This document shows positions 1-64,000 of a DNA stretch of 64,000 nucleotides, one piece after another; the first letter of the stretch is position 1; every line of letters begins with the position of its first letter. The stretch lies in sequence record NC_041994.1; one strand, given 5' to 3'. The translations under genes and the position numbers were made by a program. The notes beneath the pieces were generated by a model. That model worked only from the letters and a program-made list of their open reading frames with translations, searched no databases and had not been told where the DNA came from.

Positions 1-576
1 CTGCCAGAGTTTCTCGATGCGTGGAAGGACTACGACATCGACCTCAACCGGATTATCCGCTGGGATATCAAAGAGGTGAAGGAAGACTTCCCTAAACCGG
101 AGGATATGGAAGAACGTGACTACGAACAATTCGGTCCATGGGGCACTCAATACGCTATGCTGCACTTCGTAGCGCCGCGTAAGGGCCACACGTTCACGAA
201 CCGTATCCTGAACCTGAAATCGGGTGATATCCCACGTTTGTTTACGCTGCTCAAGAAACATTGGGACCACACGCAGATGCTCTGGGACCCACTGCCCAAC
301 ATTGAGTACATCCCACCCTCTACGCCGCGTAGCCGTTTCGTGTCGAAGGTACGTGCCATTACTGACATGTACACCATCGTCCCGTCTGGTGATCCTGAAC
401 ACATCCGTAATAAAAGCAACGAGCGTGTGGTCGGTGCTGTGCGTGACGTGCTGGGGTTGATTGATGACAGCTATATACTGCTGGAACAACCAGAGCACGA
501 CGACGTACCACTGGACCCGGGCTTGAACATCGCGGGGGAATTAGCCAAGACTTACTTTGATGAGATCAACTCATGA
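1..576 (+). CDS. 5'-truncated protein carrying the shared C-terminal IN-x module (fusion member)
   Basis: Frame is open from base 1. C-terminus VVGAVRDVLGLIDDSYILL...[16 protein letters not shown] matches the 9.2-11 kb paralogues. Confidence 0.8.
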   Translation: MPEFLDAWKDYDIDLNRIIRWDIKEVKEDFPKPEDMEERDYEQFGPWGTQYAMLHFVAPRKGHTFTNRILNLKSGDIPRLFTLLKKHWDHTQMLWDPLPNIEYIPPSTPRSRFVSKVRAITDMYTIVPSGDPEHIRNKSNERVVGAVRDVLGLIDDSYILLEQPEHDDVPLDPGLNIAGELAKTYFDEINS

Positions 577-1490
577 AGGAGTTCGGACAGATAGATACGT
601 TGGCGCTGTATAAGCGCCTTCGCCACCGTGAACCTAAAAACTACCGACTGGATCGAATACTCATGTCAGGCATCAATGAATCGGATGATGTGAAGGAACC
701 CAAAGTAGAGGAGCTGGGTCAACGTGGCTTCGCTGCCCTGCGTCGCAACATCTTACCCGGCACCCGTGCATTGCTGCGTATCTCGGACAAACCGCTTGAC
801 CTCAGTAAACTCAATCCGAGCTATCTTGAACAACTCAAACCAGAGCCCGTTGTAAAACCGACGGCTTCTATGGTCATGCTGACAATCGAACTGTTGTCAC
901 GCTTGGCGACAGAGATGGGTGATGTCGCTCACTCTGAAGAAGGCTACACGGACTTCGATGGGTTTGCGTTTGCGGCTATCTACGTGGACCGTGTGATCAA
1001 GGAACAGTTCGCAGGTGAGCTACCGTCGCCGATGCACATGGAGCTGCTGAGCCGGATGCATCTGGACCCACTGCACAAAAACATGGCGGACCGCGATTAT
1101 CTAATCGAACCGGGTCGGTTGAATACCACTGACCGGGTGTTGGGTCTGGTGCGTGACTTCATTTCCTTTACCTTGGACCGCCACTGGCCAGACGAACATC
1201 TGGAGAAGCTGGCCAAGATGAAGGAAGTGGACAAGCAGCTCCACTACATCGTCGCTCCATGGCTGCGCCATCGCCGTAACACCGATCAACGCATCGTGCA
1301 TGTACCGAAACCACACGGTCTGTATCACGATGGTTGGTTGTATCAGAAATTGTTAGACGCCCAACAGCCCCAAGATCGGGACTTCTTCAACGTGTGGACA
1401 ACCGAAGACAGCAACCGACTTATTCCGCGTGACGTACTCGAACGCGCTGTCGACCCATCACTACCCCCTTTTAAGAAGGACGATGTATGA
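573..1490 (+). CDS. hypothetical protein (305 aa)
   Basis: ATGA overlaps with both neighbours. Internal [17 protein letters not shown] weakly resembles the upstream gene. Confidence 0.8.
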
Positions 1491-2230
1491 GCATCATGAA
1501 CGACCGCTGGATCATTACCCAGTGCGAACCACCCACCCACGTGGTGAACGTCCACACGCCCGGTCGTCCTGACGAACTCGCTTGGGCTGGACTGACTCAC
1601 GAACCAGAACATCTTGCTCGTCTCGTCAAGAACTTCCATGCGCATTTGGTGACAGACGAGATCCTCCAGCGGGATCTCGAATGGCGTCCGATGATCGAAC
1701 CTTTTGTGCGTGAATGCGTGCGTGAGGTTGAAGACTCCAAGGTCATCTCCTACGGTGTTTCCAGCTTCGGCTATGACGTGCGTCTGGCTGCGGAGTTCAA
1801 GATCTTCACTAACGCTAACGGTGGTGTGATCGATCCGAAGCGCTTGGACGAGTCGGCGGTGTTGATCGATGGGATCGTGCGCACTGACGAGTGGGGTGAC
1901 CGCTACGTCATGCTGCCACCGAACAGCTACTTACTCGGTCGCACCATGGAATACTTCATTATTCCACGGGACATCATGGTGGTCTGCCTCGGCAAGTCGA
2001 CCTACGCCCGCTCTGGCGCGATCGTCAACGTGACGCCTATCGAAGCTGAGTTCGAAGGCAACGTGGTGATTGAGATTTCCAACTCGACCACCCTACCGAT
2101 GAAGATCTACGTCGGTGAAGGTGTGTCGCAATTCTTGTTCCTCCAAGGTAACGAGCCATGTATGGTCTCCTATAAAGACCGTGGCGGGAAGTACCAAGGC
2201 CAAACAGGGATCACCCACGCAAAGGTGTGA
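1487..2230 (+). CDS. dcd: dCTP deaminase with N-terminal extension
   Basis: Motifs [39 protein letters not shown] and KYQGQTGIT. Confidence 0.95.
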
Positions 2231-2231
2231 C

Positions 2232-2582
2232 ATGTCAGAAGAAACCATCCGGCTGCAAAATCTTCGTGAAATCTGTCATTACGTCATTCTCCGTGACTTA
2301 AAGATGGGTGAAGATCTTCGCGATCGGGTGGTGGCGTTGAATGAGACTCTGAAGCGGACCTATCCAGTGGATACCCGCTTCGGTTTTATGTTGTCTAACG
2401 ACCACAGTCTGATCAACATCACCCCCGAACAGATTCGCCCGGCCAGCGAACAGATGTACTTCCACTGTTTCCGTATGGGCCCAGACAACATCATCACTGA
2501 AGAAGTGGTGGCGTTCTGGTTGGTCGACTTTAGACTGGGTGTCATCGATGACCAGTCAGCCAACATTTATACACTCCAGTAA
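2232..2582 (+). CDS. hypothetical protein
   Basis: ATG immediately after the dcd stop; the track start at 2115 overlaps dcd. Confidence 0.7.
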   Translation: MSEETIRLQNLREICHYVILRDLKMGEDLRDRVVALNETLKRTYPVDTRFGFMLSNDHSLINITPEQIRPASEQMYFHCFRMGPDNIITEEVVAFWLVDFRLGVIDDQSANIYTLQ

Positions 2583-2588
2583 GGGATT

Positions 2589-3602
2589 ATGATGCGGCAC
2601 GAATTTTCTGTGCTTTACCACCGTGGTTGTAATGACGGTATTGCTGCCGCGTGGGCAGCGCGTGAGCGTTTAGGCTCCGGTACAACTTACAGGCCGTATC
2701 AGTACGGTGATGCTGTTCCCGATGGCTTGGTCGGTAAGCATTTGATCCTTGTGGATCTGTCTATGCCGGCAGACCTGATCAAAGAACTCTTGCGCAGTGG
2801 CGTGTTGTCGGTGTTGGTGATCGACCATCATAAGACCGCCATCAAACACCTCGCCGCGGCTAAAGCCGTACCGTGCCACACCTTCGACCAGTACCTGGCA
2901 TTGTTGGATGCTGGGAACCTCGTCCACATCAAGGTGTTCAAGTCATTCAGCTTGAACCACTGTGGTGCGGTGTTGACGTGGGCATTCTTCAACAACCACG
3001 ACTGGCAACTCCCAGAAGAACTCTGGCGTCCACTGATGCCTAAGGTCCTCACCTACATGGAAGACTACGACCTGTGGAAGCGTAAGCTGCCATACGTCGA
3101 TGAAGTCAATGCCTGGCTGATCAACGGTAACCAAAAGATGGAAAACGTCGCCAAGATCATTCTACCCAATGGCGATATTCACCCTGAAGTACTGAATGTC
3201 GGTATCGCGCTAATCAACTACGATCGCAAGATTGCCAAGTCGGTAATCCGCGAGTACACCCGTGAAGTCATCCTCGACGATGGTAAGCGGATGGCTCTGA
3301 TCAACGCACCGCATCACCTGCGTAACATGATCGGTGACATGCTGGCTGAGCAGTACGACATGGTGGCCTGTTTCACCGTACGTCGTGAGAAGGTCATCTA
3401 CAGCCTGCGATCGGGTGGTCGTTATGACGCCACGGTATTCTCCGAGGCATATGGCGGTGGCGGACATGCCGACGCAGCTGCATTCACCACACTGACGATG
3501 GGTTTGCCTGCCATCGCTACCCAAATGCCTTTCCACAAACTGACGCTACGGCGTCGTCTGCGCAATGCGTGGACAGCCCTCACCGCACGGAGTTCATTGT
3601 AA
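2589..3602 (+). CDS. DHH/DHHA1 family phosphoesterase
   Basis: YHRGCNDG, IDHHKT, YSLRS and GGGHADAA motifs. Confidence 0.9.
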   Translation: MMRHEFSVLYHRGCNDGIAAAWAARERLGSGTTYRPYQYGDAVPDGLVGKHLILVDLSMPADLIKELLRSGVLSVLVIDHHKTAIKHLAAAKAVPCHTFDQYLALLDAGNLVHIKVFKSFSLNHCGAVLTWAFFNNHDWQLPEELWRPLMPKVLTYMEDYDLWKRKLPYVDEVNAWLINGNQKMENVAKIILPNGDIHPEVLNVGIALINYDRKIAKSVIREYTREVILDDGKRMALINAPHHLRNMIGDMLAEQYDMVACFTVRREKVIYSLRSGGRYDATVFSEAYGGGGHADAAAFTTLTMGLPAIATQMPFHKLTLRRRLRNAWTALTARSSL

Positions 3603-3994
3603 TGGCCGAACGTTTCGAAGGACACGGACATGAGCCTATCGCTCGATTGATCGCAGGCAATTTGTACACGACCAAAACCGAACCCCTGAAGTGGGCCGGT
3701 GAAAAGGGCGGTGGTATGTGGGTACCGATTCGTGAGGCGATCTTCCATCCGTTTCAGTGGGCGGGATGGTTGGTGTATCGCATCACGTATTACCAGCGCT
3801 TTCCAGCTGTGATCGAGGAGCGTTGGCTTCGTCTTGGTTGGAACGAAGTTATGCGTATCCCACGTACCGATGGCGATGGTTACCATCTAGTACCTCGTCG
3901 CCCTGAAGGTGAGAAGAGCTACTGGGGCCGCTTCAAGCACGCCTGGGCCGTGTTTCGTGGCAAAGCTGACGTTGTGTACTGGATGGGCCAGTAA
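3602..3994 (+). CDS. hypothetical Trp-rich protein
   Basis: TAATG coupling to the DHH gene; followed by a terminator. Confidence 0.7.
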   Translation: MAERFEGHGHEPIARLIAGNLYTTKTEPLKWAGEKGGGMWVPIREAIFHPFQWAGWLVYRITYYQRFPAVIEERWLRLGWNEVMRIPRTDGDGYHLVPRRPEGEKSYWGRFKHAWAVFRGKADVVYWMGQ

Positions 3995-4001
3995 CGGCAT
4001 A

Positions 4002-4030
4002 GGGAGCCCCGTAGGGCTCCCGTGTTTATT
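4002..4030 (+). terminator. stem-loop terminator
   Basis: GGGAGCCC-cgta-GGGCTCCC followed by gtgtttatt. Confidence 0.7.
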
Positions 4031-4049
4031 CCCTAAAGAAACTGAGGCC

Positions 4050-4057
4050 TATATCAC
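4050..4057 (+). promoter_or_regulatory. putative phage early promoter TATATCAC
   Basis: Recurs at 27488, 39600, 47398 and 51266, with variants at 11038 and 15128. Resembles the phiKZ early motif TATATTAC. Confidence 0.7.
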
Positions 4058-4134
4058 CAGAGTGCATTAATAGAAACACCTATGCCGTACGTGACGTAGT
4101 CACAAACTCCATCTACTATCAAAAGGATACACCC

Positions 4135-4536
4135 ATGCCACAAATCAAAGGCGATTCCATCTACCTCGACATCGACGGTGAAGCCAACGTACGTCTGGAC
4201 CTGTTCCCTCGTGACCAACCCCTGGACATCGATCTGATCATCACCGGTACTCAGATCACCGACAACGAAGACGACAGCACCGACATGGTGAATGCGTACT
4301 TCCGTGCCAGCAAACAACAACCCGACGGCTCGTGGAAGGAAATGCGCGGTAACGATTTCTCCTACGCCTTCCAGCGTCAGGCCCAACCACAACTCGACGC
4401 CCTTGGCCAGGAACACTCCGGTCCGTGGCTGTGCAATCAACACCACGATTACAAGTACACCCACATCCCGCTGCATCTGCCGCGTGAACTGAACAAAGAC
4501 ATCTTCAAGAACCCACTGGGTAAGAAAGACGTCTAA
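4135..4536 (+). CDS. hypothetical protein (first gene after putative early promoter)
   Basis: SD aagga, strongly biased codons, own terminator at about 4550-4570. Confidence 0.8.
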   Translation: MPQIKGDSIYLDIDGEANVRLDLFPRDQPLDIDLIITGTQITDNEDDSTDMVNAYFRASKQQPDGSWKEMRGNDFSYAFQRQAQPQLDALGQEHSGPWLCNQHHDYKYTHIPLHLPRELNKDIFKNPLGKKDV

Positions 4537-4582
4537 CGCAAAAGGGTGAGGGGTACGCCCCTCACCTACCTAAGGAGTTGGT

Positions 4583-5359
4583 ATGTCTTGGCTTAACTGG
4601 TTGGGTCGCAGTGGTTTGCCTGTCGTTTCTTTTCAGGATCAATGTCGAACCATCCTGAAGAAGGGTGGGTTGCCTTGTTTTTCTGTTCGTTGGACTAAGA
4701 ACCAGCTGGATGATTATTTCGTTGTTCAGTTTGTTAATGACGATGGGTCCTACAACGGGGCTACCCTAAGCGACCTTCGCTCACCGGGTGTAGGCCAATG
4801 CGTCCTTCGTGAAGAATACGTGGATCGCATGGGGCTTGTGGATATCGATTCTGTCCTAACGAAAAACGGGTCAGACTCGCAGCTTTTGTGGGCCAACATC
4901 CACACGCTCGCCCAGAAGTTACCCTACGACGTGAAGGTGTGCGTACTCACCTTGGCTGACGGTCAACCGGTTTGGGTTAAGGGTGCGTTCAATATCAATG
5001 ACGCTGGGTTTAGCGCTGAGTGTGTCTACGATCACCCGAACAGCACCAGTGGTGTAAAAGCTGTTTTCATCAGCTGGGAACTCATCCCTTATTACGTCGG
5101 GACGTTCCACTACCAATACACCGAGGAGCGCATTGAGGACTTCACGTACCACGGTTGGATGGGTAATCGTGTTACCGAAGAAGCCAAAGACAAGCACACC
5201 CAAGGCATCCTCGATACGATCCGCCACAACCTGGATTTGGAACTTACCAAACCCACCTTGCTACAACGGCTAGAAAAGAATCTTGAAAACCGCAAGCTGC
5301 TGGATAAAGAGCTTGCTGAACTTATCCAACTGATGAAGAAACCAAATGTACACGAGTAA
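4583..5359 (+). CDS. hypothetical protein
   Basis: SD taaggag; 258 aa ORF. Confidence 0.8.
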   Translation: MSWLNWLGRSGLPVVSFQDQCRTILKKGGLPCFSVRWTKNQLDDYFVVQFVNDDGSYNGATLSDLRSPGVGQCVLREEYVDRMGLVDIDSVLTKNGSDSQLLWANIHTLAQKLPYDVKVCVLTLADGQPVWVKGAFNINDAGFSAECVYDHPNSTSGVKAVFISWELIPYYVGTFHYQYTEERIEDFTYHGWMGNRVTEEAKDKHTQGILDTIRHNLDLELTKPTLLQRLEKNLENRKLLDKELAELIQLMKKPNVHE

Positions 5360-5843
5360 CGTCGACATCTGGATTGGTTTGCTGTTAGTTGCTAACAGTC
5401 CAAACCGGGTTGTGAAGAAAACCGTACTGGCGTTGATGACGAACGCGCACCCCTACACCAAACGTGGCATCCTCACACGAATCCTTAATGCCCGTATGAT
5501 GGGCAAGGAGATCGTCAACGCAGCTAACGGACTGGATGACGCCGATGAAGAGATCCGCAGCTTTGTCCATGACGGTTACGATGGCTTTGCTCAGATCGTC
5601 TACGGCGGTAAGCCTGAGTTCTTTCCCTTCCGTGTGAGCGTTAGCAGCATTGAAGACGAGACCTGGGCTTACGCCAACGAGAACATCATCCGTCTGACCA
5701 TCGCTGACATCGTCATGCGTAAACTGGAAGTCCCTAAGCTGACGGCGCGGGTGTTCTTGTTCAGTGAAGGCGGTTGGTCTGGTAAGCACGAGGACGTCAC
5801 CGTGATCGATGAACAGTTCGGGAAGAAGCCCAAGATAGACTAA
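5346..5843 (+). CDS. hypothetical protein
   Basis: Overlaps the upstream gene; 165 aa. Confidence 0.75.
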   Translation: MYTSNVDIWIGLLLVANSPNRVVKKTVLALMTNAHPYTKRGILTRILNARMMGKEIVNAANGLDDADEEIRSFVHDGYDGFAQIVYGGKPEFFPFRVSVSSIEDETWAYANENIIRLTIADIVMRKLEVPKLTARVFLFSEGGWSGKHEDVTVIDEQFGKKPKID

Positions 5844-5897
5844 GATTTTTACTGTATTGGAGTATTGTTTGTTATCCCTCCAATAAGGTAAGTCCTG

Positions 5898-6641
5898 ATG
5901 TCGCACCGTGAGCATATCCTGGCTATCAAAGCCCAACCACTGGCCGCACTGGCTGTCTTCAACAACGCTGGCTTTACCCCAGCCACTGACGCGATCAGCA
6001 ATGTGCTGTTCACTCAGTTCCACGAACACACCGAAACCATCTGGCGTGACACCGCGGAATTCTGGCCTGAGCAAAACGGTAAGCCGGTTGATCCGTTGAG
6101 CCACCAGCCAAGTCACCGTCAGGTCCTGCCATATGCACTGCTTACCCGTCGTGTTGATGGCGTGAAACAGACCAGCGTTTACCAGCGCGTCAAGGGTATC
6201 GGCGAAGAGCGTCTGCTCAAAGGTCACTCGATCGGTTGGGGTGGTCACCTCGCTGGTAAGGGCATTCAGTACGACGAGCACGAGGGCATCGACACGTGGC
6301 CTTCGATCCTGGCTGGCCTGAAAGCTGAGATGGCTCAGGAATGCGGCGTGAACACTGATGACGCTGGCGTGACCGTGAAACTGCTGGGTTACATCCACAG
6401 CTACGCTTCGCCGGTTGATGCGCTGCACCTGTCAGTGGTGCTGGAAGTGGAAGTGCCGGCCGACTACCCGGTATCGGTTACCGAGAAAGGCCTGAACTTC
6501 AAAGGCTGGTACACCGAAGAGCAGTTGTTCGCACTGTGGCAAGAACTGAAGTCGACTGACGTCAAGTTCGAAAGCTGGTCGAACTTCATCTTCGAAGCTT
6601 CGCTCAAAGGTCACCAAGGCGATGTAGGCACCCAGGCTTAA
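5898..6641 (+). CDS. Nudix-fold protein (COG4112-like), degenerate Nudix box
   Basis: RQVLPY...YQR...EERL...SIGWGGH pattern. Box reads AEMAQECGV rather than RExxEExG. Confidence 0.75.
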   Translation: MSHREHILAIKAQPLAALAVFNNAGFTPATDAISNVLFTQFHEHTETIWRDTAEFWPEQNGKPVDPLSHQPSHRQVLPYALLTRRVDGVKQTSVYQRVKGIGEERLLKGHSIGWGGHLAGKGIQYDEHEGIDTWPSILAGLKAEMAQECGVNTDDAGVTVKLLGYIHSYASPVDALHLSVVLEVEVPADYPVSVTEKGLNFKGWYTEEQLFALWQELKSTDVKFESWSNFIFEASLKGHQGDVGTQA

Positions 6642-6716
6642 TCGTTTTATGGAACGGGGGCAACCCCGTTCTATTCCGTATCTACAGAAAACTCAAACGT
6701 AAGGAATCCTCGCACC

Positions 6717-7148
6717 ATGGATCATAAAGCGTACAACCGTAAGCTGGTCGAGCATTTGTTCAACCTGCTCGAAACAGCACAGGGAGATCGCTGGTACATT
6801 CACTACGACCTGAACTTCATGGAAGAGAAGCAAGGGTTGGAACGCTACATGCAGCCCGATGGTGCGTTGGTTCTTAACTTCCATCCGGTGGCTTGCCGTA
6901 ACTTCCACATCGGCGATGAGTTCACCACCTGCAACATGTCGCTGGATGGTTCCAAGCAACACCTGATCCTGCCACACAACTGCATCCGCGGTATCGTGTT
7001 GGAACTGGAGGAAGGTACTGTGCTGGTACCCGCCACACCGATCATGGCAGTAATGATGACCCCACCTGCACCACCGGCGGATCTGATCGACGAGCCGGCT
7101 GTCCCCGAAACCCCGGACAACGTAGTTTCGTTGTTCCCTAAACACTAA
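6717..7148 (+). CDS. sspB: SspB-like ClpXP adaptor homologue
   Basis: DGALVLNFHPVACRNFHIGDEFTTCNMSLDGSKQHLILPHNCIRGI aligns with the SspB core. Pro/acidic linker and NVVSLFPKH tail. Confidence 0.7.
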   Translation: MDHKAYNRKLVEHLFNLLETAQGDRWYIHYDLNFMEEKQGLERYMQPDGALVLNFHPVACRNFHIGDEFTTCNMSLDGSKQHLILPHNCIRGIVLELEEGTVLVPATPIMAVMMTPPAPPADLIDEPAVPETPDNVVSLFPKH

Positions 7149-7165
7149 CCAACAGAGAGTAAAGC

Positions 7166-8734
7166 ATGCGTCAGTATCTTGACTTCCTCCGCTACATCCT
7201 CGAAACCGGTGAAGAAAAGGATGACCGTACCGGCGTGGGTACGATCTCCAAGTTCGGCTATCAAATGCGTTTCGACGTATCGGGCTTCAAGGCGCCGTGG
7301 GTAACCACCAAGTTCTCCCACCCGAAGAGCATCGTCAGTGAATTGCTGGACCTGCTGATTGCAGGCACCGACGAGATCGACGGTATGGCCGCCGAGAACG
7401 TGACCATCTGGGACGAGTGGGTTAAAGACAAGACTCGCGTCTACGTCGACCTGAACGTGGCTGAGCGTATGGGTCGCGTCAAGAAAGCTGCGACCCAGGC
7501 GGCGTTCGATGCATTCCGTGACACTCTGTATTCGGCGGAAGAAGTAGAAGGCTGGGAATACATGCCTGCCTCCAACCGCTGGCGTGCCCCGAACGTCGAC
7601 GCAACCCTGCATGCGTGGATTGACGAACATACCAAGGTTCCTCGCCGTAAGCTGGTCAAGGGTAGCCTGGGTCCTGTGTACGGCGTACAGTGGCGTCAAT
7701 GGCCTGTGCTGCGTGAGACCCGTGCGTTGTCCCATCGTTCGGCTGCGCGCTTCGTAGAAGCTGTGGGCAAGCTCGACGAGCTGCGTGCACGCTTCGAAAA
7801 CGAGTTCATGCTGGACGAGTGGCTGATGAAGGCCAAAGCATCCGTATTGCTCGACACCGAAGTACCGGCTGATGCCGTGGTGGCACAGTGGCTGAACGAA
7901 CACGGCTACGTATTGACCGAACAGGTTACTGTGAAGTCGATCGACCAGCTCGCTCGTGCGGTAGAGAAACTGAAGAACGATCCGAACAGCCGCAGCATTA
8001 TGGTGTCGGCGTGGAACCCGGCGGATCTGGCAGACATGGCGTTGGAGCCATGCCACAGCTTCTTCCAGCTGTACAGCAACAACCTCAACAAGCAACAACT
8101 GGTCGGCGTGATCCTGCGCAGCCCATTGCTGCGTGTGGCCAAGCAAGTCCTGCCGCTGGAGTACAACCCAGAAGAAACGTTCGTGCGTTACACCGAGAAC
8201 GTCATGGCACGCAACGAAGACGGTACGCTGCAAACTATTCGCGACAGCAAGTTCGGTCCGCTGCGTGTAGTGGTTGAGCATCAGATCGGCGACGTGGTCA
8301 TGGATCACGAAGGCAAGGCGATGGTCGTCGATACTGACGAAGAAGCTTTGATGCGTCTGGACGTAGCAGAACTGCGTGAATTCGCCGAGAAGTACGAACT
8401 GCCAACCCGTGGTCTGAGCCTGCAAATGTATCAGCGTTCGGCTGACGCATTCCTGGGTGTGCCGTTCAACATCTCCAGCTATTCGTTGCTGACCAAGCTG
8501 CTGGCACAGGTCGTGAACTTCGAACCACTGGAGTTCATCTGGACTGGCGGTGATTGCCACATCTACAAGAACCACATCGAACAAGTCCGTGAGCAGTTGA
8601 CCCGTAAGCCGAAACCTGGCCCGGCGGTGTTCATCAGCAACGACGTGACCGACATCGATCAGTTCAAAGCCAGTGACATCACGCTGGTGGATTACGAGTA
8701 CCACCCGCACATCGCGGGTAAAGTAGCCGTTTGA
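7166..8734 (+). CDS. thyA: thymidylate synthase with three large insertions
   Basis: DRTGVGT, IWDEW, LGPVYG, SAWNP, PCH catalytic Cys, YQRSAD, PFNISSY, GDCHIY. Confidence 0.97.
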   Translation: MRQYLDFLRYILETGEEKDDRTGVGTISKFGYQMRFDVSGFKAPWVTTKFSHPKSIVSELLDLLIAGTDEIDGMAAENVTIWDEWVKDKTRVYVDLNVAERMGRVKKAATQAAFDAFRDTLYSAEEVEGWEYMPASNRWRAPNVDATLHAWIDEHTKVPRRKLVKGSLGPVYGVQWRQWPVLRETRALSHRSAARFVEAVGKLDELRARFENEFMLDEWLMKAKASVLLDTEVPADAVVAQWLNEHGYVLTEQVTVKSIDQLARAVEKLKNDPNSRSIMVSAWNPADLADMALEPCHSFFQLYSNNLNKQQLVGVILRSPLLRVAKQVLPLEYNPEETFVRYTENVMARNEDGTLQTIRDSKFGPLRVVVEHQIGDVVMDHEGKAMVVDTDEEALMRLDVAELREFAEKYELPTRGLSLQMYQRSADAFLGVPFNISSYSLLTKLLAQVVNFEPLEFIWTGGDCHIYKNHIEQVREQLTRKPKPGPAVFISNDVTDIDQFKASDITLVDYEYHPHIAGKVAV

Positions 8735-8739
8735 CGGTA

Positions 8740-8774
8740 AGACGCTAGGGGGTGTCCCCTAGCGTCTATTTTTA
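8740..8774 (+). terminator. rho-independent terminator
   Basis: 12-bp stem AGACGCTAGGGG/CCCCTAGCGTCT followed by attttt. Confidence 0.85.
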
Positions 8775-8789
8775 TTTCGTGGGGTCTTT

Positions 8790-9248
8790 ATGCGCAGTGT
8801 TACCTTTCTTGCTCAGATCGACGCTACGGCGCTCACAACACCCCACTACGTTATCAGCATCAGCGATAAAGAAGACGTTCGGTTTAGTTGTGAACATTTC
8901 GATGTAATGCGCTTGAAGTTTGAGGACATCGAACAGCACTGCGCTGGGCAAGAACTGTTCTCGGTACAGCATGCCCGTGCTGTGTTGAAGTGGGCTAAGC
9001 GAGTGCCCGATGGAGCAGCCGTGGTGGTGCATTGTCAGGCTGGGGTTTCTCGGTCTGCGGCTATTGCAAAGTTCATGAACGACCATCTTGGGTATCTGCT
9101 GTTATTGGACAAACCCTGTTACGGCAAGCTGGACAAATACAACGGGCATGTTTATGGCCTGTTGCGTTTGCTTGACTCTGACCGTAGTGCCTTGGCGATG
9201 ATGCTTGAAGAAGAGCAAGATCGCCAGTCTGTCTTAGTTAAATGGTGA
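8790..9248 (+). CDS. protein tyrosine/dual-specificity phosphatase-fold protein
   Basis: VHCQAGVSRSAA (HCx5R) P-loop. Confidence 0.88.
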   Translation: MRSVTFLAQIDATALTTPHYVISISDKEDVRFSCEHFDVMRLKFEDIEQHCAGQELFSVQHARAVLKWAKRVPDGAAVVVHCQAGVSRSAAIAKFMNDHLGYLLLLDKPCYGKLDKYNGHVYGLLRLLDSDRSALAMMLEEEQDRQSVLVKW

Positions 9249-9252
9249 CGAC

Positions 9253-9573
9253 ATGAATCTTTCTATTCAGTTACCCGACCCTCTGCGTATTGCCAAAGAA
9301 GGTCTGTTAGAAGAAGTCATGGCATCAGCGACCTACAACGCTGACTGGGCCATGGAAAAGATGGAGCTCAGCAATGAGACCCGGGAGCTGGTGCACTATG
9401 CTGCACGCCATGTGGCGGCGGGTGTGCTGGACATCATCGACGGGGGTACTGACCAAGGTCGTTACCTACTGCTACCTATGTCGGTGGTCACGAACCTGAC
9501 TGAGCATACGCCGAATCTGGCGGGTGAGTTGTCAGAAGCACTTCAAGACCTTTATGAGGGGATCAACAATTGA
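9253..9573 (+). CDS. IN-x paralogue family, tandem copy 1
   Basis: LPDP...GVLDIIDG...YLLLP...NLAGEL...YEGINN. Confidence 0.85.
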   Translation: MNLSIQLPDPLRIAKEGLLEEVMASATYNADWAMEKMELSNETRELVHYAARHVAAGVLDIIDGGTDQGRYLLLPMSVVTNLTEHTPNLAGELSEALQDLYEGINN

Positions 9574-9905
9574 ACGCTTTTCGACTGAACATTCCTGATC
9601 CATTGGCCGATGAGCGCCGTGTGTTGGGTAATGCGTTTTCTGACGTTTACAAGTCTGTCATGTACGACATGAACGAACGTTATCCCGGTGAGGACTACGT
9701 CGATGTGGTGCGTGACTGTGTAGAAACCGCCATGACCGAAACACTGCGAGTCTTCGACGGACGTGCCGGGTTCGGTGAAGGTAACAGTACGTACCTGGTC
9801 CTGCCGATGGACATGGTCGAACCACTGCGTGACGATGACGTCCCGACTTTGGCTGGTTCGTTAGCCAGCACACTGCTTCGTGATTTCAGTCGCATCAACA
9901 GCTGA
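9570..9905 (+). CDS. IN-x paralogue family, tandem copy 2
   Basis: TTG start with SD gagggg. IPDP...LRVFDG...YLVLP...TLAGSL...FSRINS. Confidence 0.85.
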   Translation: MNAFRLNIPDPLADERRVLGNAFSDVYKSVMYDMNERYPGEDYVDVVRDCVETAMTETLRVFDGRAGFGEGNSTYLVLPMDMVEPLRDDDVPTLAGSLASTLLRDFSRINS

Positions 9906-9912
9906 GGTGGAT

Positions 9913-10233
9913 ATGCATTTAGAATTGATTCTGCCTGATCCGGTAGAAGAAGCCCGCAAGACGTTCCTTGGCGATATCGTCAACATGCGTGAAGCGGCTA
10001 TTCTTCTGTACGCCACTAACCGTGATGATCCTTTCATCGGTCCTGTAGCCAACGCTGTCAACTACGTCACCGGCCAGTTCTTCGAGTACCTCGATGGTGG
10101 TGAGTTGCACAATGCGGGTTACACCGTGTTGCCGAACCAGATGATCCGTCGGGGCACTGAAGGTGTCCTGCCGAACATCGCAGGGGATCTGCGTAGCACC
10201 TATGATTCCCTGTTCGAGGACATCAACGACTGA
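9913..10233 (+). CDS. IN-x paralogue family, tandem copy 3
   Basis: SD gaggtg. LPDP...FEYLDG...YTVLP...NIAGDL...FEDIND. Confidence 0.85.
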   Translation: MHLELILPDPVEEARKTFLGDIVNMREAAILLYATNRDDPFIGPVANAVNYVTGQFFEYLDGGELHNAGYTVLPNQMIRRGTEGVLPNIAGDLRSTYDSLFEDIND

Positions 10234-10241
10234 GGTGTGTC

Positions 10242-10652
10242 ATGAAAGCCGATAAAGAGTCACCCTTGGGGCAAGCACTCAACCGTGCCGCCACCGAGGC
10301 GCTGGAAGGCCGTCCCGATGTACTACACCAACCACGTGTGGATTTTATCGAGAAGGTCTTAGACGCTCGCGACGACGCCTATGAAGACTTCGCGTGTGTG
10401 ATGCCGCCTGAGTTCCACGAACCAGTCCATAAGGCGATCACATCGGCTGTGGTAAAGACGTTGGGTGTTTTGGACGACGGTTACGTGTTATTGCCAAGTA
10501 TTGACCGCCTGGTAGAATCGGAGGCCGCGTATCTGGTCGTCCCGATCCGACCACACACGGAGGGTCCTCGGGCGATAGACACCAAGACGTTCAATGTCGC
10601 TGGCGATCTGGCAGTGATCTTCTCCACGATCTACGATGACGTCAATAACTGA
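10242..10652 (+). CDS. IN-x paralogue family, tandem copy 4
   Basis: TLGVLDDGYVLLP...NVAGDL...YDDVNN. Confidence 0.85.
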   Translation: MKADKESPLGQALNRAATEALEGRPDVLHQPRVDFIEKVLDARDDAYEDFACVMPPEFHEPVHKAITSAVVKTLGVLDDGYVLLPSIDRLVESEAAYLVVPIRPHTEGPRAIDTKTFNVAGDLAVIFSTIYDDVNN

Positions 10653-10659
10653 GGTGAGT

Positions 10660-10980
10660 ATGGACGTAAAGATCGAAGTTCCAGATCCCATACAGCGGGA
10701 GCGTCAATTCCTCCTGATGCAAATCTGGGACGTCCGTAACGATGTTCTGGATTTGGTCGGTCCAAACTTCGAAGACAACCAGGCAACATTTGTCGTGGAA
10801 GCAATTGACAAAACCATCGATGGGGTGTTGGGAATACTCGACGGTGTGGATCATCAACCCAAAGACTACGTGCTCCTACCGCGCCACTTCTTCAAAGCTG
10901 ACGAACGACTGCCTAACATGAATGGTAACCTCGCCGAAACCTTCGAAAAGATGTTCTTGACCATCAACGAAGACGACTGA
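10660..10980 (+). CDS. IN-x paralogue family, tandem copy 5
   Basis: VPDP...GVLGILDG...YVLLP...NMNGNL...FLTINEDD. Confidence 0.85.
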   Translation: MDVKIEVPDPIQRERQFLLMQIWDVRNDVLDLVGPNFEDNQATFVVEAIDKTIDGVLGILDGVDHQPKDYVLLPRHFFKADERLPNMNGNLAETFEKMFLTINEDD

Positions 10981-11020
10981 CATAGACCTGCCCTACGGGG
11001 CAGGCCCTATGCTTTTTATT
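10981..11020 (+). terminator. CATA-flanked hairpin terminator closing the paralogue array
   Basis: cata-GACCTGCCC-tacg-GGGCAGGCC-c-tatg-cttttt. Confidence 0.8.
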
Positions 11021-11037
11021 TAACTCAAACTGAGGTT

Positions 11038-11045
11038 TATATCAT
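11038..11045 (+). promoter_or_regulatory. putative early promoter variant TATATCAT
   Basis: Preceded by aaactgagg, exactly as at 4039-4047. Confidence 0.6.
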
Positions 11046-11092
11046 TCCTGCGTAGTACCTAACTATTAACCAAACAACCAGGGAGTTACTCC

Positions 11093-11695
11093 ATGATCGT
11101 TTCAGAGTTACGAGATCGTCTCATCGGTAAGCTCAGTCATGCTTACAAGGTGAATGATCGTGCTCACCAGATCGGGCATTTTAATGCCGTTGATGTGTGT
11201 GGGAATGAAATCAACAATCGCCTGCAATTGGGTTATGACCCGAAGTTGATTATGTTGGTGGCTTACACCCATGACTTGTTTGCATGGTCTCGGGTGAACC
11301 ATCACATCTTGAGCTCTCAGTTTGTGCTCACCAGTGACATCACTCACTTCACTGAACTGGATGCTAAAGATCGCATCTTGGTGGCAGCGGGTTGTATGGA
11401 ACATCGTGCTTCACGCAAGGAAGGTTTCTCTTCTGAGTTTGCGAAGCTGATGAACTGTGCAGATCGTGAACTACCGGGTGATGTGTCAGCGATGTTGGAG
11501 CGTGCTATTCAATATCGACTATCCGATGAATGCATGGAAGATGAAGCGTACTCACGGCAGAAGGTGTATCCTGCTGCGGTAGCACACATCAAAGAGAAAT
11601 TCGGTACAGGTGGCTATGCCAGCTATCCGGATCTCTACCTCCAGTGCTTTGAGCGTGAGCTCAATCAGCAACGTGAAGACATCAAAAACCTGTAA
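11093..11695 (+). CDS. HD-domain phosphohydrolase
   Basis: AHQIGH...AYTHDL...MEHRAS...CADR. Confidence 0.8.
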   Translation: MIVSELRDRLIGKLSHAYKVNDRAHQIGHFNAVDVCGNEINNRLQLGYDPKLIMLVAYTHDLFAWSRVNHHILSSQFVLTSDITHFTELDAKDRILVAAGCMEHRASRKEGFSSEFAKLMNCADRELPGDVSAMLERAIQYRLSDECMEDEAYSRQKVYPAAVAHIKEKFGTGGYASYPDLYLQCFERELNQQREDIKNL

Positions 11696-11705
11696 GGGGA
11701 ACATC

Positions 11706-11933
11706 ATGAACAATGGTATTCAAAGTGCTTTCGAAAACGCCATGGCTGAGTCCCTCGGCTTTGTATCGGTCCAGGCAGTGCTCGATGCTGTCCCGCCAGA
11801 TAAACAGTTGACTGGTAACCCCACCCAACAAGATCGCATTAACCATGCATTCGCCATTGCATTCGGGTTCGACAGCACCCAGGACATGGTGGATGCACAA
11901 GGCATGCGTGGTCGCAAGGGACTGTCAGCATAA
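11706..11933 (+). CDS. hypothetical protein
   Basis: SD aagggg; TAATG coupling to the next gene. Confidence 0.7.
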   Translation: MNNGIQSAFENAMAESLGFVSVQAVLDAVPPDKQLTGNPTQQDRINHAFAIAFGFDSTQDMVDAQGMRGRKGLSA

Positions 11934-12223
11934 TGCTGTCGGTCCGATTAGATGATGAATCGGATTCGTACCTGAGGAAGTTGGCGACGCAGGAAGACCG
12001 CACCGTCAACAACCTCATCAAGCGAATCATCAAGGATTACGCCAGCCGTAATCCACTCGACGCAGATGCGCCTCAAATGCACATGCTTCGAGATTCCAAA
12101 GCACACAAATGGCGTTTGGTCGCCGAGGGTATCGATTTGGGTATTCTCACACTGGATGCTAATGGCGGCTTAGTATTGTCGCTGGACATCAACCAACTCA
12201 AACAGGATAGCCCATGTCCGTAA
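11933..12223 (+). CDS. ribbon-helix-helix (CopG/Arc-like) DNA-binding protein with C-terminal extension
   Basis: LSVRLDDESDSYLRKLATQEDRTVNNLIKRII. Confidence 0.75.
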   Translation: MLSVRLDDESDSYLRKLATQEDRTVNNLIKRIIKDYASRNPLDADAPQMHMLRDSKAHKWRLVAEGIDLGILTLDANGGLVLSLDINQLKQDSPCP

Positions 12224-12609
12224 CATTCGTGGCCTACAGCAAGAAGCGTCAATTCGATGAAACCAACATCATGGAACTGTTGTGCTACATCCCGTTCTGC
12301 GATAATAAAAAGTTCACTGGTTTTGCTGGCGTGGTACCGCTTAAAGACTTCGAAGGGTGGTTTGCCACAGCGTACACGTTCAACGATCAAACTCACCACA
12401 GTGACGATCTGTATGCTGTCTTCGAGGTCGATGCTGTAAATGAGTGTACTGACGCTGTTCGAAAACTACGCGAACAGGCCGGTGTGGATGTCGCCGACGC
12501 ATACGAGACCGCCATTGGCGCCACTTTCGTATACACCAATGGGGCGGGCCCCCTGCGTACCGCATTCGCCGAAACACAACGCAGCAGTCTCAAAGGGGTT
12601 CCACAATGA
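12214..12609 (+). CDS. hypothetical protein
   Basis: Coupled ORF in the operon. Confidence 0.7.
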   Translation: MSVTFVAYSKKRQFDETNIMELLCYIPFCDNKKFTGFAGVVPLKDFEGWFATAYTFNDQTHHSDDLYAVFEVDAVNECTDAVRKLREQAGVDVADAYETAIGATFVYTNGAGPLRTAFAETQRSSLKGVPQ

Positions 12610-12971
12610 GTGCCTACACTTACACCAGCGTACAACTGATGGCTGAGTCCGATGAAGCCGGTCTGCTTGAGATCCTGGCCCTCGCGGACAGTCTCGGTCT
12701 TCAACACACTGGGGTTATCCATCTTCCTCATAACGGTAATCGCTTCGCGGTCATTATGCCGTCGGGCAGTAAAGCCCATTGGCCTGATGAAGCGGTGCAC
12801 CTGACCAACACCAAGCGGATCATTGACGCGGTGGAGGCGTACAACGTCAAAGAAGGTGGTGCCTTCATCAAAGCCCTCCAGACTACCGTGATGGAGAACG
12901 AAGGCGCGGGTGATCGCTACTTCAACCGTATCGACGCGTTCGTCGGTAACACCGACTACGTGGAGGAATAA
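12606..12971 (+). CDS. hypothetical protein
   Basis: ATGA overlap with the upstream gene. Confidence 0.7.
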   Translation: MSAYTYTSVQLMAESDEAGLLEILALADSLGLQHTGVIHLPHNGNRFAVIMPSGSKAHWPDEAVHLTNTKRIIDAVEAYNVKEGGAFIKALQTTVMENEGAGDRYFNRIDAFVGNTDYVEE

Positions 12972-12973
12972 CC

Positions 12974-13621
12974 ATGATGCATCCATTCAAGCACCGCGGC
13001 ATTAGCCGTGACGTGCAAGGCATCATCAACCAACTCAAGGACACACTCGGTAATGTGATTGGGTTAGTGTCTGGAGCGGACACCATGGCCCATGCCGTTG
13101 ATGAAGACGGCATCCTGAGCGTGTTCTGGAAAGGGCTACTCAGCTTCAAGATCGACATGGCTCGCAACTGGTCGCCGGAGTTCACCGGTAGCCTGATGCG
13201 CATCGAGATCGGTACCATTGTCGAGTGGTACGCACGCGATCTGGAAAAACCAATGGAGTTGGACGAAGGGACAAATTGGTTCCTGAAGTTCGAAAGCTTC
13301 TACGGCATCCATCGTCGTGTATTCCGTAAACTGGGTCCTGAATACGACAAGATCGAAAAGGCGTTCGAGGACGAACTGTCGGCTAACGGCGAAACAGTCT
13401 GGCCTGTGATCGTCCATATCCTCAAGGCCCGTAACTGGATCTTAGAGAACCACCATTACGAGCTCGAAAAGATCGACGACATCACCTACCGCATCACCGG
13501 TGTAGACCCGAAATTACCGACGGGGTATTACACGGTCGAGTTCCGTTTCCGCGGCGTGATTGAAGACGCCATGCTCAAGGCATGTCTGGACGAGCCTGAA
13601 GGCAAAGACCTACCTGAGTGA
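12974..13621 (+). CDS. hypothetical protein
   Basis: SD ggagg; 215 aa. Confidence 0.75.
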   Translation: MMHPFKHRGISRDVQGIINQLKDTLGNVIGLVSGADTMAHAVDEDGILSVFWKGLLSFKIDMARNWSPEFTGSLMRIEIGTIVEWYARDLEKPMELDEGTNWFLKFESFYGIHRRVFRKLGPEYDKIEKAFEDELSANGETVWPVIVHILKARNWILENHHYELEKIDDITYRITGVDPKLPTGYYTVEFRFRGVIEDAMLKACLDEPEGKDLPE

Positions 13622-13698
13622 GTTATCTGTGTGGCTACCCGTTGGGGTAGTCGCATATACCCGGGGCTTAGGCCCCACCCTAGCTGAGGCTAACTGTA

Positions 13699-14520
13699 AT
13701 GAAATCGATGTCAGGCTGCTCGATGTTTGAACGTTTGAAAACCGCCATTGCTAAAGTAAAGGCGGACAACAAGAAATGGTTCCCGTATCTACTGGTACCC
13801 ATGATCGAAGAACCCACGGTTGGTGATGCTGAGCACCATGGCTGGAGCAATCGTCAGGCCGGGATGATCAGCATCCGTAACAACTATTCATGGCATGGCG
13901 AGGTTACCATCGCCCTGCTTGACAATATCCGGCCGGATACACGTAAGGCGTTAGATGCGCGCGGGCCAACCAGTATCGCCAAGATCAACAGTGAGCAGAA
14001 GTATCGCGGGCAGTTCCTCAAACCCTACGCGAATGGAAGCTTCAGCGGTTCTGAAGCAGCACGCCAGATTATGGGTGCGCTAGCTGAACAACTGGAGACC
14101 GAAGGTTGGACGGTATCGCATTGGCATGCTGATGCAGGACCGGCGTCGACACCGGATCGACGGGTGTCGTTGATGCTGTACAACTACGATCTCAACACGT
14201 TGGCCACAATCTACTGCAACATCATTGCGGCAGAATGGCAGGACCCTGAGTTGGCGCCCTTCCGTATTAAGGGTACCTTCTATAAGTCCATCAAGAATCA
14301 TACCTACAAACCCCACACTGTCGAAGAGCTTCGGTTGTTCTTCGGTGAGGTGTTACCGAGTGTCAGTTATAGCTCAGCAGCTGCGTTCCACAACAAGTAC
14401 GCCGAGCTAACAGCACAAGGGTGGACCGTCCATGCGTTTACCAGCGATGGTCGTTTCTACAAGCTGTTCATGGTCGATGCACACAAAGACCGTGTGAAGA
14501 TCCTGTTCCACAAGATGTGA
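13699..14520 (+). CDS. hypothetical protein
   Basis: 273 aa ORF between hairpins. Confidence 0.75.
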   Translation: MKSMSGCSMFERLKTAIAKVKADNKKWFPYLLVPMIEEPTVGDAEHHGWSNRQAGMISIRNNYSWHGEVTIALLDNIRPDTRKALDARGPTSIAKINSEQKYRGQFLKPYANGSFSGSEAARQIMGALAEQLETEGWTVSHWHADAGPASTPDRRVSLMLYNYDLNTLATIYCNIIAAEWQDPELAPFRIKGTFYKSIKNHTYKPHTVEELRLFFGEVLPSVSYSSAAAFHNKYAELTAQGWTVHAFTSDGRFYKLFMVDAHKDRVKILFHKM

Positions 14521-14577
14521 CGGCATAAAGGCGGGGGCTTCGGCCCTCGCTCTTATTCTTTTTTGTTTGGAGAATGC

Positions 14578-15108
14578 ATGAATATCATCGAGGCGTTTAA
14601 ACGCTGTCCACCGGGCTACTCCATCAAAGACCGTCGTTCCGGTTGGAATGAGTACCACGTTCAATACGGTCGTAATGAAAAGGGTGAGCTGTATTGGACC
14701 GCCGGTATGACGGTGGGTGGGATACTGAACCCTACCGACGTCACCGTAGCGCGCTACAAAGGCGATGACTACGAAGTCTACATGTGGGGTCAACGTGAGC
14801 CTGCAACGATCCTACCGACGTTTGAGCAGGCCTACGCAGAGATTGCCAAGAACTCTGTAGAGACCCATGGCAAGAACCTTGTGGGCAAGATCCACAGTAC
14901 GGTTACTGAGCGCATGAATGCCAGCATCGCCAGTGGCGTCGATCCCGTGGTAGCAAAAGATCTGGTAATGGGGACTACCCGAGACATCTTGGGTATTCTG
15001 GACACGAAGGCTGAGGTCAATCATGTCTATCGGATCGCTCGAAACAAGTACAACGCCCCCAATATGGCGGGTGGGTTGTTGGCCATGTTTGACGAGATAA
15101 ATGGCTGA
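14578..15108 (+). CDS. IN-x family member fused to an unrelated N-terminal domain
   Basis: C-terminus TRDILGILD...YRI...NMAGGLLAMFDEING. Confidence 0.8.
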   Translation: MNIIEAFKRCPPGYSIKDRRSGWNEYHVQYGRNEKGELYWTAGMTVGGILNPTDVTVARYKGDDYEVYMWGQREPATILPTFEQAYAEIAKNSVETHGKNLVGKIHSTVTERMNASIASGVDPVVAKDLVMGTTRDILGILDTKAEVNHVYRIARNKYNAPNMAGGLLAMFDEING

Positions 15109-15127
15109 TTCCAGTATTCCCTAGACC

Positions 15128-15135
15128 TATATAAC
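15128..15135 (+). promoter_or_regulatory. putative early promoter variant TATATAAC
   Basis: Intergenic, preceded by acc as in other copies. Confidence 0.45.
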
Positions 15136-15191
15136 GGGCTTGAGTAACCCCGTTAAACGGACACCTTTAAGGCATCCCTAAGGACTAAGTC

Positions 15192-16409
15192 ATGAACCTA
15201 CCGCAACCAACACACGACGCTAACGGCGAGCGTATCCCTTATTCATCCCTTCCTAAAAACGAACCTACCGGTCGGGGTATGATCAACCCAGCACATCTGG
15301 TCATGTTGGAAAAGACGGGCGAAGACCACACTCAACGCGAAAGCCCTATCCGTGCGTTCGGTGAATCAGAATCCCGGCAGAGCATCAGCCGTATGAACGT
15401 CGATCGACTGTTCGAGCAGTATGCCCAATCTACACTGGGTGCTGGTGAAGGCGTGCTCACCCGTCTGAATGACCTCGGACGTCCTGAGTTCGTCAAGCTG
15501 GGTCAGATTGAGCAGGTTATCATGGGTCGTGGTGATAAGTCCATGGTTTACCCTAAGGAGCCCCTGAAGAACGCCGAGTACTTCAATCGCAAGATGGAGC
15601 TCACCGCACACAATGCGGACTTCGACGGCAATGCACTGAGTGGTCCACCTCCTGAACCGGAACGCAATATTCCACGGTTCATCTTCGAGCACAACACGAT
15701 CCTTTACCGCGACCTGGCTGATCTCACAGTCAAGGTACGGTTGCCGTATAAGGAGTGTTTGTTTGTCCAGCAGCTTTATGCTGACCTGCCTGAACCGACT
15801 GCCCCGAAGACGATGCAGGAACACTGGATTGCCGAGAACAATCCTAAACCACAATGGCCTAACACCTACGAGATCTACGCACTGGAACTCTCGGAAACCA
15901 AGATCTTCTTTGTGTTCGATCTGTACGGTGAGAAGATCAGTGTGCAGGTCAATCGGTTCCGCAGCAAGGCTAACCCTGAGCATTGCGAATACCGTGCGTA
16001 TCTGGTGGAAGGTCCTGATAAGCAACTACCCGCTGATCACGAACACCAAGCAAACTTCAAAGATCCAGCCTTCCGCACCGTAGCGCCTGTACTTGCATTC
16101 TTGGAAGGTATGTCGCAGGGTGTTTATACACTGGAGCGAGAAGGTGTTCAAGTACCGCCGAGCATGGTGCCACCTCCTGCGAAGGAAGGTATCGAGTTCA
16201 AGGTACGCAGTCTGATCCCGAATCAACCGGTGAAAGAATCGGTTTGTTTGGGTGGTACGCATGCTTCGCCTCGCGAGCACCATCGTCGTGGTTACTGGCG
16301 TCGCAGTGCTAGCGGTAAGAAAGTGTGGATCGGTCCTGTTGTGGTTAACAAAGGCAAGACCGAAGGGAAGATCATCAAAGATTATCAAATTGTGGACCCT
16401 ACGAAATGA
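15192..16409 (+). CDS. hypothetical protein with an NADFDGN segment and a C-terminal SPREHHRRGYWR motif
   Basis: Both motifs read directly from the translation; function unknown. Confidence 0.8.
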   Translation: MNLPQPTHDANGERIPYSSLPKNEPTGRGMINPAHLVMLEKTGEDHTQRESPIRAFGESESRQSISRMNVDRLFEQYAQSTLGAGEGVLTRLNDLGRPEFVKLGQIEQVIMGRGDKSMVYPKEPLKNAEYFNRKMELTAHNADFDGNALSGPPPEPERNIPRFIFEHNTILYRDLADLTVKVRLPYKECLFVQQLYADLPEPTAPKTMQEHWIAENNPKPQWPNTYEIYALELSETKIFFVFDLYGEKISVQVNRFRSKANPEHCEYRAYLVEGPDKQLPADHEHQANFKDPAFRTVAPVLAFLEGMSQGVYTLEREGVQVPPSMVPPPAKEGIEFKVRSLIPNQPVKESVCLGGTHASPREHHRRGYWRRSASGKKVWIGPVVVNKGKTEGKIIKDYQIVDPTK

Positions 16410-17197
16410 TCTCTAAACGTTTACCTCAACCTTACGTTGCACCTAAACCAGCCTGCCGGGCTTTCATCGACTTTGAGTTCAACGGTAAAGGCGGTCGCGT
16501 ACTGTCGGCGGCTATCGTTACCGAAAGCGGGGCAGAGTGGTACGAGGTCATGGACTACACCGATATTGACGTCGTGCCATGGGTGGCTGAGAACTGCCTT
16601 CCTAATCTGGGTAAGGAGCCGATCTCGGCTGCTGCGTTCCAGGCTTCGTTCGAGGAGTTCATCAATCAGTTTGGGTACATCGAGTTCATGTACAACGCCC
16701 ACGCTGATCGTCGTTATCTCGACGAGTTGCTGCTCAACATGCCGCAACAGCCATTGCATCGCTGTGTTCGCGATGGCTTCTTGTCGGCGCGTTCTTCACT
16801 GATTCCTCACAATGCCTTGGCTGATGCCCGGGCTATTGTGGCTCAGGTTTGTGGTAGCGCTGAGTTTCGTGATGAACTCCCAGTCGGTCCAACCGAGCGG
16901 GACATGTTCAAAGCGATGTGGGCTAAGGGTTATCGTTTCGATGCCCGTGATGTCCGACTCACGCTGACTAAGGTCGAGCAGCACGACGGTAAGCCTTATG
17001 GTCACCGTGCTCAACTTGAAATCGCAGCATTCGAACAAGGCCTGAGCATCATGGATCTGATCCATCGTGATCCAACGGCGGTGTTCTGCACTGGCGTCGT
17101 CGAGATCACCCCGATCCACAATCGCAGTAATGCATCAGCTATACCGATGCATGGTGTGACCACGCTTCCCATCTACTTCTACATCCGTAAGGACTGA
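16406..17197 (+). CDS. DEDD 3'-5' exonuclease (Rv2179c-like) with C-terminal extension
   Basis: FIDFEF, PWVAENCLPNL, HADRRYL and PHNALADARA. Confidence 0.8.
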   Translation: MISKRLPQPYVAPKPACRAFIDFEFNGKGGRVLSAAIVTESGAEWYEVMDYTDIDVVPWVAENCLPNLGKEPISAAAFQASFEEFINQFGYIEFMYNAHADRRYLDELLLNMPQQPLHRCVRDGFLSARSSLIPHNALADARAIVAQVCGSAEFRDELPVGPTERDMFKAMWAKGYRFDARDVRLTLTKVEQHDGKPYGHRAQLEIAAFEQGLSIMDLIHRDPTAVFCTGVVEITPIHNRSNASAIPMHGVTTLPIYFYIRKD

Positions 17198-17199
17198 AC

Positions 17200-17769
17200 A
17201 TGATTCACTCGTATGGTAAACCGGTAGGCCCTGTCGTATTTCCTGAATTCAAGGGCACGCAGATCCACATGCGCCCTATCGAAATGGGGAAAGATATTCC
17301 TGAGCACTATGTTCCGATCGTTTCGGCGATGCTACGTGGTGCTGCTCCGGTGATCGAGCGTCTACATGGTGGTCGCGCGGCAGCGCAGTGGTTCCTGACC
17401 ATTGACGAACGCGATATCCCGGCTGGTCAATGTCATCGTCGGGGTGGGGTGCATTACGACGGGGTGTATCTGTACACCCAAGACAAAGACCCACGCTGGA
17501 ACACCATGTCTGATCTGCGGGCGATGGCACGTGGTGGTATCGTGTTGGCGGCCAGTGCTGTGGGTGGTCGTTGCTGGAACGGTACGCTGTACGGTGAAGC
17601 AGGTCCTGGGGGTGACTGCGAACACCTGCGCGATCAGCTTAAAGAATTGACCGAGTTCGATTTGGAACCGAACGTGATCTATACGGGCAATGCGATGTTC
17701 CTCCATGAGTCGATACCGGTGGTCGAAGACACCCGTCGTCAGCTCGTTCGTTTGACTTACACTCTCTAA
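17200..17769 (+). CDS. 2OG-Fe(II) oxygenase-fold protein
   Basis: VHYDG (HxD), FLHES (distal His), RQLVRL. Confidence 0.75.
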   Translation: MIHSYGKPVGPVVFPEFKGTQIHMRPIEMGKDIPEHYVPIVSAMLRGAAPVIERLHGGRAAAQWFLTIDERDIPAGQCHRRGGVHYDGVYLYTQDKDPRWNTMSDLRAMARGGIVLAASAVGGRCWNGTLYGEAGPGGDCEHLRDQLKELTEFDLEPNVIYTGNAMFLHESIPVVEDTRRQLVRLTYTL

Positions 17770-17777
17770 GGAAAGCC

Positions 17778-18278
17778 ATGAAATACGTTTTGGGTGCTGT
17801 GTTTTCGGTGTTGATCGGTTTGGCATCGTCAGTGGACTTCACGTACGCTGCGGTATCAATCAGTCCGGCTCGGGTGAGCATCCCAGTACGGGTGTCTACA
17901 CCTAGTGCTCGGGTTTCTACCCCGACTCCTTCAGTGCGTTCTTCTACGCCGCGGGTATCGACCACATCGAACAGTACCAACATGCTGCCGATGTACATGC
18001 TGTTGCCGGTGATCGCAGCCAGTAGCAGTGCATCACACGCATCGACTGAAGCCGACACGGTTGAGGTGGCCACACCAATGCTGACGGTGTGTACTACTGA
18101 ACAATACGTCAAGGCACAACAGTGGCAAGAAGATTGTCGTCAGGTTAAAGACATTCCTTACCACATGTGTCCGATCCTGTCGTACTTCCGTCAGTGCAAG
18201 GAAGCCACGCCAGATGACGTGAAAGGTCTGTTGCCTGCTAAGGCTAACTACCGCCACGTCTATATAAAGCCGAACTGA
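17778..18278 (+). CDS. exported/membrane protein with RVS[TI]P repeats
   Basis: Hydrophobic N-terminus, Ser/Thr/Pro/Arg-rich repeat, three Cys in the C-terminal part. Confidence 0.75.
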   Translation: MKYVLGAVFSVLIGLASSVDFTYAAVSISPARVSIPVRVSTPSARVSTPTPSVRSSTPRVSTTSNSTNMLPMYMLLPVIAASSSASHASTEADTVEVATPMLTVCTTEQYVKAQQWQEDCRQVKDIPYHMCPILSYFRQCKEATPDDVKGLLPAKANYRHVYIKPN

Positions 18279-18322
18279 TTCAAGGGGCCTTCGGGCCCCG
18301 TTTCTGCCATCTGGAGCATGAC

Positions 18323-18739
18323 ATGAAGTTGGAAGAACTTTTGGCCAAGGGTATTCGTACCCAAGACAGTGGACAGTTTCTACGCAGTGCCGGTATGGGT
18401 ATAGGTGAGGATACCTTTGAGATCTTGCGTGCTTACGCCCTGTACTCACGATGCGAACGCATGGTGTGGGTTGCAGGGAGTTTGATCCGTACACGACTGC
18501 TCAATCGGGAATACCTCGGGACACCCAAAGAGTTCAAGCGCACTCAAAACACAGACCCTCGTATCTTCGGACAGATCCGCTATGCTGATGTTTACTGCTT
18601 CGGTGATTCGAAGCTGTACAACAAAGACACGCTGATCGCCGTCACGCTGGACAAAGAAGACAACGTGATCGAGTACTGTGGTGTGCGCATTGACACCGAC
18701 CGAGAAGAATCATGCCGCATGAAGTCAGCGACAAAGTAG
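18323..18739 (+). CDS. hypothetical protein
   Basis: SD ggag. Confidence 0.7.
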   Translation: MKLEELLAKGIRTQDSGQFLRSAGMGIGEDTFEILRAYALYSRCERMVWVAGSLIRTRLLNREYLGTPKEFKRTQNTDPRIFGQIRYADVYCFGDSKLYNKDTLIAVTLDKEDNVIEYCGVRIDTDREESCRMKSATK

Positions 18740-19110
18740 ATTACAGTTTCGTTTACCACAATGTCGAAGGTGTGGATATGCCTGGGCGTATCGACATCAT
18801 CGAACGGTTCGGGGTCTGTATGGACAACGACTGGAAACGTATCCCTGAAGGCCGAGCCGATGGGTACTTTGGGTTGTGGCATAACGACGCGATGATTGGT
18901 GTGTGGTACTTCACCATCGTCGACGGGTTGGTTGGACCTAAGCGGGCACACTTGTTGGATTGGCCTGCGCTGTTCAAGGACTTGCAACAAACGCTCGCTG
19001 CTTATATGCCGCCTGACTATTACCTAGACGGCTGTCGGGTGCGGGCCGGTTGTGCACCACACCTGACGCAATTCCAACCCGGATCTACTTCAACTATCAT
19101 TTTGTTCTGA
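18712..19110 (+). CDS. hypothetical protein
   Basis: Overlapping operon ORF. Confidence 0.65.
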   Translation: MPHEVSDKVDYSFVYHNVEGVDMPGRIDIIERFGVCMDNDWKRIPEGRADGYFGLWHNDAMIGVWYFTIVDGLVGPKRAHLLDWPALFKDLQQTLAAYMPPDYYLDGCRVRAGCAPHLTQFQPGSTSTIILF

Positions 19111-19117
19111 GGTTTAC

Positions 19118-19471
19118 ATGGACCCATCATTGCGCAGTCACCTGTTAGTAGAACTGCTGGCACATCGTCGCAATATGGACGATTACATTCCCCCTGACGA
19201 ACACAAGAAGATGATCGCCAAGGCTGAAGCCGATCCAGTGAAGCACCACACTGTTGGTGTATACAAGAACGGCGACTACAAGCAGAACTGCGTACCGGGT
19301 TCTGAACTCGAACAACACGTCAAGTACAACACCGAGGCCCGTTGGGGTCGTGGTTTGTTCGTTGACGGTAAGTGCGTCCACAAAGGCTACCTCACCGATG
19401 AGGAAGTCGCTGAGTGGGAAGCCAAAATCAAAGACTGGCCAATGCCAGCGATCCGTTATCCACGACACTAG
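19118..19471 (+). CDS. hypothetical protein
   Basis: SD gagg; biased codons. Confidence 0.75.
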   Translation: MDPSLRSHLLVELLAHRRNMDDYIPPDEHKKMIAKAEADPVKHHTVGVYKNGDYKQNCVPGSELEQHVKYNTEARWGRGLFVDGKCVHKGYLTDEEVAEWEAKIKDWPMPAIRYPRH

Positions 19472-19480
19472 GAGTTCGGC

Positions 19481-19975
19481 ATGTGTTTTAAGCAACGTTA
19501 TCTTGTTGACGCTGTTGACGAGCCGGATGTCACCCAGAAGTTTCAGTTGTTTCGATCCGATGGTCCTTTGGGTAAAGGCCCTTCTGCGCGAGACCGGATT
19601 GATATCGTGATCAGTGTGTGGCTCAACCACCAACTGGTTACTAAAGTTCTGGAGATTGCCGACACCTTATCGAAACGCAAGTGGGTGGTTGGCGAACATT
19701 ACCCAGTAGTGCCCGAGCGCGGTGTGTTGTTTGCATCACCCGCGGTCAAGCATTTATTCCCGAAGTTTGTTGCGCATGACGAGGTGATGTTCCTCACGCC
19801 TGACGTCCGTATGGATGGCAAGATCATCATGTTGCAATTGTCCGACTTCAGCTATCTACAAATGGTCAGTGTTAGCTACCGCGAGACTACCGAGTGTTAC
19901 ATCGAAGCCGAGGTCCGACTCAAGTTCGGACTTAAAGCCGATCGCAGTACATTTCACACCTACAAACATCCCTGA
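19481..19975 (+). CDS. hypothetical protein
   Basis: SD aggag. Confidence 0.7.
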   Translation: MCFKQRYLVDAVDEPDVTQKFQLFRSDGPLGKGPSARDRIDIVISVWLNHQLVTKVLEIADTLSKRKWVVGEHYPVVPERGVLFASPAVKHLFPKFVAHDEVMFLTPDVRMDGKIIMLQLSDFSYLQMVSVSYRETTECYIEAEVRLKFGLKADRSTFHTYKHP

Positions 19976-19982
19976 GGTGATT

Positions 19983-20672
19983 ATGACAAACGAACTGAAA
20001 GCTACCCCAGGTCAGTTGGCTGAACTGAAACTGTTGGTGCCGGGCATTGAACGTCGCATCAATGAGTTCCAGATGGATACGCTTGCCTGCAACATGGACT
20101 TCATCATGTTCCGTGATGTCGATGTGCGTGCGTTCCTTGCGCATTCGGTCAAGGCTGCTCGCGCTACCGAACACGATCTGGTCGACGTGGTGCGTAAGAT
20201 CAACTTCGCACGCCTGGGTCCGATTATGGAAGCCCAGAAGTTTGCAGCGATCGAGCAAAACGGTTACGCCGTACAACCCATCATCGCTGGTGATAAACCA
20301 GCGTATGCGTACACCATCGGTTTGACGGGGTTGGTTGGGTTTGAGCTGTTTGCACATGCTGGCGGTGACGTCGGTATTCTTACCCATGTCGTACACCACT
20401 ACGCAGAACTGGCCCAGCGACACGAACACATCGAGCATGAACGTAACGACGTAGCCGCGATGCGTAACCGTCCTAGACAGGGTGTCCGTACACTGGCTGT
20501 GCCGGTGGAGCCGATGGTGGCCAAGCAGGACATCCTCAAGCAAACCTTCGGTGAAGAGCCGAAGCGGGTATATCAAATCCTCATTGCCGACTCAGACAAC
20601 CGTCTACCCGGCGAATCTGGCTACGACAGTACCAACTGGCCGCAGCCGCGTCTCCCACGTCCACTAGGTTAA
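19983..20672 (+). CDS. hypothetical protein, possible DUF4262-like C-terminal half
   Basis: SD gaggtg; AYAYTIGLTG...FELF. Confidence 0.65.
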   Translation: MTNELKATPGQLAELKLLVPGIERRINEFQMDTLACNMDFIMFRDVDVRAFLAHSVKAARATEHDLVDVVRKINFARLGPIMEAQKFAAIEQNGYAVQPIIAGDKPAYAYTIGLTGLVGFELFAHAGGDVGILTHVVHHYAELAQRHEHIEHERNDVAAMRNRPRQGVRTLAVPVEPMVAKQDILKQTFGEEPKRVYQILIADSDNRLPGESGYDSTNWPQPRLPRPLG

Positions 20673-20680
20673 GGACTCTC

Positions 20681-21199
20681 ATGCCGATCTTCGAAGAAGC
20701 AAAAGAGAAATACGAAAGCAATGCGCTCGATACCCTGAGCGTGCTGTACTGGCGTGGTGCGCTGGACTCCGGGAGCATTCCCAGCAAAGCGGGTTTGGCC
20801 ACCTTGATCGAAGATAACCTAGCACAGACCGACTGGGATCATGAGAAGGCCCACAGCCTGACTGAACTCGGTAAGCTGTTTGCCAAGCAGTACTTCGAGG
20901 CGAAGGCAGCGTTGGTCTCTGAAGTGGCTGATCGTTCTTCGATCACGATCAACGATGTATTCGCTCTGATGGCGTCGACTGCTGCGCGCTGGATGACCGA
21001 GGACATCAAGTCCGATGAATTCCGCGACAAGTGTGGCGACACACTGGAATTCGAATGTGTCGAGATTGAAAACAACCCGGCCTATACCCGCAAGGTTTAC
21101 CGTGCTGTGAGCAAGATCGATGGTTTGACACCACAGTTGACGCTGCTGGTTGGTGATCGTACCACCGACGTCCTCGGCAAGCTCGTCTACGTAGCCTGA
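20681..21199 (+). CDS. hypothetical protein
   Basis: SD aagga. Confidence 0.75.
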   Translation: MPIFEEAKEKYESNALDTLSVLYWRGALDSGSIPSKAGLATLIEDNLAQTDWDHEKAHSLTELGKLFAKQYFEAKAALVSEVADRSSITINDVFALMASTAARWMTEDIKSDEFRDKCGDTLEFECVEIENNPAYTRKVYRAVSKIDGLTPQLTLLVGDRTTDVLGKLVYVA

Positions 21200-21201
21200 C
21201 C

Positions 21202-21408
21202 ATGTTGTACGAGGTCGAGGAGAACCGTGAGTATTTGTCACCTTCTGGCCTAACGTTTAAGGTCCTGTTCCGTGCTAAGCATGGGCAGGACTGTTCCTAC
21301 CCCCAGGTAGTGTATACCAATCTTACACCCACGCATGATCGCCCCGCTGGGGAAATATGGGTGATTAGCGAAAGCCTCTTCCTAAAGCAATTCCGAGAAA
21401 AAGAATGA
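21202..21408 (+). CDS. small DUF1653-like SH3-type protein
   Basis: Y...G..FKV...AKH......VVY...WV.....F..F pattern. Confidence 0.55.
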   Translation: MLYEVEENREYLSPSGLTFKVLFRAKHGQDCSYPQVVYTNLTPTHDRPAGEIWVISESLFLKQFREKE

Positions 21409-21686
21409 ACAAGCTGTATCTGCTGATCGCTGTAATGTGTGCCTCTGTGGTTGCTCAAGCTACCGAGGTTGTTGGAAGCGTCGAGGCTGAAGTGGTTACC
21501 GCTTCTTGTGCTGAACCTAAAGCCGGTCTGGGTTCGTTCTGGAAGAAGTCGTCTTACGAGTGCCGACTGTGGATCGAAAGTGAATACGGTCAGCAGCACA
21601 TCAACATCAAACTGGATCATCCGGTGAAGCGTGGCGACAAGCTGACGCTGGTACAAACCAGCGATAACGAATACACCGTGATGTAA
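21405..21686 (+). CDS. small exported protein
   Basis: Signal-peptide-like MNKLYLLIAVMCASVVAQA; Cys pair. Confidence 0.7.
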   Translation: MNKLYLLIAVMCASVVAQATEVVGSVEAEVVTASCAEPKAGLGSFWKKSSYECRLWIESEYGQQHINIKLDHPVKRGDKLTLVQTSDNEYTVM

Positions 21687-21695
21687 GGAGGCCCT

Positions 21696-22157
21696 GTGGC
21701 TATTCATATTACTGTTGTAGGGTTTGGCCGTGAACCTGATCTCTCGGTCAAGGCGCGGTTGGAGTACTGTGGTTTCCTTGAGGCCTCAGAAGGGAAAATT
21801 ATCAATGGCAACTGTGAATTCTACAACGTCAAGACGCAGTACCCTGACGCGGTAGAGCTGGTTCACATCGTCGTGCAGGATGAGAAGATCGACTGTCGCG
21901 ACATGGCGTTGGTCTTCGATATGCCTTTCGATGGCCTTACCCAGGATACCCCAGAAGCAACAGCACGGGCTGAGCTGATGGGTCTGATCTTGGCTGAAAC
22001 CGCAGGGCGTTGTGGTGCACTGGAATTGGTTCGTGAAGTCGAAGGCCTGTTCGAGACACCCGATGGTCTGATGGCCTACGTGTTCAAGAATGTTTCGTCT
22101 GCAATCGAAGACGACATTGCCAATGGCGTGCGCCGGCAGATCCGCGAAATCAACTGA
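21696..22157 (+). CDS. hypothetical protein, possible divergent IN-x family member
   Basis: Ends DDIANGVRRQIREIN-stop. Confidence 0.7.
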   Translation: MAIHITVVGFGREPDLSVKARLEYCGFLEASEGKIINGNCEFYNVKTQYPDAVELVHIVVQDEKIDCRDMALVFDMPFDGLTQDTPEATARAELMGLILAETAGRCGALELVREVEGLFETPDGLMAYVFKNVSSAIEDDIANGVRRQIREIN

Positions 22158-22205
22158 CGACATACTGGCGAGGGGGCAACCCCTCGCTATGCCCGGGAGG
22201 CATAA

Positions 22206-22643
22206 ATGGAACGTTCACAACACTACATTGAAAAACCCACGCGTGAAATGATCTTGGACGCTGTTCGTTTCCGCTTAGAAAAGATTACCAAGGAATCCAG
22301 TCTCGGTGAGGTCATTCTTCAGTCCGAGAGTGAGTTCAACGCTTACCTCGCCATCGTGGTACCGGTGGCCTGTCCTGCGTGCCTCTACGATGTAAACGCA
22401 CCGCTGGAAGGCGACTGGGCAGCCGCTACCCGGGACGAGCTCATGATTAACCTCCCGGCGTCATGGATGGAATACGACACCCGTCTGACAGTCGAGATCA
22501 TTGATCTGATTCTTGAAATTGGGGTAGGTGACAACTACCGTTTCATGAAGTCGACCTCCGGCAATGAAGAACCTATCTACTGGATCACCAGCGCACGGAT
22601 GATCTGCTTTTTCCACTCGTCTAAAAAGGTAGAAGCTGCATGA
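22206..22643 (+). CDS. hypothetical protein
   Basis: SD ggagg. Confidence 0.7.
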   Translation: MERSQHYIEKPTREMILDAVRFRLEKITKESSLGEVILQSESEFNAYLAIVVPVACPACLYDVNAPLEGDWAAATRDELMINLPASWMEYDTRLTVEIIDLILEIGVGDNYRFMKSTSGNEEPIYWITSARMICFFHSSKKVEAA

Positions 22644-22870
22644 AATTCATTCTCCTCGTCAGCACGCTGGTACTGGCTGACAACGATGGTCAAGCGGCGG
22701 CTGAATCCAGCTCCGTGTTCGGCAGTAAAGATGCCTGTGCTACCGCTGTTGAAATCCGCACGGGGCGTACCATGAACGCCATCAAGGACGGACTGCGTCT
22801 GGAGATCCCGTTCAAAGGCCGCTATGGTAGCGGCGCCACTGTCTTCGTCTGCTCACCCTACGGCGAATAA
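22640..22870 (+). CDS. small exported protein
   Basis: Hydrophobic N-terminus, two Cys, ATGA overlap. Confidence 0.65.
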   Translation: MKFILLVSTLVLADNDGQAAAESSSVFGSKDACATAVEIRTGRTMNAIKDGLRLEIPFKGRYGSGATVFVCSPYGE

Positions 22871-22893
22871 CCCAGTCCTTTAAGGAATTAATC

Positions 22894-23583
22894 ATGCTGC
22901 AATTGTTGGCTAACGAAATCGCGCAATACAACGACACTCACAACGTCAATAAGTTGGCTCCGTACCACAACAGCACTCACATGGGTATTGCCTACGTGAT
23001 TGCCAAGGAACTCTGGGCCATCGAGAAGAACGACCCGAACTACGTCATGTCGGCGCCTGAGGAAGTCCTGGAAGTCATGCTGATGTTGGGTGTGTTGTTC
23101 CATGACGTGAACCACTCAGGCGGTATCCTGACCGATCGGGAAAACATCCTCTGGGCAATCAAAGAACTCAAGCAGTTCTGCCTGGTGCATTCTCAAGTCA
23201 TCAACGGCGTATTCGCAAAGAAGCACCCCACTTGGGTGGCACCCGCTATGTGGTCGGCAGTGGGTATCATCGACTGCACGGAGTTCCCGTTCGTCAAACA
23301 CCCGGCTACCAAGCTCGAATGCATCATGCGTGATGCAGACGTGTTGTACACAGCCTACGTCGGTGACCCGAAACTGGTAATGGAAGATCTGCGTACTGAG
23401 ATCTCTACTGCCCGTAAGTACAACGTCACCTACGAAGAAATGGTCATCGGTCAGTCGGCCTTCATGAAAGGCATCACGATGTACACCAAAGCAGGGCAAG
23501 CCATGTGGGACCGTCTGGCCCAGCCGTACATGGACAAGCTGTGTGCTTACGCTTTGGAACACGCTGACGCTATCCCCGCCTAA
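22894..23583 (+). CDS. HD-domain protein with class I phosphodiesterase-like signature
   Basis: PYHNSTH...FHDVNHSG...RDADV. Confidence 0.8.
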   Translation: MLQLLANEIAQYNDTHNVNKLAPYHNSTHMGIAYVIAKELWAIEKNDPNYVMSAPEEVLEVMLMLGVLFHDVNHSGGILTDRENILWAIKELKQFCLVHSQVINGVFAKKHPTWVAPAMWSAVGIIDCTEFPFVKHPATKLECIMRDADVLYTAYVGDPKLVMEDLRTEISTARKYNVTYEEMVIGQSAFMKGITMYTKAGQAMWDRLAQPYMDKLCAYALEHADAIPA

Positions 23584-23594
23584 CGGAGACAATC

Positions 23595-24275
23595 ATGTCC
23601 GTAATCTCATTTACTAAGTTCATCGATGAGCGAAATGCTGAAACGAGTAATGAGGTGCGCAAGTACCTTAAGCACTTCGGGGTATCGCTGGCCAAATACA
23701 CCAAGAGCCCGAAGTGTAAAGTACATGATTCGTTGTGTGCGGTAGTAGCCGGTTGGGATCTCTGGGTTAATCTGGAAGTCTTGACCGACTACTGGTTGGT
23801 TTCAGCAATGCCAGCGTTCAAAACAGAGGACGGGAATATTCAGCTGAACTTCTTGTCGGGTTTTGGTGAGCCGGTAAACGGGGAATACCCACCTGCACTA
23901 CAGATCGAGATCGAACACATCACTGATGGTCGTGGTGATCCGTTAATCGACAGTGCTCGCACTTTCGAACTGGCCTTGCGTGAACACAAACCCGGTGTGT
24001 TGGTTGTATCGGTGTTGGCCATTGCTGTAATGCGGTATGCTAACCGAGACATGGGTCACATGTACCGGATGCACACCGTCGACAACGACCAGATTACCCT
24101 GGTCACTGAAAGCCCCACTGAACGGATGACCTTCCGTTTGGACATTGAACTCACCCGGAAAGCTTTACAGAAGCTTAAACTTGACTGCGAGCGCCAGGAT
24201 CGCAGAGACGGTGTTTTGCCAGACCCTGAGGCCTGGACCGTCTTCGAAGACCAACGTTTAGATAAAGAGGATTGA
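23595..24275 (+). CDS. hypothetical protein
   Basis: SD ggag. Confidence 0.75.
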   Translation: MSVISFTKFIDERNAETSNEVRKYLKHFGVSLAKYTKSPKCKVHDSLCAVVAGWDLWVNLEVLTDYWLVSAMPAFKTEDGNIQLNFLSGFGEPVNGEYPPALQIEIEHITDGRGDPLIDSARTFELALREHKPGVLVVSVLAIAVMRYANRDMGHMYRMHTVDNDQITLVTESPTERMTFRLDIELTRKALQKLKLDCERQDRRDGVLPDPEAWTVFEDQRLDKED

Positions 24276-24278
24276 CCT

Positions 24279-24977
24279 ATGACTCGCCACATCGCCTACC
24301 GTTTGAGTTGCACCTGCCCTATCTACAACCGTTCGATGATCCCCCGCGATATTCTTGAGAGCATGGGCAAGATTGGGTTTGGCTCCAATCCGGACGATCA
24401 GTTTCTCCACGTGGCCGCGACGAGTACCTTCTGGACACTGTCGACTGAACCGAAAGAAGTCTTCGACGATGCCGTACAACATCTCATCGCCAAGCAGCAA
24501 GAAGCTAGGCGTGAAGAAGCTGAACGCATGGAACATGTGTTCGAGGAATACCGCACTACCCGTAAGTTTGACTGGGACCCGGCTGAGTTTGATTTTGTCG
24601 GGATGGACGTGACGGTCGACACTGAAGCGTATCTGCGCTATCTCAATGTGCATCTGAACGAGGCCGCGTCAAACCACCGCAGCATGGTTGAACATATCCA
24701 GTTGGAAGCGATTGAGGTATTGCCGGAAGCGGACAGCAAACTGCTGGATCGCGCAGTGCGGTTCATCAAGAACGCCGATCAGTATCGCATGGAGATTCGT
24801 GCACTTCAGAATCCGAAGGTGGTAATGGATGTGCAACGTAATTTGGCCAATGTGGCTGAATACGCCAAGCAGCGTTTAGCCTTCTACCGAATGGACTCTG
24901 AGCAGTTCGTGGATGTGATGGGTAAGGCGCTGTTCGATCTGGAACATTACTTCCCGGCCGACTTCGACGGCATGTGA
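24279..24977 (+). CDS. hypothetical protein
   Basis: SD gagg; 232 aa. Confidence 0.75.
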   Translation: MTRHIAYRLSCTCPIYNRSMIPRDILESMGKIGFGSNPDDQFLHVAATSTFWTLSTEPKEVFDDAVQHLIAKQQEARREEAERMEHVFEEYRTTRKFDWDPAEFDFVGMDVTVDTEAYLRYLNVHLNEAASNHRSMVEHIQLEAIEVLPEADSKLLDRAVRFIKNADQYRMEIRALQNPKVVMDVQRNLANVAEYAKQRLAFYRMDSEQFVDVMGKALFDLEHYFPADFDGM

Positions 24978-25033
24978 CGACATAAGGTCAACGGGATATC
25001 CCGTTGACCCATTTATGACCTGTGGGGTTTATC

Positions 25034-25567
25034 ATGGCTAAGAAAAACGTACACGAATTTGTTTATCTGCTCTCCGTGTGGGAGAAGCTGTTCGCCAAGA
25101 TGGTGCACTACCCAGCGTGGGACCCGGAAGACATGGCGCGTGCTTTGGCGATGTGGGCGTTCTACTATAACGACAACGGTACTGAGGCCAGCCTCGACTA
25201 TAACCGTTACATCCAGGCCTTGGCTGACATTGCCCCCGGCGCTGAGCAATACTTCATTGAGTACATTCGCGGCGACGAGTGGACTCGGTGGGATGCAACA
25301 TGGTGCGGTATGCATGTTGAATTCCAGATGAATCACCTGCGTAACATCAACCACTTGATGGACCTGATCGAAAAGACCCATCGACCAATGGCGTCGCCTC
25401 GTGATCTGATGCAGTTGTTCACTGGGGTATCCCGACTCTTCGTTGAGATCAAGGATGTTGAAGTCGAGCAGTTCGACAACTTCTCCAAAGAACTCATGAA
25501 GCGCGATCACGTTACTCACCCTGAAGCCGACTGGGCTTGGTCCGAGGAGAAACCAAATGCGTCGTAA
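25034..25567 (+). CDS. hypothetical protein
   Basis: ORF following a hairpin element. Confidence 0.75.
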   Translation: MAKKNVHEFVYLLSVWEKLFAKMVHYPAWDPEDMARALAMWAFYYNDNGTEASLDYNRYIQALADIAPGAEQYFIEYIRGDEWTRWDATWCGMHVEFQMNHLRNINHLMDLIEKTHRPMASPRDLMQLFTGVSRLFVEIKDVEVEQFDNFSKELMKRDHVTHPEADWAWSEEKPNAS

Positions 25568-26204
25568 ACTCAACATCGGGTTACTGCTCGGCCTGACTGC
25601 CACCAAGTGGTCGGATGGGGTAGCTGATTTCTTTGCGATGGCCACCGCCAATGGTCACGAAGTTACCATGCTGGATGAGGACCTGTCGTTCTATGCCCGG
25701 GCTGACTTTCATGCGATCATCACCCCTGGTAACAGCTACGGTCACATGACAGGTGGTTTGGATCAGGCGGTCGTGGATCTGGTAGGTGACTGGGTAGAGC
25801 CGTTGGTGCGTGACACCATCCAGAACGATTACTGTGGGGAGCTGAACGTCGGGTCTGCGTTTATCGCAACTAACCTGAAATCCAAGTTCCCTCATGTGGT
25901 CTATGCACCGACTATGCGCTCGCCGACACACTTGCCTCGCGGTTCGGACGTACCGTACACGGCGATGTTGGCTGCACTGCAAGCGATTCATCGTTGGAAC
26001 GATCGCAATCCGGATCAGCCGATAACCAACATACTCATGCCGTTGTTCGGTGTGGGTACGGGCATGATCCCCATTCCAACGGCACTGCGTCAACAAGCAC
26101 GGGCGTTGGCTCGTTACAGCAATGACAAACCGATTGAGCATTTGTTCAAAGACGGCAAAAACACGGACCAGCATCTCACTGAGACCTGGCCCCGTCGTTT
26201 CTGA
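25557..26204 (+). CDS. Macro domain (Appr-1''-p/ADP-ribose processing) protein
   Basis: ITPGNSYGHMTGGLD, VYAPTMR and MPLFGVGTG. Confidence 0.9.
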   Translation: MRRKLNIGLLLGLTATKWSDGVADFFAMATANGHEVTMLDEDLSFYARADFHAIITPGNSYGHMTGGLDQAVVDLVGDWVEPLVRDTIQNDYCGELNVGSAFIATNLKSKFPHVVYAPTMRSPTHLPRGSDVPYTAMLAALQAIHRWNDRNPDQPITNILMPLFGVGTGMIPIPTALRQQARALARYSNDKPIEHLFKDGKNTDQHLTETWPRRF

Positions 26205-26870
26205 TTACCAACGCATGGCCGGTGAACTGTGTAAGTTCACCGGTGTGCGTGCGTCATTGCCAATCACCAACTTGTTAATCGCTTTGTACGCCACCACGCC
26301 TGAGGTTGGATAAGCCATCAAGTGTGGAACGTTAGAAGCGTAGCGGTGTTTACCGTCTGCGAAGTCGGGTCTTGCAGCAGCGGTGAGATAGTTCTCTTCT
26401 GTCTTGCCTTTGTTCAACAGGATCTGGCTTCGCAGAGCCGGTATGCCGCGTCCCAGTTCACCCCACTTCTTTTGGAGTGCGTTGATCTGGCTGATGTAAC
26501 GACTGAGGATTGCCGGGTCATCGGATTCCCAGTTATTGTCCTTGGAGAACTTATCCAAGAACACAGTACGACGTAACGACTCCACCACACGGTAGAGGAC
26601 ATCGTCACCTAAGGCTTCGACATCGACCACGTATTCAAACAACTGGCTCCCCGGATACCAGACTGCGTGATCAGCACCGAAGATCTGTCCGAGTGTCTTG
26701 GACGGGATTGGATCAAAGAAGAAAGAGATGTGATCGACGTAAGCACCTTCATCATGAAACTTCTTGGCATGGGCTTCAGCCTTACGGATTTCATCGGCAG
26801 TAGCCACACCCGATGCACGTCGTGTTTTCAATGCATCGAATTGCTTCGCGGCGTAATGGTAGAGTTGCAT
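26205..26870 (-). CDS. probable late/virion protein, possible ART-like fold
   Basis: Isolated - strand gene with TATG about 25 nt upstream. Begins LYHYA; contains HISFFFDP. Confidence 0.75.
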   Translation of the reverse strand: MQLYHYAAKQFDALKTRRASGVATADEIRKAEAHAKKFHDEGAYVDHISFFFDPIPSKTLGQIFGADHAVWYPGSQLFEYVVDVEALGDDVLYRVVESLRRTVFLDKFSKDNNWESDDPAILSRYISQINALQKKWGELGRGIPALRSQILLNKGKTEENYLTAAARPDFADGKHRYASNVPHLMAYPTSGVVAYKAINKLVIGNDARTPVNLHSSPAMRW

Positions 26871-26893
26871 GATTCGCGCTCTTAGTTAAACAG

Positions 26894-26897
26894 CATA
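26894..26897 (-). promoter_or_regulatory. putative late promoter TATG
   Basis: TATG is the described phiKZ late-promoter motif; lies upstream of the - strand gene. Confidence 0.45.
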
Positions 26898-26926
26898 TAC
26901 GATTTATCAATACCTAAGGACAACCC

Positions 26927-27478
26927 ATGAAAAACCTACTTCGGTACTTACCTGATAACCCTGCTAAGTGGCTTTACAGTCTGTTCCGTCGGCACTACAC
27001 CTTCCTCCTGCTACAGGAGCTGATGGCTGCACAATACCCCGGCATTCAGATGGTCTTCAAAGGCGGTGTGGGTACACAGCTCGTAGTGGGCTATAGCGAT
27101 ACACACATGTTCTTCATTATCAACGGTAACTTGTTGACGTACGCATCCCGTAAGCAGCTCATCAACTTTACGTTTGCTGAGTACTTCGAGTACAAGGAAA
27201 AGAAAGCCAAGTGGGTTGCCAGTGTTGACGGTCAGAAGATCCTGCGAGGCGTGGTGGCTCTGCTGGAGTCCAATCCCTATCACCAATTCGTCGTCAAGTT
27301 AAAGGGACGGAACCCGGTAGTACTGGACGGCAACAAGGTCAAGGACTTTACGTGGCTGTATTTGCTGCAATGTAAGCAGCATCTGTACATGTTGTTGTTC
27401 TGGGACTTCACCCGCTGCCATGCGTTCCTGCCTCACGAAATGGTCATCCAACACAACGCAGTACCGCAACCGAGTTAA
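26927..27478 (+). CDS. hypothetical protein
   Basis: SD aagga. Confidence 0.75.
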   Translation: MKNLLRYLPDNPAKWLYSLFRRHYTFLLLQELMAAQYPGIQMVFKGGVGTQLVVGYSDTHMFFIINGNLLTYASRKQLINFTFAEYFEYKEKKAKWVASVDGQKILRGVVALLESNPYHQFVVKLKGRNPVVLDGNKVKDFTWLYLLQCKQHLYMLLFWDFTRCHAFLPHEMVIQHNAVPQPS

Positions 27479-27487
27479 TTACAAAGC

Positions 27488-27495
27488 TATATCAC
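27488..27495 (+). promoter_or_regulatory. putative early promoter TATATCAC
   Basis: Exact motif, intergenic. Confidence 0.7.
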
Positions 27496-27532
27496 CCCTA
27501 TGAATAACCTGTATTAACAAGGAGTTTATGCA

Positions 27533-28204
27533 ATGAAACGCTTTAGCCTTCTTTTGTTGGCCGCTGTTTCTCTGTTTGGCGCAGCTGCCCATGCGGAGGT
27601 AACGTTCTACGATCGCCCGGCGTTCATGGCTGAGGATATGCCACGGGTGATCAAGTGTCAGCGACAATCTACTCACTACGGTAACTGTCTGGGCGGCTAT
27701 ATGGCTCCGGCATCTATGGTGGTGAATGTCAGTCGACCGGACGGTACGGATCGTCACACGCGGACCATCAATCCGTTAGTGACGGTGTTCTGTGATCAGA
27801 ACGTGTGTAAGGAATCAACGACAGCGCAAGTCGTGGGTCGGTTCCCTACGCAGAACCGGGTACGTTGGACCATGATTGAGGGTTACTACCTCTACCGTGA
27901 TCCAGTCGAAGGCGACTTGGCGTATAAGCGGGGTTGGGGTCCTCAAGCGGATCAATACCCGCCGTACCAGATCGCTACCGAACCGGTGCAGCACATGTCG
28001 ACGTTGGTGGACTACTCCGGTACCTACCAGGTCTATTGCCAAGCGCAAGATGACCTCTGTGATTTCAACGGCCGTAAGGTCAACCGGGCTGACCTGCCCA
28101 AACTGATGCCGAAGAAAACCAGTGAATGGTGTGATCAATTCTTCTGCTATAAAAACGAGTACGGTGAGGGTGTCGTTGGTTTGAACCCTGACGGTCTCTT
28201 ATAA
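27533..28204 (+). CDS. secreted Cys-rich protein
   Basis: Signal peptide MKRFSLLLLAAVSLFGAAAHA; eight Cys in the mature part. Confidence 0.8.
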   Translation: MKRFSLLLLAAVSLFGAAAHAEVTFYDRPAFMAEDMPRVIKCQRQSTHYGNCLGGYMAPASMVVNVSRPDGTDRHTRTINPLVTVFCDQNVCKESTTAQVVGRFPTQNRVRWTMIEGYYLYRDPVEGDLAYKRGWGPQADQYPPYQIATEPVQHMSTLVDYSGTYQVYCQAQDDLCDFNGRKVNRADLPKLMPKKTSEWCDQFFCYKNEYGEGVVGLNPDGLL

Positions 28205-28240
28205 CACACGAGGGGTTTCCCCTCTGCCTTTGAGGTAAAA

Positions 28241-28534
28241 ATGGAAGCCCTGTGCACGCTGTTTACTATCTACTTCTTTTATCGTTCCTACGCCGTCTAC
28301 GGCTTCCTGACTGGGCCATTGGCCGATGCAAATATCCAGATACTGACCGAGCGATTTATCACTGGCCCTCGGGCTGGTTTTATTAGCTGCTTTGACGGTT
28401 CGTTACGGGGTATCACCATCGGCTGGGTATCCACGCTAGGTTATCCTCTTCTCACTACGGCCGTTATCCTTCATACCTGCGTAACCGCTGCTGGCATTAC
28501 AACTGCCATCCAGCGGCATTGGGCTAAGTTGTAA
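28241..28534 (+). CDS. small membrane protein
   Basis: SD gagg; hydrophobic segments. Confidence 0.65.
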   Translation: MEALCTLFTIYFFYRSYAVYGFLTGPLADANIQILTERFITGPRAGFISCFDGSLRGITIGWVSTLGYPLLTTAVILHTCVTAAGITTAIQRHWAKL

Positions 28535-28606
28535 AGAAATACGTTAGGTGTCGATGGTTTGCGGTAGTGGCATGTCGCCAACGCCGCCGACAAGGATGCC
28601 ACCCCA

Positions 28607-28870
28607 ATGCTCAGTTCCCTCGTGTTACTGCTGTCATTGTCGGTGCAGCATCAATGCAGTCCCCCACCGTGCTACGACCAGCCTCGCCTGCAAACGGAAT
28701 CTCATCGTTGGGCAATAGCTCCACGTGGGATTACGACGCCGCCACGCCGCTACAATCCGTTTTCCAAACGGGTGCGTATCTGGCCGCGTTGTTCCGTGAT
28801 CGCTAGGACTGGTCCCGGTGTTCCTCGCCTGTTAGGCCGTCAGCCCGCGCTTAAGGTGCGCGTAAGCTAA
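28607..28870 (+). CDS. possible small exported basic protein
   Basis: Hydrophobic N-terminus; weak codon support. Confidence 0.45.
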   Translation: MLSSLVLLLSLSVQHQCSPPPCYDQPRLQTESHRWAIAPRGITTPPRRYNPFSKRVRIWPRCSVIARTGPGVPRLLGRQPALKVRVS

Positions 28871-28900
28871 CGAACCCTGACTGGCATTCGAGGAGCATTT

Positions 28901-29176
28901 ATGTACTCCGTTGGGATTCTTCTGCGTTGGTCGCTGCCTGACATTTGTCGCGCCTCCATCTGGCATCTATTGCAGATGAGCCGCTGCTCCAGTTCACATT
29001 GGCCGCTACTCCATCGCGCTGCAAACCCCGCCGCAGGTGTTGAGATTACTTTCTATCGCCACGATCAACCAGCAGCCCACAGGATACACTCGGCGAAGGG
29101 CCGGGTCAGTACCCATAGAGCTGCCGGAGACGATAAAGGTGTCTCGCCTGCGCCAGGTGGTGACGTTGTAAAATAG
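28901..29176 (+). CDS. possible small or frameshifted ORF
   Basis: Strong SD gaggag but odd composition. Confidence 0.4.
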   Translation: MYSVGILLRWSLPDICRASIWHLLQMSRCSSSHWPLLHRAANPAAGVEITFYRHDQPAAHRIHSAKGRVSTHRAAGDDKGVSPAPGGDVVK

Positions 29177-29254
29177 CATCACCACCAAGTAAAGGACCCG
29201 CCTGGGTCCTTTATGCCACCTTTTATGCCGTCTCGCTTATCAGGAGTGAGTTGA

Positions 29255-30112
29255 ATGCCCCCGTCCATCAAGCGTTTCTTTACCGGTCTGAGTGACTACG
29301 TGCAGAAGGATCTGCTGTCCCTACTGCGCAGCAATGAGCACACTGTACCGACCACGAACACCGTGCCTCAAGCTGATGCATTGCTCAGCCATACCCAGGC
29401 GTTCTTCCCGGCATACGAACCTACGCCGGAAGATGATCTGATTGTCCGTAACCTCATAGAGAATGTTTCAGCTGACCCACTGAACGTCCTCGTCGGTACC
29501 ATCTACACGTTTGACAAGCACTACATGTTCTCGCAAGTCCCAGAGACACTGATCAGTGGTGATCGGCTGTCGAAGGAACTCACGGCGCGCATTAATACCT
29601 ACAGCGACAAAGACCTGCGTGACTTGCTGTTGCGCAACATGTGGGGTGATGATCGCAGTGAGTTGGTACTGCGTTTCCCATGGCTCAGCACCCGCGGTAA
29701 GCTGACACCGTACAGTCGATTGATTGCTGCCGGTGAAACACCTGAGAACGCCAAGGTGTGGTTGGGCACCATCAACGGTCTTCGCGATCTGATGGCCCGC
29801 GTGTACATCGCTGCAAACGCTCACGGTGAGTTGCTCGTCTGGGCTAACGATTACGACCGGGCGCGTTACTACTCCCGGTTCCGCAAAGACAACCTGTTCA
29901 GTGGTGTGGCCCTACCGCCTGCGCTGTACGCCGAAGTGGATAAACTGGCCGATGTGATTGATGGCCGTGGATTCAAAAAGGCGTTAGTGCTCGGCAAGTC
30001 GGATTACTCCATTGTTCGACGCGCACTGGAAAACGGGGACTGCATGTACACTGTACACCGTCATGACACCCCGATGATCAGCTTCTTCTTCGCCAACAAG
30101 CAGGCCTCTTAA
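29255..30112 (+). CDS. hypothetical protein
   Basis: SD aggag; 285 aa. Confidence 0.8.
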   Translation: MPPSIKRFFTGLSDYVQKDLLSLLRSNEHTVPTTNTVPQADALLSHTQAFFPAYEPTPEDDLIVRNLIENVSADPLNVLVGTIYTFDKHYMFSQVPETLISGDRLSKELTARINTYSDKDLRDLLLRNMWGDDRSELVLRFPWLSTRGKLTPYSRLIAAGETPENAKVWLGTINGLRDLMARVYIAANAHGELLVWANDYDRARYYSRFRKDNLFSGVALPPALYAEVDKLADVIDGRGFKKALVLGKSDYSIVRRALENGDCMYTVHRHDTPMISFFFANKQAS

Positions 30113-30145
30113 GGCCTGCGTCTATTCCCTCCAAGGAGTTACACC

Positions 30146-30655
30146 ATGCAACAGCAAGCCAACCCAAACAACGCCGCATTCACCATCCGTACCACACGTC
30201 TGTCGGATCTGGTTAACGGGATGATCGTCGACAAACGCCGCCTGGGTATTCACCCAGACCGCATCATTGATGCACTGACCCACGCCGAGCAAATCGAGGT
30301 GGCCGTTGCCATCAAAGAAACCGGTGAGTACATGGTGGTCATGGGCGCTGTTCCGTTGACCGATGCACAGCAGGTTGAGCAAAGCTACAACGACAACAAT
30401 CCAGGTCGCCCACTGGGTGCCCACTTCCAACCGCAGTTCTTGAACATGAATGGCGCCATGGGCTACAACATCAGCCTGGCGATCTTCCCGGGCGTCGGTG
30501 CTGAAGGTGTGGTGATCTCGCTGAACGCTATGCAGTACCAGGGTGTTCAACAGCTGGGTGAAACCGGTCTGGTCAACGTTATGCTGGACGTGATCAGTGG
30601 CGGCGAAGTCAACCGTGAAGTCGGCTTCAGCAACACCTACCGCGGTCGTAAGTAA
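30146..30655 (+). CDS. hypothetical protein, probably highly expressed
   Basis: SD aaggag, biased codons, UUCG terminator at 30665-30690. Confidence 0.8.
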   Translation: MQQQANPNNAAFTIRTTRLSDLVNGMIVDKRRLGIHPDRIIDALTHAEQIEVAVAIKETGEYMVVMGAVPLTDAQQVEQSYNDNNPGRPLGAHFQPQFLNMNGAMGYNISLAIFPGVGAEGVVISLNAMQYQGVQQLGETGLVNVMLDVISGGEVNREVGFSNTYRGRK

Positions 30656-30836
30656 TTAAGAGTGGAGGGCCTTCGGGCCCTCACCTCTTTTTCTTTTATG
30701 CCGTCTGCAAGGATCTACTGGGGTGATCGTTATACAGAGCTAATGCAGCAATAGGAGCAGCGACGTCTACCCGCGTGGTGACCGTCTATGCCGGCCTGTG
30801 CTGTGTCTTGTAGAAGTAAGTACCTTGGAGGGTTAC

Positions 30837-31136
30837 ATGGATATCAGAAAGGCTCAGACGTCGATTGAAGAGCTTAACGAGGTCATGGAGATGGTATCCG
30901 ACAGTTTCTATACTGTCGTTTCCTTTAACCGCGATAAAGCGATCGGTGGGTTAGTGCAACCGGGTATGTCTACCGATCAAGAGAAGGTTATTGCCAATGC
31001 CGTTAATGCAGGAGTACGGGCTACGCTTAACAGCATTGAAGAACTCGATGGGGAGATACGGTTTAAGACAAGAGGGTGTACTGCCATTTTGTCAGGTGAT
31101 CTCTGTCGAGGTATGTTTGAGGAAATAAATACATAG
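30837..31136 (+). CDS. IN-x family member (dispersed)
   Basis: AGVRATLNSIEELDG...LSGDL..GMFEEINT; SD ggaggg. Confidence 0.7.
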   Translation: MDIRKAQTSIEELNEVMEMVSDSFYTVVSFNRDKAIGGLVQPGMSTDQEKVIANAVNAGVRATLNSIEELDGEIRFKTRGCTAILSGDLCRGMFEEINT

Positions 31137-31199
31137 CCCTTTTATTGAGAGGGGGAACCTAGCCGTAAGGCGACGGAGGGGGAGAGATATGTCGTGTGA

Positions 31200-31440
31200 G
31201 GGATTTTAACAAAATCCCGAATATGCCTTGCTCTTTGCTCTATAGGCAGGGTGGGGTTGGGGACCCACCCTGCACCTACAATGCCGACGAAAAGCCAAAG
31301 CGTAGTCTTGGCTTTTTAACAAACAACAGTGAGTGGGTAGGGCACCCACTCACATCCTTTATTCTTTTATAGCGATAGCTTTAGCCACGGAATGGCATAA
31401 GAGAGACCCCAAAGGTCTCTCGGGAATATGCCGTCTTTTT
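31200..31440. repeat. array of five perfect inverted repeats in non-coding DNA
   Basis: Stems at 31200-31218, 31246-31273, 31290-31316, 31329-31353 and 31401-31421. Confidence 0.85.
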
Positions 31441-31508
31441 AACGATTCGAAGGGTTTACAGAACTACATCATGCCGGTGAACCTAACCACCCTTTAAGGG
31501 AGATTCAT

Positions 31509-31769
31509 ATGACCCGCATCATCTACAAGTTCACTAACCTGCGTCAGACCACAGGCACTGTGGGTGAAGTCACGAGTGTGATTGTTGTCGCTGAATCCCA
31601 AGGCGATGCCATCATGATGGCTGAAGAAGCCTGCTCGGACAAAGACGTGGACTTCGGTAACCCGCGTTGCTTTGAGATCACCGAACTGGGTGCAGCAGCA
31701 CCGGGTGTGGTAGAGGGCGTGCACAGCGCTGACTACTGCTGGGAACTGATCTCGTTCGAATTCGTGTAA
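31509..31769 (+). CDS. small acidic protein
   Basis: SD aaggga. Confidence 0.75.
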   Translation: MTRIIYKFTNLRQTTGTVGEVTSVIVVAESQGDAIMMAEEACSDKDVDFGNPRCFEITELGAAAPGVVEGVHSADYCWELISFEFV

Positions 31770-31803
31770 CCTTTCCTCATCTACTAATATCAAGGATTCC
31801 GCC

Positions 31804-32706
31804 ATGCAATTTGCAAACCTGAATATCGCTGATCTGCGTTGGGCTATGGGCGCTGTACGCGGTAACGAAGAGATCCTGACTCAATACGTATTGGCTGGTC
31901 TGCTTAACGTTCACCTGCGCAGTGTGCCTATGTCGATTGTGCATCGTGAACAGCGTGAGTTGAAGTACACCTACCCGATCCTGCGCTTTGATGTTTACCC
32001 GGACGTACGTAAGCCATCCATGGGACGTGAGTACACCCACTGGATGGTTGCACCTGTTATCGACCAGCCAAGCGTCAAGCAGGAACGCATTGTGATCCAC
32101 AATCGTGAATCCGATACGCTGTCAGTCGTGCTCAACATCGGTTACACCGAGCCACCTAAAGTGGAAGAGCCGCCGGTAGAAGAACGTCAGGATAGCCGTC
32201 GTGATACCTACGGCGAACGAAGCCACTTCTTCAAGTCGAACAATATCGACATGAGTTGGGGCACTACATGGACTGAAGTGGCGCGTATGCAGGTGGAGCT
32301 CATGCGTCTGTGGGCTGAAGCGTTCCCGGGTCAATCCTATCGCACAGCGCGGTTCCAGGAAGGGGCTGTCGTGATCGCGAGTCGTGACCTGCGTTGCGAA
32401 CAATGGCCACAGGTACCGATGTATCGTGTTGTGGCGCAAGTGCAGCCATTCATCAACGATGGTCGTGGTTCAGGTGATACCGGGTTGGTAGATACCATCA
32501 TCCAGCCGCTGGGTCACATGTTTGGCGGTTCGCCGTCCTACGTACACAGCGGCAACCTGTTGACCCTCAACCAGTACGAAGCGCGTCTGGTTGAACCAGC
32601 CTCGTCTGTGTTCAATGGTCCGCGTGGTGACTACGAACCTTCCAGCTTCATCGTGGAAGAAGTCATCAAGAAGGTCCCTGACTCCGTACGCGAACTGTTC
32701 CGCTGA
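31804..32706 (+). CDS. hypothetical protein, paralogue A of a tandem pair
   Basis: YVLAGLLN, WAEAFP, YRVV and DTIIQPL are shared with the next gene. Confidence 0.8.
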   Translation: MQFANLNIADLRWAMGAVRGNEEILTQYVLAGLLNVHLRSVPMSIVHREQRELKYTYPILRFDVYPDVRKPSMGREYTHWMVAPVIDQPSVKQERIVIHNRESDTLSVVLNIGYTEPPKVEEPPVEERQDSRRDTYGERSHFFKSNNIDMSWGTTWTEVARMQVELMRLWAEAFPGQSYRTARFQEGAVVIASRDLRCEQWPQVPMYRVVAQVQPFINDGRGSGDTGLVDTIIQPLGHMFGGSPSYVHSGNLLTLNQYEARLVEPASSVFNGPRGDYEPSSFIVEEVIKKVPDSVRELFR

Positions 32707-32743
32707 TTGCTCCTCACCTCACTTTTTAAAGCAAGGACTAACC

Positions 32744-33574
32744 ATGCAAAATACATTGTTTACCGCTGAAGACATCCGTTCGACCTTGGGTCGTGTTAAC
32801 GAGCCTGAAGTACTGTTCGCCTATGTGCTGGCAGCATTGCTCAATGACCGACTGAAGATGTCGGAGATGCATCTGGAGCACAAGCCTTCACGTAACGCTG
32901 AACCGGTCTCCTATGCGATTGTGCGCTTCGGTGTCGAGCGTCAGAAGGAAAGCCTCCCACCACACACCCGGCCGGGCTTTAAACTGACGGCATACGTGGA
33001 CGAACCAAACCTCGGGTACGAGTTTCACCCGGTCAACCAGAACCCAGCACGGACTTCGCCGGGCACGCTGTATATGTCGAACATCGGGTTTAAGGTCGAT
33101 GCTCAGCATAATACGCATAGCTGGTGGTCACTGGCAGTCAACGAACACGATTGGTTAGAAGTGCTGGGGTTGTTTGCGAGCCTGCAAGCAGATTGGGCAG
33201 AAGCGTTCCCGGCGCTTGACCTGTCTACTCGGGTATTCGAACCAGGACAAGTGGTTTACTGGAGCCGTAGCACCAACTCCGATATGTTCCCAACTATCCA
33301 ACAGTACCGCGTGGTGACACAATCAGAACTGCGGCCTATTGGCATGCATAATGAAGCCGTGGATACGTTGATCCAACCACTGGCCGTGCTGTTCGGAAAC
33401 AGTAACCAAGTCATCCCTGTGCACAGCCGTGCGTTGATGACCGAAGGTGAATTCCTCAAAAGCATGGCCCTTAGTCCGAGTGGTTTTGCGGGTCCACAGC
33501 GGCACGAAGCTACACCGTGGTTCGAAAAAGAGGTCATTGCTAAAATGACCCCCGATCTGATCCGCGCCTACTAA
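32744..33574 (+). CDS. hypothetical protein, paralogue B of a tandem pair
   Basis: YVLAALLN, WAEAFP, YRVV and DTLIQPL. Confidence 0.8.
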   Translation: MQNTLFTAEDIRSTLGRVNEPEVLFAYVLAALLNDRLKMSEMHLEHKPSRNAEPVSYAIVRFGVERQKESLPPHTRPGFKLTAYVDEPNLGYEFHPVNQNPARTSPGTLYMSNIGFKVDAQHNTHSWWSLAVNEHDWLEVLGLFASLQADWAEAFPALDLSTRVFEPGQVVYWSRSTNSDMFPTIQQYRVVTQSELRPIGMHNEAVDTLIQPLAVLFGNSNQVIPVHSRALMTEGEFLKSMALSPSGFAGPQRHEATPWFEKEVIAKMTPDLIRAY

Positions 33575-33583
33575 GGAGCGATT

Positions 33584-33865
33584 ATGTTTCTGTATCGGAT
33601 CTACGACAACACCCGGGAGTATAGCTTCCGGGGTGGTATTCGTGCGGCGATCATTGCAGCTGAATCGGAAGAGGAAGCACGTAATGTGGTTATCGAGGAC
33701 GACAAGCACGGTGAGCATGTTCAACTGAACACGCCGGACTATACGTCTGAACTGCTCGGCTTTTGCTCCACTGTTAAAGCAGGGGTGGTCTTGGTTGATT
33801 ATGACTACGACTACCTCGAAGTGACTTACGACTGGCACAAAGAGTGCCCCACTGACAACGACTGA
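33584..33865 (+). CDS. small acidic protein
   Basis: AAIIAAESEEEARNV resembles the VVAESQGDAIMMA segment of 31509-31769. Confidence 0.7.
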   Translation: MFLYRIYDNTREYSFRGGIRAAIIAAESEEEARNVVIEDDKHGEHVQLNTPDYTSELLGFCSTVKAGVVLVDYDYDYLEVTYDWHKECPTDND

Positions 33866-33909
33866 TGCTAGACATCTAAGGCAAGCCAACTTCATACAGA
33901 GAGCGTCCC

Positions 33910-34782
33910 ATGCCACATACTTCTCGTTTTGGTAGTGCGACATTGAATCAAGAACACTTCGACAGTCCGCAACTGGGGGACGGATGGCAGGAGCAATTCT
34001 GTTATCACTTCATCGTTGTGGATGTGTTGAACAACGGCAACATCGTTATCGTTCCTGTTCATCGCGAGGGGCAGGGTCAGGTGGCTCAGTACGACAAAGC
34101 GTACGAGATCACCAAAACCCAGTTCCATGACGAGGTGTATTACCGTCACGGTTTCATGCGTAACACTTTCCTGTTGGATGTTGTACCAGGTCATCGCGAG
34201 ATTGCCGCAGCCTGGAAGGAGCAATACCAAGGACAGTACTTGGCGGTGACCCAACCCGTTGCGAATCCCGTTGTAGTGTGTGGGTTTCGTGGCGTGGGAA
34301 AGTCTCAGGTGACAAACCTGTGCCATGGCGAGAAGAAAGCATTGGACGTTTCCACTGGTGGTGATATCGACTACTACGTGCAACTGGTGACCAAACCACC
34401 CGCGGGATTGGACATCTTGTTGTTGCCCGCAGATCCGATTGTGATGGCTGCATTAACACACTCGGGTGTTCGGTATCACATGGTGTATCCTCACGCTAGT
34501 TTGTGCAGTGCGTATTTGCACCGCATACACCGGCGTGGGGCTACGGCCGCTGATGTGCATCGCTTTAAAGCAGGATGGGTTGACGCCGTGCATGACTGTC
34601 ATTACCAACCTGGCTGCGTGCATTGGCAACTTCACGACAAACAATACCTAGTCGATGTGCTGCCCAAGATTATCCACATGGAACACTTAGATGACCATGT
34701 GTGGGACGCACTCGAAAAGAAGGTGCTTCGTTTGGTTAAACCAGTTGAACTGGAAAAACCGACGTTGACCGCAACGGTATGA
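33910..34782 (+). CDS. P-loop (kinase-like) domain fused to an unknown N-terminal domain
   Basis: CGFRGVGKS Walker A; ILLLP...MVYP...Y..R..RRG. Confidence 0.7.
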   Translation: MPHTSRFGSATLNQEHFDSPQLGDGWQEQFCYHFIVVDVLNNGNIVIVPVHREGQGQVAQYDKAYEITKTQFHDEVYYRHGFMRNTFLLDVVPGHREIAAAWKEQYQGQYLAVTQPVANPVVVCGFRGVGKSQVTNLCHGEKKALDVSTGGDIDYYVQLVTKPPAGLDILLLPADPIVMAALTHSGVRYHMVYPHASLCSAYLHRIHRRGATAADVHRFKAGWVDAVHDCHYQPGCVHWQLHDKQYLVDVLPKIIHMEHLDDHVWDALEKKVLRLVKPVELEKPTLTATV

Positions 34783-34813
34783 GCTAACCCCTCTTTGCAA
34801 GGAACCAAAGAAA

Positions 34814-35200
34814 ATGGCAACTTTTCAAGTCACCTCGCGTGACCGCAAACACCACAGCGCCTCGGCTTCCGTGCGGGAATTCCAGAGCCGTGATCGTACA
34901 CAACGCGACCCGTCGGCACACCCTGTTCAAGTGCGCGACTTCGAAGCCATCCGTACCCAGCGTGGTTCGATGGCAGAACCAGCGGCCCCTAGCCACCCGG
35001 TAACACAGGAGCCGATCGAGTACAAAGAGGTTCAGCTCAACAAACGTTACGTGTCCAAACGGGTTGGCAAAACGATCATTGCCTATCCTGTGGATGTAAA
35101 GAAAGGCAAGGTCATCTTGAAACGTGACCTCGAAGCGAAGGATAGCTACACCGAATCCCGAGCTGTCTTCGACAAGTACTTCGTGCTTGACGAGGTGTAA
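34814..35200 (+). CDS. basic hypothetical protein
   Basis: Arg/Lys-rich; internal near-repeat VREFQSRDRTQR / VRDFEAIRTQR. Confidence 0.75.
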   Translation: MATFQVTSRDRKHHSASASVREFQSRDRTQRDPSAHPVQVRDFEAIRTQRGSMAEPAAPSHPVTQEPIEYKEVQLNKRYVSKRVGKTIIAYPVDVKKGKVILKRDLEAKDSYTESRAVFDKYFVLDEV

Positions 35201-35203
35201 TGG

Positions 35204-35464
35204 GTGAGATTGGTTAAGTCGTGCCGCCTCCTTAGAAAGAGGCTACTTAACCGTTGGCAATACTGGCGCCTGCTGACTGAGGTTGAAAAAGCAGGCGGTG
35301 CTGTTGTCAACAAGGTAGCCACCTGCACACAGTGTACCCCCGAAACGATGTGCTGCCCGGGTCATCACTGCGAACACTCAACCGCCATGCAACAGTACAC
35401 ATGGCGGTTGCGTTTGCTGGATAACGAATACTGGCGGATTAAATTATCTGGAGCTAACCCATGA
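35204..35464 (+). CDS. small Cys/His-rich protein
   Basis: CTQC...CCPGHHC. Confidence 0.6.
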   Translation: MRLVKSCRLLRKRLLNRWQYWRLLTEVEKAGGAVVNKVATCTQCTPETMCCPGHHCEHSTAMQQYTWRLRLLDNEYWRIKLSGANP

Positions 35465-35853
35465 ACGATGATGATGTTGTAACCATCGACCCCGAATTGG
35501 AAATGGAAGATCGCGAAGAAGAGGATGAGGACGACACGCCCGTGGCGGTCCAACGCATCCAAGACCTTCAGCGTGAGTTCATCCACTCTGTGCAAATGGT
35601 GATGGAACCTTTGGTCGTGGCCAACCCTGAACACCGGGGTTCGATCGAGGCCACAGCCGAAGGCATCCTGCAAGTGATTGAAGGCAACGGCAGCGACGAG
35701 GGCTACGTTCTCGTTAAACGTGACGATGCCAATTTCGCCATGGTCCCTTGCGTGAAGGAAGTCTACGAAGAACACCTGCGTGATTTCGTGGATGCCACCG
35801 GTCTGGACATCTCCGTAGGTCTCACCTCGATGTTCGACGACGTCAATAACTGA
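35461..35853 (+). CDS. IN-x family member with acidic N-terminus
   Basis: GILQVIEG...GYVLV...DISVGLTSMFDDVNN. Confidence 0.8.
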   Translation: MNDDDVVTIDPELEMEDREEEDEDDTPVAVQRIQDLQREFIHSVQMVMEPLVVANPEHRGSIEATAEGILQVIEGNGSDEGYVLVKRDDANFAMVPCVKEVYEEHLRDFVDATGLDISVGLTSMFDDVNN

Positions 35854-35909
35854 CGGCATACGGCCCGCTCCTCACGGGGCGGGCTTATGTCCCCTTTAAG
35901 GAGAAAGAA

Positions 35910-36662
35910 GTGTTTAAACGGTTAGTGATAGAGAAGCGACACAGTCGACTGGGCAATGAAGAAAAGTTGCTCGCACTACACGCTATGGAACTCGACATCC
36001 CCGTGGTTACCACCGTCGAGAAAACCGTAGCCCGCGGTCATTTCAAGTTTCGCCCAGATGACCTCGTAGCCGGTAGCGTTGGCTTCATGCACCACGCCAT
36101 GCGTAACTTTGGCATTCAGGTTCACCACAACCATCCGTACCCAGAAGTGCTGGCTGAGTTCATGCATCGCAAAGTGCTGCCAATCCACAGCATCTATGCC
36201 CTGCGCAAGTACTTCATCCAGGGTGGGCGACCAGTGTTCGTCAAACCATTACAGACCAAGAAGTTCACCGGGTTTGTGGCGGATAACATTGGTGATCCTC
36301 GTTTCAATGGCGCTGGTAACCAAACCGAGATCATCGTGGTGGAGCCAGTGAACTTTGTTCACGAATGGCGGATCTACATTGTCAATGGCTGGATGACGCA
36401 GATCTCTGACGTCCCCGGTGGCAAGACAGGCTGCTTCCCTAACCCGGCGTTTGTCGGCGGAATGGTCGCACGTCTTAACAAGGCCAACATCGAACATGTC
36501 CCAGCTGCTTACTCGTTGGACATCGGTGTGTTGGATACTGGTCAAGTGGCCTTGGTCGAAATCAATGATGCTTACTCCCTCGGGGCGTATGGCGATATCA
36601 CCGCAGCCAAGTACTGGGAAGTGATTGGTACCCGGTGGAAACAACTCATGGAGAACAAGTAA
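35910..36662 (+). CDS. ATP-grasp domain protein (DUF4343/R2K-like)
   Basis: PVFVKP, EWRIYIVNG, YSLDIG and LVEIN. Confidence 0.8.
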   Translation: MFKRLVIEKRHSRLGNEEKLLALHAMELDIPVVTTVEKTVARGHFKFRPDDLVAGSVGFMHHAMRNFGIQVHHNHPYPEVLAEFMHRKVLPIHSIYALRKYFIQGGRPVFVKPLQTKKFTGFVADNIGDPRFNGAGNQTEIIVVEPVNFVHEWRIYIVNGWMTQISDVPGGKTGCFPNPAFVGGMVARLNKANIEHVPAAYSLDIGVLDTGQVALVEINDAYSLGAYGDITAAKYWEVIGTRWKQLMENK

Positions 36663-37372
36663 TGTCAACCAGTGTTTACCCAGTGGTGGGTCGGGTTCGT
36701 CCCGACTTCCAGGGACAGCTTGAACTCACTACGATCATGCCGAATGGTGAGCACATCAAATCACCACTGCCACCGCCGGGTGAGCCAAGCCCTCCTGATA
36801 TCCAGCAGGTGGTGCAAGACCCACCTGCTTTCTTGGGGGTGAAAGAACCTGAACCGGCGGACTTCATTTTCTCTTATCCGGATAACGGGTACCAACCGGA
36901 GCACCCGCAGAACGTACTGACCCACATGTACGACAACTACCCGCTGTTCTCGTGGTTGTGTAACATCCGTGGCGATACCCGTCCTCGCGGTGACTACGTA
37001 TTGCGTCAGGCACGAACCACAGCGTTTATCGACTGGATCGGTAATACGCCGGGTGTGACATACGTGGACTTCGCACCCCACCGTCAGAAGCATTACAAAG
37101 ACACGTTGCGTGAACATTACTTCGATGGCTACGGCAACGAGATCATGTTCACGATCGACGAGCTGTTGGAGTTCAACTACGACACGGTAGCTTACGTAGA
37201 AGACGGGTATGACGGCGACGATCCCAAGTACGTGCCACACCCTGAACTCAAGACGTGGCGTGAGCTGTTCCACGGTAAGCCAAACCGGGTCACCAAGTCA
37301 GATGGTTACTTCGAGTTCTTGACTGAAGCCAAGGCCAAGGGTTGGACGTTTGTGATCTTCTGTTTCGATTAA
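36662..37372 (+). CDS. hypothetical protein
   Basis: TAATG coupling to the ATP-grasp gene; NYPLFSWLCNIRG...PRG motif. Confidence 0.75.
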   Translation: MSTSVYPVVGRVRPDFQGQLELTTIMPNGEHIKSPLPPPGEPSPPDIQQVVQDPPAFLGVKEPEPADFIFSYPDNGYQPEHPQNVLTHMYDNYPLFSWLCNIRGDTRPRGDYVLRQARTTAFIDWIGNTPGVTYVDFAPHRQKHYKDTLREHYFDGYGNEIMFTIDELLEFNYDTVAYVEDGYDGDDPKYVPHPELKTWRELFHGKPNRVTKSDGYFEFLTEAKAKGWTFVIFCFD

Positions 37373-37470
37373 AGGCATAAGCCCCCCTCTTGCAAAAGAG
37401 GGGTTTGGCTTGGCAACGTTTTACCTGATGGTATGTTGCTGTAAACAAATGGACTTTCAGGTGGAACCCC

Positions 37471-37956
37471 ATGAGTCAAAAGATTTCAGGTTTTCCCATA
37501 CTCAGCATCCTCTCTGGAGAAATCTGGATTGAATGTATCCAACGCCCTAACGAAAACGTCGTGTGGGAACACCGGCGTTTCAGCCCTGACTTATTCAATG
37601 GTGCGTCTGCCTATGAAGTGGCTGTGGCTAATGGCTTTGAAGGAACAGTGGATGAATGGCTGGCAAGCCTGATCCCCACTATTTCTTTTCCTGCTCTTAA
37701 AGTCGGTGTGGTCACCACGCCTAAACTAGAACTTGATGTTAACGGTCTTGCCCGGTTACCGTCTAAGCCCTACGGTGATTTCATCCTTGATATGGCCCAC
37801 GTCTATTATGCTGACGGTAGCTTTGTAGAAGTTACTGGTTGCACAAAAGAAGAGTTTGCAGGGTCCTCTTTCATCAAAATTCCAACTGATGATTGGCTCA
37901 TCTTAAAAGATGACGTCGTCAGCATCGTGGTCTCCTACTTAGGAGATCTCGCCTAA
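37471..37956 (+). CDS. probable virion/tail-associated protein
   Basis: GASAYEVAVANGFEGTVDEWLASL motif typical of phage tail/minor structural proteins; TATG at 37432. Confidence 0.65.
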   Translation: MSQKISGFPILSILSGEIWIECIQRPNENVVWEHRRFSPDLFNGASAYEVAVANGFEGTVDEWLASLIPTISFPALKVGVVTTPKLELDVNGLARLPSKPYGDFILDMAHVYYADGSFVEVTGCTKEEFAGSSFIKIPTDDWLILKDDVVSIVVSYLGDLA

Positions 37957-38045
37957 GCATACCGCTCCATTTTATGTGACCATTGTATTTTTTTCCTTTG
38001 GAAGAAAAGTGATCAATGCGCACGTTAACATGGAGTACCTGTCAC

Positions 38046-38921
38046 ATGGCAATTGTAAAACGCAATAAGAGCTCGATCGCTGGCTTGCCGGCTGATTTGG
38101 CAGCTCTGGGCCAGGCGATCGCCGATGAGGCGACTGCTCGCGGCCAAGCCATCACTGATGCCAGCGCTACTGCTGCGCAGAAATCGGCAAACCTGACCGA
38201 CCTGACCGACGTTGTTGCGGCTCGTACCGCACTGAGCGTGAAGTCTGCGGCCGAAGTTACTGCCGAGATCAACCTCGCCAAACTGGCCATCGGTGCCAAC
38301 TACAGCGTTGCTGACATCGCTGGCCGTGACGCCCTGGAAGACTTGGACATCAACGACCGCGTATTCGTGGCCGACGATGGCGACACCAAGTGGGCTATCT
38401 ACAAACCGTTCGCTGTATCCGCTGGTGAAGTTACCAGCTGGACCAAGCTGTACGACCAGGACGCGTTGAACAACGCAATCAGCGCTGCTGCCATCAAGGC
38501 CTCTTATGAGTCCAACGATGACACCAACGCATTCACCGACGCTGAGAAAACCCGTCTGGCGGCTGCACTCGTTGCTGCTGACCTGGCCGGCGATCTGGAC
38601 GTCGCTGCTCCGGCTGACAAGCCTGTTTCGGCAGCGGCTGCCAAGGCCTACATCGATAGCAAAGCAATCGGTGGTGGTTTGCTCATCACTTCCGAAACCG
38701 TTGCTGTTTCGGGTACTGACACCATCACCTTGGCCAATGCACCGGTCAATGGCGTGGGTGGCGTTCTGAACTTCGGTACCGTCCGTTATGTTGACGGTGG
38801 TGGCATCGCTTACGATGCGCCGCTGATCGCTACCGGTGATCCTGAAGTGTTCACTGTGTCGACCGATTCGGCCGGCGAGTGGAACGGCTTCAACGTGCGG
38901 GTTCAGTACCTGCACGCTTAA
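38046..38921 (+). CDS. probable virion structural protein
   Basis: Ala/Asp/Thr-rich, strong codon bias, TATG at 37973, terminator at about 38940-38965. Confidence 0.7.
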   Translation: MAIVKRNKSSIAGLPADLAALGQAIADEATARGQAITDASATAAQKSANLTDLTDVVAARTALSVKSAAEVTAEINLAKLAIGANYSVADIAGRDALEDLDINDRVFVADDGDTKWAIYKPFAVSAGEVTSWTKLYDQDALNNAISAAAIKASYESNDDTNAFTDAEKTRLAAALVAADLAGDLDVAAPADKPVSAAAAKAYIDSKAIGGGLLITSETVAVSGTDTITLANAPVNGVGGVLNFGTVRYVDGGGIAYDAPLIATGDPEVFTVSTDSAGEWNGFNVRVQYLHA

Positions 38922-39022
38922 GGCTGTCGCTTAGGAATCCTCCCCCTTCGTGGGGGAGGGTTTATGCCCCTCACAAATCTACAACCCCCTCTTATCCTTT
39001 ACAACCCAACCAAGGAGTTACC

Positions 39023-39595
39023 ATGAACGCTGACACGATCTATGTTGTTATCGTGGCCAATCGCATTATCCAACGCCGCTTGTCGAAGTTGTTTAATGCC
39101 GCCTTGGCGTGTCACGATTTGAATGTCACGGAGTCGTCGGTGCCCGGTCTGCCGACCTTTATCGAGGACCCGTACAACCGTGAGACCATGCGCTTTCAAT
39201 TCAGCGAACACGCACTGCGTTTGCCGATGGTGGCTGTTTGTGCCCGCAATGAAGGCCATGAAGACATCGTCACACCACCAATCCCTGACACCCCGTTCCA
39301 CAGTCAGGTATTCATCTCGGTAGTGGGCACTATCCACTCCGGCAAGACCGCGGTGATCCGTGAGTTGGAGAATGCACTTAAACGGGACGAGATCCCAGAA
39401 GACCGCATTTGCCGCTACACGCTGGACTACCCAAGCGACGATGCTGTGCTCACCACCGAACAACACATCGAAAGCATCGCCAACATGCGTGCGCGCAACA
39501 TCGTGCTGTTGTACCAGCCGCCGCGTCGCATGACCCACATGAAGGATGTATTCACTAACTGCGGTTACAAGTTTTCCGTATCAGAAGAATCCTGA
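39023..39595 (+). CDS. hypothetical protein with a P-loop-like segment
   Basis: SD aaggag; VVGTIHSGKT. Confidence 0.7.
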   Translation: MNADTIYVVIVANRIIQRRLSKLFNAALACHDLNVTESSVPGLPTFIEDPYNRETMRFQFSEHALRLPMVAVCARNEGHEDIVTPPIPDTPFHSQVFISVVGTIHSGKTAVIRELENALKRDEIPEDRICRYTLDYPSDDAVLTTEQHIESIANMRARNIVLLYQPPRRMTHMKDVFTNCGYKFSVSEES

Positions 39596-39599
39596 AACC

Positions 39600-39607
39600 T
39601 ATATCAC
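39600..39607 (+). promoter_or_regulatory. putative early promoter TATATCAC
   Basis: Exact motif directly after a stop codon. Confidence 0.7.
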
Positions 39608-39638
39608 CAACACGTATATCCAAAGAGAAACATTCGAC

Positions 39639-39920
39639 ATGGCACGTCAAACTAACAATGAGTTGTCTAAACTCCCAGGCTTCTTCTACTACCCGCAAGA
39701 CAAGACGGGTCTGGAAGAGCTGACCTTCGACCAACGCGCTGAGCTGCGCACGAATCAAGGCAACTACATGGTGGCGCTCTGGAAATCAGAAGCCAACATG
39801 AAAACCGACTTGGTGTGTGACTTCGACAACAGTCGCATTCCTACCCATCGTCGTCCCGGGACTGTGATCCCTGGCAACGGCGATGTTCCTTTCGACCTAC
39901 GAGAAGTGATCGCCATATGA
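39639..39920 (+). CDS. hypothetical protein
   Basis: ATG after the promoter leader. Confidence 0.7.
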   Translation: MARQTNNELSKLPGFFYYPQDKTGLEELTFDQRAELRTNQGNYMVALWKSEANMKTDLVCDFDNSRIPTHRRPGTVIPGNGDVPFDLREVIAI

Positions 39921-40417
39921 GAAAGCCAAAGTTCTATTTCGGCAAACGTCGTCTGAAGCATGACGAAGGCAAGCAGAACGGTAAGTTTGTAGTACCGTCG
40001 TTGCTGCGTGGTTGGTTCACCTTGCGTTATAAGCTGCGCCGCTGGAACCTGATTCTCAAGACAGCGGTCAACGGCAGCAGTGGTGCGGTGGGCGACAACA
40101 TGCGCATCAGCACCAACCACTACACCCAGATGCTCACGTTCCGTCGTCGTATCGCCAAGGCACTGAGCCTCAAGCTTTCGGTGCAGCGTCTGCAAGCTTT
40201 GCTTAAAGACATCGAAGACTACCGTGACGAACAGGCCAAAGTGACCGTCACCCCAATGGTTCGTGAAATCGCCAACAAAGGCTACTACGACGGCGTCAAG
40301 AAGGTGGATCACGCCGACGATGATGCAGTCAACTTCGAGCGACCAAGTCACTGCATGACGTATCCGGGCAATCTGACTATGTGCCTCACTGATAAGTGCC
40401 GGGTGCATCCGAAATGA
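39917..40417 (+). CDS. basic hypothetical protein
   Basis: ATGA overlaps at both ends. Confidence 0.7.
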   Translation: MRKPKFYFGKRRLKHDEGKQNGKFVVPSLLRGWFTLRYKLRRWNLILKTAVNGSSGAVGDNMRISTNHYTQMLTFRRRIAKALSLKLSVQRLQALLKDIEDYRDEQAKVTVTPMVREIANKGYYDGVKKVDHADDDAVNFERPSHCMTYPGNLTMCLTDKCRVHPK

Positions 40418-41019
40418 CGACTATTGCCTGGGACGGTATTTATCTGGCGGCGGACAGTCAGTCCACACGTGATTTCCCGGGTACTGGTCACTGCGAGCAC
40501 TGCAATGAGAGTCTTTCTAAGACGGTTAACTCGGTTCGTAAGATCCTGATACCGTTAGCAAAAGACAATGTGTTCTTTCGAGAACAGAAACTCATTGCAG
40601 TGAGTGGTGCTGGTGATAGCGGGTTTGTTGGCCTTTACCGCATGGGCCTCATTAACAACGTGCCACTCGGCACAATCTTCACGATGGCCAGTGAGCTACA
40701 CAAGAACAAAGCCAATACACCGACAGCCGTACTGCTGGTCGTCACCGATGTTGCTGTCTGGGAAGTCAAGCATACCAAGTTTCAAGCCCGAGCTGAAGAA
40801 ATTACCCAAGTCCCCTATGCAATAGGTACTGGGGATGCGGCTGCAATGTTGGCAATGAAGCGACTGGGCCTCACAGCGATGGCTGCTGTAGGCTGCGCTA
40901 TCGACGTTGATCCGTTTAGCGGTGGGGAAGTGTCTTACGTTTCCTGTCGTGACGAGGTGTCTAGCAAGGTCCAAAAGTATAAATGGACCCCAGAAGACAT
41001 CGACGAATTCTTCCAGTAA
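40414..41019 (+). CDS. Ntn-hydrolase (HslV/proteasome-like) peptidase
   Basis: MTTIAWD...LAADSQ, RKI, SGAG, AIGTG...A and DPFSGG; CEHC insert. Confidence 0.8.
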   Translation: MTTIAWDGIYLAADSQSTRDFPGTGHCEHCNESLSKTVNSVRKILIPLAKDNVFFREQKLIAVSGAGDSGFVGLYRMGLINNVPLGTIFTMASELHKNKANTPTAVLLVVTDVAVWEVKHTKFQARAEEITQVPYAIGTGDAAAMLAMKRLGLTAMAAVGCAIDVDPFSGGEVSYVSCRDEVSSKVQKYKWTPEDIDEFFQ

Positions 41020-41076
41020 TCCAACCCTCCCCTTAACGGGAGGGATTTATTCCGTCTCCTGTAAGGAAAAACTACG

Positions 41077-41787
41077 ATGAACAATAAAGCCGCTGAATAC
41101 CTCGGTAACTACGCGCCCTACTACTGGGCAATCTGTGTGGAAACCCACCGTGCACTGGGTGTTGATGCACAGGACCTTTTCGATGAAGTGGTCATCACTC
41201 CTCGTTTGAGTAACAGTGAACTGGAAGTGGTGATCAACAAGCTGCGTGCTCGTGTGCCTGATCTGGGCTTCAGTCAAGCGCAGAACCACATCTTCCGCAT
41301 CATGGGCTACCGCAGCTCTGGCTTGGCTTACGAGATCCGTCGTAGCTACAGCGAACTGCGCAAGCTCGAAGAACTCACTCACCCGAACCTGTGGCACGAA
41401 TACCTGCACGTCTATCGCGACGACTCGGTGTTCGGCTATCAATACGGCAAGGACGAGTGCAGCCTGTTCTACCTGGAGTTTGTGTTCGAGCCTCGTATCC
41501 GCGGCATGCTCGGTCACGAAGACATTCCTGATGACCTCATGGATGCCTACCTGACCATGCTGAACATCTCCCAGCAGAAGACCATGTCCGAACCTATGGC
41601 ACGTACACTGGCTGAGCAAATCGAGCACGACCTGCAAAACCGTGTACGCCACACCACCGCCATGAACCTGGTGGCCATCGCACTGGGTTACAAAACCTGG
41701 CCGTTGGCACTGGGTGCTTGCGTGGATAGCAGTATCCCGAACCTGCGTATCCCTAGCCGATTTCAATCGGTGAAAGAAGCAGCCTGA
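41077..41787 (+). CDS. hypothetical protein
   Basis: SD aagga; 236 aa. Confidence 0.8.
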   Translation: MNNKAAEYLGNYAPYYWAICVETHRALGVDAQDLFDEVVITPRLSNSELEVVINKLRARVPDLGFSQAQNHIFRIMGYRSSGLAYEIRRSYSELRKLEELTHPNLWHEYLHVYRDDSVFGYQYGKDECSLFYLEFVFEPRIRGMLGHEDIPDDLMDAYLTMLNISQQKTMSEPMARTLAEQIEHDLQNRVRHTTAMNLVAIALGYKTWPLALGACVDSSIPNLRIPSRFQSVKEAA

Positions 41788-41865
41788 GAAGAATTACCCA
41801 TCAGGGTATAGTGTGTAGAAATACCGTTTCCATAACGAACCCAACCAAAGAAAAAGGATTACCGC

Positions 41866-42135
41866 ATGTCTCTGTCCAACATCGCTACCGCTATCCGTAC
41901 CTCCGTTGCCGCTGAACTGGAAAAAGTACAACTGCCAGAAGGCGTCGAGGTTTCGGCTGAAGTCAAGCAGCAGTTCGCTGACGCTGGTACCCGTGGCACC
42001 CTGGCTGGTCTGGACTCGCTGCAAGGCGCCGGCTTCGTGCACATCACTGGTTCCGTGGAAGAAGGCAACGACGACGTGGCCAACGCTACCCCAGCTGAAA
42101 TCCTGGGCGAACTGTTCGGTTCCGTGAACTCGTAA
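41866..42135 (+). CDS. IN-x family member (divergent, monocistronic)
   Basis: AGTRGTLAGLD...GFVHI...ILGELFGSVNS; strong codon bias. Confidence 0.75.
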   Translation: MSLSNIATAIRTSVAAELEKVQLPEGVEVSAEVKQQFADAGTRGTLAGLDSLQGAGFVHITGSVEEGNDDVANATPAEILGELFGSVNS

Positions 42136-42221
42136 TACCGCTTCGGCCTGCGCCGCGCATAGAGGAGCCTTCGGGCTCCTTTATGTCGTCAGGTGGTTTT
42201 ATTTTTTCATTGGGGAATCCC

Positions 42222-42998
42222 ATGTCTGGCTACAGCCCTGTAAGGACTACGCAACCTATGTCTAACCAAGAACAAGAACCGAACTCTGTCGAACTGACGG
42301 CGGGTGAAGTCAACAGCAACTGGAATCTGCGCGACAAACTCCAGGTGATCGAAGATTACCAGACTGCATTGAAGAAAGGCTTCATCGGGTCCGAAGAAGA
42401 CTGGATGGACTTCCTGCGTGAGATTGAAGAACTCGCACCGGAGTTACCAGAGCCTACACCTGAGTCGGCTACCGCACCGCTGGACGAAGCGCCACAGCCT
42501 GCGCTGCCTCCAGTGCCTGAAGTCACGATGCGTCTGATCTCCCACAAGGCGGCAAAGAAGGCCAAGCGCTATCGCTCGGGCCCATTCGTGCGTTTGGTGT
42601 TGTGGCTCACTGCATTCTTCCTGATGACCATCACCATCGTAGGCTTGGTCGGTTATGACGTTTACACCAAGAACGTCGTACGTGAGCGTATAGACCGTCC
42701 TGTGCCTTGTTCTTTGAACAAGGAGGGTATCGAGATCACCGGTACTCGTAATTACAGTTACATTGACAATCGTTTCGCCGGTTATCACTGGTCCAACGAT
42801 GAAACACTGCTCGAACGCACCACCCTTAACGTGTCCATGAATGGCCTCACGATCGTGGCCATCACCGACGGTGAATCCAAAACCATTCGCCGGGGTCAAG
42901 CAGAAGGTGGGATTCTAATCCTCCCTAAAGCTGACTACTACACCTTCTTTATCAACGGCAAAGCAACCGGAGCCTCGTATGGCGATCTCTGCAAATGA
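42222..42998 (+). CDS. membrane-anchored protein with acidic/Pro-rich N-terminus
   Basis: Single TM segment LVLWLTAFFLMTITIVGLVGY. Confidence 0.8.
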   Translation: MSGYSPVRTTQPMSNQEQEPNSVELTAGEVNSNWNLRDKLQVIEDYQTALKKGFIGSEEDWMDFLREIEELAPELPEPTPESATAPLDEAPQPALPPVPEVTMRLISHKAAKKAKRYRSGPFVRLVLWLTAFFLMTITIVGLVGYDVYTKNVVRERIDRPVPCSLNKEGIEITGTRNYSYIDNRFAGYHWSNDETLLERTTLNVSMNGLTIVAITDGESKTIRRGQAEGGILILPKADYYTFFINGKATGASYGDLCK

Positions 42999-43494
42999 AA
43001 CCATCAACCGTCCTCCGTACATGACGCCCCATCAACGCCGGACGATTAACGAACTCGCATTGGCTCTGATCAAGCTGATCGTGAACAGCACCTGCACGGG
43101 TGAGGTGAAAGGCAAGGCCCGGACAATCATTGACTACTACTTGATCAACCCGTTCAAGCAACGTCAATCTGATTTCTTCGTGGTGATGTTGCGTCATGTG
43201 GCCACTCACGATCACGCAGCGAACAGCAAGTACGTGCCGCTGCTGACCATGATGTTGCTTTCCAGTCACGACCTACTGCTCAAGCGCCTTGAGATGCTCG
43301 ACATGATCGACGGCTTAGGCTTTCGACCTGAGACCGTCCCAACCAAAGAGCAGCTTCAGAATCGCTTTGTAGAAGCTCTGGCGCTTTACACCGAAATGGA
43401 TCACACGAACCTGGACATGATCCTGTCGTTCCTGCCGATGCATGCTTTCGGTTGCATTCCTCAACCTACTAGTCTTAAGGACCTCCCAGAATGA
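42979..43494 (+). CDS. hypothetical protein
   Basis: Coupled ORF. Confidence 0.7.
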   Translation: MAISANETINRPPYMTPHQRRTINELALALIKLIVNSTCTGEVKGKARTIIDYYLINPFKQRQSDFFVVMLRHVATHDHAANSKYVPLLTMMLLSSHDLLLKRLEMLDMIDGLGFRPETVPTKEQLQNRFVEALALYTEMDHTNLDMILSFLPMHAFGCIPQPTSLKDLPE

Positions 43495-43919
43495 AAGATC
43501 CAAACTGGCACGTTATTGGCCAATACGGCAAACCCAAAGCCAAAGACCCATCCCTGCAATCGGTAGCAGCGATACTGATCCTTGTGTTGTGTCTGGTTAC
43601 CGGCGTACTGACCATTGCCTTTGTGCCGATCAACCCGGCGCAGGCTGAACAGAACCAGTCGTATGAGCAGTACTTCTCACGGGCGTGTTCTAACCTGCAC
43701 CATCTGAGCAAAGAACTACGCGATGCTGAGGAGCTGTACGACCTGACCAGCGTTACGCATGTCGATCCGGTATCGGACGATGTCCACCAGTCGGTTGCGT
43801 GGGATCACATGCAGTTGGCTCGGGAAGCATTGGAAGAAGCGAAGCAACAACACATTCACGACGTCGCATGGCAAGCCAGTATGGGTAATCCTCCTCCTAA
43901 GGAGTATACCTGCCTGTAA
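43491..43919 (+). CDS. membrane-anchored protein
   Basis: TM segment VAAILILVLCLVTGVLTIAFV. Confidence 0.7.
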   Translation: MKDPNWHVIGQYGKPKAKDPSLQSVAAILILVLCLVTGVLTIAFVPINPAQAEQNQSYEQYFSRACSNLHHLSKELRDAEELYDLTSVTHVDPVSDDVHQSVAWDHMQLAREALEEAKQQHIHDVAWQASMGNPPPKEYTCL

Positions 43920-43927
43920 CATCAGGC

Positions 43928-44227
43928 ATGCCGCATTTTATGAAACAACATTCCGGAGTAATGTTCATGAGTGCGATACGACTTTACCGCAATAGCTTGG
44001 GTGATTGGGTGTACGATCGTCAAGGCAATGAACACATCGCGTTGTTGTCCTCTGTGGCTGATATTGAGACCTTCCGTAGCATCGGTCTTCATCCACGCAG
44101 TGCCGTCAGCATCTCAGTCAGTTCGTCTGGACGTATTGATGGTGTGTCATTAGTCGATGGTACCCCGCTCGAAGAGCTGCTGGTGCCGCCGAACCACAGT
44201 CTGTATCGTGACCTTACTCCGGTGTGA
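43928..44227 (+). CDS. hypothetical protein
   Basis: ORF fills the gap; start uncertain. Confidence 0.6.
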   Translation: MPHFMKQHSGVMFMSAIRLYRNSLGDWVYDRQGNEHIALLSSVADIETFRSIGLHPRSAVSISVSSSGRIDGVSLVDGTPLEELLVPPNHSLYRDLTPV

Positions 44228-44286
44228 GTTTTTCTACTGGGGTGGTTTGCAATATGTAACCTTTCCCCAGTATAAGCGAAACCGTT

Positions 44287-44628
44287 ATGTTCGAGTCTCC
44301 ACAAAAACCAAACTGTACCTGGACGTTTAAGCCCGGTGGCCGGGGTTGTCGTAGCGTAGAGACACACGTCGGCGTTTACGTCATCGAACACGAGCCTACC
44401 GGCAAAGTCATCGTGGGTTATTCTCGTCGAGTCAGTCATGATGTCGATCAGCAGATTGCTGCTCTGGCAGGTGACCGTCACGTTAACAAGCACATGAACA
44501 AGCTTGCGAGCATGGACATGGACTTTAAGCTCTACGAGTACGACATCCCGATGGTCCAGTTTGCTAAGGACGCTGTGCGCAAGATCAAGCGCAGTGTCCA
44601 CCATCCGTATCTACTGCTTAATCCCTAG
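44287..44628 (+). CDS. GIY-YIG-like protein (degenerate)
   Basis: GVYVIEHEPTGKVIVGYS. Confidence 0.6.
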   Translation: MFESPQKPNCTWTFKPGGRGCRSVETHVGVYVIEHEPTGKVIVGYSRRVSHDVDQQIAALAGDRHVNKHMNKLASMDMDFKLYEYDIPMVQFAKDAVRKIKRSVHHPYLLLNP

Positions 44629-44638
44629 AGGGAATACT

Positions 44639-44845
44639 ATGATCAGATCAGGACACACGGCTCGCGCCAGACGCCAGCTCAATATCACGATTGCCGAGGA
44701 CGCTCAAGCGATCCTCGTCATCAAAGAGGGTGATCGGTTGGTGGCCACAGGCGAAGTCGATGCCAATGGTCACCAGCCTTTCATCCATCTCAATAGCTCG
44801 ATGGAAAACATCTGGCTTAGCCGCCACGATGTAGAACCCGCGTAA
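44639..44845 (+). CDS. hypothetical protein
   Basis: SD gaggg. Confidence 0.65.
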   Translation: MIRSGHTARARRQLNITIAEDAQAILVIKEGDRLVATGEVDANGHQPFIHLNSSMENIWLSRHDVEPA

Positions 44846-44852
44846 GGACCCT

Positions 44853-45383
44853 ATGACTCCAGCACAGCTCTACCACGGATCGCTTTACAAACAGAACGAA
44901 CTGATGCCCGGCTTCAAACGCTCAGGCAAGCTGGTCCAGTGGGACGGCATTGAAAACAACACCTACCTCTATACCACCACGGAACGAGAGGAAGCCTTCA
45001 GTTTGGGCTTGGGTAGTGCGCTGGAGAAGGTCCTCGACTCACGTCGCTATGCGACTTACGACAATCACATCGTGGTGTATTTCACCAGTGAGTTGCCGGA
45101 CATCGAAAAATTACGTGAGTTGGAAATCTATGTTTACACCATTCGCTTCGACCCTGCGGATGGCTGGGTTCACAACGATAACCCGCTGAACAACATCAAG
45201 ACCGAATGGCTCACACAGCAGACGATCAAAAAGAATCTGCTCAAGTGTGAGCGGGTTGATGTGCCGGCGTGGCTCAAAGGTAAGAACATGCTCTTCACCA
45301 CACGGTCAGTTGATACCTGTCCGCGCAGTTTGGTTGAGGGCAAGGGTAGCTGGGGTGGTAAGACCGTCAAGGTCTCGCTGTAA
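44853..45383 (+). CDS. putative ADP-ribosyltransferase-fold protein
   Basis: LYHGS...L.P...LYTT..REEA...YVY...TEW, an Arr-like H-Y-E pattern. Confidence 0.55.
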   Translation: MTPAQLYHGSLYKQNELMPGFKRSGKLVQWDGIENNTYLYTTTEREEAFSLGLGSALEKVLDSRRYATYDNHIVVYFTSELPDIEKLRELEIYVYTIRFDPADGWVHNDNPLNNIKTEWLTQQTIKKNLLKCERVDVPAWLKGKNMLFTTRSVDTCPRSLVEGKGSWGGKTVKVSL

Positions 45384-45447
45384 CGAGTCGGGGGTGGATG
45401 CCCCCGGCTTATTCCGTCAACACTCAACCGACGTGGAGATCCAAGGG

Positions 45448-46788
45448 ATGTTGGAGCAACTACTTTTACTCATGGGTAAGTTCAACGAACTGAGCAAAGC
45501 TAACCCCATGCTTGCGACCATTATCGGTGCAGGCGGTGCTACGGCTATTGTGATGTCGTTGCGCCAAATACCAGCCAAGCTGTGGAATTTTCTTTTTGGT
45601 CAGATGACAACAAAACTGACTATGAACAATTCCGGTTGGGAAGGCGGGGGTGATCAGTTCCGCAGTTTCATGCTGTGGTACATCAAACACAGTTGGTCGC
45701 GCTGGTCGCGATCACTGTCGCTGGAAACAGAGTGGCAATCACGGGGTGATAACCTTGTGAAGCTGGGGGCTGGTTTCGGCACACACTTCTTCACTTACAG
45801 ACGCCGTTTGTTCTGGTTCAGTAAAATGAAACTGGACAGCTCCGGGACCTCGATGGAGAAGTACGAGATCACGGTGACCGGTCTCACCCGAAAGCGTGAG
45901 TTGTTTGAGGCCATGATGGAAGAGTTCCGTCATCGCTCCTCTACCGACACCATCACGGTAACGGCATGGGATCATGACAAATGGGGCGAACCCGTCACGA
46001 TCACACGGCGTACACTGGAAACGGTGATCATGGAAGCTGGGCTCAAAGAGCGCTTGGTCAAAGACATCGATCGCTTCTACGCATCCCGTAAGTGGTACGA
46101 ACAACGCGGCTTACCGTACAAGCACTGTGTCCTGTTCTACGGCCCACCCGGCACAGGCAAGACCAGCATCATCAAAGCACTGGCTTCTCACTATGGTCGT
46201 AACGTTTACACGATCAACCTGAGTAGTATCTCCGACAACATGCTCCAGAAGGCCATGTCGACGGTTCCAGAAGGATCGATCTTGCTGATCGAAGACTTCG
46301 ACACCAACAAAACAGTAGGGCGTCGTGCACCACCGGTCGAAGCCGCACCGGCAGACTCGACTGCACCACAGCCACTTACTGCTGCACCGAAACCTGAGGC
46401 TTACAGCGCCCTGTCCTTGTCGGGCTTGCTGAACACACTCGATGGTATCGTGCCATTGGACGGTAGTCTGATCTTCTTGACTACGAACCACATCGAACAA
46501 ATCGATGATGCCCTGCTTCGTAATGGTCGGGTAGACCATCGTATCGAGATCCCTTATCTACGGGAAGCTGAGATCCGTACTTACATACAGCTCATGTTCC
46601 CTGATCATTGGGTCAGTCCCGATCGGTGTTTTGACCCGATCGCAGGCTGTGACCTGATGACTCTGTTCCGCGACAACCGGGATGACCCAGAGACTTTCGT
46701 CATGGCGATTCCACAGCGCTCCCTGAAAGAAGTGTTGGAAATGGCTACGAATCAAAGCAAAGCTTTGACCCTTAAACAAACTGCTTAA
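45448..46788 (+). CDS. BCS1-like AAA+ ATPase
   Basis: N-terminal TM, GPPGTGKTS, LLIEDFD, SGLLNTLDG and TTNH...D.AL.R.GR.D. Confidence 0.9.
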   Translation: MLEQLLLLMGKFNELSKANPMLATIIGAGGATAIVMSLRQIPAKLWNFLFGQMTTKLTMNNSGWEGGGDQFRSFMLWYIKHSWSRWSRSLSLETEWQSRGDNLVKLGAGFGTHFFTYRRRLFWFSKMKLDSSGTSMEKYEITVTGLTRKRELFEAMMEEFRHRSSTDTITVTAWDHDKWGEPVTITRRTLETVIMEAGLKERLVKDIDRFYASRKWYEQRGLPYKHCVLFYGPPGTGKTSIIKALASHYGRNVYTINLSSISDNMLQKAMSTVPEGSILLIEDFDTNKTVGRRAPPVEAAPADSTAPQPLTAAPKPEAYSALSLSGLLNTLDGIVPLDGSLIFLTTNHIEQIDDALLRNGRVDHRIEIPYLREAEIRTYIQLMFPDHWVSPDRCFDPIAGCDLMTLFRDNRDDPETFVMAIPQRSLKEVLEMATNQSKALTLKQTA

Positions 46789-47043
46789 CCATACGGCCCG
46801 CTTCGGCGGGCTTTATGCCGCTTGGAGGTGTGATGGCTAAAAAGTACTCAGATAGGTGATAATGTGTTGAGTCTGGCCATGGGGTGGCGTTTGACTCGCG
46901 TTTGTGCATCATTTGGCCATTACCGCGCGATTTCGTGGTAGGCCCATCTGGCCCGGAGCAGGGCTCTTATATTCGACTCAGCCTTCAGCGGTTAAGGAAC
47001 CGGCTATAGAGAAAGCGCCTAGTTGGGTATTAAGGTGTAAATC

Positions 47044-47358
47044 ATGTTTAGACAGAGCTACACGATCGCCCACGGCGGTCGCTATGAACTCGGCCAGCAT
47101 CTGAGCCGTATTGGCAAGGTCAAGCTGATCTCCATTACGGTCAACGGAAAGCTGATTCGTTACTCCAATCTGATTCACCGCGAGTCAGATAGTCCAACAC
47201 GGTTCTACATTGAAATCGGCAGGAGTTTCACGCCGTGTGATGGTGGAATGGTGATGGTCAATAAAGATGATCGGGTGATTGAGACTTTTGTCTCGTCAGA
47301 CCGCTTTCACGACAGCGTCGTTGTTACGCTGGAAATATACGCGGAGGGGGAGTCTTAG
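47044..47358 (+). CDS. hypothetical protein
   Basis: SD aagg; followed by a hairpin. Confidence 0.6.
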   Translation: MFRQSYTIAHGGRYELGQHLSRIGKVKLISITVNGKLIRYSNLIHRESDSPTRFYIEIGRSFTPCDGGMVMVNKDDRVIETFVSSDRFHDSVVVTLEIYAEGES

Positions 47359-47397
47359 ACTCCCCTTGCTTTATGTTCGCCTATACGTTTTCAAACC

Positions 47398-47405
47398 TAT
47401 ATCAC
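47398..47405 (+). promoter_or_regulatory. putative early promoter TATATCAC upstream of ligA
   Basis: Exact motif, intergenic. Confidence 0.7.
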
Positions 47406-47434
47406 GTATGGGATAACCACCTTGGAGAGCAGTA

Positions 47435-49588
47435 ATGGATGTGAATGAAGCCGATCTAAAGATTGGCATTCTCCGGGACGAGATCAATCGGCATGATCAC
47501 CGGTACTATGTGCTGGACGATCCGATTATCAAAGACCCGGACTACGACAATCTGATGTTCCAGCTGCGCGAGCTGGAAAAGAAGTTCCCCAATCTGGTTA
47601 CTCCCACTTCCCCCACCCAGCGCGTCGGTGGTTGGCGCAGTAATCAATTTGAGCCGGTGGCACACGACTTCCCAATGTTGAGTTTGGGTAACGTGTTCAA
47701 CATCGAAGAGCTGGTTGCATGGTGCCGTACGCTACCACTCGGTACGGTGATCCTCTGCGAGTACAAGTTCGACGGCTTGAGTCTAAGCTTGACGTACGAG
47801 GGTGGTCTACTGGTGCGGGCTGTCACACGGGGTGATGGTTCGGTGGGTGAAGACGTCACTCTTAACGCTGTGCATGTGGACGGTATTCCGAAGAAGCTGC
47901 CGTATGCAGATCCGGCGTCGGTTGTTACGGTGCGGGGTGAAGTGGTGGTGCCTAAGGCCACGTTCGAACGCATTCAGGCTGAGCTGGAAGCAGCGGGTGA
48001 GAAGAAGTTCGCTAACGAGCGTAACTATGCTGCGGGCAGTCTGCGGCAGAAGCGTCCCGAGATCACCAAGGAACGTGGGTTGCAGTTCTACGCCTACAGC
48101 TGCAATAGTACCGACGGTAGTCATCCTCGGCATTCGCTGGGCATGGCATGGCTGGCCAAGAATGGTTTCCATGTGTCTACCTGCGTGGGTGAGTTCGATT
48201 GCCCGGTTGACGAAAGCCTGATCACCCTAGCGGTTGCTGTGGCGGGTGGTGAACGTCAGAAGCTGCCGTTTGTGATCGACGGGTTGGTGTTCAAGGTTGA
48301 CGATGCCAAGATCCAAAAGGAACTCGGTTTCCGTTCTCGTGAACCACGTTGGGCAACGGCTTATAAGTTCCCAGCAATGCAGGTCGGTTCCAAGATCGAA
48401 GACGTCGACTTCCAAGTAGGACGCACAGGCAACATCACTCCGGTGGCGCGGATCACTCCGGTGCGTGTACATGGTGTGGTCGTAACCAACGTGACCTTGC
48501 ACAACGTGGATGAAATCGCTCGCCTGGGTATTGGCATCGGTAGTCGTGTGATCATCGAGCGTCGTGGTGACGTGATTCCGAAGGTCATGTGTATTGATCC
48601 TGACTACAAGGTCGGACCAATCACCCCGATCGCTGTACCAACGGCTTGTCCGGTGTGTAATGGCCCGGTGTCTCCACGGATGCGTAAGGAAGGGAAAGAG
48701 CTCGTGGTGAGTCCGGTGATCTACTGCACCAACCACAAGTTCTGCCTCGGCCAACGCAAAGCCATGTTGGAATGGTTCGTGGGGCGTGAGGGTTTGGACA
48801 TCGACGACTTCGGTACTGAAACCGTGGATCAACTCGTCGAGGAAGGTAAGCTGGGTAAGTGGGGCGATATCTATCGCTTGACCTACGATGACTTTGACGG
48901 TTTGGATGGTTGGGCTGAAAGCAGCATTACCAAACTCCTGACCAACATCAAGGCATCCAAGATCACCACACAGGTGGCGTTCTTGACAGCACTCGGCATA
49001 AACGGCGCCTCCATCGGCACCTGTCGTCGGATGGTTGAAGCGCTGGGTTCGCTGGACAAGATCTTCCATGCCAGTCAGCAGACGTTGGAACAGATCCGGG
49101 ACATCGGTGTAGACACGGCGACGTCGGTCGTGGAATGGTATCGCGAGAACTACGGCGATGTGCAGGACTTGCTGGCACAGAAGTTCAAGTTCACTGACGT
49201 ACGCGATGTCAACGATGACCTGCGTGGTACGTTCACCGAGAAGGCATTGCTCAAGGTCGCCAAGCGTGATGCGTTGAGTAATGACGGCATTGACTTCCTG
49301 CGTCAACAGTGGATCAACTGGGGGCTGCACGAGTCGTGCGACAAGGTGGAACGTGAGGCATTGCCACTGGAAGGACAGACCTGGGTCTTAACCGGTAATC
49401 TGGCTCACTTCAGTCGTAACGAAGCCACAGAGCGCTTGCGTGCACTCGGGGCTACCGTAACAGGCAGTGTGTCGAAGAACACCACCACGGTCATTGCAGG
49501 GCCTGGCGCTGGTGCCAAAGAGAAAGAAGCGGCGACACTGGGCGTACCGGTGCGCGGAGAGGATTACTTAATCTCCGTGCTCAAATAA
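47435..49588 (+). CDS. ligA: NAD+-dependent DNA ligase
   Basis: EYKFDG, VRGE, DGLVFK, AYKFP, VGRTG, GDVIP, C4 zinc finger, HhH repeats and BRCT. Confidence 0.98.
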   Translation: MDVNEADLKIGILRDEINRHDHRYYVLDDPIIKDPDYDNLMFQLRELEKKFPNLVTPTSPTQRVGGWRSNQFEPVAHDFPMLSLGNVFNIEELVAWCRTLPLGTVILCEYKFDGLSLSLTYEGGLLVRAVTRGDGSVGEDVTLNAVHVDGIPKKLPYADPASVVTVRGEVVVPKATFERIQAELEAAGEKKFANERNYAAGSLRQKRPEITKERGLQFYAYSCNSTDGSHPRHSLGMAWLAKNGFHVSTCVGEFDCPVDESLITLAVAVAGGERQKLPFVIDGLVFKVDDAKIQKELGFRSREPRWATAYKFPAMQVGSKIEDVDFQVGRTGNITPVARITPVRVHGVVVTNVTLHNVDEIARLGIGIGSRVIIERRGDVIPKVMCIDPDYKVGPITPIAVPTACPVCNGPVSPRMRKEGKELVVSPVIYCTNHKFCLGQRKAMLEWFVGREGLDIDDFGTETVDQLVEEGKLGKWGDIYRLTYDDFDGLDGWAESSITKLLTNIKASKITTQVAFLTALGINGASIGTCRRMVEALGSLDKIFHASQQTLEQIRDIGVDTATSVVEWYRENYGDVQDLLAQKFKFTDVRDVNDDLRGTFTEKALLKVAKRDALSNDGIDFLRQQWINWGLHESCDKVEREALPLEGQTWVLTGNLAHFSRNEATERLRALGATVTGSVSKNTTTVIAGPGAGAKEKEAATLGVPVRGEDYLISVLK

Positions 49589-49623
49589 CAGCGGGTGGAC
49601 AAGGACGTCCATCAGGAGGTTAA

Positions 49624-49818
49624 ATGGCTAACCCGAATAACTGCACTACCTGCGACTATAAACAGATGCGGGGTGCTGAACACGATCCTACATTGCACTG
49701 CTACATGTTTCGTGACGAACCTGACGAACAATGTATGCAGCACACAGGTCATCGTGATGATGATCTGAAATTTAAAGACTTACTCCGCGCCGTGGTTGCG
49801 CATAAGGACGTCCCATGA
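49624..49818 (+). CDS. small zinc-finger-like protein
   Basis: CTTC...HC...C..H; SD aggagg. Confidence 0.7.
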   Translation: MANPNNCTTCDYKQMRGAEHDPTLHCYMFRDEPDEQCMQHTGHRDDDLKFKDLLRAVVAHKDVP

Positions 49819-50441
49819 CTACCGCTGTACTGACACCAAAGTTTATCCTGTCCGATTGCCGAGTCACCAGTACGATCACGGTCAAAGACCAACAAGGTAC
49901 CGAACACAAGGTTAAAGGTTCGACGGACACCTACAGTAAACAGGGTGATCTGAACATCCGTGAACCGGAAGGCGACCACAACCTGGAAGCCTATGTGATC
50001 TTTGGTGAGATTCCAACCGCTGAAGCACTGGTGGCATTGGCCAAAGCAACTGGGTTTGTAAACATCACCATGGTCCTGGCGGCGGTGGCGATGTTCAATA
50101 TCAAGGTACCCACTACCCCAACAGGCTTTGCCTGGGTAAACGGTTCCGGACGTATTGGCTGGCTGATCATTGAGGATGGTCAGTACTTGTTGGGGTATGC
50201 TCCGGAAGGTACCGAGTATGTTTGCTTCGGCAGCGGTAAGGGCTACTTTGAAGCCAGCTACGAGCGCACCGGAGATATCCTCACGGCTTTCACCCAAGCG
50301 ATACATCGTGACCCATTGTCGTCAGACCTGACGTACGATCACCATGATGTTGAATCCGGTGTCACCAGTCGGATGGTATTGTCTCAGGCTGAAGTCCCAA
50401 CGCTTGAGACACTGTTGCCTGTACTGGATGCTACGGCATAG
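49815..50441 (+). CDS. hypothetical protein
   Basis: ATGA overlap. Confidence 0.75.
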   Translation: MTTAVLTPKFILSDCRVTSTITVKDQQGTEHKVKGSTDTYSKQGDLNIREPEGDHNLEAYVIFGEIPTAEALVALAKATGFVNITMVLAAVAMFNIKVPTTPTGFAWVNGSGRIGWLIIEDGQYLLGYAPEGTEYVCFGSGKGYFEASYERTGDILTAFTQAIHRDPLSSDLTYDHHDVESGVTSRMVLSQAEVPTLETLLPVLDATA

Positions 50442-50923
50442 TGGATTCACAGCTTATAGTAGTGGACTTCAGTCGCGTCAAACGTGAGATCGAGTTTCAG
50501 CAACTGACGGGGTTCACTACAGACACCATCAGTTACTATCGAGATGACCTCTTTGACGAGTTCTCAGCGTATCTGTTTAACTACGAGCGTTGGGGCGAGC
50601 GTCCACTATTCCAGCTGGCGTTTCTCTATCCGGAGAACCCAAACCCGAGTCCAGGGGTTTACGTGACACCCGTCACGCAGGACTTCATCGTACACAGATC
50701 GTGCCAACGATATGCGGCATGGTCTAAAGGTCTTCTGACCGCAGTAGTCCACAAACAGAAGCACACCGTGTGTGGCTTCGCCTCTACCGAGAAATACCCT
50801 GACCTTGGCAATGTACTGTCATGGTTGGTGGAGCCAATCGAAGGAGAAACAACATGCGAAACATACCAGTCGAGGCGATTCATACCGCCCGAAAGCGAAG
50901 ACAGTTTGTCGGCGTTAATCTGA
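50441..50923 (+). CDS. hypothetical protein
   Basis: GTG start coupled to the upstream stop. Confidence 0.7.
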   Translation: MDSQLIVVDFSRVKREIEFQQLTGFTTDTISYYRDDLFDEFSAYLFNYERWGERPLFQLAFLYPENPNPSPGVYVTPVTQDFIVHRSCQRYAAWSKGLLTAVVHKQKHTVCGFASTEKYPDLGNVLSWLVEPIEGETTCETYQSRRFIPPESEDSLSALI

Positions 50924-50985
50924 CGATCATCGTAGCTGGTGTCTGCTATGGTTTGATCGAGTTATTCAAGCCGTTGCTTGCGTAA
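50854..50985 (+). CDS. 43 aa membrane peptide (not in ORF track)
   Basis: SD aaggag; MRNIPVEAIHTARKRRQFVGVNLTIIVAGVCYGLIELFKPLLA. Confidence 0.55.
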   Translation: MRNIPVEAIHTARKRRQFVGVNLTIIVAGVCYGLIELFKPLLA

Positions 50986-51019
50986 CAGAAACAAACTACA
51001 GTGTGTGTAATAGTATAGG

Positions 51020-51245
51020 TTAACGACTCACCCTCGGTGACCCCTGCTCTTTAAAATCCGTGTAACACCCCTCAACGACCTCGTTGTCGTGATTATCTCT
51101 TGCACCCCAGCCAGAGATGGGAAATCCAAAGTGAAACCTCTCGGCAGCCAGTTCACAGAACACGGCGGCCTATATTGGATCTGATCGGCGGAGAGTACTG
51201 TACCGTGTGGAAGTGTAGCCCGCCCTTCGGGGCGGGTCTATGCCC
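51020..51245 (+). ncRNA. candidate structured non-coding RNA
   Basis: Non-coding gap with several short stems, an AT-rich upstream region and a terminal UUCG hairpin. Confidence 0.3.
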
Positions 51246-51265
51246 GCTCTATTCATTTTCACGTC

Positions 51266-51273
51266 TATATCAC
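51266..51273 (+). promoter_or_regulatory. putative early promoter TATATCAC
   Basis: Exact motif, intergenic. Confidence 0.7.
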
Positions 51274-51296
51274 AGACATGAATCCTCAACCTACAG

Positions 51297-51707
51297 GTGG
51301 TCATCATGCGTGCCCGTTGCACTACGATGCAAGAAATGAAAGCATATACCTGCGAAGAGTCCGGTTGTAACTTCAGGCCGTCTTATCAGGTCATGGATAC
51401 TGACAGTGGCGGTTGTGCCACGACGAAGTATCTGTGTAACGACCATTATGCCGACTTCCAGCATCAGCAGGTCCAAGCCCACACCAAAGAGTATTGTGAG
51501 CTCTGCGGTAACCCAGACACCGAGTTCTTTGACTCGCCGAAGTTTGACGATGCCAACCCCGGCAAGATCTATCGGGTTTGTTCAGGTTGTAAAGCCGAAC
51601 AGGAAGAGTTGGCCCGGGAAGAGTTTGAAGAAGAGGAAACCCCGGCCGTACCAGAACCCGATCCAGACGGTCGGGATCTTGACGATTCCAAATACGACGA
51701 GTTCTGA
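51297..51707 (+). CDS. multi-zinc-finger protein with acidic tail
   Basis: CEESGC, C...LCNDH, CELC and CSGC, then a Glu/Asp-rich end. Confidence 0.75.
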   Translation: MVIMRARCTTMQEMKAYTCEESGCNFRPSYQVMDTDSGGCATTKYLCNDHYADFQHQQVQAHTKEYCELCGNPDTEFFDSPKFDDANPGKIYRVCSGCKAEQEELAREEFEEEETPAVPEPDPDGRDLDDSKYDEF

Positions 51708-52165
51708 TGATGCTCAAGAATAAAGACGACAAGACGTACGAAGGCGAGGCAGCCATTACCAACGTATACAACGACCTTGGCGATGAGGTACTCCGTGATC
51801 TGTGGTGTACCAATACATTCGACGCCAATGACATCCTGACCATTCACTCACCAACCGATCCATTGGGTCGGGTATGGACGTTGAAGTACGACGACCTCAG
51901 TGTCACCCGTTTCTGCGCACTGCCTCGACAACTCACTGATCTCGTGTTCTACGGCTCCGACGTGGCTCATGGTATCTACACCTTCATGCAGGGTCATGGT
52001 GAAGACCCCTTGCTCAAAGTGATGGCTGATGGGGTAATATGGGAACCCGGCGATGTATTCACCATCCACTATGACTCAGAGCGTAAGCTTCAGCCATGGT
52101 GGACACTGGAGACAGCCGACAACCTGCTCTTCAAGAAGCCAGCACCGTATCCGGAGAAACCATGA
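51707..52165 (+). CDS. hypothetical protein, paralogue of the next gene
   Basis: FTIHY...PWWTLETAD. Confidence 0.75.
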   Translation: MMLKNKDDKTYEGEAAITNVYNDLGDEVLRDLWCTNTFDANDILTIHSPTDPLGRVWTLKYDDLSVTRFCALPRQLTDLVFYGSDVAHGIYTFMQGHGEDPLLKVMADGVIWEPGDVFTIHYDSERKLQPWWTLETADNLLFKKPAPYPEKP

Positions 52166-52611
52166 GTGACGTTAAATACTATCGTGGGCCTACTGAAATA
52201 CGAACCGCCCTTCGTGAGATCGATGAAACCTTCTATTCCCACTATCTATCCGGTATTCCAAAAAGCAGCATCCGAGATAAGGATGTGTTGGAGGTATATC
52301 CAGATAACGATATCCAACTACGACGGTGGCGTTTGAACCTACGACTAACGTGGATACAGACCTACCGAAATATCAAGCCGGGTGGTGAGTCCATTGTCAT
52401 TACCGGCGACGCGATTAATGACGCTATCCTTTCATTTATCTGTGGTTTTGGCACCGACGTGTTGTTAAAGCATCTGGTCCATTCAAGAGCTTTCGTAAAA
52501 GAAGATTGTTTTACGGTACATTACTTAAATCGTGATATACGACCCACTTGGAAATTGGAAACAGCAGACGGTGAGGTTCTAATGTGTCCACCGAAGATGG
52601 AGTCAGTATGA
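52162..52611 (+). CDS. hypothetical protein, paralogue of the previous gene
   Basis: FTVHY...PTWKLETAD. Confidence 0.75.
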   Translation: MSDVKYYRGPTEIRTALREIDETFYSHYLSGIPKSSIRDKDVLEVYPDNDIQLRRWRLNLRLTWIQTYRNIKPGGESIVITGDAINDAILSFICGFGTDVLLKHLVHSRAFVKEDCFTVHYLNRDIRPTWKLETADGEVLMCPPKMESV

Positions 52612-52964
52612 ACAAAGTAAAGCTTGATCTGTGTGCTAACGATAAGCCGATTATCAACTATAACCTGGAAGACGTGGATGCGTCCCAGTACTCGATCTGG
52701 GTAGACCCGACTGACCTCCACCAGTTCGCCAGACACTTCACGTTTCTGTTGGGTGGTGCACACGGCATCATGCGTACAGCAGCCGCCGAAGGGAATACGT
52801 TCTCGATTGAAGTCACCAGTGATCTGACTGAAGAGCAGGTGCGCGCCGTCGAGGCAGCTCTGAAGTACACCGTGGAATTCGTTACTCCGGTGTTGGGTGG
52901 TAAAGGCTTTACGCTGGACCTTGATCGTTTAGGTTTCATTGCTAATCCCCTAGTCCGACATTGA
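52608..52964 (+). CDS. hypothetical protein
   Basis: ATGA overlap. Confidence 0.7.
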   Translation: MNKVKLDLCANDKPIINYNLEDVDASQYSIWVDPTDLHQFARHFTFLLGGAHGIMRTAAAEGNTFSIEVTSDLTEEQVRAVEAALKYTVEFVTPVLGGKGFTLDLDRLGFIANPLVRH

Positions 52965-52971
52965 GGTAATC

Positions 52972-53319
52972 ATGACTGTTCTTAAAATTGACTTCAGGGT
53001 CAATGGTGTTAGTAACTGGGCTGGTCACGGTGGACAGCCCTACTTGCCAGCACCGGTCGATAACGAACAGAAGGTCATTAGCGACATTGCCTTCTTGGCT
53101 GGTTATGCCTGGTATCACGTCAAGTATGAGGCTAAGCCTGAAGATGACATACGTATCGTTTGCGAAGCGCCTTTCGATGCCCCTGATCATCGCACTATCG
53201 CACTGCTACTCCACAAAGCACATGTGTACCTTCTGAACGACCTCGGTAACTTTGTCGAAATTGGACTGAATTCAGAAGAACGTTACTTCACATTCAAACC
53301 GATGCCTAAGGAGGCATAA
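52972..53319 (+). CDS. hypothetical protein
   Basis: SD gagg. Confidence 0.7.
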   Translation: MTVLKIDFRVNGVSNWAGHGGQPYLPAPVDNEQKVISDIAFLAGYAWYHVKYEAKPEDDIRIVCEAPFDAPDHRTIALLLHKAHVYLLNDLGNFVEIGLNSEERYFTFKPMPKEA

Positions 53320-53834
53320 TGTCTGCATTCCACCGCCACTCCATTTTCACCCGACTGTTCATCAAACGCCTGGAGCGCTTGGACCCAGCCGGTTACCTGA
53401 ACGCGCCCGCTCTGGAAGAGCAACCGCTCACCATCGACATGCTGCTCGATGTGGCGTACCACATGACGCGTCTGGAGCCCCTGCGTGAAAACATCGCCCA
53501 TGGTGCGGTGATCGAACGCATCCTGCGTCAGCGTGACTTCTGGATCGTTGTACCGGCCTACCATGGTGCGGTAGCGGTGAGCGAAGATGGCTCGCAAGTC
53601 TGGTGGACCAAGAACCTCGCAGATCGCGTCGGTACCTACTTCACCAAAGACCGTGTCGAACTGGAGCTGTTGGTTAAGCTCTGTGTCGCACTCGGCCTGG
53701 GGCTGTCACGTTTGATCACTTACGTGGCAACCTGCGATACCCAGACCAATGGTCAGTACCAAGAGATCAAAGACTCGATCTACGCAGTCACTCGTGCATT
53801 GACTGGCGAGCGCTTGATTCAAGAGCTGAGCTGA
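53319..53834 (+). CDS. hypothetical protein
   Basis: SD aaggagg; TAATG coupling. Confidence 0.75.
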   Translation: MSAFHRHSIFTRLFIKRLERLDPAGYLNAPALEEQPLTIDMLLDVAYHMTRLEPLRENIAHGAVIERILRQRDFWIVVPAYHGAVAVSEDGSQVWWTKNLADRVGTYFTKDRVELELLVKLCVALGLGLSRLITYVATCDTQTNGQYQEIKDSIYAVTRALTGERLIQELS

Positions 53835-53881
53835 CATAGACCCCTCCCGTAACTGGGAGGGGCTTATGCCATCTTTCTTTT

Positions 53882-54766
53882 TTACTTGACCGAAGCGTCG
53901 ATCCAGGCAACAGCGCCTTTCAGCCAGGCGTAGAACGCATCGTAGCCGACGCACTTACGCTTGTAGTAATCGCTTTCGAAGCTGGAGGTGAACTCGTAGA
54001 CTTCGTTGATCAGTTTGAAGCAGAGGTTGCGGTTGGCCACATCGCTGCCGTAGGTGGCCTGCGACAGTACCTTGGCACCGTCGTTGGAGTACAGATACCA
54101 GCGCTTGTTCAGCGTGGTGTCGAAGTGCTCGGACCAGCGCTCGTGATAGCCATAGTGACTGAAGAATGCATCGGCCATGTAGACGATACTCGCCACCAGC
54201 TTCTCGCACTGTTCGCGAGTCAGTGCAGGTAGCTTGGCGCCTTCCATGCTGACGTCGAACTTCTGGTCCAGCACAGCGAACTTCGGCGCAGTGTAAGACA
54301 GATCACGAGCATCGAGGAAAGCCTTGAGCTTTTCTGGGCTGTTGTAGTGGTACGCCTTGACGAACTCGAAGGTGGGTTCCACGCGTTTGAAGTAAGGCTC
54401 AGCCATCGCCTTGTTCTTCTTGTTGGCCGCAATCCAGGCATCGCCCAGTGCACGCATACCGGCGTTGTAGTCACCAGTGAATGGCTTGCCGTATTTGCTG
54501 ACAGACACTTCACCTTCAGCGAAGCGGCGTTTGGCCAGCCACTCTGGGTTCAGGTAAGTCTTGTTCAGGGTGTCCTTGTTCAGAACAGGGGTACCCTTGT
54601 CGTTGGTCAGTTTCGGCGTACGGCCATGGCGGATGTTACGCCACACGTCACCGATGGATTGGAAGAAACCTTCGTTGGACACGACCAGGTAGTGTTCGAA
54701 CGAGACGCGCTCGTCGCCCACGTTGCCGATGTTTTCGTCCAGGAACTTCTGGATGTTTTCGCTCAT
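53882..54766 (-). CDS. internal head protein paralogue (phiKZ gp93/95/162/163-type, inferred)
   Basis: Acidic propeptide, VSNE|GF, YLNPEWLAKR, ends WIDASVK. Confidence 0.75.
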   Translation of the reverse strand: MSENIQKFLDENIGNVGDERVSFEHYLVVSNEGFFQSIGDVWRNIRHGRTPKLTNDKGTPVLNKDTLNKTYLNPEWLAKRRFAEGEVSVSKYGKPFTGDYNAGMRALGDAWIAANKKNKAMAEPYFKRVEPTFEFVKAYHYNSPEKLKAFLDARDLSYTAPKFAVLDQKFDVSMEGAKLPALTREQCEKLVASIVYMADAFFSHYGYHERWSEHFDTTLNKRWYLYSNDGAKVLSQATYGSDVANRNLCFKLINEVYEFTSSFESDYYKRKCVGYDAFYAWLKGAVAWIDASVK

Positions 54767-55758
54767 TACTTCACCGAGGCGTCAATAAGACGGGCGTAGG
54801 CCCGGATGATCGAATCCACGTGCAGCAGATGGAACTGCAACATGCGATTCGGAATTTGGTAAACTGGCTTGATCAGATCCAGCATGCGTTTGTGCGCCTC
54901 GACGTCAACACCCTTGTCGCGATGCTCCAGCGATTCGGCGGTGGTGATGTACTGTTGGAGCTGTTCGCCGAAACCTTTGAGGTGGCCGAAGGACTTCAGG
55001 TTGTAGAAGTCTTTACGCAGGTTGGCCAGGATGTCGAGAGACTCAGACACCTTGATGATCGCCCCGGCGCAAGTCACGATTTCTTCAGCGTTCAGCGAAG
55101 CGCGCTTGTCTTCTTTCAGACGGTCGGCGTTGAATGGCTTATCGCTGTCGGCCATGATGGTGAGAACGCGCTGTACGTGCGTGTTACCGAACGTGGTGCG
55201 GTAGTTCACGGTCATGCGGATCTGCGACTTCTCCAGTGCTTCACGGAAGTCTTCAACCTCGAACAGGTTCAGGGCATCCACGTCGAAGTGGTTGACCTTG
55301 TGCAGAATGCGCTTGAGTTCGATGTCGATGTGACGCAGGTATTCGGAGTACGCATCGGACACCTTGCGCAGCTTCTCCAGGAAGTCACCCACTGGACCGT
55401 CGAGGTCTTGGGTTTGGATCAACCCGCCGATACCGATATAGTCGTAGGAACGATCCAGACGGATTGGGGTGCCGGCACGGATCGTGCGTTTGGACAGCCA
55501 CTCTGGATTGAGGTAGGTTTTCTTCAGCGAGGCGATGATCACATCACGCTGTTTGAACCAACCGCCAGACATCGTCCCAACACCGGGCTTACCGTCTTCG
55601 GTCAGCCAGAGCCAGAAGCGTTTGAGGACTTCAGTAAAGCCCTCGTTAGAAATGGTTTCACCGTCAGTACCGAACAGTGAGTTGATATGCGTTTCGACTG
55701 GCACAACGGCGTCGGTGGCGACTCCAGTGTTCTCATCGAGATAGTTGTTAATGTCCAC
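54766..55758 (-). CDS. internal head protein paralogue
   Basis: GTG start (MDINNYLDEN) with SD aagggg; ISNE|GF; YLNPEWL; ends LIDASVK. Confidence 0.75.
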   Translation of the reverse strand: MDINNYLDENTGVATDAVVPVETHINSLFGTDGETISNEGFTEVLKRFWLWLTEDGKPGVGTMSGGWFKQRDVIIASLKKTYLNPEWLSKRTIRAGTPIRLDRSYDYIGIGGLIQTQDLDGPVGDFLEKLRKVSDAYSEYLRHIDIELKRILHKVNHFDVDALNLFEVEDFREALEKSQIRMTVNYRTTFGNTHVQRVLTIMADSDKPFNADRLKEDKRASLNAEEIVTCAGAIIKVSESLDILANLRKDFYNLKSFGHLKGFGEQLQQYITTAESLEHRDKGVDVEAHKRMLDLIKPVYQIPNRMLQFHLLHVDSIIRAYARLIDASVK

Positions 55759-55793
55759 AGTTAACCCCTTGGCCATTGCGTAAATGTTTACCA

Positions 55794-55797
55794 CATA
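55794..55797 (-). promoter_or_regulatory. putative late promoter TATG
   Basis: TATG 36-39 nt upstream of the head-protein start. Confidence 0.5.
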
Positions 55798-55866
55798 TCG
55801 TTAGCCAAGATCTACGCCAGACGCCTATTTTGTAGTGTTTCAACTAATCACCAAAGGTTTATAACC

Positions 55867-56133
55867 GTGTCAGAAATATCCCGTGCTGAGTTTGACGATC
55901 TCATGCAACGTAATGGTTTCGTCATTGACAACGAAGACTATGTTGTCTGTAACTTGTGCAGTGCCAACTGTGGTCAATGCGGGGTGGGTGTACATCAGTC
56001 CAAGTGCCAAGAGTACTACGACACACATCCTGAAGAATTCAAACTGATGGCCAAACTTAAAAAGATGCCGATACCCTCGCCTATGGTTATCCTAATGACC
56101 ATGGCGTCGATCGCACACACTTTCTTCCAGTGA
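55867..56133 (+). CDS. small Cys-rich protein
   Basis: CNLCSANCGQC...C. Confidence 0.65.
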   Translation: MSEISRAEFDDLMQRNGFVIDNEDYVVCNLCSANCGQCGVGVHQSKCQEYYDTHPEEFKLMAKLKKMPIPSPMVILMTMASIAHTFFQ

Positions 56134-56141
56134 GGGATAAC

Positions 56142-56579
56142 ATGCCTAGAGCCAAGCGATACAAGTTTACTCAGACGGGCATGTGGCCCAGTGCTACCGG
56201 TGAATACTGTTTGGTGGCTGATGTAGCGATGGATGTACAACGCGCTGCTGAGTACCGAGCCCTGAACAAACGACTGAAGGCTTTAGGTCATGTTTCACTG
56301 GAAGCGATGATCGAGCAGATGGAAGTCGAGCAAGCTGCTCACGAAAGAACCGTGGGTCGCATTGAACCGGAGCCACATCATCGTAAGTATTTCAAAGTAC
56401 CCGCCGGTGACCAAGAGCGGGGCTTTAAGTTAGTGCGTGTTCAAGCAGGACACGGACAATTGCAAGTCGATGACAAGATGGACATCTGGGTGCGGTTCCA
56501 GAACTACACACTCAGTGAAACCATCAAAACAGTTTTCATCGACAAAGACCTTCGCATTACACGGATCAGTCACGTATAG
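56142..56579 (+). CDS. hypothetical protein, paralogue of the next gene
   Basis: KRLKALG...RIEP...GDQERGF...IDKDLRIT. Confidence 0.75.
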   Translation: MPRAKRYKFTQTGMWPSATGEYCLVADVAMDVQRAAEYRALNKRLKALGHVSLEAMIEQMEVEQAAHERTVGRIEPEPHHRKYFKVPAGDQERGFKLVRVQAGHGQLQVDDKMDIWVRFQNYTLSETIKTVFIDKDLRITRISHV

Positions 56580-56592
56580 ACTTGGGGGAAAC

Positions 56593-57051
56593 ATGTCAGC
56601 AATAAAACTACACAACCTCGTTGAAGGGAAAATGCAGGAGAGCTTACACGGCGAGTGGTGCCGTGTGAAAGAAGCGTCGCCGCTGCTGAATCTCGGTGCT
56701 GAGTTCGAAGCACTGTTTAAGCGATTGAAAGAGCTGGGTGACGTTCGCCTTGAAGATCTCGTCAAAGAGTACGAGACTAAGGAAGAACACACCCGCCTAA
56801 ATCAACCTCGGGTCGAGCCGTCTGAACACACCCGTGACTTCCTCCGGGTAGCGCATGGCGATCAGGCTAAAGGCTTTTATGTTGAACAGGTTACGCCCGA
56901 CAAGATCTGCCTGCGTGTGAACGGCGACGTCCACTTCTGGATCAAGTACTTCAACACGACGGCCATCCTGCCCCGGGGGTTTATCCACATCGACCGTCGG
57001 CTGCGTATCACCAACATCGCCGCTCCAGGAGCTTTGCCTGATGCTGACTAA
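56593..57051 (+). CDS. hypothetical protein, paralogue of the previous gene
   Basis: KRLKELG...RVEP...GDQAKGF...IDRRLRIT. Confidence 0.75.
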   Translation: MSAIKLHNLVEGKMQESLHGEWCRVKEASPLLNLGAEFEALFKRLKELGDVRLEDLVKEYETKEEHTRLNQPRVEPSEHTRDFLRVAHGDQAKGFYVEQVTPDKICLRVNGDVHFWIKYFNTTAILPRGFIHIDRRLRITNIAAPGALPDAD

Positions 57052-57373
57052 GGCCACCCCACCCAAGATCAAAGAACTCTACGATCATGCCATGTTGGTG
57101 TTTGCCAGCGAACGCGTGCACAATGTTTTCTCCAGTGAGATCACCATTGTGGTCGACCGTAAGCCTGACACCACTGAGCACGATCTGTGGTTCTATCAGT
57201 TTGGTAAGAGTCATGAGCGTTTCGCTCAGATCACCCAGCGTGGTGAGTACCTGATCATGGATTCCGGCTTGCTGGAAAACATCGTGCACAACACCATGAA
57301 AGGACTGCCTCACGCAATCCAGGACATGGTTGACTGGGCACGTACGGGTCGGCTGTACGCCAAAGATACTTAA
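57041..57373 (+). CDS. hypothetical protein
   Basis: Coupled ORF. Confidence 0.7.
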   Translation: MLTKATPPKIKELYDHAMLVFASERVHNVFSSEITIVVDRKPDTTEHDLWFYQFGKSHERFAQITQRGEYLIMDSGLLENIVHNTMKGLPHAIQDMVDWARTGRLYAKDT

Positions 57374-57535
57374 TGATATATGCAGTCGTAGCACTTGGTG
57401 CCTTGAGAACCTTATCTACTCTCATGGCTGGTGAGCGTTCCCGTCCGCCCATTCACCAGCGGGGCTTAGGCCCTACGGCTGCGCCTACATTTAAATAGCC
57501 ACCCTTCGGGGTGGTTTTATGTCCGGAGGGAATCT

Positions 57536-57742
57536 ATGTCGTGGGTTGAACTTGAGCAGCACCGTGAAGCAGCACTGAACCCTGACTGGGCCGAATACGA
57601 TCGGGTATACAAACATGTCCATGATTGGCGCAGCTATGTGACGGCTGAAGTACGAGCGATATGGGACGAGATCCCAATCGAAGGTCGGATGGCAATCGTA
57701 CACTGCTGTGAAGAATCTGCCGGCCGAGAACAGTGGGATTAG
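57536..57742 (+). CDS. small hypothetical protein
   Basis: SD ggaggg; NPDW...HDWRSY...W. Confidence 0.75.
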   Translation: MSWVELEQHREAALNPDWAEYDRVYKHVHDWRSYVTAEVRAIWDEIPIEGRMAIVHCCEESAGREQWD

Positions 57743-57820
57743 TCGATTGCAATTAGTTTGAGAACTATATTGTCCAAGTGAATTAGGACCATCAAGGTCT
57801 TAACCATCAGGAGTAATACC

Positions 57821-57994
57821 ATGTTCTCTTTCTTTAATCGTGAATCGTCTACCCGTCGTGTTCTGCGTGAGCGTTTGGCTTCGGCTAAACGTGGTCTGTC
57901 TCGTGCAATGCGTCTGCATGGCGTGAACTCTGAGCGTGCTCGTGAGTTCGACAAGTTGGTCAGCAAGCTCGAATCGGAGCTGACCAATGCATAA
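57821..57994 (+). CDS. 57 aa basic helical protein (not in ORF track)
   Basis: SD aggag, CGT-biased codons, AT-rich upstream region, own terminator. Confidence 0.7.
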   Translation: MFSFFNRESSTRRVLRERLASAKRGLSRAMRLHGVNSERAREFDKLVSKLESELTNA

Positions 57995-58049
57995 CCAACA
58001 CGGCATAAACCCCTCCCATCGCGGGAGGGGTTTATGTCGCTTTTTCTTT

Positions 58050-59057
58050 TTACTTGACGGACGCGTCAATCAGTCGGATCAGTGCGCGGGTATAGGTGTA
58101 GATCTCATAGAGGCCTGTACGGGTCTCAGAGCTCCATGCGTACTGCACACCCTCGTTGAACGTGGAGATCTCTTCGCAGATGTATTGCAGTCTCCACCAC
58201 GTCTTTTTATCACCGCTATAGTGTTTCTCCATAGCCTGATAAACAGGATCATTGCTGGTGTACTTATCCACCGAGAAGCCACGATCAACCATGCGGACGA
58301 ACATGTCTTCCCAACCGACCGCTGCAAACGGGCGCTTAGGGCTGGCCGCAGCTGCACGCAATTGCAATACCAACTTAGCCGCCGCTACCACACCCTCGGC
58401 CGTAAGTGCTGGCACCTTGACGGTCTGTGGATCGAACTTATTGCTGACACTTTTGAACTTATAGTTCTCCGGCAATGCTGGGCTCTTGGTGTCGAAGGCG
58501 TCGATCTTGGCCGGGTCTTTCCAGTCGTTACCACCCAGGAAAGCAAGGTAGGGCTTTGCTTTGTTTGCCAAGGCTTGTAGCACCGGTGTGTTTAATGCCC
58601 AGTTAGCTTCGGCCATCTGGATGACCTGTGGGATCTCCTTGGCGTAATCACCAAGCAGTACGCTACCTTGGGCGACTGTGTATTCACCGGTCAACAAACG
58701 GCGCTGTGCTACCCATGCTGGGTTTGCATACGTTTTGGCAATCGTGTCATCCGCCTTGACGGAGTTACTGAGTTCAAACTCAGAGGGTTTCTTACCCTTG
58801 GTCATATTGCGGATCACGTCGCCCGCGTACTCCATGAACCCTTCCGACGACACCATCTGTTCGAGGGTGGTCTTGTCAGCCGTACCCGCTACGGTCTGCG
58901 CCAACCAGTCTTCTACCGAAGCCTCTTCCTCACTGAGCTCTGCTTTAATGAAACCATTGATGGTCTCTTCCGGCAGGTCTTTCTTCTCCCCAAACTCACG
59001 AATGCGTTTGATGTCATCACCGACGTCTTTGGGGCTTTCTTTTTCTTTCTCACTCAT
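58050..59057 (-). CDS. internal head protein paralogue
   Basis: Glu-rich propeptide, VSSE|GF, YANPAWV, ends LIDASVK. Confidence 0.75.
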   Translation of the reverse strand: MSEKEKESPKDVGDDIKRIREFGEKKDLPEETINGFIKAELSEEEASVEDWLAQTVAGTADKTTLEQMVSSEGFMEYAGDVIRNMTKGKKPSEFELSNSVKADDTIAKTYANPAWVAQRRLLTGEYTVAQGSVLLGDYAKEIPQVIQMAEANWALNTPVLQALANKAKPYLAFLGGNDWKDPAKIDAFDTKSPALPENYKFKSVSNKFDPQTVKVPALTAEGVVAAAKLVLQLRAAAASPKRPFAAVGWEDMFVRMVDRGFSVDKYTSNDPVYQAMEKHYSGDKKTWWRLQYICEEISTFNEGVQYAWSSETRTGLYEIYTYTRALIRLIDASVK

Positions 59058-59066
59058 GTTCTTTAC

Positions 59067-59993
59067 TCAGCGAATAGAACGGTCTATCCAACGACAGGCC
59101 GCTAAGATTACGTCACCCAAGAAGCGACGCGTAATGGCAAACTCTTCAGAGCTCCAGTAAGTGTGGGGTACGTCCAACCGACGCGACAGCATTACCCACG
59201 ATGCCAAGGGCAGCTTCGAGTCCTTAGGTACCTTCGGGGTTTTGCTGTGAGACAACTGAATCAGCTCACGGGTCGATACATCACCCACCACCGCATAGCC
59301 AGCACGGAAGATAGCATCACCGATGCCTACAAGCTCCTCCAGTTTCGCTACGAGCGTCTTCACCGTAGCCTCAACGTCACGTCGGGTTAACGGCTTAAGC
59401 GTCTGCTGGAGCACCACAGGGGGCTTGATCATGGCAAAGCTGGTAGGGATCTTACGATCACCCACTGGGAACACCCGACCTACCTGACGCATGTACGTTC
59501 CAGGCTCTGGAATGCTACGCATCAGGATCAAGGCATTTTTGAGATTGTCATCTGTCAGTCCCGTTGAAATCGCACGGACTACAGGACGCATGTTGTCGAA
59601 GTAGGTGGTCACACCCTTAAGCCATGACTCATGCACCGCAACCGCAAAGTCAGCAGCTGCGGTCAATTGCGCTACTAGCTCGTTAGGTTCGATGTCGTCT
59701 AGGTAGGCACGAATGTCCCCGCCTTCGATCTTACCGGTGTTCCAGCGTTGCTGACCCAACCACGTAGGATTCCCGTACTGACGGGAGATCGCCGTGATGG
59801 TCGCTTTGAAGTTGTAGGTGTGTTCGAGTTTGACAGGCTTGTAGTCATCACCCTTCATGCTTTTACCCGAACCGAAGATAAACTCTTTGGCCTTGTCGAA
59901 GAAACCCTCTTGCGATAACACCAGCTGCTCCATGGGCACCCGGCTTTCGTTATGCATTGCAGCGTTCTCACCCAGCCAGTTATCGATGTCCAT
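59067..59993 (-). CDS. internal head protein paralogue
   Basis: LSQE|GF, YGNPTWL, ends WIDRSIR. Confidence 0.75.
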   Translation of the reverse strand: MDIDNWLGENAAMHNESRVPMEQLVLSQEGFFDKAKEFIFGSGKSMKGDDYKPVKLEHTYNFKATITAISRQYGNPTWLGQQRWNTGKIEGGDIRAYLDDIEPNELVAQLTAAADFAVAVHESWLKGVTTYFDNMRPVVRAISTGLTDDNLKNALILMRSIPEPGTYMRQVGRVFPVGDRKIPTSFAMIKPPVVLQQTLKPLTRRDVEATVKTLVAKLEELVGIGDAIFRAGYAVVGDVSTRELIQLSHSKTPKVPKDSKLPLASWVMLSRRLDVPHTYWSSEEFAITRRFLGDVILAACRWIDRSIR

Positions 59994-60029
59994 GACAGCT
60001 CCTTGACTAAATACAAATGATTAAGGCGG

Positions 60030-60058
60030 CATAAAGCCTGCCCGAAGGCAGGCCCTAG
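60030..60058 (-). terminator. nrdB terminator hairpin followed by TATG
   Basis: GCCTGCC-cgaa-GGCAGGC (UUCG loop on the - strand), then TATG at 60033-60030. Confidence 0.7.
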
Positions 60059-60060
60059 GC

Positions 60061-61233
60061 TTAAGCGACAGCGCGGCCAGGCAAGGCGAGCGCCAAGGTA
60101 TTGCGAGGACGACGCAGTGGGAACGGGAACACCAAACCATTGTCGTCGTGTTTGACGACGTTGACGCGATATTGGCCGTTGTCCTGTTCCTGTGGTGAGG
60201 CTTGAGTAGCAGCCACGTCCAACCACTTGGTCATGTACGGTAGTGGCATTTCCAACGGTGCGGTGAAGTCAACCGGACGTTCCAATACGTCCAGTGCATC
60301 GGCTACGTTGAAGTTGATGTAGCTACCGATTTCGTCCCAACCAACGTGTGGCACGATACTACCCGAGTCACGTTGGAAGTTGCGCCAGCGCATTTCGGAG
60401 GCACGTACTTCCATGCCCATGTCATCGATGACTTTACGGTTGGCTTTCCAGCAACGACGACCACGCTCGGTTTTGAGCTCGTTCTCGATGACGTACTTGC
60501 CGACGTTGACGTGGATCTCAGCTTCGTCCTGCGCAATACGCTGGACTGCCTTACAGATCGGCATGTAGTCGCCGGTCTGCGCGATGGCACCCGTTACAGC
60601 AAACGAACCCATGAAGTTCACACGCTCCAACAGGAACAGTGCGACGCTGAACATGAATGCGCCTTCGTAGGCCTCTTCCGAGTTACGGTCGAGATCACCC
60701 AGCGAAACACGCAGACCGATGCGGTAGGACTTGGCCATTACCGCCGAGATCACGTTCGAGCGAGCCAGAGCTTCTTTCACACCGAGGACGTCATTCAGGA
60801 CATCGTTAGGCGAATCGAAGCTGTAGCGTACGATTTCGGAGTAAGTCGTAGCGTGCAGGTTTTCGTTGGCTACGATCTGGTCCCACACTACTTTAAGTGC
60901 GGAGTTGGTCACGAAGTGGTTGCCCACCGCCATGATGCTGTTGGCGGCGATGGAGTCGCCTTCCCACTGCCAACCCAGGTTCTGGATCATGGCTTGGGCG
61001 ACGCCTGGGTTCTTGGTCTTGAATTCCAGCAGGCACGGGCTGAAGTCAAACTCGTTGGTGTCCCAGTCCAGGCCACGCAGCGAACGCCAGAATTCCCACA
61101 GCTTAGGGTGTGGATCGTTTACGGTGTCGAGCAAACCGCGAGGCTCACCCAGGAACAACCGCGTATCTCCGTAGTCACCTTTGTGCTGGTTGAAGATCAC
61201 ATTGTCTAGCGAGGGGACGATAATTTCCGACAT
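60061..61233 (-). CDS. nrdB: ribonucleotide reductase class Ia beta subunit
   Basis: EGDSIA, ENLHATTYS (E-x-x-H-x-x-x-Y radical Tyr), LERVNFMGSF and QDEAEIH. Confidence 0.93.
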   Translation of the reverse strand: MSEIIVPSLDNVIFNQHKGDYGDTRLFLGEPRGLLDTVNDPHPKLWEFWRSLRGLDWDTNEFDFSPCLLEFKTKNPGVAQAMIQNLGWQWEGDSIAANSIMAVGNHFVTNSALKVVWDQIVANENLHATTYSEIVRYSFDSPNDVLNDVLGVKEALARSNVISAVMAKSYRIGLRVSLGDLDRNSEEAYEGAFMFSVALFLLERVNFMGSFAVTGAIAQTGDYMPICKAVQRIAQDEAEIHVNVGKYVIENELKTERGRRCWKANRKVIDDMGMEVRASEMRWRNFQRDSGSIVPHVGWDEIGSYINFNVADALDVLERPVDFTAPLEMPLPYMTKWLDVAATQASPQEQDNGQYRVNVVKHDDNGLVFPFPLRRPRNTLALALPGRAVA

Positions 61234-61292
61234 GGGTATTCACATTACTTAAAAGAGGAGACAGGCCGGGTGTGACCCCGGCCACCAGCAGC

Positions 61293-63773
61293 TTAGACCG
61301 AGCAGCCGTCGGAAGTACAAACTGGACCGGATAGATCCAGACCGTCTTCATCAACGTCACGACGCACCTTGCGGGTCATCACGGTCGCGAGCGCCTCTTT
61401 GTCGGAGGTCTCGGAGTTGGTGTAGTAGAGAGACTTACGGCCCATGAAGGCCATGTAGTTGGTCTCTTCGATCAGCGCGCTGCTGGAGATCTTTTCGTCA
61501 CCCTTGAAGGTCTGGTAATCATCAGCGGAGATCGACATGTCGGTCCACTTCTGGATAACGGCGTAAAGATTGGTGAAATCCTTACGGGTCATGTTCCAGG
61601 CGATGGTGTACCATTCTTTCAGTGTGTCGGCTTCTGGTGCCACCCAGATCATCGAGTTGTCGCCGTCGGTCTTGAGGATCGACAGGTAACGCAGTGGCAT
61701 CAGGCTGTTGGTAGCTGCCGAGTACTTGGAGCTCGACTCGCCCGGCATGTGTGCGATAAGGCTGGAGAAGCGGCCGCCACCTTGTGCGATCAGATCCAAC
61801 GAGACCTGGTTCCAGTCGTAGTGGTACACGAACGGGGCCAAGGTATCGACGTTCTGGTTGTAGGTGTGCAGCGGAGTCCAACCACGTGGCCAGTCGGTCT
61901 TGTGAATCCACTCGGCGTTACCACGCTCTTGACCCAGACGGATCGAAGCACGGATCAGGTGATAAGCATGGCGCTCACCCACCCGGTGGATTTCCATCAG
62001 GCCTTCTTGCGAAGTGTAGGACAGCTTCTTGCGCGCCATGTGGTGCGCCAAGTCCATGATGCCCACACCGGCATTACGACGTGCCTGAGCGGTCAGCTTC
62101 ATGTGTGGCAGGGCGTAATGGTTGTTGTCGATGCAATAGTCGATCATGTACAGAGCGTTATACGCACACTCGGCGTATTGCTCTTCGGTTTCGCAGTTGG
62201 TCACGATGATCGCAGCCAGTGCACACAGCGACACTTCCGGTTCACGACGCGTTTCGATCACGCGGGTTACACGGCTGTAAGTGAAGGTGCCTTTCTTGCG
62301 GAACTCGACACCTTCTTTGAGCTCGATGGCTGCAACCGCACCCACCATGCCTTTGATCTCGACCGGTTCGTTCGAGTCCAGCAGCATGCCTTGCTTCTCT
62401 TCGGTGTCGAAGGTAATGAAGCCCAGGAACTTCTCCGAGTACAACTCGGTGAGGTGGTCGTAGTAGTGCGTCGGCTGAGTGATCTCCACACACAGGTTCG
62501 ACGACAGGATCGGATCGCGGTGCGGGGTGTGGTAGTTGACTTCGTCGATCAGCAGTAGATAGAAGCGACCGGTCTCGAAACCTTCGGAACGAGCATTGAC
62601 CACCAGCTTACGAGCCGAGACGTAAGTCTTCTCGAAGGACTCGTCGGCTTCGTACTTCTCGTAGAGCTCAACGAACGCATCGAGCGACTTGCCATACATG
62701 GCGGCGTACAGGTCGGGTGCCGAGAACGCGTTGAAGAGGTAGATCTCTTCATCGGCCGAAGACTTGGCCAGCAGCCAGTTGTTCAGCATCATCGTGTAAT
62801 CGATGCTGCGGTTGCGCTTGTTGATTGGGGTGCGTGGGTTCTTCAGCACCATCAACTCGGTCACTTCCGGATCGAAGCCACTGAAGAACTCGTTCAGGCT
62901 GCCGCCGCGGCTGCCTTGCTTGTTCGACTTGACGACGCCGGTTTGCTTACCGTAGTACGGGATCTTGCCGGAGTGGATGATCGAACCACCACGGATCGGG
63001 TCACCCAGGGAACGCACCTGCATGTTCTCGCCGAGGCCGGCCGACATGTAGGTCATGACTTCTGCAATAACCGTAGAAGCCGTGATGGACTCTTTGGTAT
63101 CGCCGCAGGTGAACAGACAGCACGAGAAGAAGCCGTTGTGGCCAGTACCCATGTTGTTGTGGTTCGGTGTCGGTGCAGACAGACGCTCGTGCGACAGGTC
63201 GGAGAACATCGACTCCAGACGGGCCATACGAGTGATCGGGTCATGCTGCTCACACACCACCATCGCTACGCGCATCAGCGCATGCTGACGGGTCTCGTAT
63301 ACGCGCTTGCTGATGCGGTTACGCAGGGCATATTTGTCGCGCCCTTGCTTGAGCTGGTAATGAGCACAGTGGAAGTCGCGCTCGTGGTCGATCCACTCTT
63401 CAATCTGAGCGTACTCAGTATCGGAGTAGTTCAGTACAACCATGACGTTGGCGGCTTGCATGATGTCATGGACTTCACGCAGGCTACGGCGCTTCTTGCC
63501 GCCGAATACTTCTTTGTGGATATCGGTGGCGTAGATACGACCCGCCATCAGCTGACCGGCCCAGGTGTCTTCGTTCAGGGCGTTACGGATCAGACCGTCG
63601 TTGAAATCTTTCGCTTTGCAACGTTCTGGCATTTGCGAGACCGTTTGTACCACGATCTTTTGCCAGTCGATGAACTTGGCGAAACCCTTGGCTCCCCATT
63701 TACCCCAGCCGAGGGCCTTACTGGCATCGAACGGTACAATTGTGCCGTCGCGTTTAATGAATTCTTTGATCAT
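61293..63773 (-). CDS. nrdA: ribonucleotide reductase class Ia alpha subunit
   Basis: ATP-cone start IKRDG, PTP, SCC, QGSRGG, SSNLCVEI, LCAL, GVGIM, PGESSS, SLYY and C-terminal CxxxxC. Confidence 0.96.
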   Translation of the reverse strand: MIKEFIKRDGTIVPFDASKALGWGKWGAKGFAKFIDWQKIVVQTVSQMPERCKAKDFNDGLIRNALNEDTWAGQLMAGRIYATDIHKEVFGGKKRRSLREVHDIMQAANVMVVLNYSDTEYAQIEEWIDHERDFHCAHYQLKQGRDKYALRNRISKRVYETRQHALMRVAMVVCEQHDPITRMARLESMFSDLSHERLSAPTPNHNNMGTGHNGFFSCCLFTCGDTKESITASTVIAEVMTYMSAGLGENMQVRSLGDPIRGGSIIHSGKIPYYGKQTGVVKSNKQGSRGGSLNEFFSGFDPEVTELMVLKNPRTPINKRNRSIDYTMMLNNWLLAKSSADEEIYLFNAFSAPDLYAAMYGKSLDAFVELYEKYEADESFEKTYVSARKLVVNARSEGFETGRFYLLLIDEVNYHTPHRDPILSSNLCVEITQPTHYYDHLTELYSEKFLGFITFDTEEKQGMLLDSNEPVEIKGMVGAVAAIELKEGVEFRKKGTFTYSRVTRVIETRREPEVSLCALAAIIVTNCETEEQYAECAYNALYMIDYCIDNNHYALPHMKLTAQARRNAGVGIMDLAHHMARKKLSYTSQEGLMEIHRVGERHAYHLIRASIRLGQERGNAEWIHKTDWPRGWTPLHTYNQNVDTLAPFVYHYDWNQVSLDLIAQGGGRFSSLIAHMPGESSSKYSAATNSLMPLRYLSILKTDGDNSMIWVAPEADTLKEWYTIAWNMTRKDFTNLYAVIQKWTDMSISADDYQTFKGDEKISSSALIEETNYMAFMGRKSLYYTNSETSDKEALATVMTRKVRRDVDEDGLDLSGPVCTSDGCSV

Positions 63774-64000
63774 GGGTGTCTGATGCCTATCCGAAAGCAT
63801 TAAGTGTTTTTAGTCTTTTCTCAATCGTTGGATTGAATCCAAATTCATAAGAAAAGCCCGGTGAGTAAAAAATCACAGAGGCGGTGTGTTCCACTTTCTT
63901 CTTATTCTGATGGTGAAACTATTAAAATTTGGGAACATAGGATGAGCTCTTTTCGTCACCCAACTCTATGGGTAATTAGATCCACTAAAAGGTTAGGACA

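Follow-up and report, generated by a model that had tools for sequence, protein, structure and literature searches.

A family of small acidic paralogues with a constrained C-terminal tail in Pseudomonas phage Noxifer, and a possible docking role for the tail

The DNA analysed here, a window of 64,000 nucleotides, corresponds to bases 214137-278136 of Pseudomonas phage Noxifer (NC_041994.1), a nucleus-forming jumbo phage. A sequence-only reading of the window had proposed an expanded family of about ten small paralogues with a shared core and a fixed C-terminus. All ten genes were found in place and are annotated CDS of Noxifer, and the ten C-terminal tails that had been quoted were exact on re-reading. 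The genes, together with the features around the tandem array, are listed below in window positions.

gp310, 1..576, + strand: 233 aa, truncated at the window edge (the full gene begins 126 nt upstream); module at about 310-573; tail DEINS; HMM E 1e-18
Terminator-like hairpin with a T-run, 8740..8767, + strand: upstream bound of the gp298-gp293 unit
gp298, 8790..9248, + strand: DSPc-like cysteine phosphatase with an HCxxGxxRS loop; PF00782 E 9e-7, below cut-off
gp297, 9253..9573, + strand: stand-alone module, 106 aa; tail EGINN; phrog_18616 E 3e-37; pairwise BLASTP
gp296, 9570..9905, + strand: stand-alone module, 111 aa, TTG start; tail SRINS; phrog_18616 E 1e-37; pairwise BLASTP
gp295, 9913..10233, + strand: stand-alone module, 106 aa, the reference for residue numbering; tail EDIND; phrog_18616 E 4e-41
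gp294, 10242..10652, + strand: 136 aa, module extended at the N-terminus and with an insert in a loop; tail DDVNN; phrog_18616 E 6e-37; pairwise BLASTP
gp293, 10660..10980, + strand: stand-alone module, 106 aa; three residues beyond the tail Asn (INEDD); phrog_18616 E 7e-42
GC-rich hairpin followed by a T-run, 10987..11021, + strand: downstream of the array; read from the sequence, missed by the terminator scan
gp285, 14578..15108, + strand: 176 aa; module at about 14863-15105; tail DEING; HMM E 1e-15 to 1e-19
gp256, 30837..31136, + strand: 99 aa, probable divergent member matching from helix 2 to the C-terminus; tail EEINT
gp249, 35461..35853, + strand: 130 aa, acidic N-terminus and module; tail DDVNN; HMM E 3e-24
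gp239, 41866..42135, + strand: 89 aa, possible divergent member; tail GSVNS

The small-paralogue family in Noxifer is real. When an HMM was built from the five tandem genes alone, its next four best matches among the 559 window ORFs were gp249 (E 0.0015), gp310 (E 0.004), gp285 (E 0.033) and gp256 (E 0.16). After one iteration, eight genes reached E values of 1e-18 to 1e-39. Eight members are confident, namely gp310, the tandem gp297-293, gp285 and gp249. Membership of gp256 is probable (HMM E 0.0075 among 3262 genome ORFs; hhalign probability 93%, E 2.7e-7; its orthologue E 5e-5) and that of gp239 is possible (hhalign probability 48%, E 1.8e-4, with E 0.003-0.006 for the orthologue and for relatives of 88 aa). 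The gene at 21696, which had been offered as a possible further member, was dropped, as hhalign gave it a probability of 0.1% and nothing follows its terminal I-N.

It could be argued that there is no family and that the shared motifs arose by chance or represent a DNA-level element at gene ends. Part of the pairwise BLASTP matches are weak, and gp294 (at 10242) and gp249 (at 35461) end in the same 15 nt, as had been claimed. Those 15 nt are five shared codons and the stop; they are not a DNA element, since members differ in their codons for Ile, Val, Asn and Phe, and with both the synonymous codons and the downstream DNA varying a DNA-level explanation was ruled out. The variation of synonymous codons places selection on the tail at the protein level. 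Chance is contradicted by HMM E values down to 1e-39, by the features being kept by orthologues in other phages, and by the count of the pattern [FY]..[IV]N.$, which was found 11 times among 3262 ORFs against 1.2 expected (P ~7e-8), each time in an annotated gene and never in a spurious ORF. The no-family reading is refuted, its probability being practically nil.

The shared unit is an acidic module of about 100 residues, predicted to fold as three helices and a conserved loop. It runs from an N-terminal strand with a P-D-P turn through two long helices to a Y-x-[LV]-x-P loop, which is followed by a P-N-x-A-G turn, the last helix and the tail. In the AF2 model of gp295 (pLDDT 78) the helices span residues 12-33, 42-61 and 93-105 and the loop residues 62-92. 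The N-terminus and two loops are the most variable parts, in line with the free variation that had been described, and the small members are all strongly acidic (pI 4.0-4.6). All fusion proteins seen carry the module at their C-terminus; these are gp310, gp285, P0044, P0047, P0049, P0050, P0053, P0054 and a 506-aa protein of the distant contig L020. The domains in front of it differ: that of gp310 is related to KVP40-type vibriophage proteins (phrog_7880), its vibriophage matches by tblastn being limited to residues 1-98, that of gp285 is unrelated, and the N-terminus of gp249 is very acidic, with a net charge of -26.

The family had been called unrecognised, and HMM, PDB and Foldseek checks returned no characterised match. 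At E 0.1, Pfam and NCBIfam gave nothing for the ten candidate genes except one noise match for gp293, and PADLOC, scanned with nine candidates (gp239 being left out), gave no family. Foldseek against PDB and BFVD, together with a PDB sequence search, found nothing significant beyond the phage's own paralogues. gp297-293 match PHROG 18616 end to end (E 1e-37 to 1e-42), and distant fusion proteins also match it, at 1e-5 to 1e-11; at E 0.1 it was not matched by gp310, gp285, gp249, gp256 or gp239. This PHROG is an automatically built cluster to which neither a name nor a function or description is attached, and gp310 is filed separately under phrog_7880. The top PDB sequence-profile match was a Tctex-type dynein light chain, which has a similar length and two helices at its start; it was rejected, being not significant (E 0.026, 18 bits) and absent from the Foldseek results. 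A histone fold was also rejected (Foldseek E >4, probability <0.1, TM 0.26).

Among 1.84 billion representative proteins only 26 relatives were found. Their contigs, where traced, either represented Noxifer-like phages from metagenomes or lacked the length needed for classification, and those of the most distant members were of insufficient length for placement. A tblastn search of 50,697 phage records with gp295 and P0056 returned Noxifer only, or nothing. The paralogues within Noxifer share 14-29% identity, and their orthologues in related phages are 51-75% identical. The family had been described as diversifying, a description that was not supported, as this is the same range as for neighbouring genes (40-66%). 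The sole thing that varied was copy number (5, 4 and 3); the arrays of two relatives yielded no orthologue of gp293, and gp249 belongs to the most widespread of the orthologue groups. The paralogues are old, yet each has been retained as an orthologue, a pattern that fits distinct, retained specificities.

The five-gene array lies in a hairpin-bracketed unit whose first gene, gp298, is not a family member. In L020 a 39% orthologue of gp298 adjoins module genes. Since this phosphatase is common in Pseudomonas phages that do not carry the module, and the recurrence is confined to that one distant contig, a link was rejected and gp298 is treated as context only. No shared promoter was seen by eye upstream of the members, and sigma-70-type matches were at chance level.

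Within the module the tail is the lowest-entropy segment (its columns average 1.43 bits of entropy, those of other segments 2.1-3.2), which together with the C-terminal position of the module in fusions upholds the claim of a fixed C-terminus. Its consensus is [FY]-x-x-[IV]-N-x. Read in order, a hydrophobic residue precedes F or Y, and after these come two residues that are usually acidic, I or V, the Asn and a single small polar residue with the free carboxylate. F/Y and I/V are each present in 100% of sequences and N in 94% (D in 6%), and the Asn is more conserved than every core residue except the loop tyrosine Y70. In 58 of the 61 family sequences the stop comes exactly one residue beyond the Asn, and the last residue is only ever N, S, T, D or G. 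The other three members extend 2-5 residues beyond the Asn, mostly with acidic residues, so the rule on distance to the carboxylate is not absolute. Taken together, the alignment supports the view that the tail is constrained beyond what is usual for the end of a fold.

The same tail was found in this analysis to end two Noxifer genes outside the window, gp201 and gp312 (a 61-aa mini-protein), neither of which carries the module; the chance expectation for tail-bearing genes of this kind is 0.12 per genome and falls to 0.002 once acidic residues are demanded at x-x. gp201 belongs to phrog_16459 (E 2e-32), and its homologues are phiKZ gp186, PhiPA3 gp222 and 201phi2-1 gp283. In this family the tail is kept down to 30% identity and in all lineages examined (phiKZ-like, PhiPA3, 201phi2-1, PS119XW and Noxifer-like). 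PhiKZ186 is an early transcript, and its antisense knockdown strongly cut plaque counts (bioRxiv 10.1101/2024.07.31.605949). Like the module proteins, the gp186 family is acidic, lies on the same strand, is probably early, and has a C-terminal amphipathic helix that ends in the same tail, equally spaced from the C-terminus. Unlike them, it is single-copy, not expanded, and present in every chimallivirus lineage examined.

Could the module be a gp186-like protein itself? None of the ten candidate window genes scanned matched phrog_16459, and membership was rejected, as no homology was seen across the domain of ~135 residues and the predicted topology differs. In its AF2 model the gp201 domain is alpha/beta, with helices, three strands and a last helix, whereas the module has three helices and a loop. 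The gp201 topology weakly recalls double-stranded-RNA-binding domains, at Foldseek E values of 0.4-1.8 that are not significant. When the module and gp201 profiles were compared, the last 14 residues alone aligned (hhalign 51%, E 1.5e-4), a value that is not independent evidence because gp201 was found by the tail pattern itself.

In both AF2 models the tail forms the end of an amphipathic helix (93-105 in gp295, 210-227 in gp201), and its F and I/V prolong a hydrophobic stripe that begins with L93 and position 97; the F and I/V may therefore be buried core residues and the Asn a helix cap. This is the basis of the main rival explanation, in which the tail is purely structural, being the end of helix 3 in a small bundle with two core hydrophobics and an Asn C-cap. 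The genes would then represent an ordinary lineage-specific expansion of small acidic early proteins acting in counter-defence or in taking over the host, with a separate target for each protein and no shared tag, and the likeness to gp186 would stem from distant common descent or from convergence of amphipathic helix ends. The helical spacing of the conserved hydrophobic positions 93, 97, 101 and 104, with entropies like that of core L57, is consistent with it, as are the low pI values, which many phage early proteins share, and the extensions tolerated in three members. However, the ends of folds rarely fix the stop after a polar residue in 58/61 sequences at paralogue identities of 14-29%, an Asn conserved above all core residues but Y70 is not readily accounted for, and the same tail with its acidic x-x positions ends proteins of different predicted topology. 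The pLDDT also falls to 64 across residues 101-106 of gp295. We consider a purely structural tail somewhat unlikely.

We favour, at a probability of about 0.42, the reading that the tail is a position-fixed C-terminal docking peptide on the variable adaptor bodies of Noxifer-like phages. The idea gains from the presence of this tail on the phiKZ gp186 family, apparently unrelated in the rest of its sequence, which suggests a docking peptide common to both. The genes would encode lineage-specific, small, acidic, non-enzymatic adaptor-type proteins, and the tail, probably with the invariant loop tyrosine, would dock all of them onto one shared phage or host partner, which would also receive the gp186-type early protein. 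The differences between paralogues would be supplied by the variable helices and loops and by the differing N-terminal domains. Docking, the common partner and the adaptor role are what we infer from these comparisons.

Position-fixed C-terminal docking peptides of cellular hubs include the HbYX motif of proteasome activators, the Hsp70/Hsp90 TPR-binding tetrapeptide and the bacterial SSB tail. Like the Noxifer tail, these are short hydrophobic and acidic peptides that keep a set distance to the carboxylate and close with a residue that is small or variable. They are carried by otherwise different proteins, as the Noxifer tail may be too if its likeness on gp201 and gp312 does not go back to distant common descent. 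They differ from it in that there is no sequence identity and in its conserved penultimate Asn, so the resemblance points to a possible mode of working and not to membership.

A constraint set relative to the free C-terminus would also be expected of a processing, modification or turnover signal that time-limits or switches the whole protein set at once, such as a C-terminal degron for a host protease or for gp241, a peptidase of the HslV family, or a site acted on by an enzyme that modifies C-termini, for instance the ATP-grasp ligase gp248. gp248 lies directly downstream of gp249 and is an ATP-grasp of the R2K clade (PF18299, E 1e-25), whose members have been predicted to attach peptides to proteins during conflicts between phage and host (PMC4431377), gp241 is annotated 850 nt upstream of gp239, and the three extended members add mostly acidic residues. 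However, the gp249-gp248 adjacency is not seen in three related contigs, on which ground a link to gp248 was rejected. Proteases of the HslUV type are accessory in this virus family (PMC10299810), whereas every lineage examined has the gp186 tail. Such a signal is improbable.

Sorting into the phage nucleus or the virion is less probable still. Noxifer encodes a nuclear shell protein and PhuZ, and a terminal tag shared by many small proteins is what an import or packaging signal would be expected to look like. In related phages, however, nuclear cargo is recognised through residues of a folded surface and not by a terminal signal (PMC12908238), no member is annotated as a virion protein, and a comparison of the tail with the termini of the Noxifer shell protein and PhuZ found no likeness.

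The docking reading can be widened to a C-terminal docking code common to nucleus-forming phages, with one conserved phage or host receptor whose clients the Noxifer-like phages have multiplied. In the 150 of 309 kb of PhiPA3 that were scanned, the tail occurred only on gp222 and on one unannotated 66-aa ORF, so a hub with many clients is not general to the virus family. We regard the wider version as unlikely. If it were true, the gp186-type early protein and a dozen further proteins of the Noxifer lineage would share one receptor; no hub-and-spoke adaptor set of this kind has been described for phages.

Most genes of nucleus-forming jumbo phages are without known function. Here about a dozen genes of one genome are grouped under one testable feature, a six-residue tail that ties them to a single-copy early gene of every chimallivirus lineage examined. 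If the tail is the end of a helix, the work would still have cleanly defined a new protein module that is specific to phages, together with its fusions. If it serves in docking, the receptor could be sought with the tail as a handle and would represent a point of control in the early phase of infection.

The sequence-only reading had proposed a family of small paralogues along this part of the Pseudomonas phage Noxifer genome, and the proposal was borne out. The translations of the ten genes that it named, as well as the C-terminal ends quoted for them, proved exact. All genes of the finding lie on the plus strand, each is annotated "hypothetical protein" and none is broken:
1-576, plus strand: 3' part of gp310 (233 aa), family member
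9253-10980, plus strand: gp297-gp293, five tandem members (gp294 starting at 10242)
from 14578, plus strand: gp285, member
from 30837, plus strand: gp256, probable member
from 35461, plus strand: gp249, member
from 41866, plus strand: gp239, possible member

In pairwise BLASTP the five tandem genes were mutually linked, with E down to 2e-11, and gp294 was linked to gp310. When an HMM built from the five tandem genes alone was run against the 559 ORFs of the window, the next four matches were gp249, gp310, gp285 and gp256, above all noise, and after one iteration eight genes were recovered at E 1e-18 to 1e-39. A 61-sequence family profile, applied to 3262 ORFs of the whole Noxifer genome (fetched pieces scanned one by one), returned the same eight genes, with gp256 (E 0.0075) as the only further convincing match. 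Profile-profile comparison gave gp256 a probability of 93% and gp239 one of 48%, with both alignments spanning helix 2 to the C-terminus; gp239 orthologues and 88-aa relatives in other phages matched at E 0.003-0.006. The gene at 21696, suggested earlier as a possible further member, is unrelated.

The shared module, of about 100 residues, was modeled with AlphaFold2 on gp295 (106 aa; 31 family sequences as input; mean pLDDT 78). Helices were predicted at residues 12-33, 42-61 and 93-105, and residues 62-92 were predicted to be non-regular yet fairly confident. In weighted column shares over the 61 sequences (gp295 numbering), position 57 was Leu (90%), 61 Asp (76%) or Glu (24%), 70 Tyr (97%), 93 Leu (79%), 101 Phe (85%) or Tyr (15%), 104 Ile (72%) or Val (28%) and 105 Asn (94%) or Asp (6%). 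By segment, mean entropy was lowest in the C-terminal tail, [FY]-x-x-[IV]-N-x (101-106; 1.43 bits), and highest in the loops at 34-41 and 76-86 (about 3.1-3.2 bits). Among the small members pI is 4.0-4.6 and net charge -6 to -26, which makes them strongly acidic.

The module matched no family in Pfam, NCBIfam or PADLOC; PHROG 18616 and phrog_7880, to which these very proteins belong, are clusters without a name. Searched with Foldseek, the gp295 model was without a match in the PDB, where the lowest E was 4.2, and in BFVD it matched only two Noxifer paralogues. The best PDB sequence match, a Tctex-type dynein light chain, was not significant.

In the 3262 Noxifer ORFs the pattern [FY]..[IV]N at the stop codon was found 11 times against 1.2 expected, and all 11 occurrences were in annotated genes and none in spurious ORFs. 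The codons for the Phe, Ile/Val and Asn differ between members, and the DNA 3' of the tails also varies, with the ribosome-binding site of the following gene in some members and hairpins in others; the constraint therefore acts on the protein. In 58 of the 61 sequences the stop falls exactly one residue past the Asn (or Asp), and that residue is limited to N, S, T, D or G; the other three, gp293 among them, extend for 2-5 further, mostly acidic, residues. Well-known C-terminal motifs of cellular proteins, such as those of proteasome activators, chaperones and SSB, offer analogies. We tentatively favor, at a probability of roughly 0.4, a position-fixed C-terminal docking peptide borne by adaptor bodies that vary. 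In the leading alternative, which we consider somewhat less likely, the tail would be no more than the buried end of the last predicted helix, with the Asn as its cap.

The tail also closes two Noxifer genes that lie outside the window:
record 212927-213112: gp312, 61 aa, of which only the last 16 residues align to the module
record 192821-193507: gp201, 228 aa, with only the last 9-14 residues in common with the module

By its look, gp312 is a minimal version of the module made of helices 2 and 3. The AF2 model of gp201 (pLDDT 76) starts with a helical N-terminal domain, which a disordered linker connects to an alpha/beta domain with three strands before the last helix. The gp201 model had no significant PDB match in Foldseek. 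Its alpha-beta-beta-beta-alpha end gave several weak matches to double-stranded-RNA-binding domains (E 0.4-1.8), a predicted likeness that is a lead only. The gene lies directly upstream of thymidylate kinase, and its homologues are PhiPA3 gp222, 201phi2-1 gp283 and, according to notes in those records, phiKZ gp186. The same kind of tail was seen on gp222, gp283, gp186 and a protein of a phiKZ-type phage, as well as on 20 relatives from metagenomes, the most distant at 30-35% identity. According to a preprint (10.1101/2024.07.31.605949), PhiKZ186 is an early transcript, and its antisense knockdown strongly cut plaque counts.

In 150 kb of PhiPA3, syntenic region included, there was no match to the module, and the tail occurred only on gp222 and one unannotated 66-aa ORF; the expansion is therefore specific to the Noxifer lineage. 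That ORF (record 228569-228769) lies between gp241 and gp242 of PhiPA3 and ends in the tail-like F-A-D-I-S-N.

Three neighbors of the family were also considered:
8790-9248, plus strand: gp298, DSPc-like cysteine phosphatase carrying the loop HCxxGxxRS, annotated hypothetical; its Pfam match (E 9e-7) falls short of the cut-off
35910-36662: gp248, R2K-clade ATP-grasp ligase (PF18299, E 1e-25), annotated hypothetical, directly after gp249
40414-41019: gp241, annotated HslV-family peptidase, upstream of gp239

The tandem array comes after gp298, inside a hairpin-bracketed unit, and on a distant contig a phosphatase of 39% identity is found one gene away from module genes. There are homologues of gp298 in 118 phage records, almost all of them from Pseudomonas phages, including the temperate D3 and JBD44, and this type of phosphatase is common in Pseudomonas phages without the module. 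Tail-bearing genes tend toward neighbors in nucleotide metabolism (dCTP deaminase, thymidylate synthase, thymidylate kinase). The R2K clade is predicted to ligate peptides onto proteins, and HslUV-like proteases are reported to be accessory and nuclear-localized in a related phage (PMC10299810). The adjacency of gp249 and gp248 is not kept in relatives, and we regard a turnover or modification signal as an unlikely role for the tail.

The window corresponds exactly to bases 214137-278136 of NC_041994.1, the 278,136-bp genome of Noxifer, whose host is P. fluorescens SBW25. Among the products of this genome are a nuclear shell protein, PhuZ tubulin and split multisubunit RNA polymerases, and Noxifer is thus a nucleus-forming (chimallin-encoding) jumbo phage. 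The searchable reviews and papers mentioned neither a family of this kind nor an import signal at a protein terminus, and a sorting signal seems more improbable still than one for turnover.

Just upstream of the window, an unannotated 181-aa ORF (record 213566-214111; 43566-44111 of locus L002) occupies the 419 nt taken as "intergenic" ahead of gp310 and, in a different frame, runs about 100 nt into the start of that gene. In gp310 itself, the N-terminal domain (window 1-300) shares 31-37% identity with proteins of KVP40-type T4-like vibriophages that are annotated as hypothetical, a homology that suggests domain exchange between unrelated phage groups.

When 1.84 billion representative proteins were searched with a profile, only 26 matched at E up to 1e-3; a word-seeded search, covering 5.8 billion proteins, gave 34, all unnamed or "hypothetical" and many on metagenome contigs of 267-284 kb, some compost-derived. 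The tail was kept in all relatives found, and in every longer one the module is the C-terminal domain, as in adjacent 506-aa and 203-aa genes that both end in it on the distant contig. More small tail-bearing genes were located near gp249 orthologues and adjoining P0044, a longer relative with a C-terminal module. At one relative's locus (L030, 6357-6997) two adjacent 88-aa gp239-like genes both carry the tail at their C-termini; the gp239 subfamily has thus been duplicated elsewhere too. The tandem array holds five copies in Noxifer, and four and three in two relatives. The family had been described as diversifying, a view not upheld by the orthologues, whose identity of 51-75% matches the 40-66% of neighboring genes. 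The paralogues are old, and each has been conserved in its own right rather than diversifying fast.

Follow-up and report, generated by a model that had tools for sequence, protein, structure and literature searches.

Large phages commonly carry tandem arrays of small orphan paralogues; in jumbo phages many small genes lack annotation, and arrays of tandem paralogues are often taken for arms-race loci. The locus described here, five adjacent small genes with strongly diverged products, raises the question of how the copies came to differ and what they might do. An earlier note, made from the DNA alone, had proposed old duplication followed by diversifying selection, of the kind seen in arrays for host range or anti-immunity, or else stoichiometric expression of a hetero-oligomer, and we examined these proposals by comparison with related arrays, by profile searches and by structure prediction.

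By sequence match, the array is 100% identical to positions 223389-225116 of the record of Pseudomonas phage Noxifer (NC_041994), a phage of P. fluorescens SBW25 with a genome of 278,136 bp; the window, that is, the whole stretch of 64,000 nucleotides that was analysed, is the final 64 kb of this record. Because Noxifer encodes a PhuZ tubulin, a nuclear-shell protein and multisubunit RNA polymerases, and is listed among the chimalliviruses in a 2026 preprint, it is a nucleus-forming jumbo phage. In RefSeq, the product of each of the five genes, gp297-gp293, is annotated as 'hypothetical protein'.

Gene content and boundaries of the array

The array is located in a nucleotide-metabolism gene cluster, distant from the head genes. 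Upstream on the same strand are genes for a dCTP deaminase, a DHH phosphoesterase, a thymidylate synthase (522 aa, Pfam E-value 1.5e-89) and the protein gp298; on the downstream side are gp292 (phrog_3921) and, further along, RNase H. We looked for an unusual base composition in the array and found none. The ORF table and the RefSeq coding sequences agree on five consecutive genes of 106-136 aa at the positions given in the earlier note, and these are real genes:

9253..9573, + strand: gp297, type A, 106 aa; first in all arrays examined
9570..9905, + strand: gp296, type B, 111 aa; TTG start overlapping the gp297 stop (TTGA)
9913..10233, + strand: gp295, type C, 106 aa
10242..10652, + strand: gp294, type D, 136 aa; N-terminal extension and an indel-prone loop insert; in all arrays examined
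10660..10980, + strand: gp293, type E, 106 aa; the copy chosen for the structure model

The motif [LIV]-P-D-P, reported in four of the copies, was located at residues 7-11; the exception is gp294, which has R-P-D-V behind an N-terminal extension of 18 residues. The high divergence claimed for the copies was also borne out, with a mutual identity of about 25% (22-34% between types). The five are nevertheless true paralogues, with homology beyond chance: profile HMMs built with one group left out recovered the omitted Noxifer copy from among 3,283 Noxifer ORFs with E-values of 2e-12 to 4e-25, and the model of gp293, compared with the BFVD using Foldseek, matched another Noxifer protein of 106 aa with a TM score of 0.77.

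Three of the junctions between the genes contain the heptamer TGAGGTG, in which, as had been proposed, the TGA is the stop codon of the upstream gene, the GAGGTG lying 3-4 nt 5' of the following ATG:

9903..9909, + strand: TGAGGTG, gp296 stop within the gp295 ribosome-binding site
10231..10237, + strand: TGAGGTG, gp295 stop within the gp294 ribosome-binding site
10650..10656, + strand: TGAGGTG, gp294 stop within the gp293 ribosome-binding site

The gp297/gp296 junction, unlike the other three, is a TTGA start/stop overlap. TGAGGTG was not enriched across the window (11 sites found against 10.9 expected), which rules it out as a special signal. The three sites are part of a 26-nt junction repeat, the copies of which are 65-81% alike and which corresponds to the conserved last codons, stop codon and ribosome-binding site of the unit that was originally duplicated; the heptamer thus occurs three times because the 26-nt junction was inherited with that unit. 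The same design is seen in relatives, either as conserved last codons, TGA, GGTG and an ATG 3-5 nt further on, or as a stop/start overlap, and equivalent coupling junctions are present in eight related arrays. Junctions of these two kinds, with the stop codon in the ribosome-binding site or overlapping the next start, would be expected from their sequence to favour coupled translation.

The array is closed by a single hairpin, as had been noted, and a second hairpin lies upstream, so placed as to include one further gene:

8740..8767, + strand: hairpin and T-run directly 3' of the thymidylate synthase gene; upstream edge of a six-gene unit
8790..9248, + strand: gp298, DSP-like (Cys-based) phosphatase; opens the unit and stops 4 nt before the gp297 start
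10981..11011, + strand: closing hairpin and T-run, terminator-like, after gp293

The upstream hairpin has a perfect stem of 12 bp (dG -24.3 kcal/mol, z -5.55) and lies about 22 nt 5' of the start of gp298, while the closing hairpin has a dG of -20.1 kcal/mol and a z of -4.75, none of 200 shuffled sequences being as stable. Both are kept in all relatives, and the stems show compensatory changes, among them a change from G-C to A-T in the stem of the closing hairpin. With stable G+C-rich stems, T-runs and compensatory conservation, both have the features of intrinsic terminators, and we refer to them as predicted terminators. The assignment of gp298 is to be read with its scores, since its match to the Pfam DSPc family (E-value 9.3e-07, 29.2 bits) falls under the curated cut-off of 33.5; it also matches phrog_5614. 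Some relatives have the phosphatase gene and others are without it (the arrays of contigs L002, L011-L014 and L025), and where it is absent the array follows directly after the first hairpin. The two conserved hairpins and the conserved junction design therefore point to gp298-gp293 as one bracketed unit in which coupled translation would be favoured. No promoter was identified for this unit, sigma-70-like matches being below expectation; chimalliviruses use their own polymerases. A sequence conserved upstream of gp292, TTTATATCA, was considered as a recurrent promoter motif and rejected, as it occurs once in the window.

Orthologues, copy number and selection

Among 50,697 sequenced phage records, the family was found in Noxifer only. 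When 1.84 billion representative proteins were scanned exhaustively with the profile, 17 matched at E-values of 1e-3 or below, and a collection of 5.8 billion proteins gave 27, all of them metagenomic (for example, from compost and food). Several of the metagenomic contigs carrying the family are 267-284 kb long and syntenic with Noxifer. A second, word-indexed search seeded with distant members added almost nothing, and a search of IMG/VR for further genomes returned only Noxifer and two contigs of the existing set. One candidate member, the protein P0035 (2,228 aa, with 10 matching stretches), was discarded as a repeat-protein artefact.

A profile census followed by clustering showed that nine related arrays have three to five copies each, drawn from seven paralogue types overall, the mean identity being 0.59-0.93 for members of one type and 0.22-0.34 for members of different types. 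The layouts, with related contigs given by their L numbers, are as follows:

A-B-C-D-E: Noxifer, L024
A-B-C-D: L003/L004, L009/L010
A-Y-X-D: L002, L025
A-D-C: L006-L008, L011-L014

The copy number at the syntenic locus, a comparison that the earlier note had called for, is thus variable (5, 4 or 3 copies from the seven types). Every array of the clade has types A and D, while B, C, E, X and Y are variably present. Among more distant contigs, L021 apparently has a single copy, and L020, L028 and L029 have clusters and fusions of their own. The proposal of old duplication is upheld by these comparisons, because the copies are only 22-34% identical to one another and yet each is matched, in related jumbo-phage contigs from metagenomes, by orthologues with a mean identity of 59-93%; the seven conserved types and the layouts in relatives place the duplications before the Noxifer clade. 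The later changes in the array, as read from the layouts, are attributed to loss, gain, reordering and allele exchange.

The proposal of diversifying selection was not supported by the same comparisons. In the only comparison in which dS was not saturated, that of Noxifer with its closest relative L024, the approximate values of dN/dS obtained by the Nei-Gojobori method (NG86) were 0.09, 0, 0.02, 0.28 and 0.09 for types A to E, respectively, and gp296 was 100% identical in amino-acid sequence despite a pS of 0.09. Flanking genes compared with L024 in the same way gave 0.01-0.34, and the array values fall inside this range. The divergence of orthologues is also about that of the neighbouring housekeeping genes: amino-acid identity to more distant relatives is 52-71% for type A and 43-67% for type D, compared with 56-59% for thymidylate synthase and 62-66% for gp292. 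The array genes are therefore under purifying selection, as judged gene by gene from the one unsaturated comparison and from the neighbour-like divergence; with 2-9 sequences per type, positive selection at individual sites may have escaped notice. Helix 1 (see below) has an identity of 0.40-0.75 within types against 0.16 between them, so that each paralogue keeps a surface of its own.

The only hot spot in the array is a tract of about 200 nt in gp294 (approximately 10450-10650), which has a nucleotide identity to L024 of 49-69%, whereas the two genomes are otherwise 95-99% identical. This tract lies in the insert that is prone to indels across type D. Because its dS is very high (1.16) and its omega is 0.3, we interpret it as an imported, recombined allele rather than as the result of positive selection.

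The domain and its copies outside the array

All five array proteins match, end to end, the 106-position profile of PHROG 18616, a family of unknown function, with E-values of 3e-37, 1e-37, 4e-41, 6e-37 and 7e-42, and the distant metagenomic members match the same PHROG. In Pfam, there was no match above noise for the five proteins, and in NCBIfam and PADLOC there was none; searches against PDB sequence profiles, made with two alignments, gave designed helical proteins as the best matches, with E-values of 0.16-0.27. A literature search returned nothing on the PHROG 18616 family, on Noxifer expression or on DSP phosphatases of jumbo phages.

In order to gain a view of the fold, we modelled gp293 with AlphaFold2 from 39 family sequences (pLDDT 82.2, pTM 0.68). 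The model has an extended N-terminal segment that includes the P-D-P motif, a hairpin of two helices (residues 12-36 and 39-61) and, after a loop of about 30 residues, a C-terminal helix (residues 91-100); the N-terminal strand and a strand in the loop are unpaired and of lower confidence. Foldseek comparison of the model gave a best PDB match with an E-value of 4.1, and the BFVD returned Noxifer paralogues only. Across the 39 members, Asp61, Pro74, Gly89 and Leu91 (gp293 numbering) are invariant and Pro8, Asp9, Tyr70 and Asn103 nearly so, and the proteins always end 1-3 residues past the conserved Asn. The five array proteins are acidic, with pI values of 4.3-4.6. We found no catalytic signature in the domain, which is about 105 aa long, acidic and all-helical, and the columns common to all members look structural. 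Alternatively, the near-invariant polar residues (two Asp, one Tyr and two Asn) could form a site for a small ligand or a metal.

An iterated HMM census of the whole Noxifer genome identified seven members of the family, namely the five tandem copies and the C-terminal ends of gp310 and gp285; a further protein is a doubtful relative. Their positions in the window are:

1..576, + strand: 3' part of the gene for gp310 (233 aa), which begins 126 nt upstream of the window; the domain is the last ~80 residues of the protein (~334-573)
14578..15108, + strand: gp285, 176 aa; the domain copy is residues ~112-176
35461..35853, + strand: doubtful, distant member of 130 aa whose C-terminal end is similar; HMM E-value 0.01, not recruited by the iterated search

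The copy in gp310 improved from an E-value of 1e-5 to 2e-17 after one iteration, and has the invariant columns and the C-terminal ending in common with the array proteins. The N-terminal domain of gp310 is phrog_7880, which is unrelated to the array domain and stands alone in KVP40-like Vibrio phages, where it is without annotation and gives no functional clue. The fusion is kept in 12 of 12 gp310 orthologues, the C-terminal 20 or so residues being almost invariant and the preceding helices variable. In a model of a gp310 orthologue (pLDDT 71, from an alignment of orthologues), the N-terminal domain is alpha/beta and the C-terminal module helical; the PDB gave no fold match. The copy in gp285, which is supported by the alignment, went from an E-value of 7e-4 to 4e-10 after one iteration. 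The sole match of the N-terminal part of gp285 is an unannotated protein of 80 aa whose gene lies between those for DnaB and DNA polymerase A, within the replication module of an Alcaligenes phage. The domain likewise forms the C-terminal end of proteins encoded on distant contigs, with lengths of 199-217 aa, at least 421 aa, 506 aa and 292 aa (P0033, P0037 and P0038 being fusions), and in L020 and L029 two fusion genes sit two genes 5' of a DSP-like phosphatase gene. The domain is thus reused as the C-terminal end of larger proteins. Genes for thymidylate synthase, DSP, DHH and HD-like proteins recur near family members, distant contigs included, and the synteny of the array with nucleotide-metabolism genes may reflect shared ancestry only.

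Possible roles and comparison with known systems

The reading that we prefer, tentatively and at a little under an even chance, is that gp297-gp293 are anciently duplicated, specialised copies of a lineage-restricted, putative non-enzymatic binding domain, each copy having a stable partner. A binding module is suggested because there is no catalytic signature, the columns common to all members look structural, the helix surfaces are conserved in a type-specific manner and the domain occurs in fusions. Each paralogue would bind its own evolutionarily stable partner, made by the phage or conserved in the host, and the partner might plausibly belong to the nucleotide- and DNA-metabolism neighbourhood in which the array genes are always found. 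When fused, the module would carry the other domain to a similar kind of partner. The five copies would be made from one translationally coupled unit together with the DSP-like phosphatase gp298, and the present layouts would have arisen by ancient duplication and specialisation, followed by remodelling of the array through loss, gain, reordering and allele exchange. It is also conceivable, at a low probability, that the domain is an undescribed docking or assembly module of one nucleus-forming jumbo-phage clade. The paralogues, gp310, gp285 and the fusions of 199-506 aa would then be recruited to a common phage structure or complex via the scaffold and the C-terminal ending, with a possible link to the recurrent neighbours, namely the DSP-like phosphatase and the genes of nucleotide metabolism.

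A coupling signal was found at each junction, as the TTGA overlap or one of the three TGAGGTG sites, but an obligate hetero-oligomer of all five products, a strict form of the earlier note's proposal, is unlikely, as only types A and D are present in every array. A looser form of co-assembly, in which a shared domain for homotypic or heterotypic assembly places the free paralogues together with gp310 and gp285 in a mixed complex and coupling sets their proportions, is rather unlikely in our estimate. It would account for the retention of coupled junctions across relatives and for the clustering of module genes in distant lineages also; the columns conserved in all members could make a common interface, and the unpaired, lower-confidence N-terminal and loop strands of the gp293 model look as if they might pair between subunits. 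On the other side, the composition of the array varies (A-B-C-D-E, A-B-C-D, A-Y-X-D and A-D-C) and some distant contigs apparently have one copy, so that no fixed five-part complex is required. The same variability, accessory-like in copy number and composition, together with the allele swap in gp294, would fit a counter-defence or host-takeover array, the main idea of the earlier note, whose paralogues each inhibit a host factor of their own and whose copy number follows the range of hosts met, as would the small, acidic and helical nature of the proteins and an AcrVA2-like gene (a weak match) that L003 and L004 carry a few kb further downstream. We nevertheless consider this unlikely, given that dN/dS values of 0-0.28 and a divergence equal to that of housekeeping neighbours do not point to an arms race, all arrays of the clade have types A and D, the domain is also fused to larger proteins, and no similarity to defence-related or solved proteins was found in the PDB, BFVD or PADLOC. 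Packaging into the virion as internal proteins in the manner of those of T4, with a shared terminal motif as the packaging signal, might be suggested by the short conserved N-terminal segment common to four of the five copies and by the strictly conserved C-terminal ending; it is, however, highly improbable, since the genes are within the nucleotide-metabolism cluster and far from the head genes, the products are acidic, gp294 and the fused forms do not have the N-terminal motif, and no annotation or homology connects the family with virion proteins.

The array is a clear counter-example to the arms-race assumption, being old, with each copy conserved, and having been remodelled by loss, reordering and allele exchange without fast sequence change. 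PHROG 18616 had already listed the family with no function assigned. What is added here is an orthology map, evidence that speaks against diversifying selection, and the finding that the domain recurs as a C-terminal module. An orphan domain that occurs free-standing or C-terminally in a narrow clade of chimalliviruses offers a small, concrete target for structural and proteomic work, with a practical value that would be modest unless a partner is found.

Compared with what is catalogued or known elsewhere, PHROG 18616 is the profile that all five proteins match, and it does not include the fused copies, the seven types or the architecture of the array (gp310 is filed under phrog_7880). The internal proteins IPI-IPIII of T4 are encoded by neighbouring small genes, are strongly diverged, share a short terminal motif and are expressed together. 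The Noxifer array resembles them in having adjacent, small, diverged genes with a short common terminal motif, and differs in the acidity of its products, its place in a nucleotide-metabolism cluster and the lack of known sequence or fold similarity; moreover, its strictest shared feature is the C-terminal ending rather than a cleavable N-terminal leader. The immunity arrays of polymorphic toxins likewise consist of tandem paralogues of about 100 aa with a conserved scaffold and variable surfaces, whereas the Noxifer setting is a lytic jumbo-phage genome; identification of the locus as such an array was rejected, as no cognate toxin gene was identified beside it, the match of the adjacent gp298 to PF22785, a model for a phosphatase of toxin systems, having an E-value of 0.053 and 14.5 bits against a cut-off of 27, and several arrays being without the phosphatase. 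Anti-CRISPR and other anti-defence clusters share with the Noxifer array small, acidic, orphan proteins, clustering and an accessory copy number, but they usually bring together unrelated families with fast turnover, whereas the Noxifer array is one family, under purifying selection, with universal types A and D and with fusions to larger proteins.

Allelic divergence within gp294

The type D gene of the array, gp294 (window 10242-10652), contains an internal tract at window positions of about 10450-10650 in which Noxifer and its closest relative, the metagenomic contig L024, share only 49-69% nucleotide identity over 200 nt and differ in length by 9 nt; outside this tract the two genomes are 95-99% identical. 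Because dS in the tract, measured against L024, is high, the divergence indicates allele exchange by recombination. Type D proteins come in long (133-136 aa) and short (109-119 aa) forms. In the long ones, gp294 among them, the loop insert carries the short hydrophobic Tyr/Pro strand motif a second time; the short forms lack this second copy.

The array domain also occurs as a dispersed copy at the C-terminal end of gp310 (window 1-576). The N-terminal domain of this protein is phrog_7880, which also occurs in KVP40-like T4-type Vibrio phages and in Aeromonas phages; this domain is one that is exchanged between unrelated large phages.

Elements and genes flanking the array

Two features near the array have counterparts in related metagenomic contigs:

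window 11036-11044: TTTATATCA, about 50 nt upstream of the start of gp292, the gene downstream of the array
window 6717-7148: gp300, just upstream of the thymidylate synthase gene

The element TTTATATCA occurs once within the 64-kb window and is kept at the same position in six related contigs (L002, L003, L006, L010, L011 and L025), while the version in L012 has one change, in the last base; the element could have a regulatory role specific to this locus. For gp300, orthologues in L002, L025, L003 and L006 have matches on record to PF04386 (SspB, the ClpXP adaptor); gp300 itself has no Pfam match at E < 0.01.

Among the other genes of this region, the small protein gp290 (window 11933-12223) matches ribbon-helix-helix (CopG) proteins at a borderline level, with E 0.0027 and a score of 18.1 bits where the cut-off is 20.5. 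In L003 (10620-11663) and L004 (10601-11662), a gene of roughly 350 codons lies a few kb beyond the array on its downstream side and has a weak match on record to PF26125 (AcrVA2-like). In the more distant contig L021, an SNF2-type helicase gene (L021:2723-5854) probably contains an intein, because a LAGLIDADG domain lies inside it.

The thymidylate synthase gene

The thymidylate synthase (window 7166-8734) is 522 aa long in Noxifer and L024; in the remaining relatives its length is 467-474 aa. Pfam matches the enzyme in two separate stretches, an indication that about 50 aa have been inserted within the protein. Separately, a single insertion breaks the thymidylate synthase gene of the metagenomic relative L009 (L009:1943-4483), and the gene is uninterrupted in the near-identical contig L010. 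The L009 insertion encodes a homing-endonuclease ORF of the GIY-YIG/NUMOD3/I-TevI type, an arrangement reminiscent of the td intron of T4.
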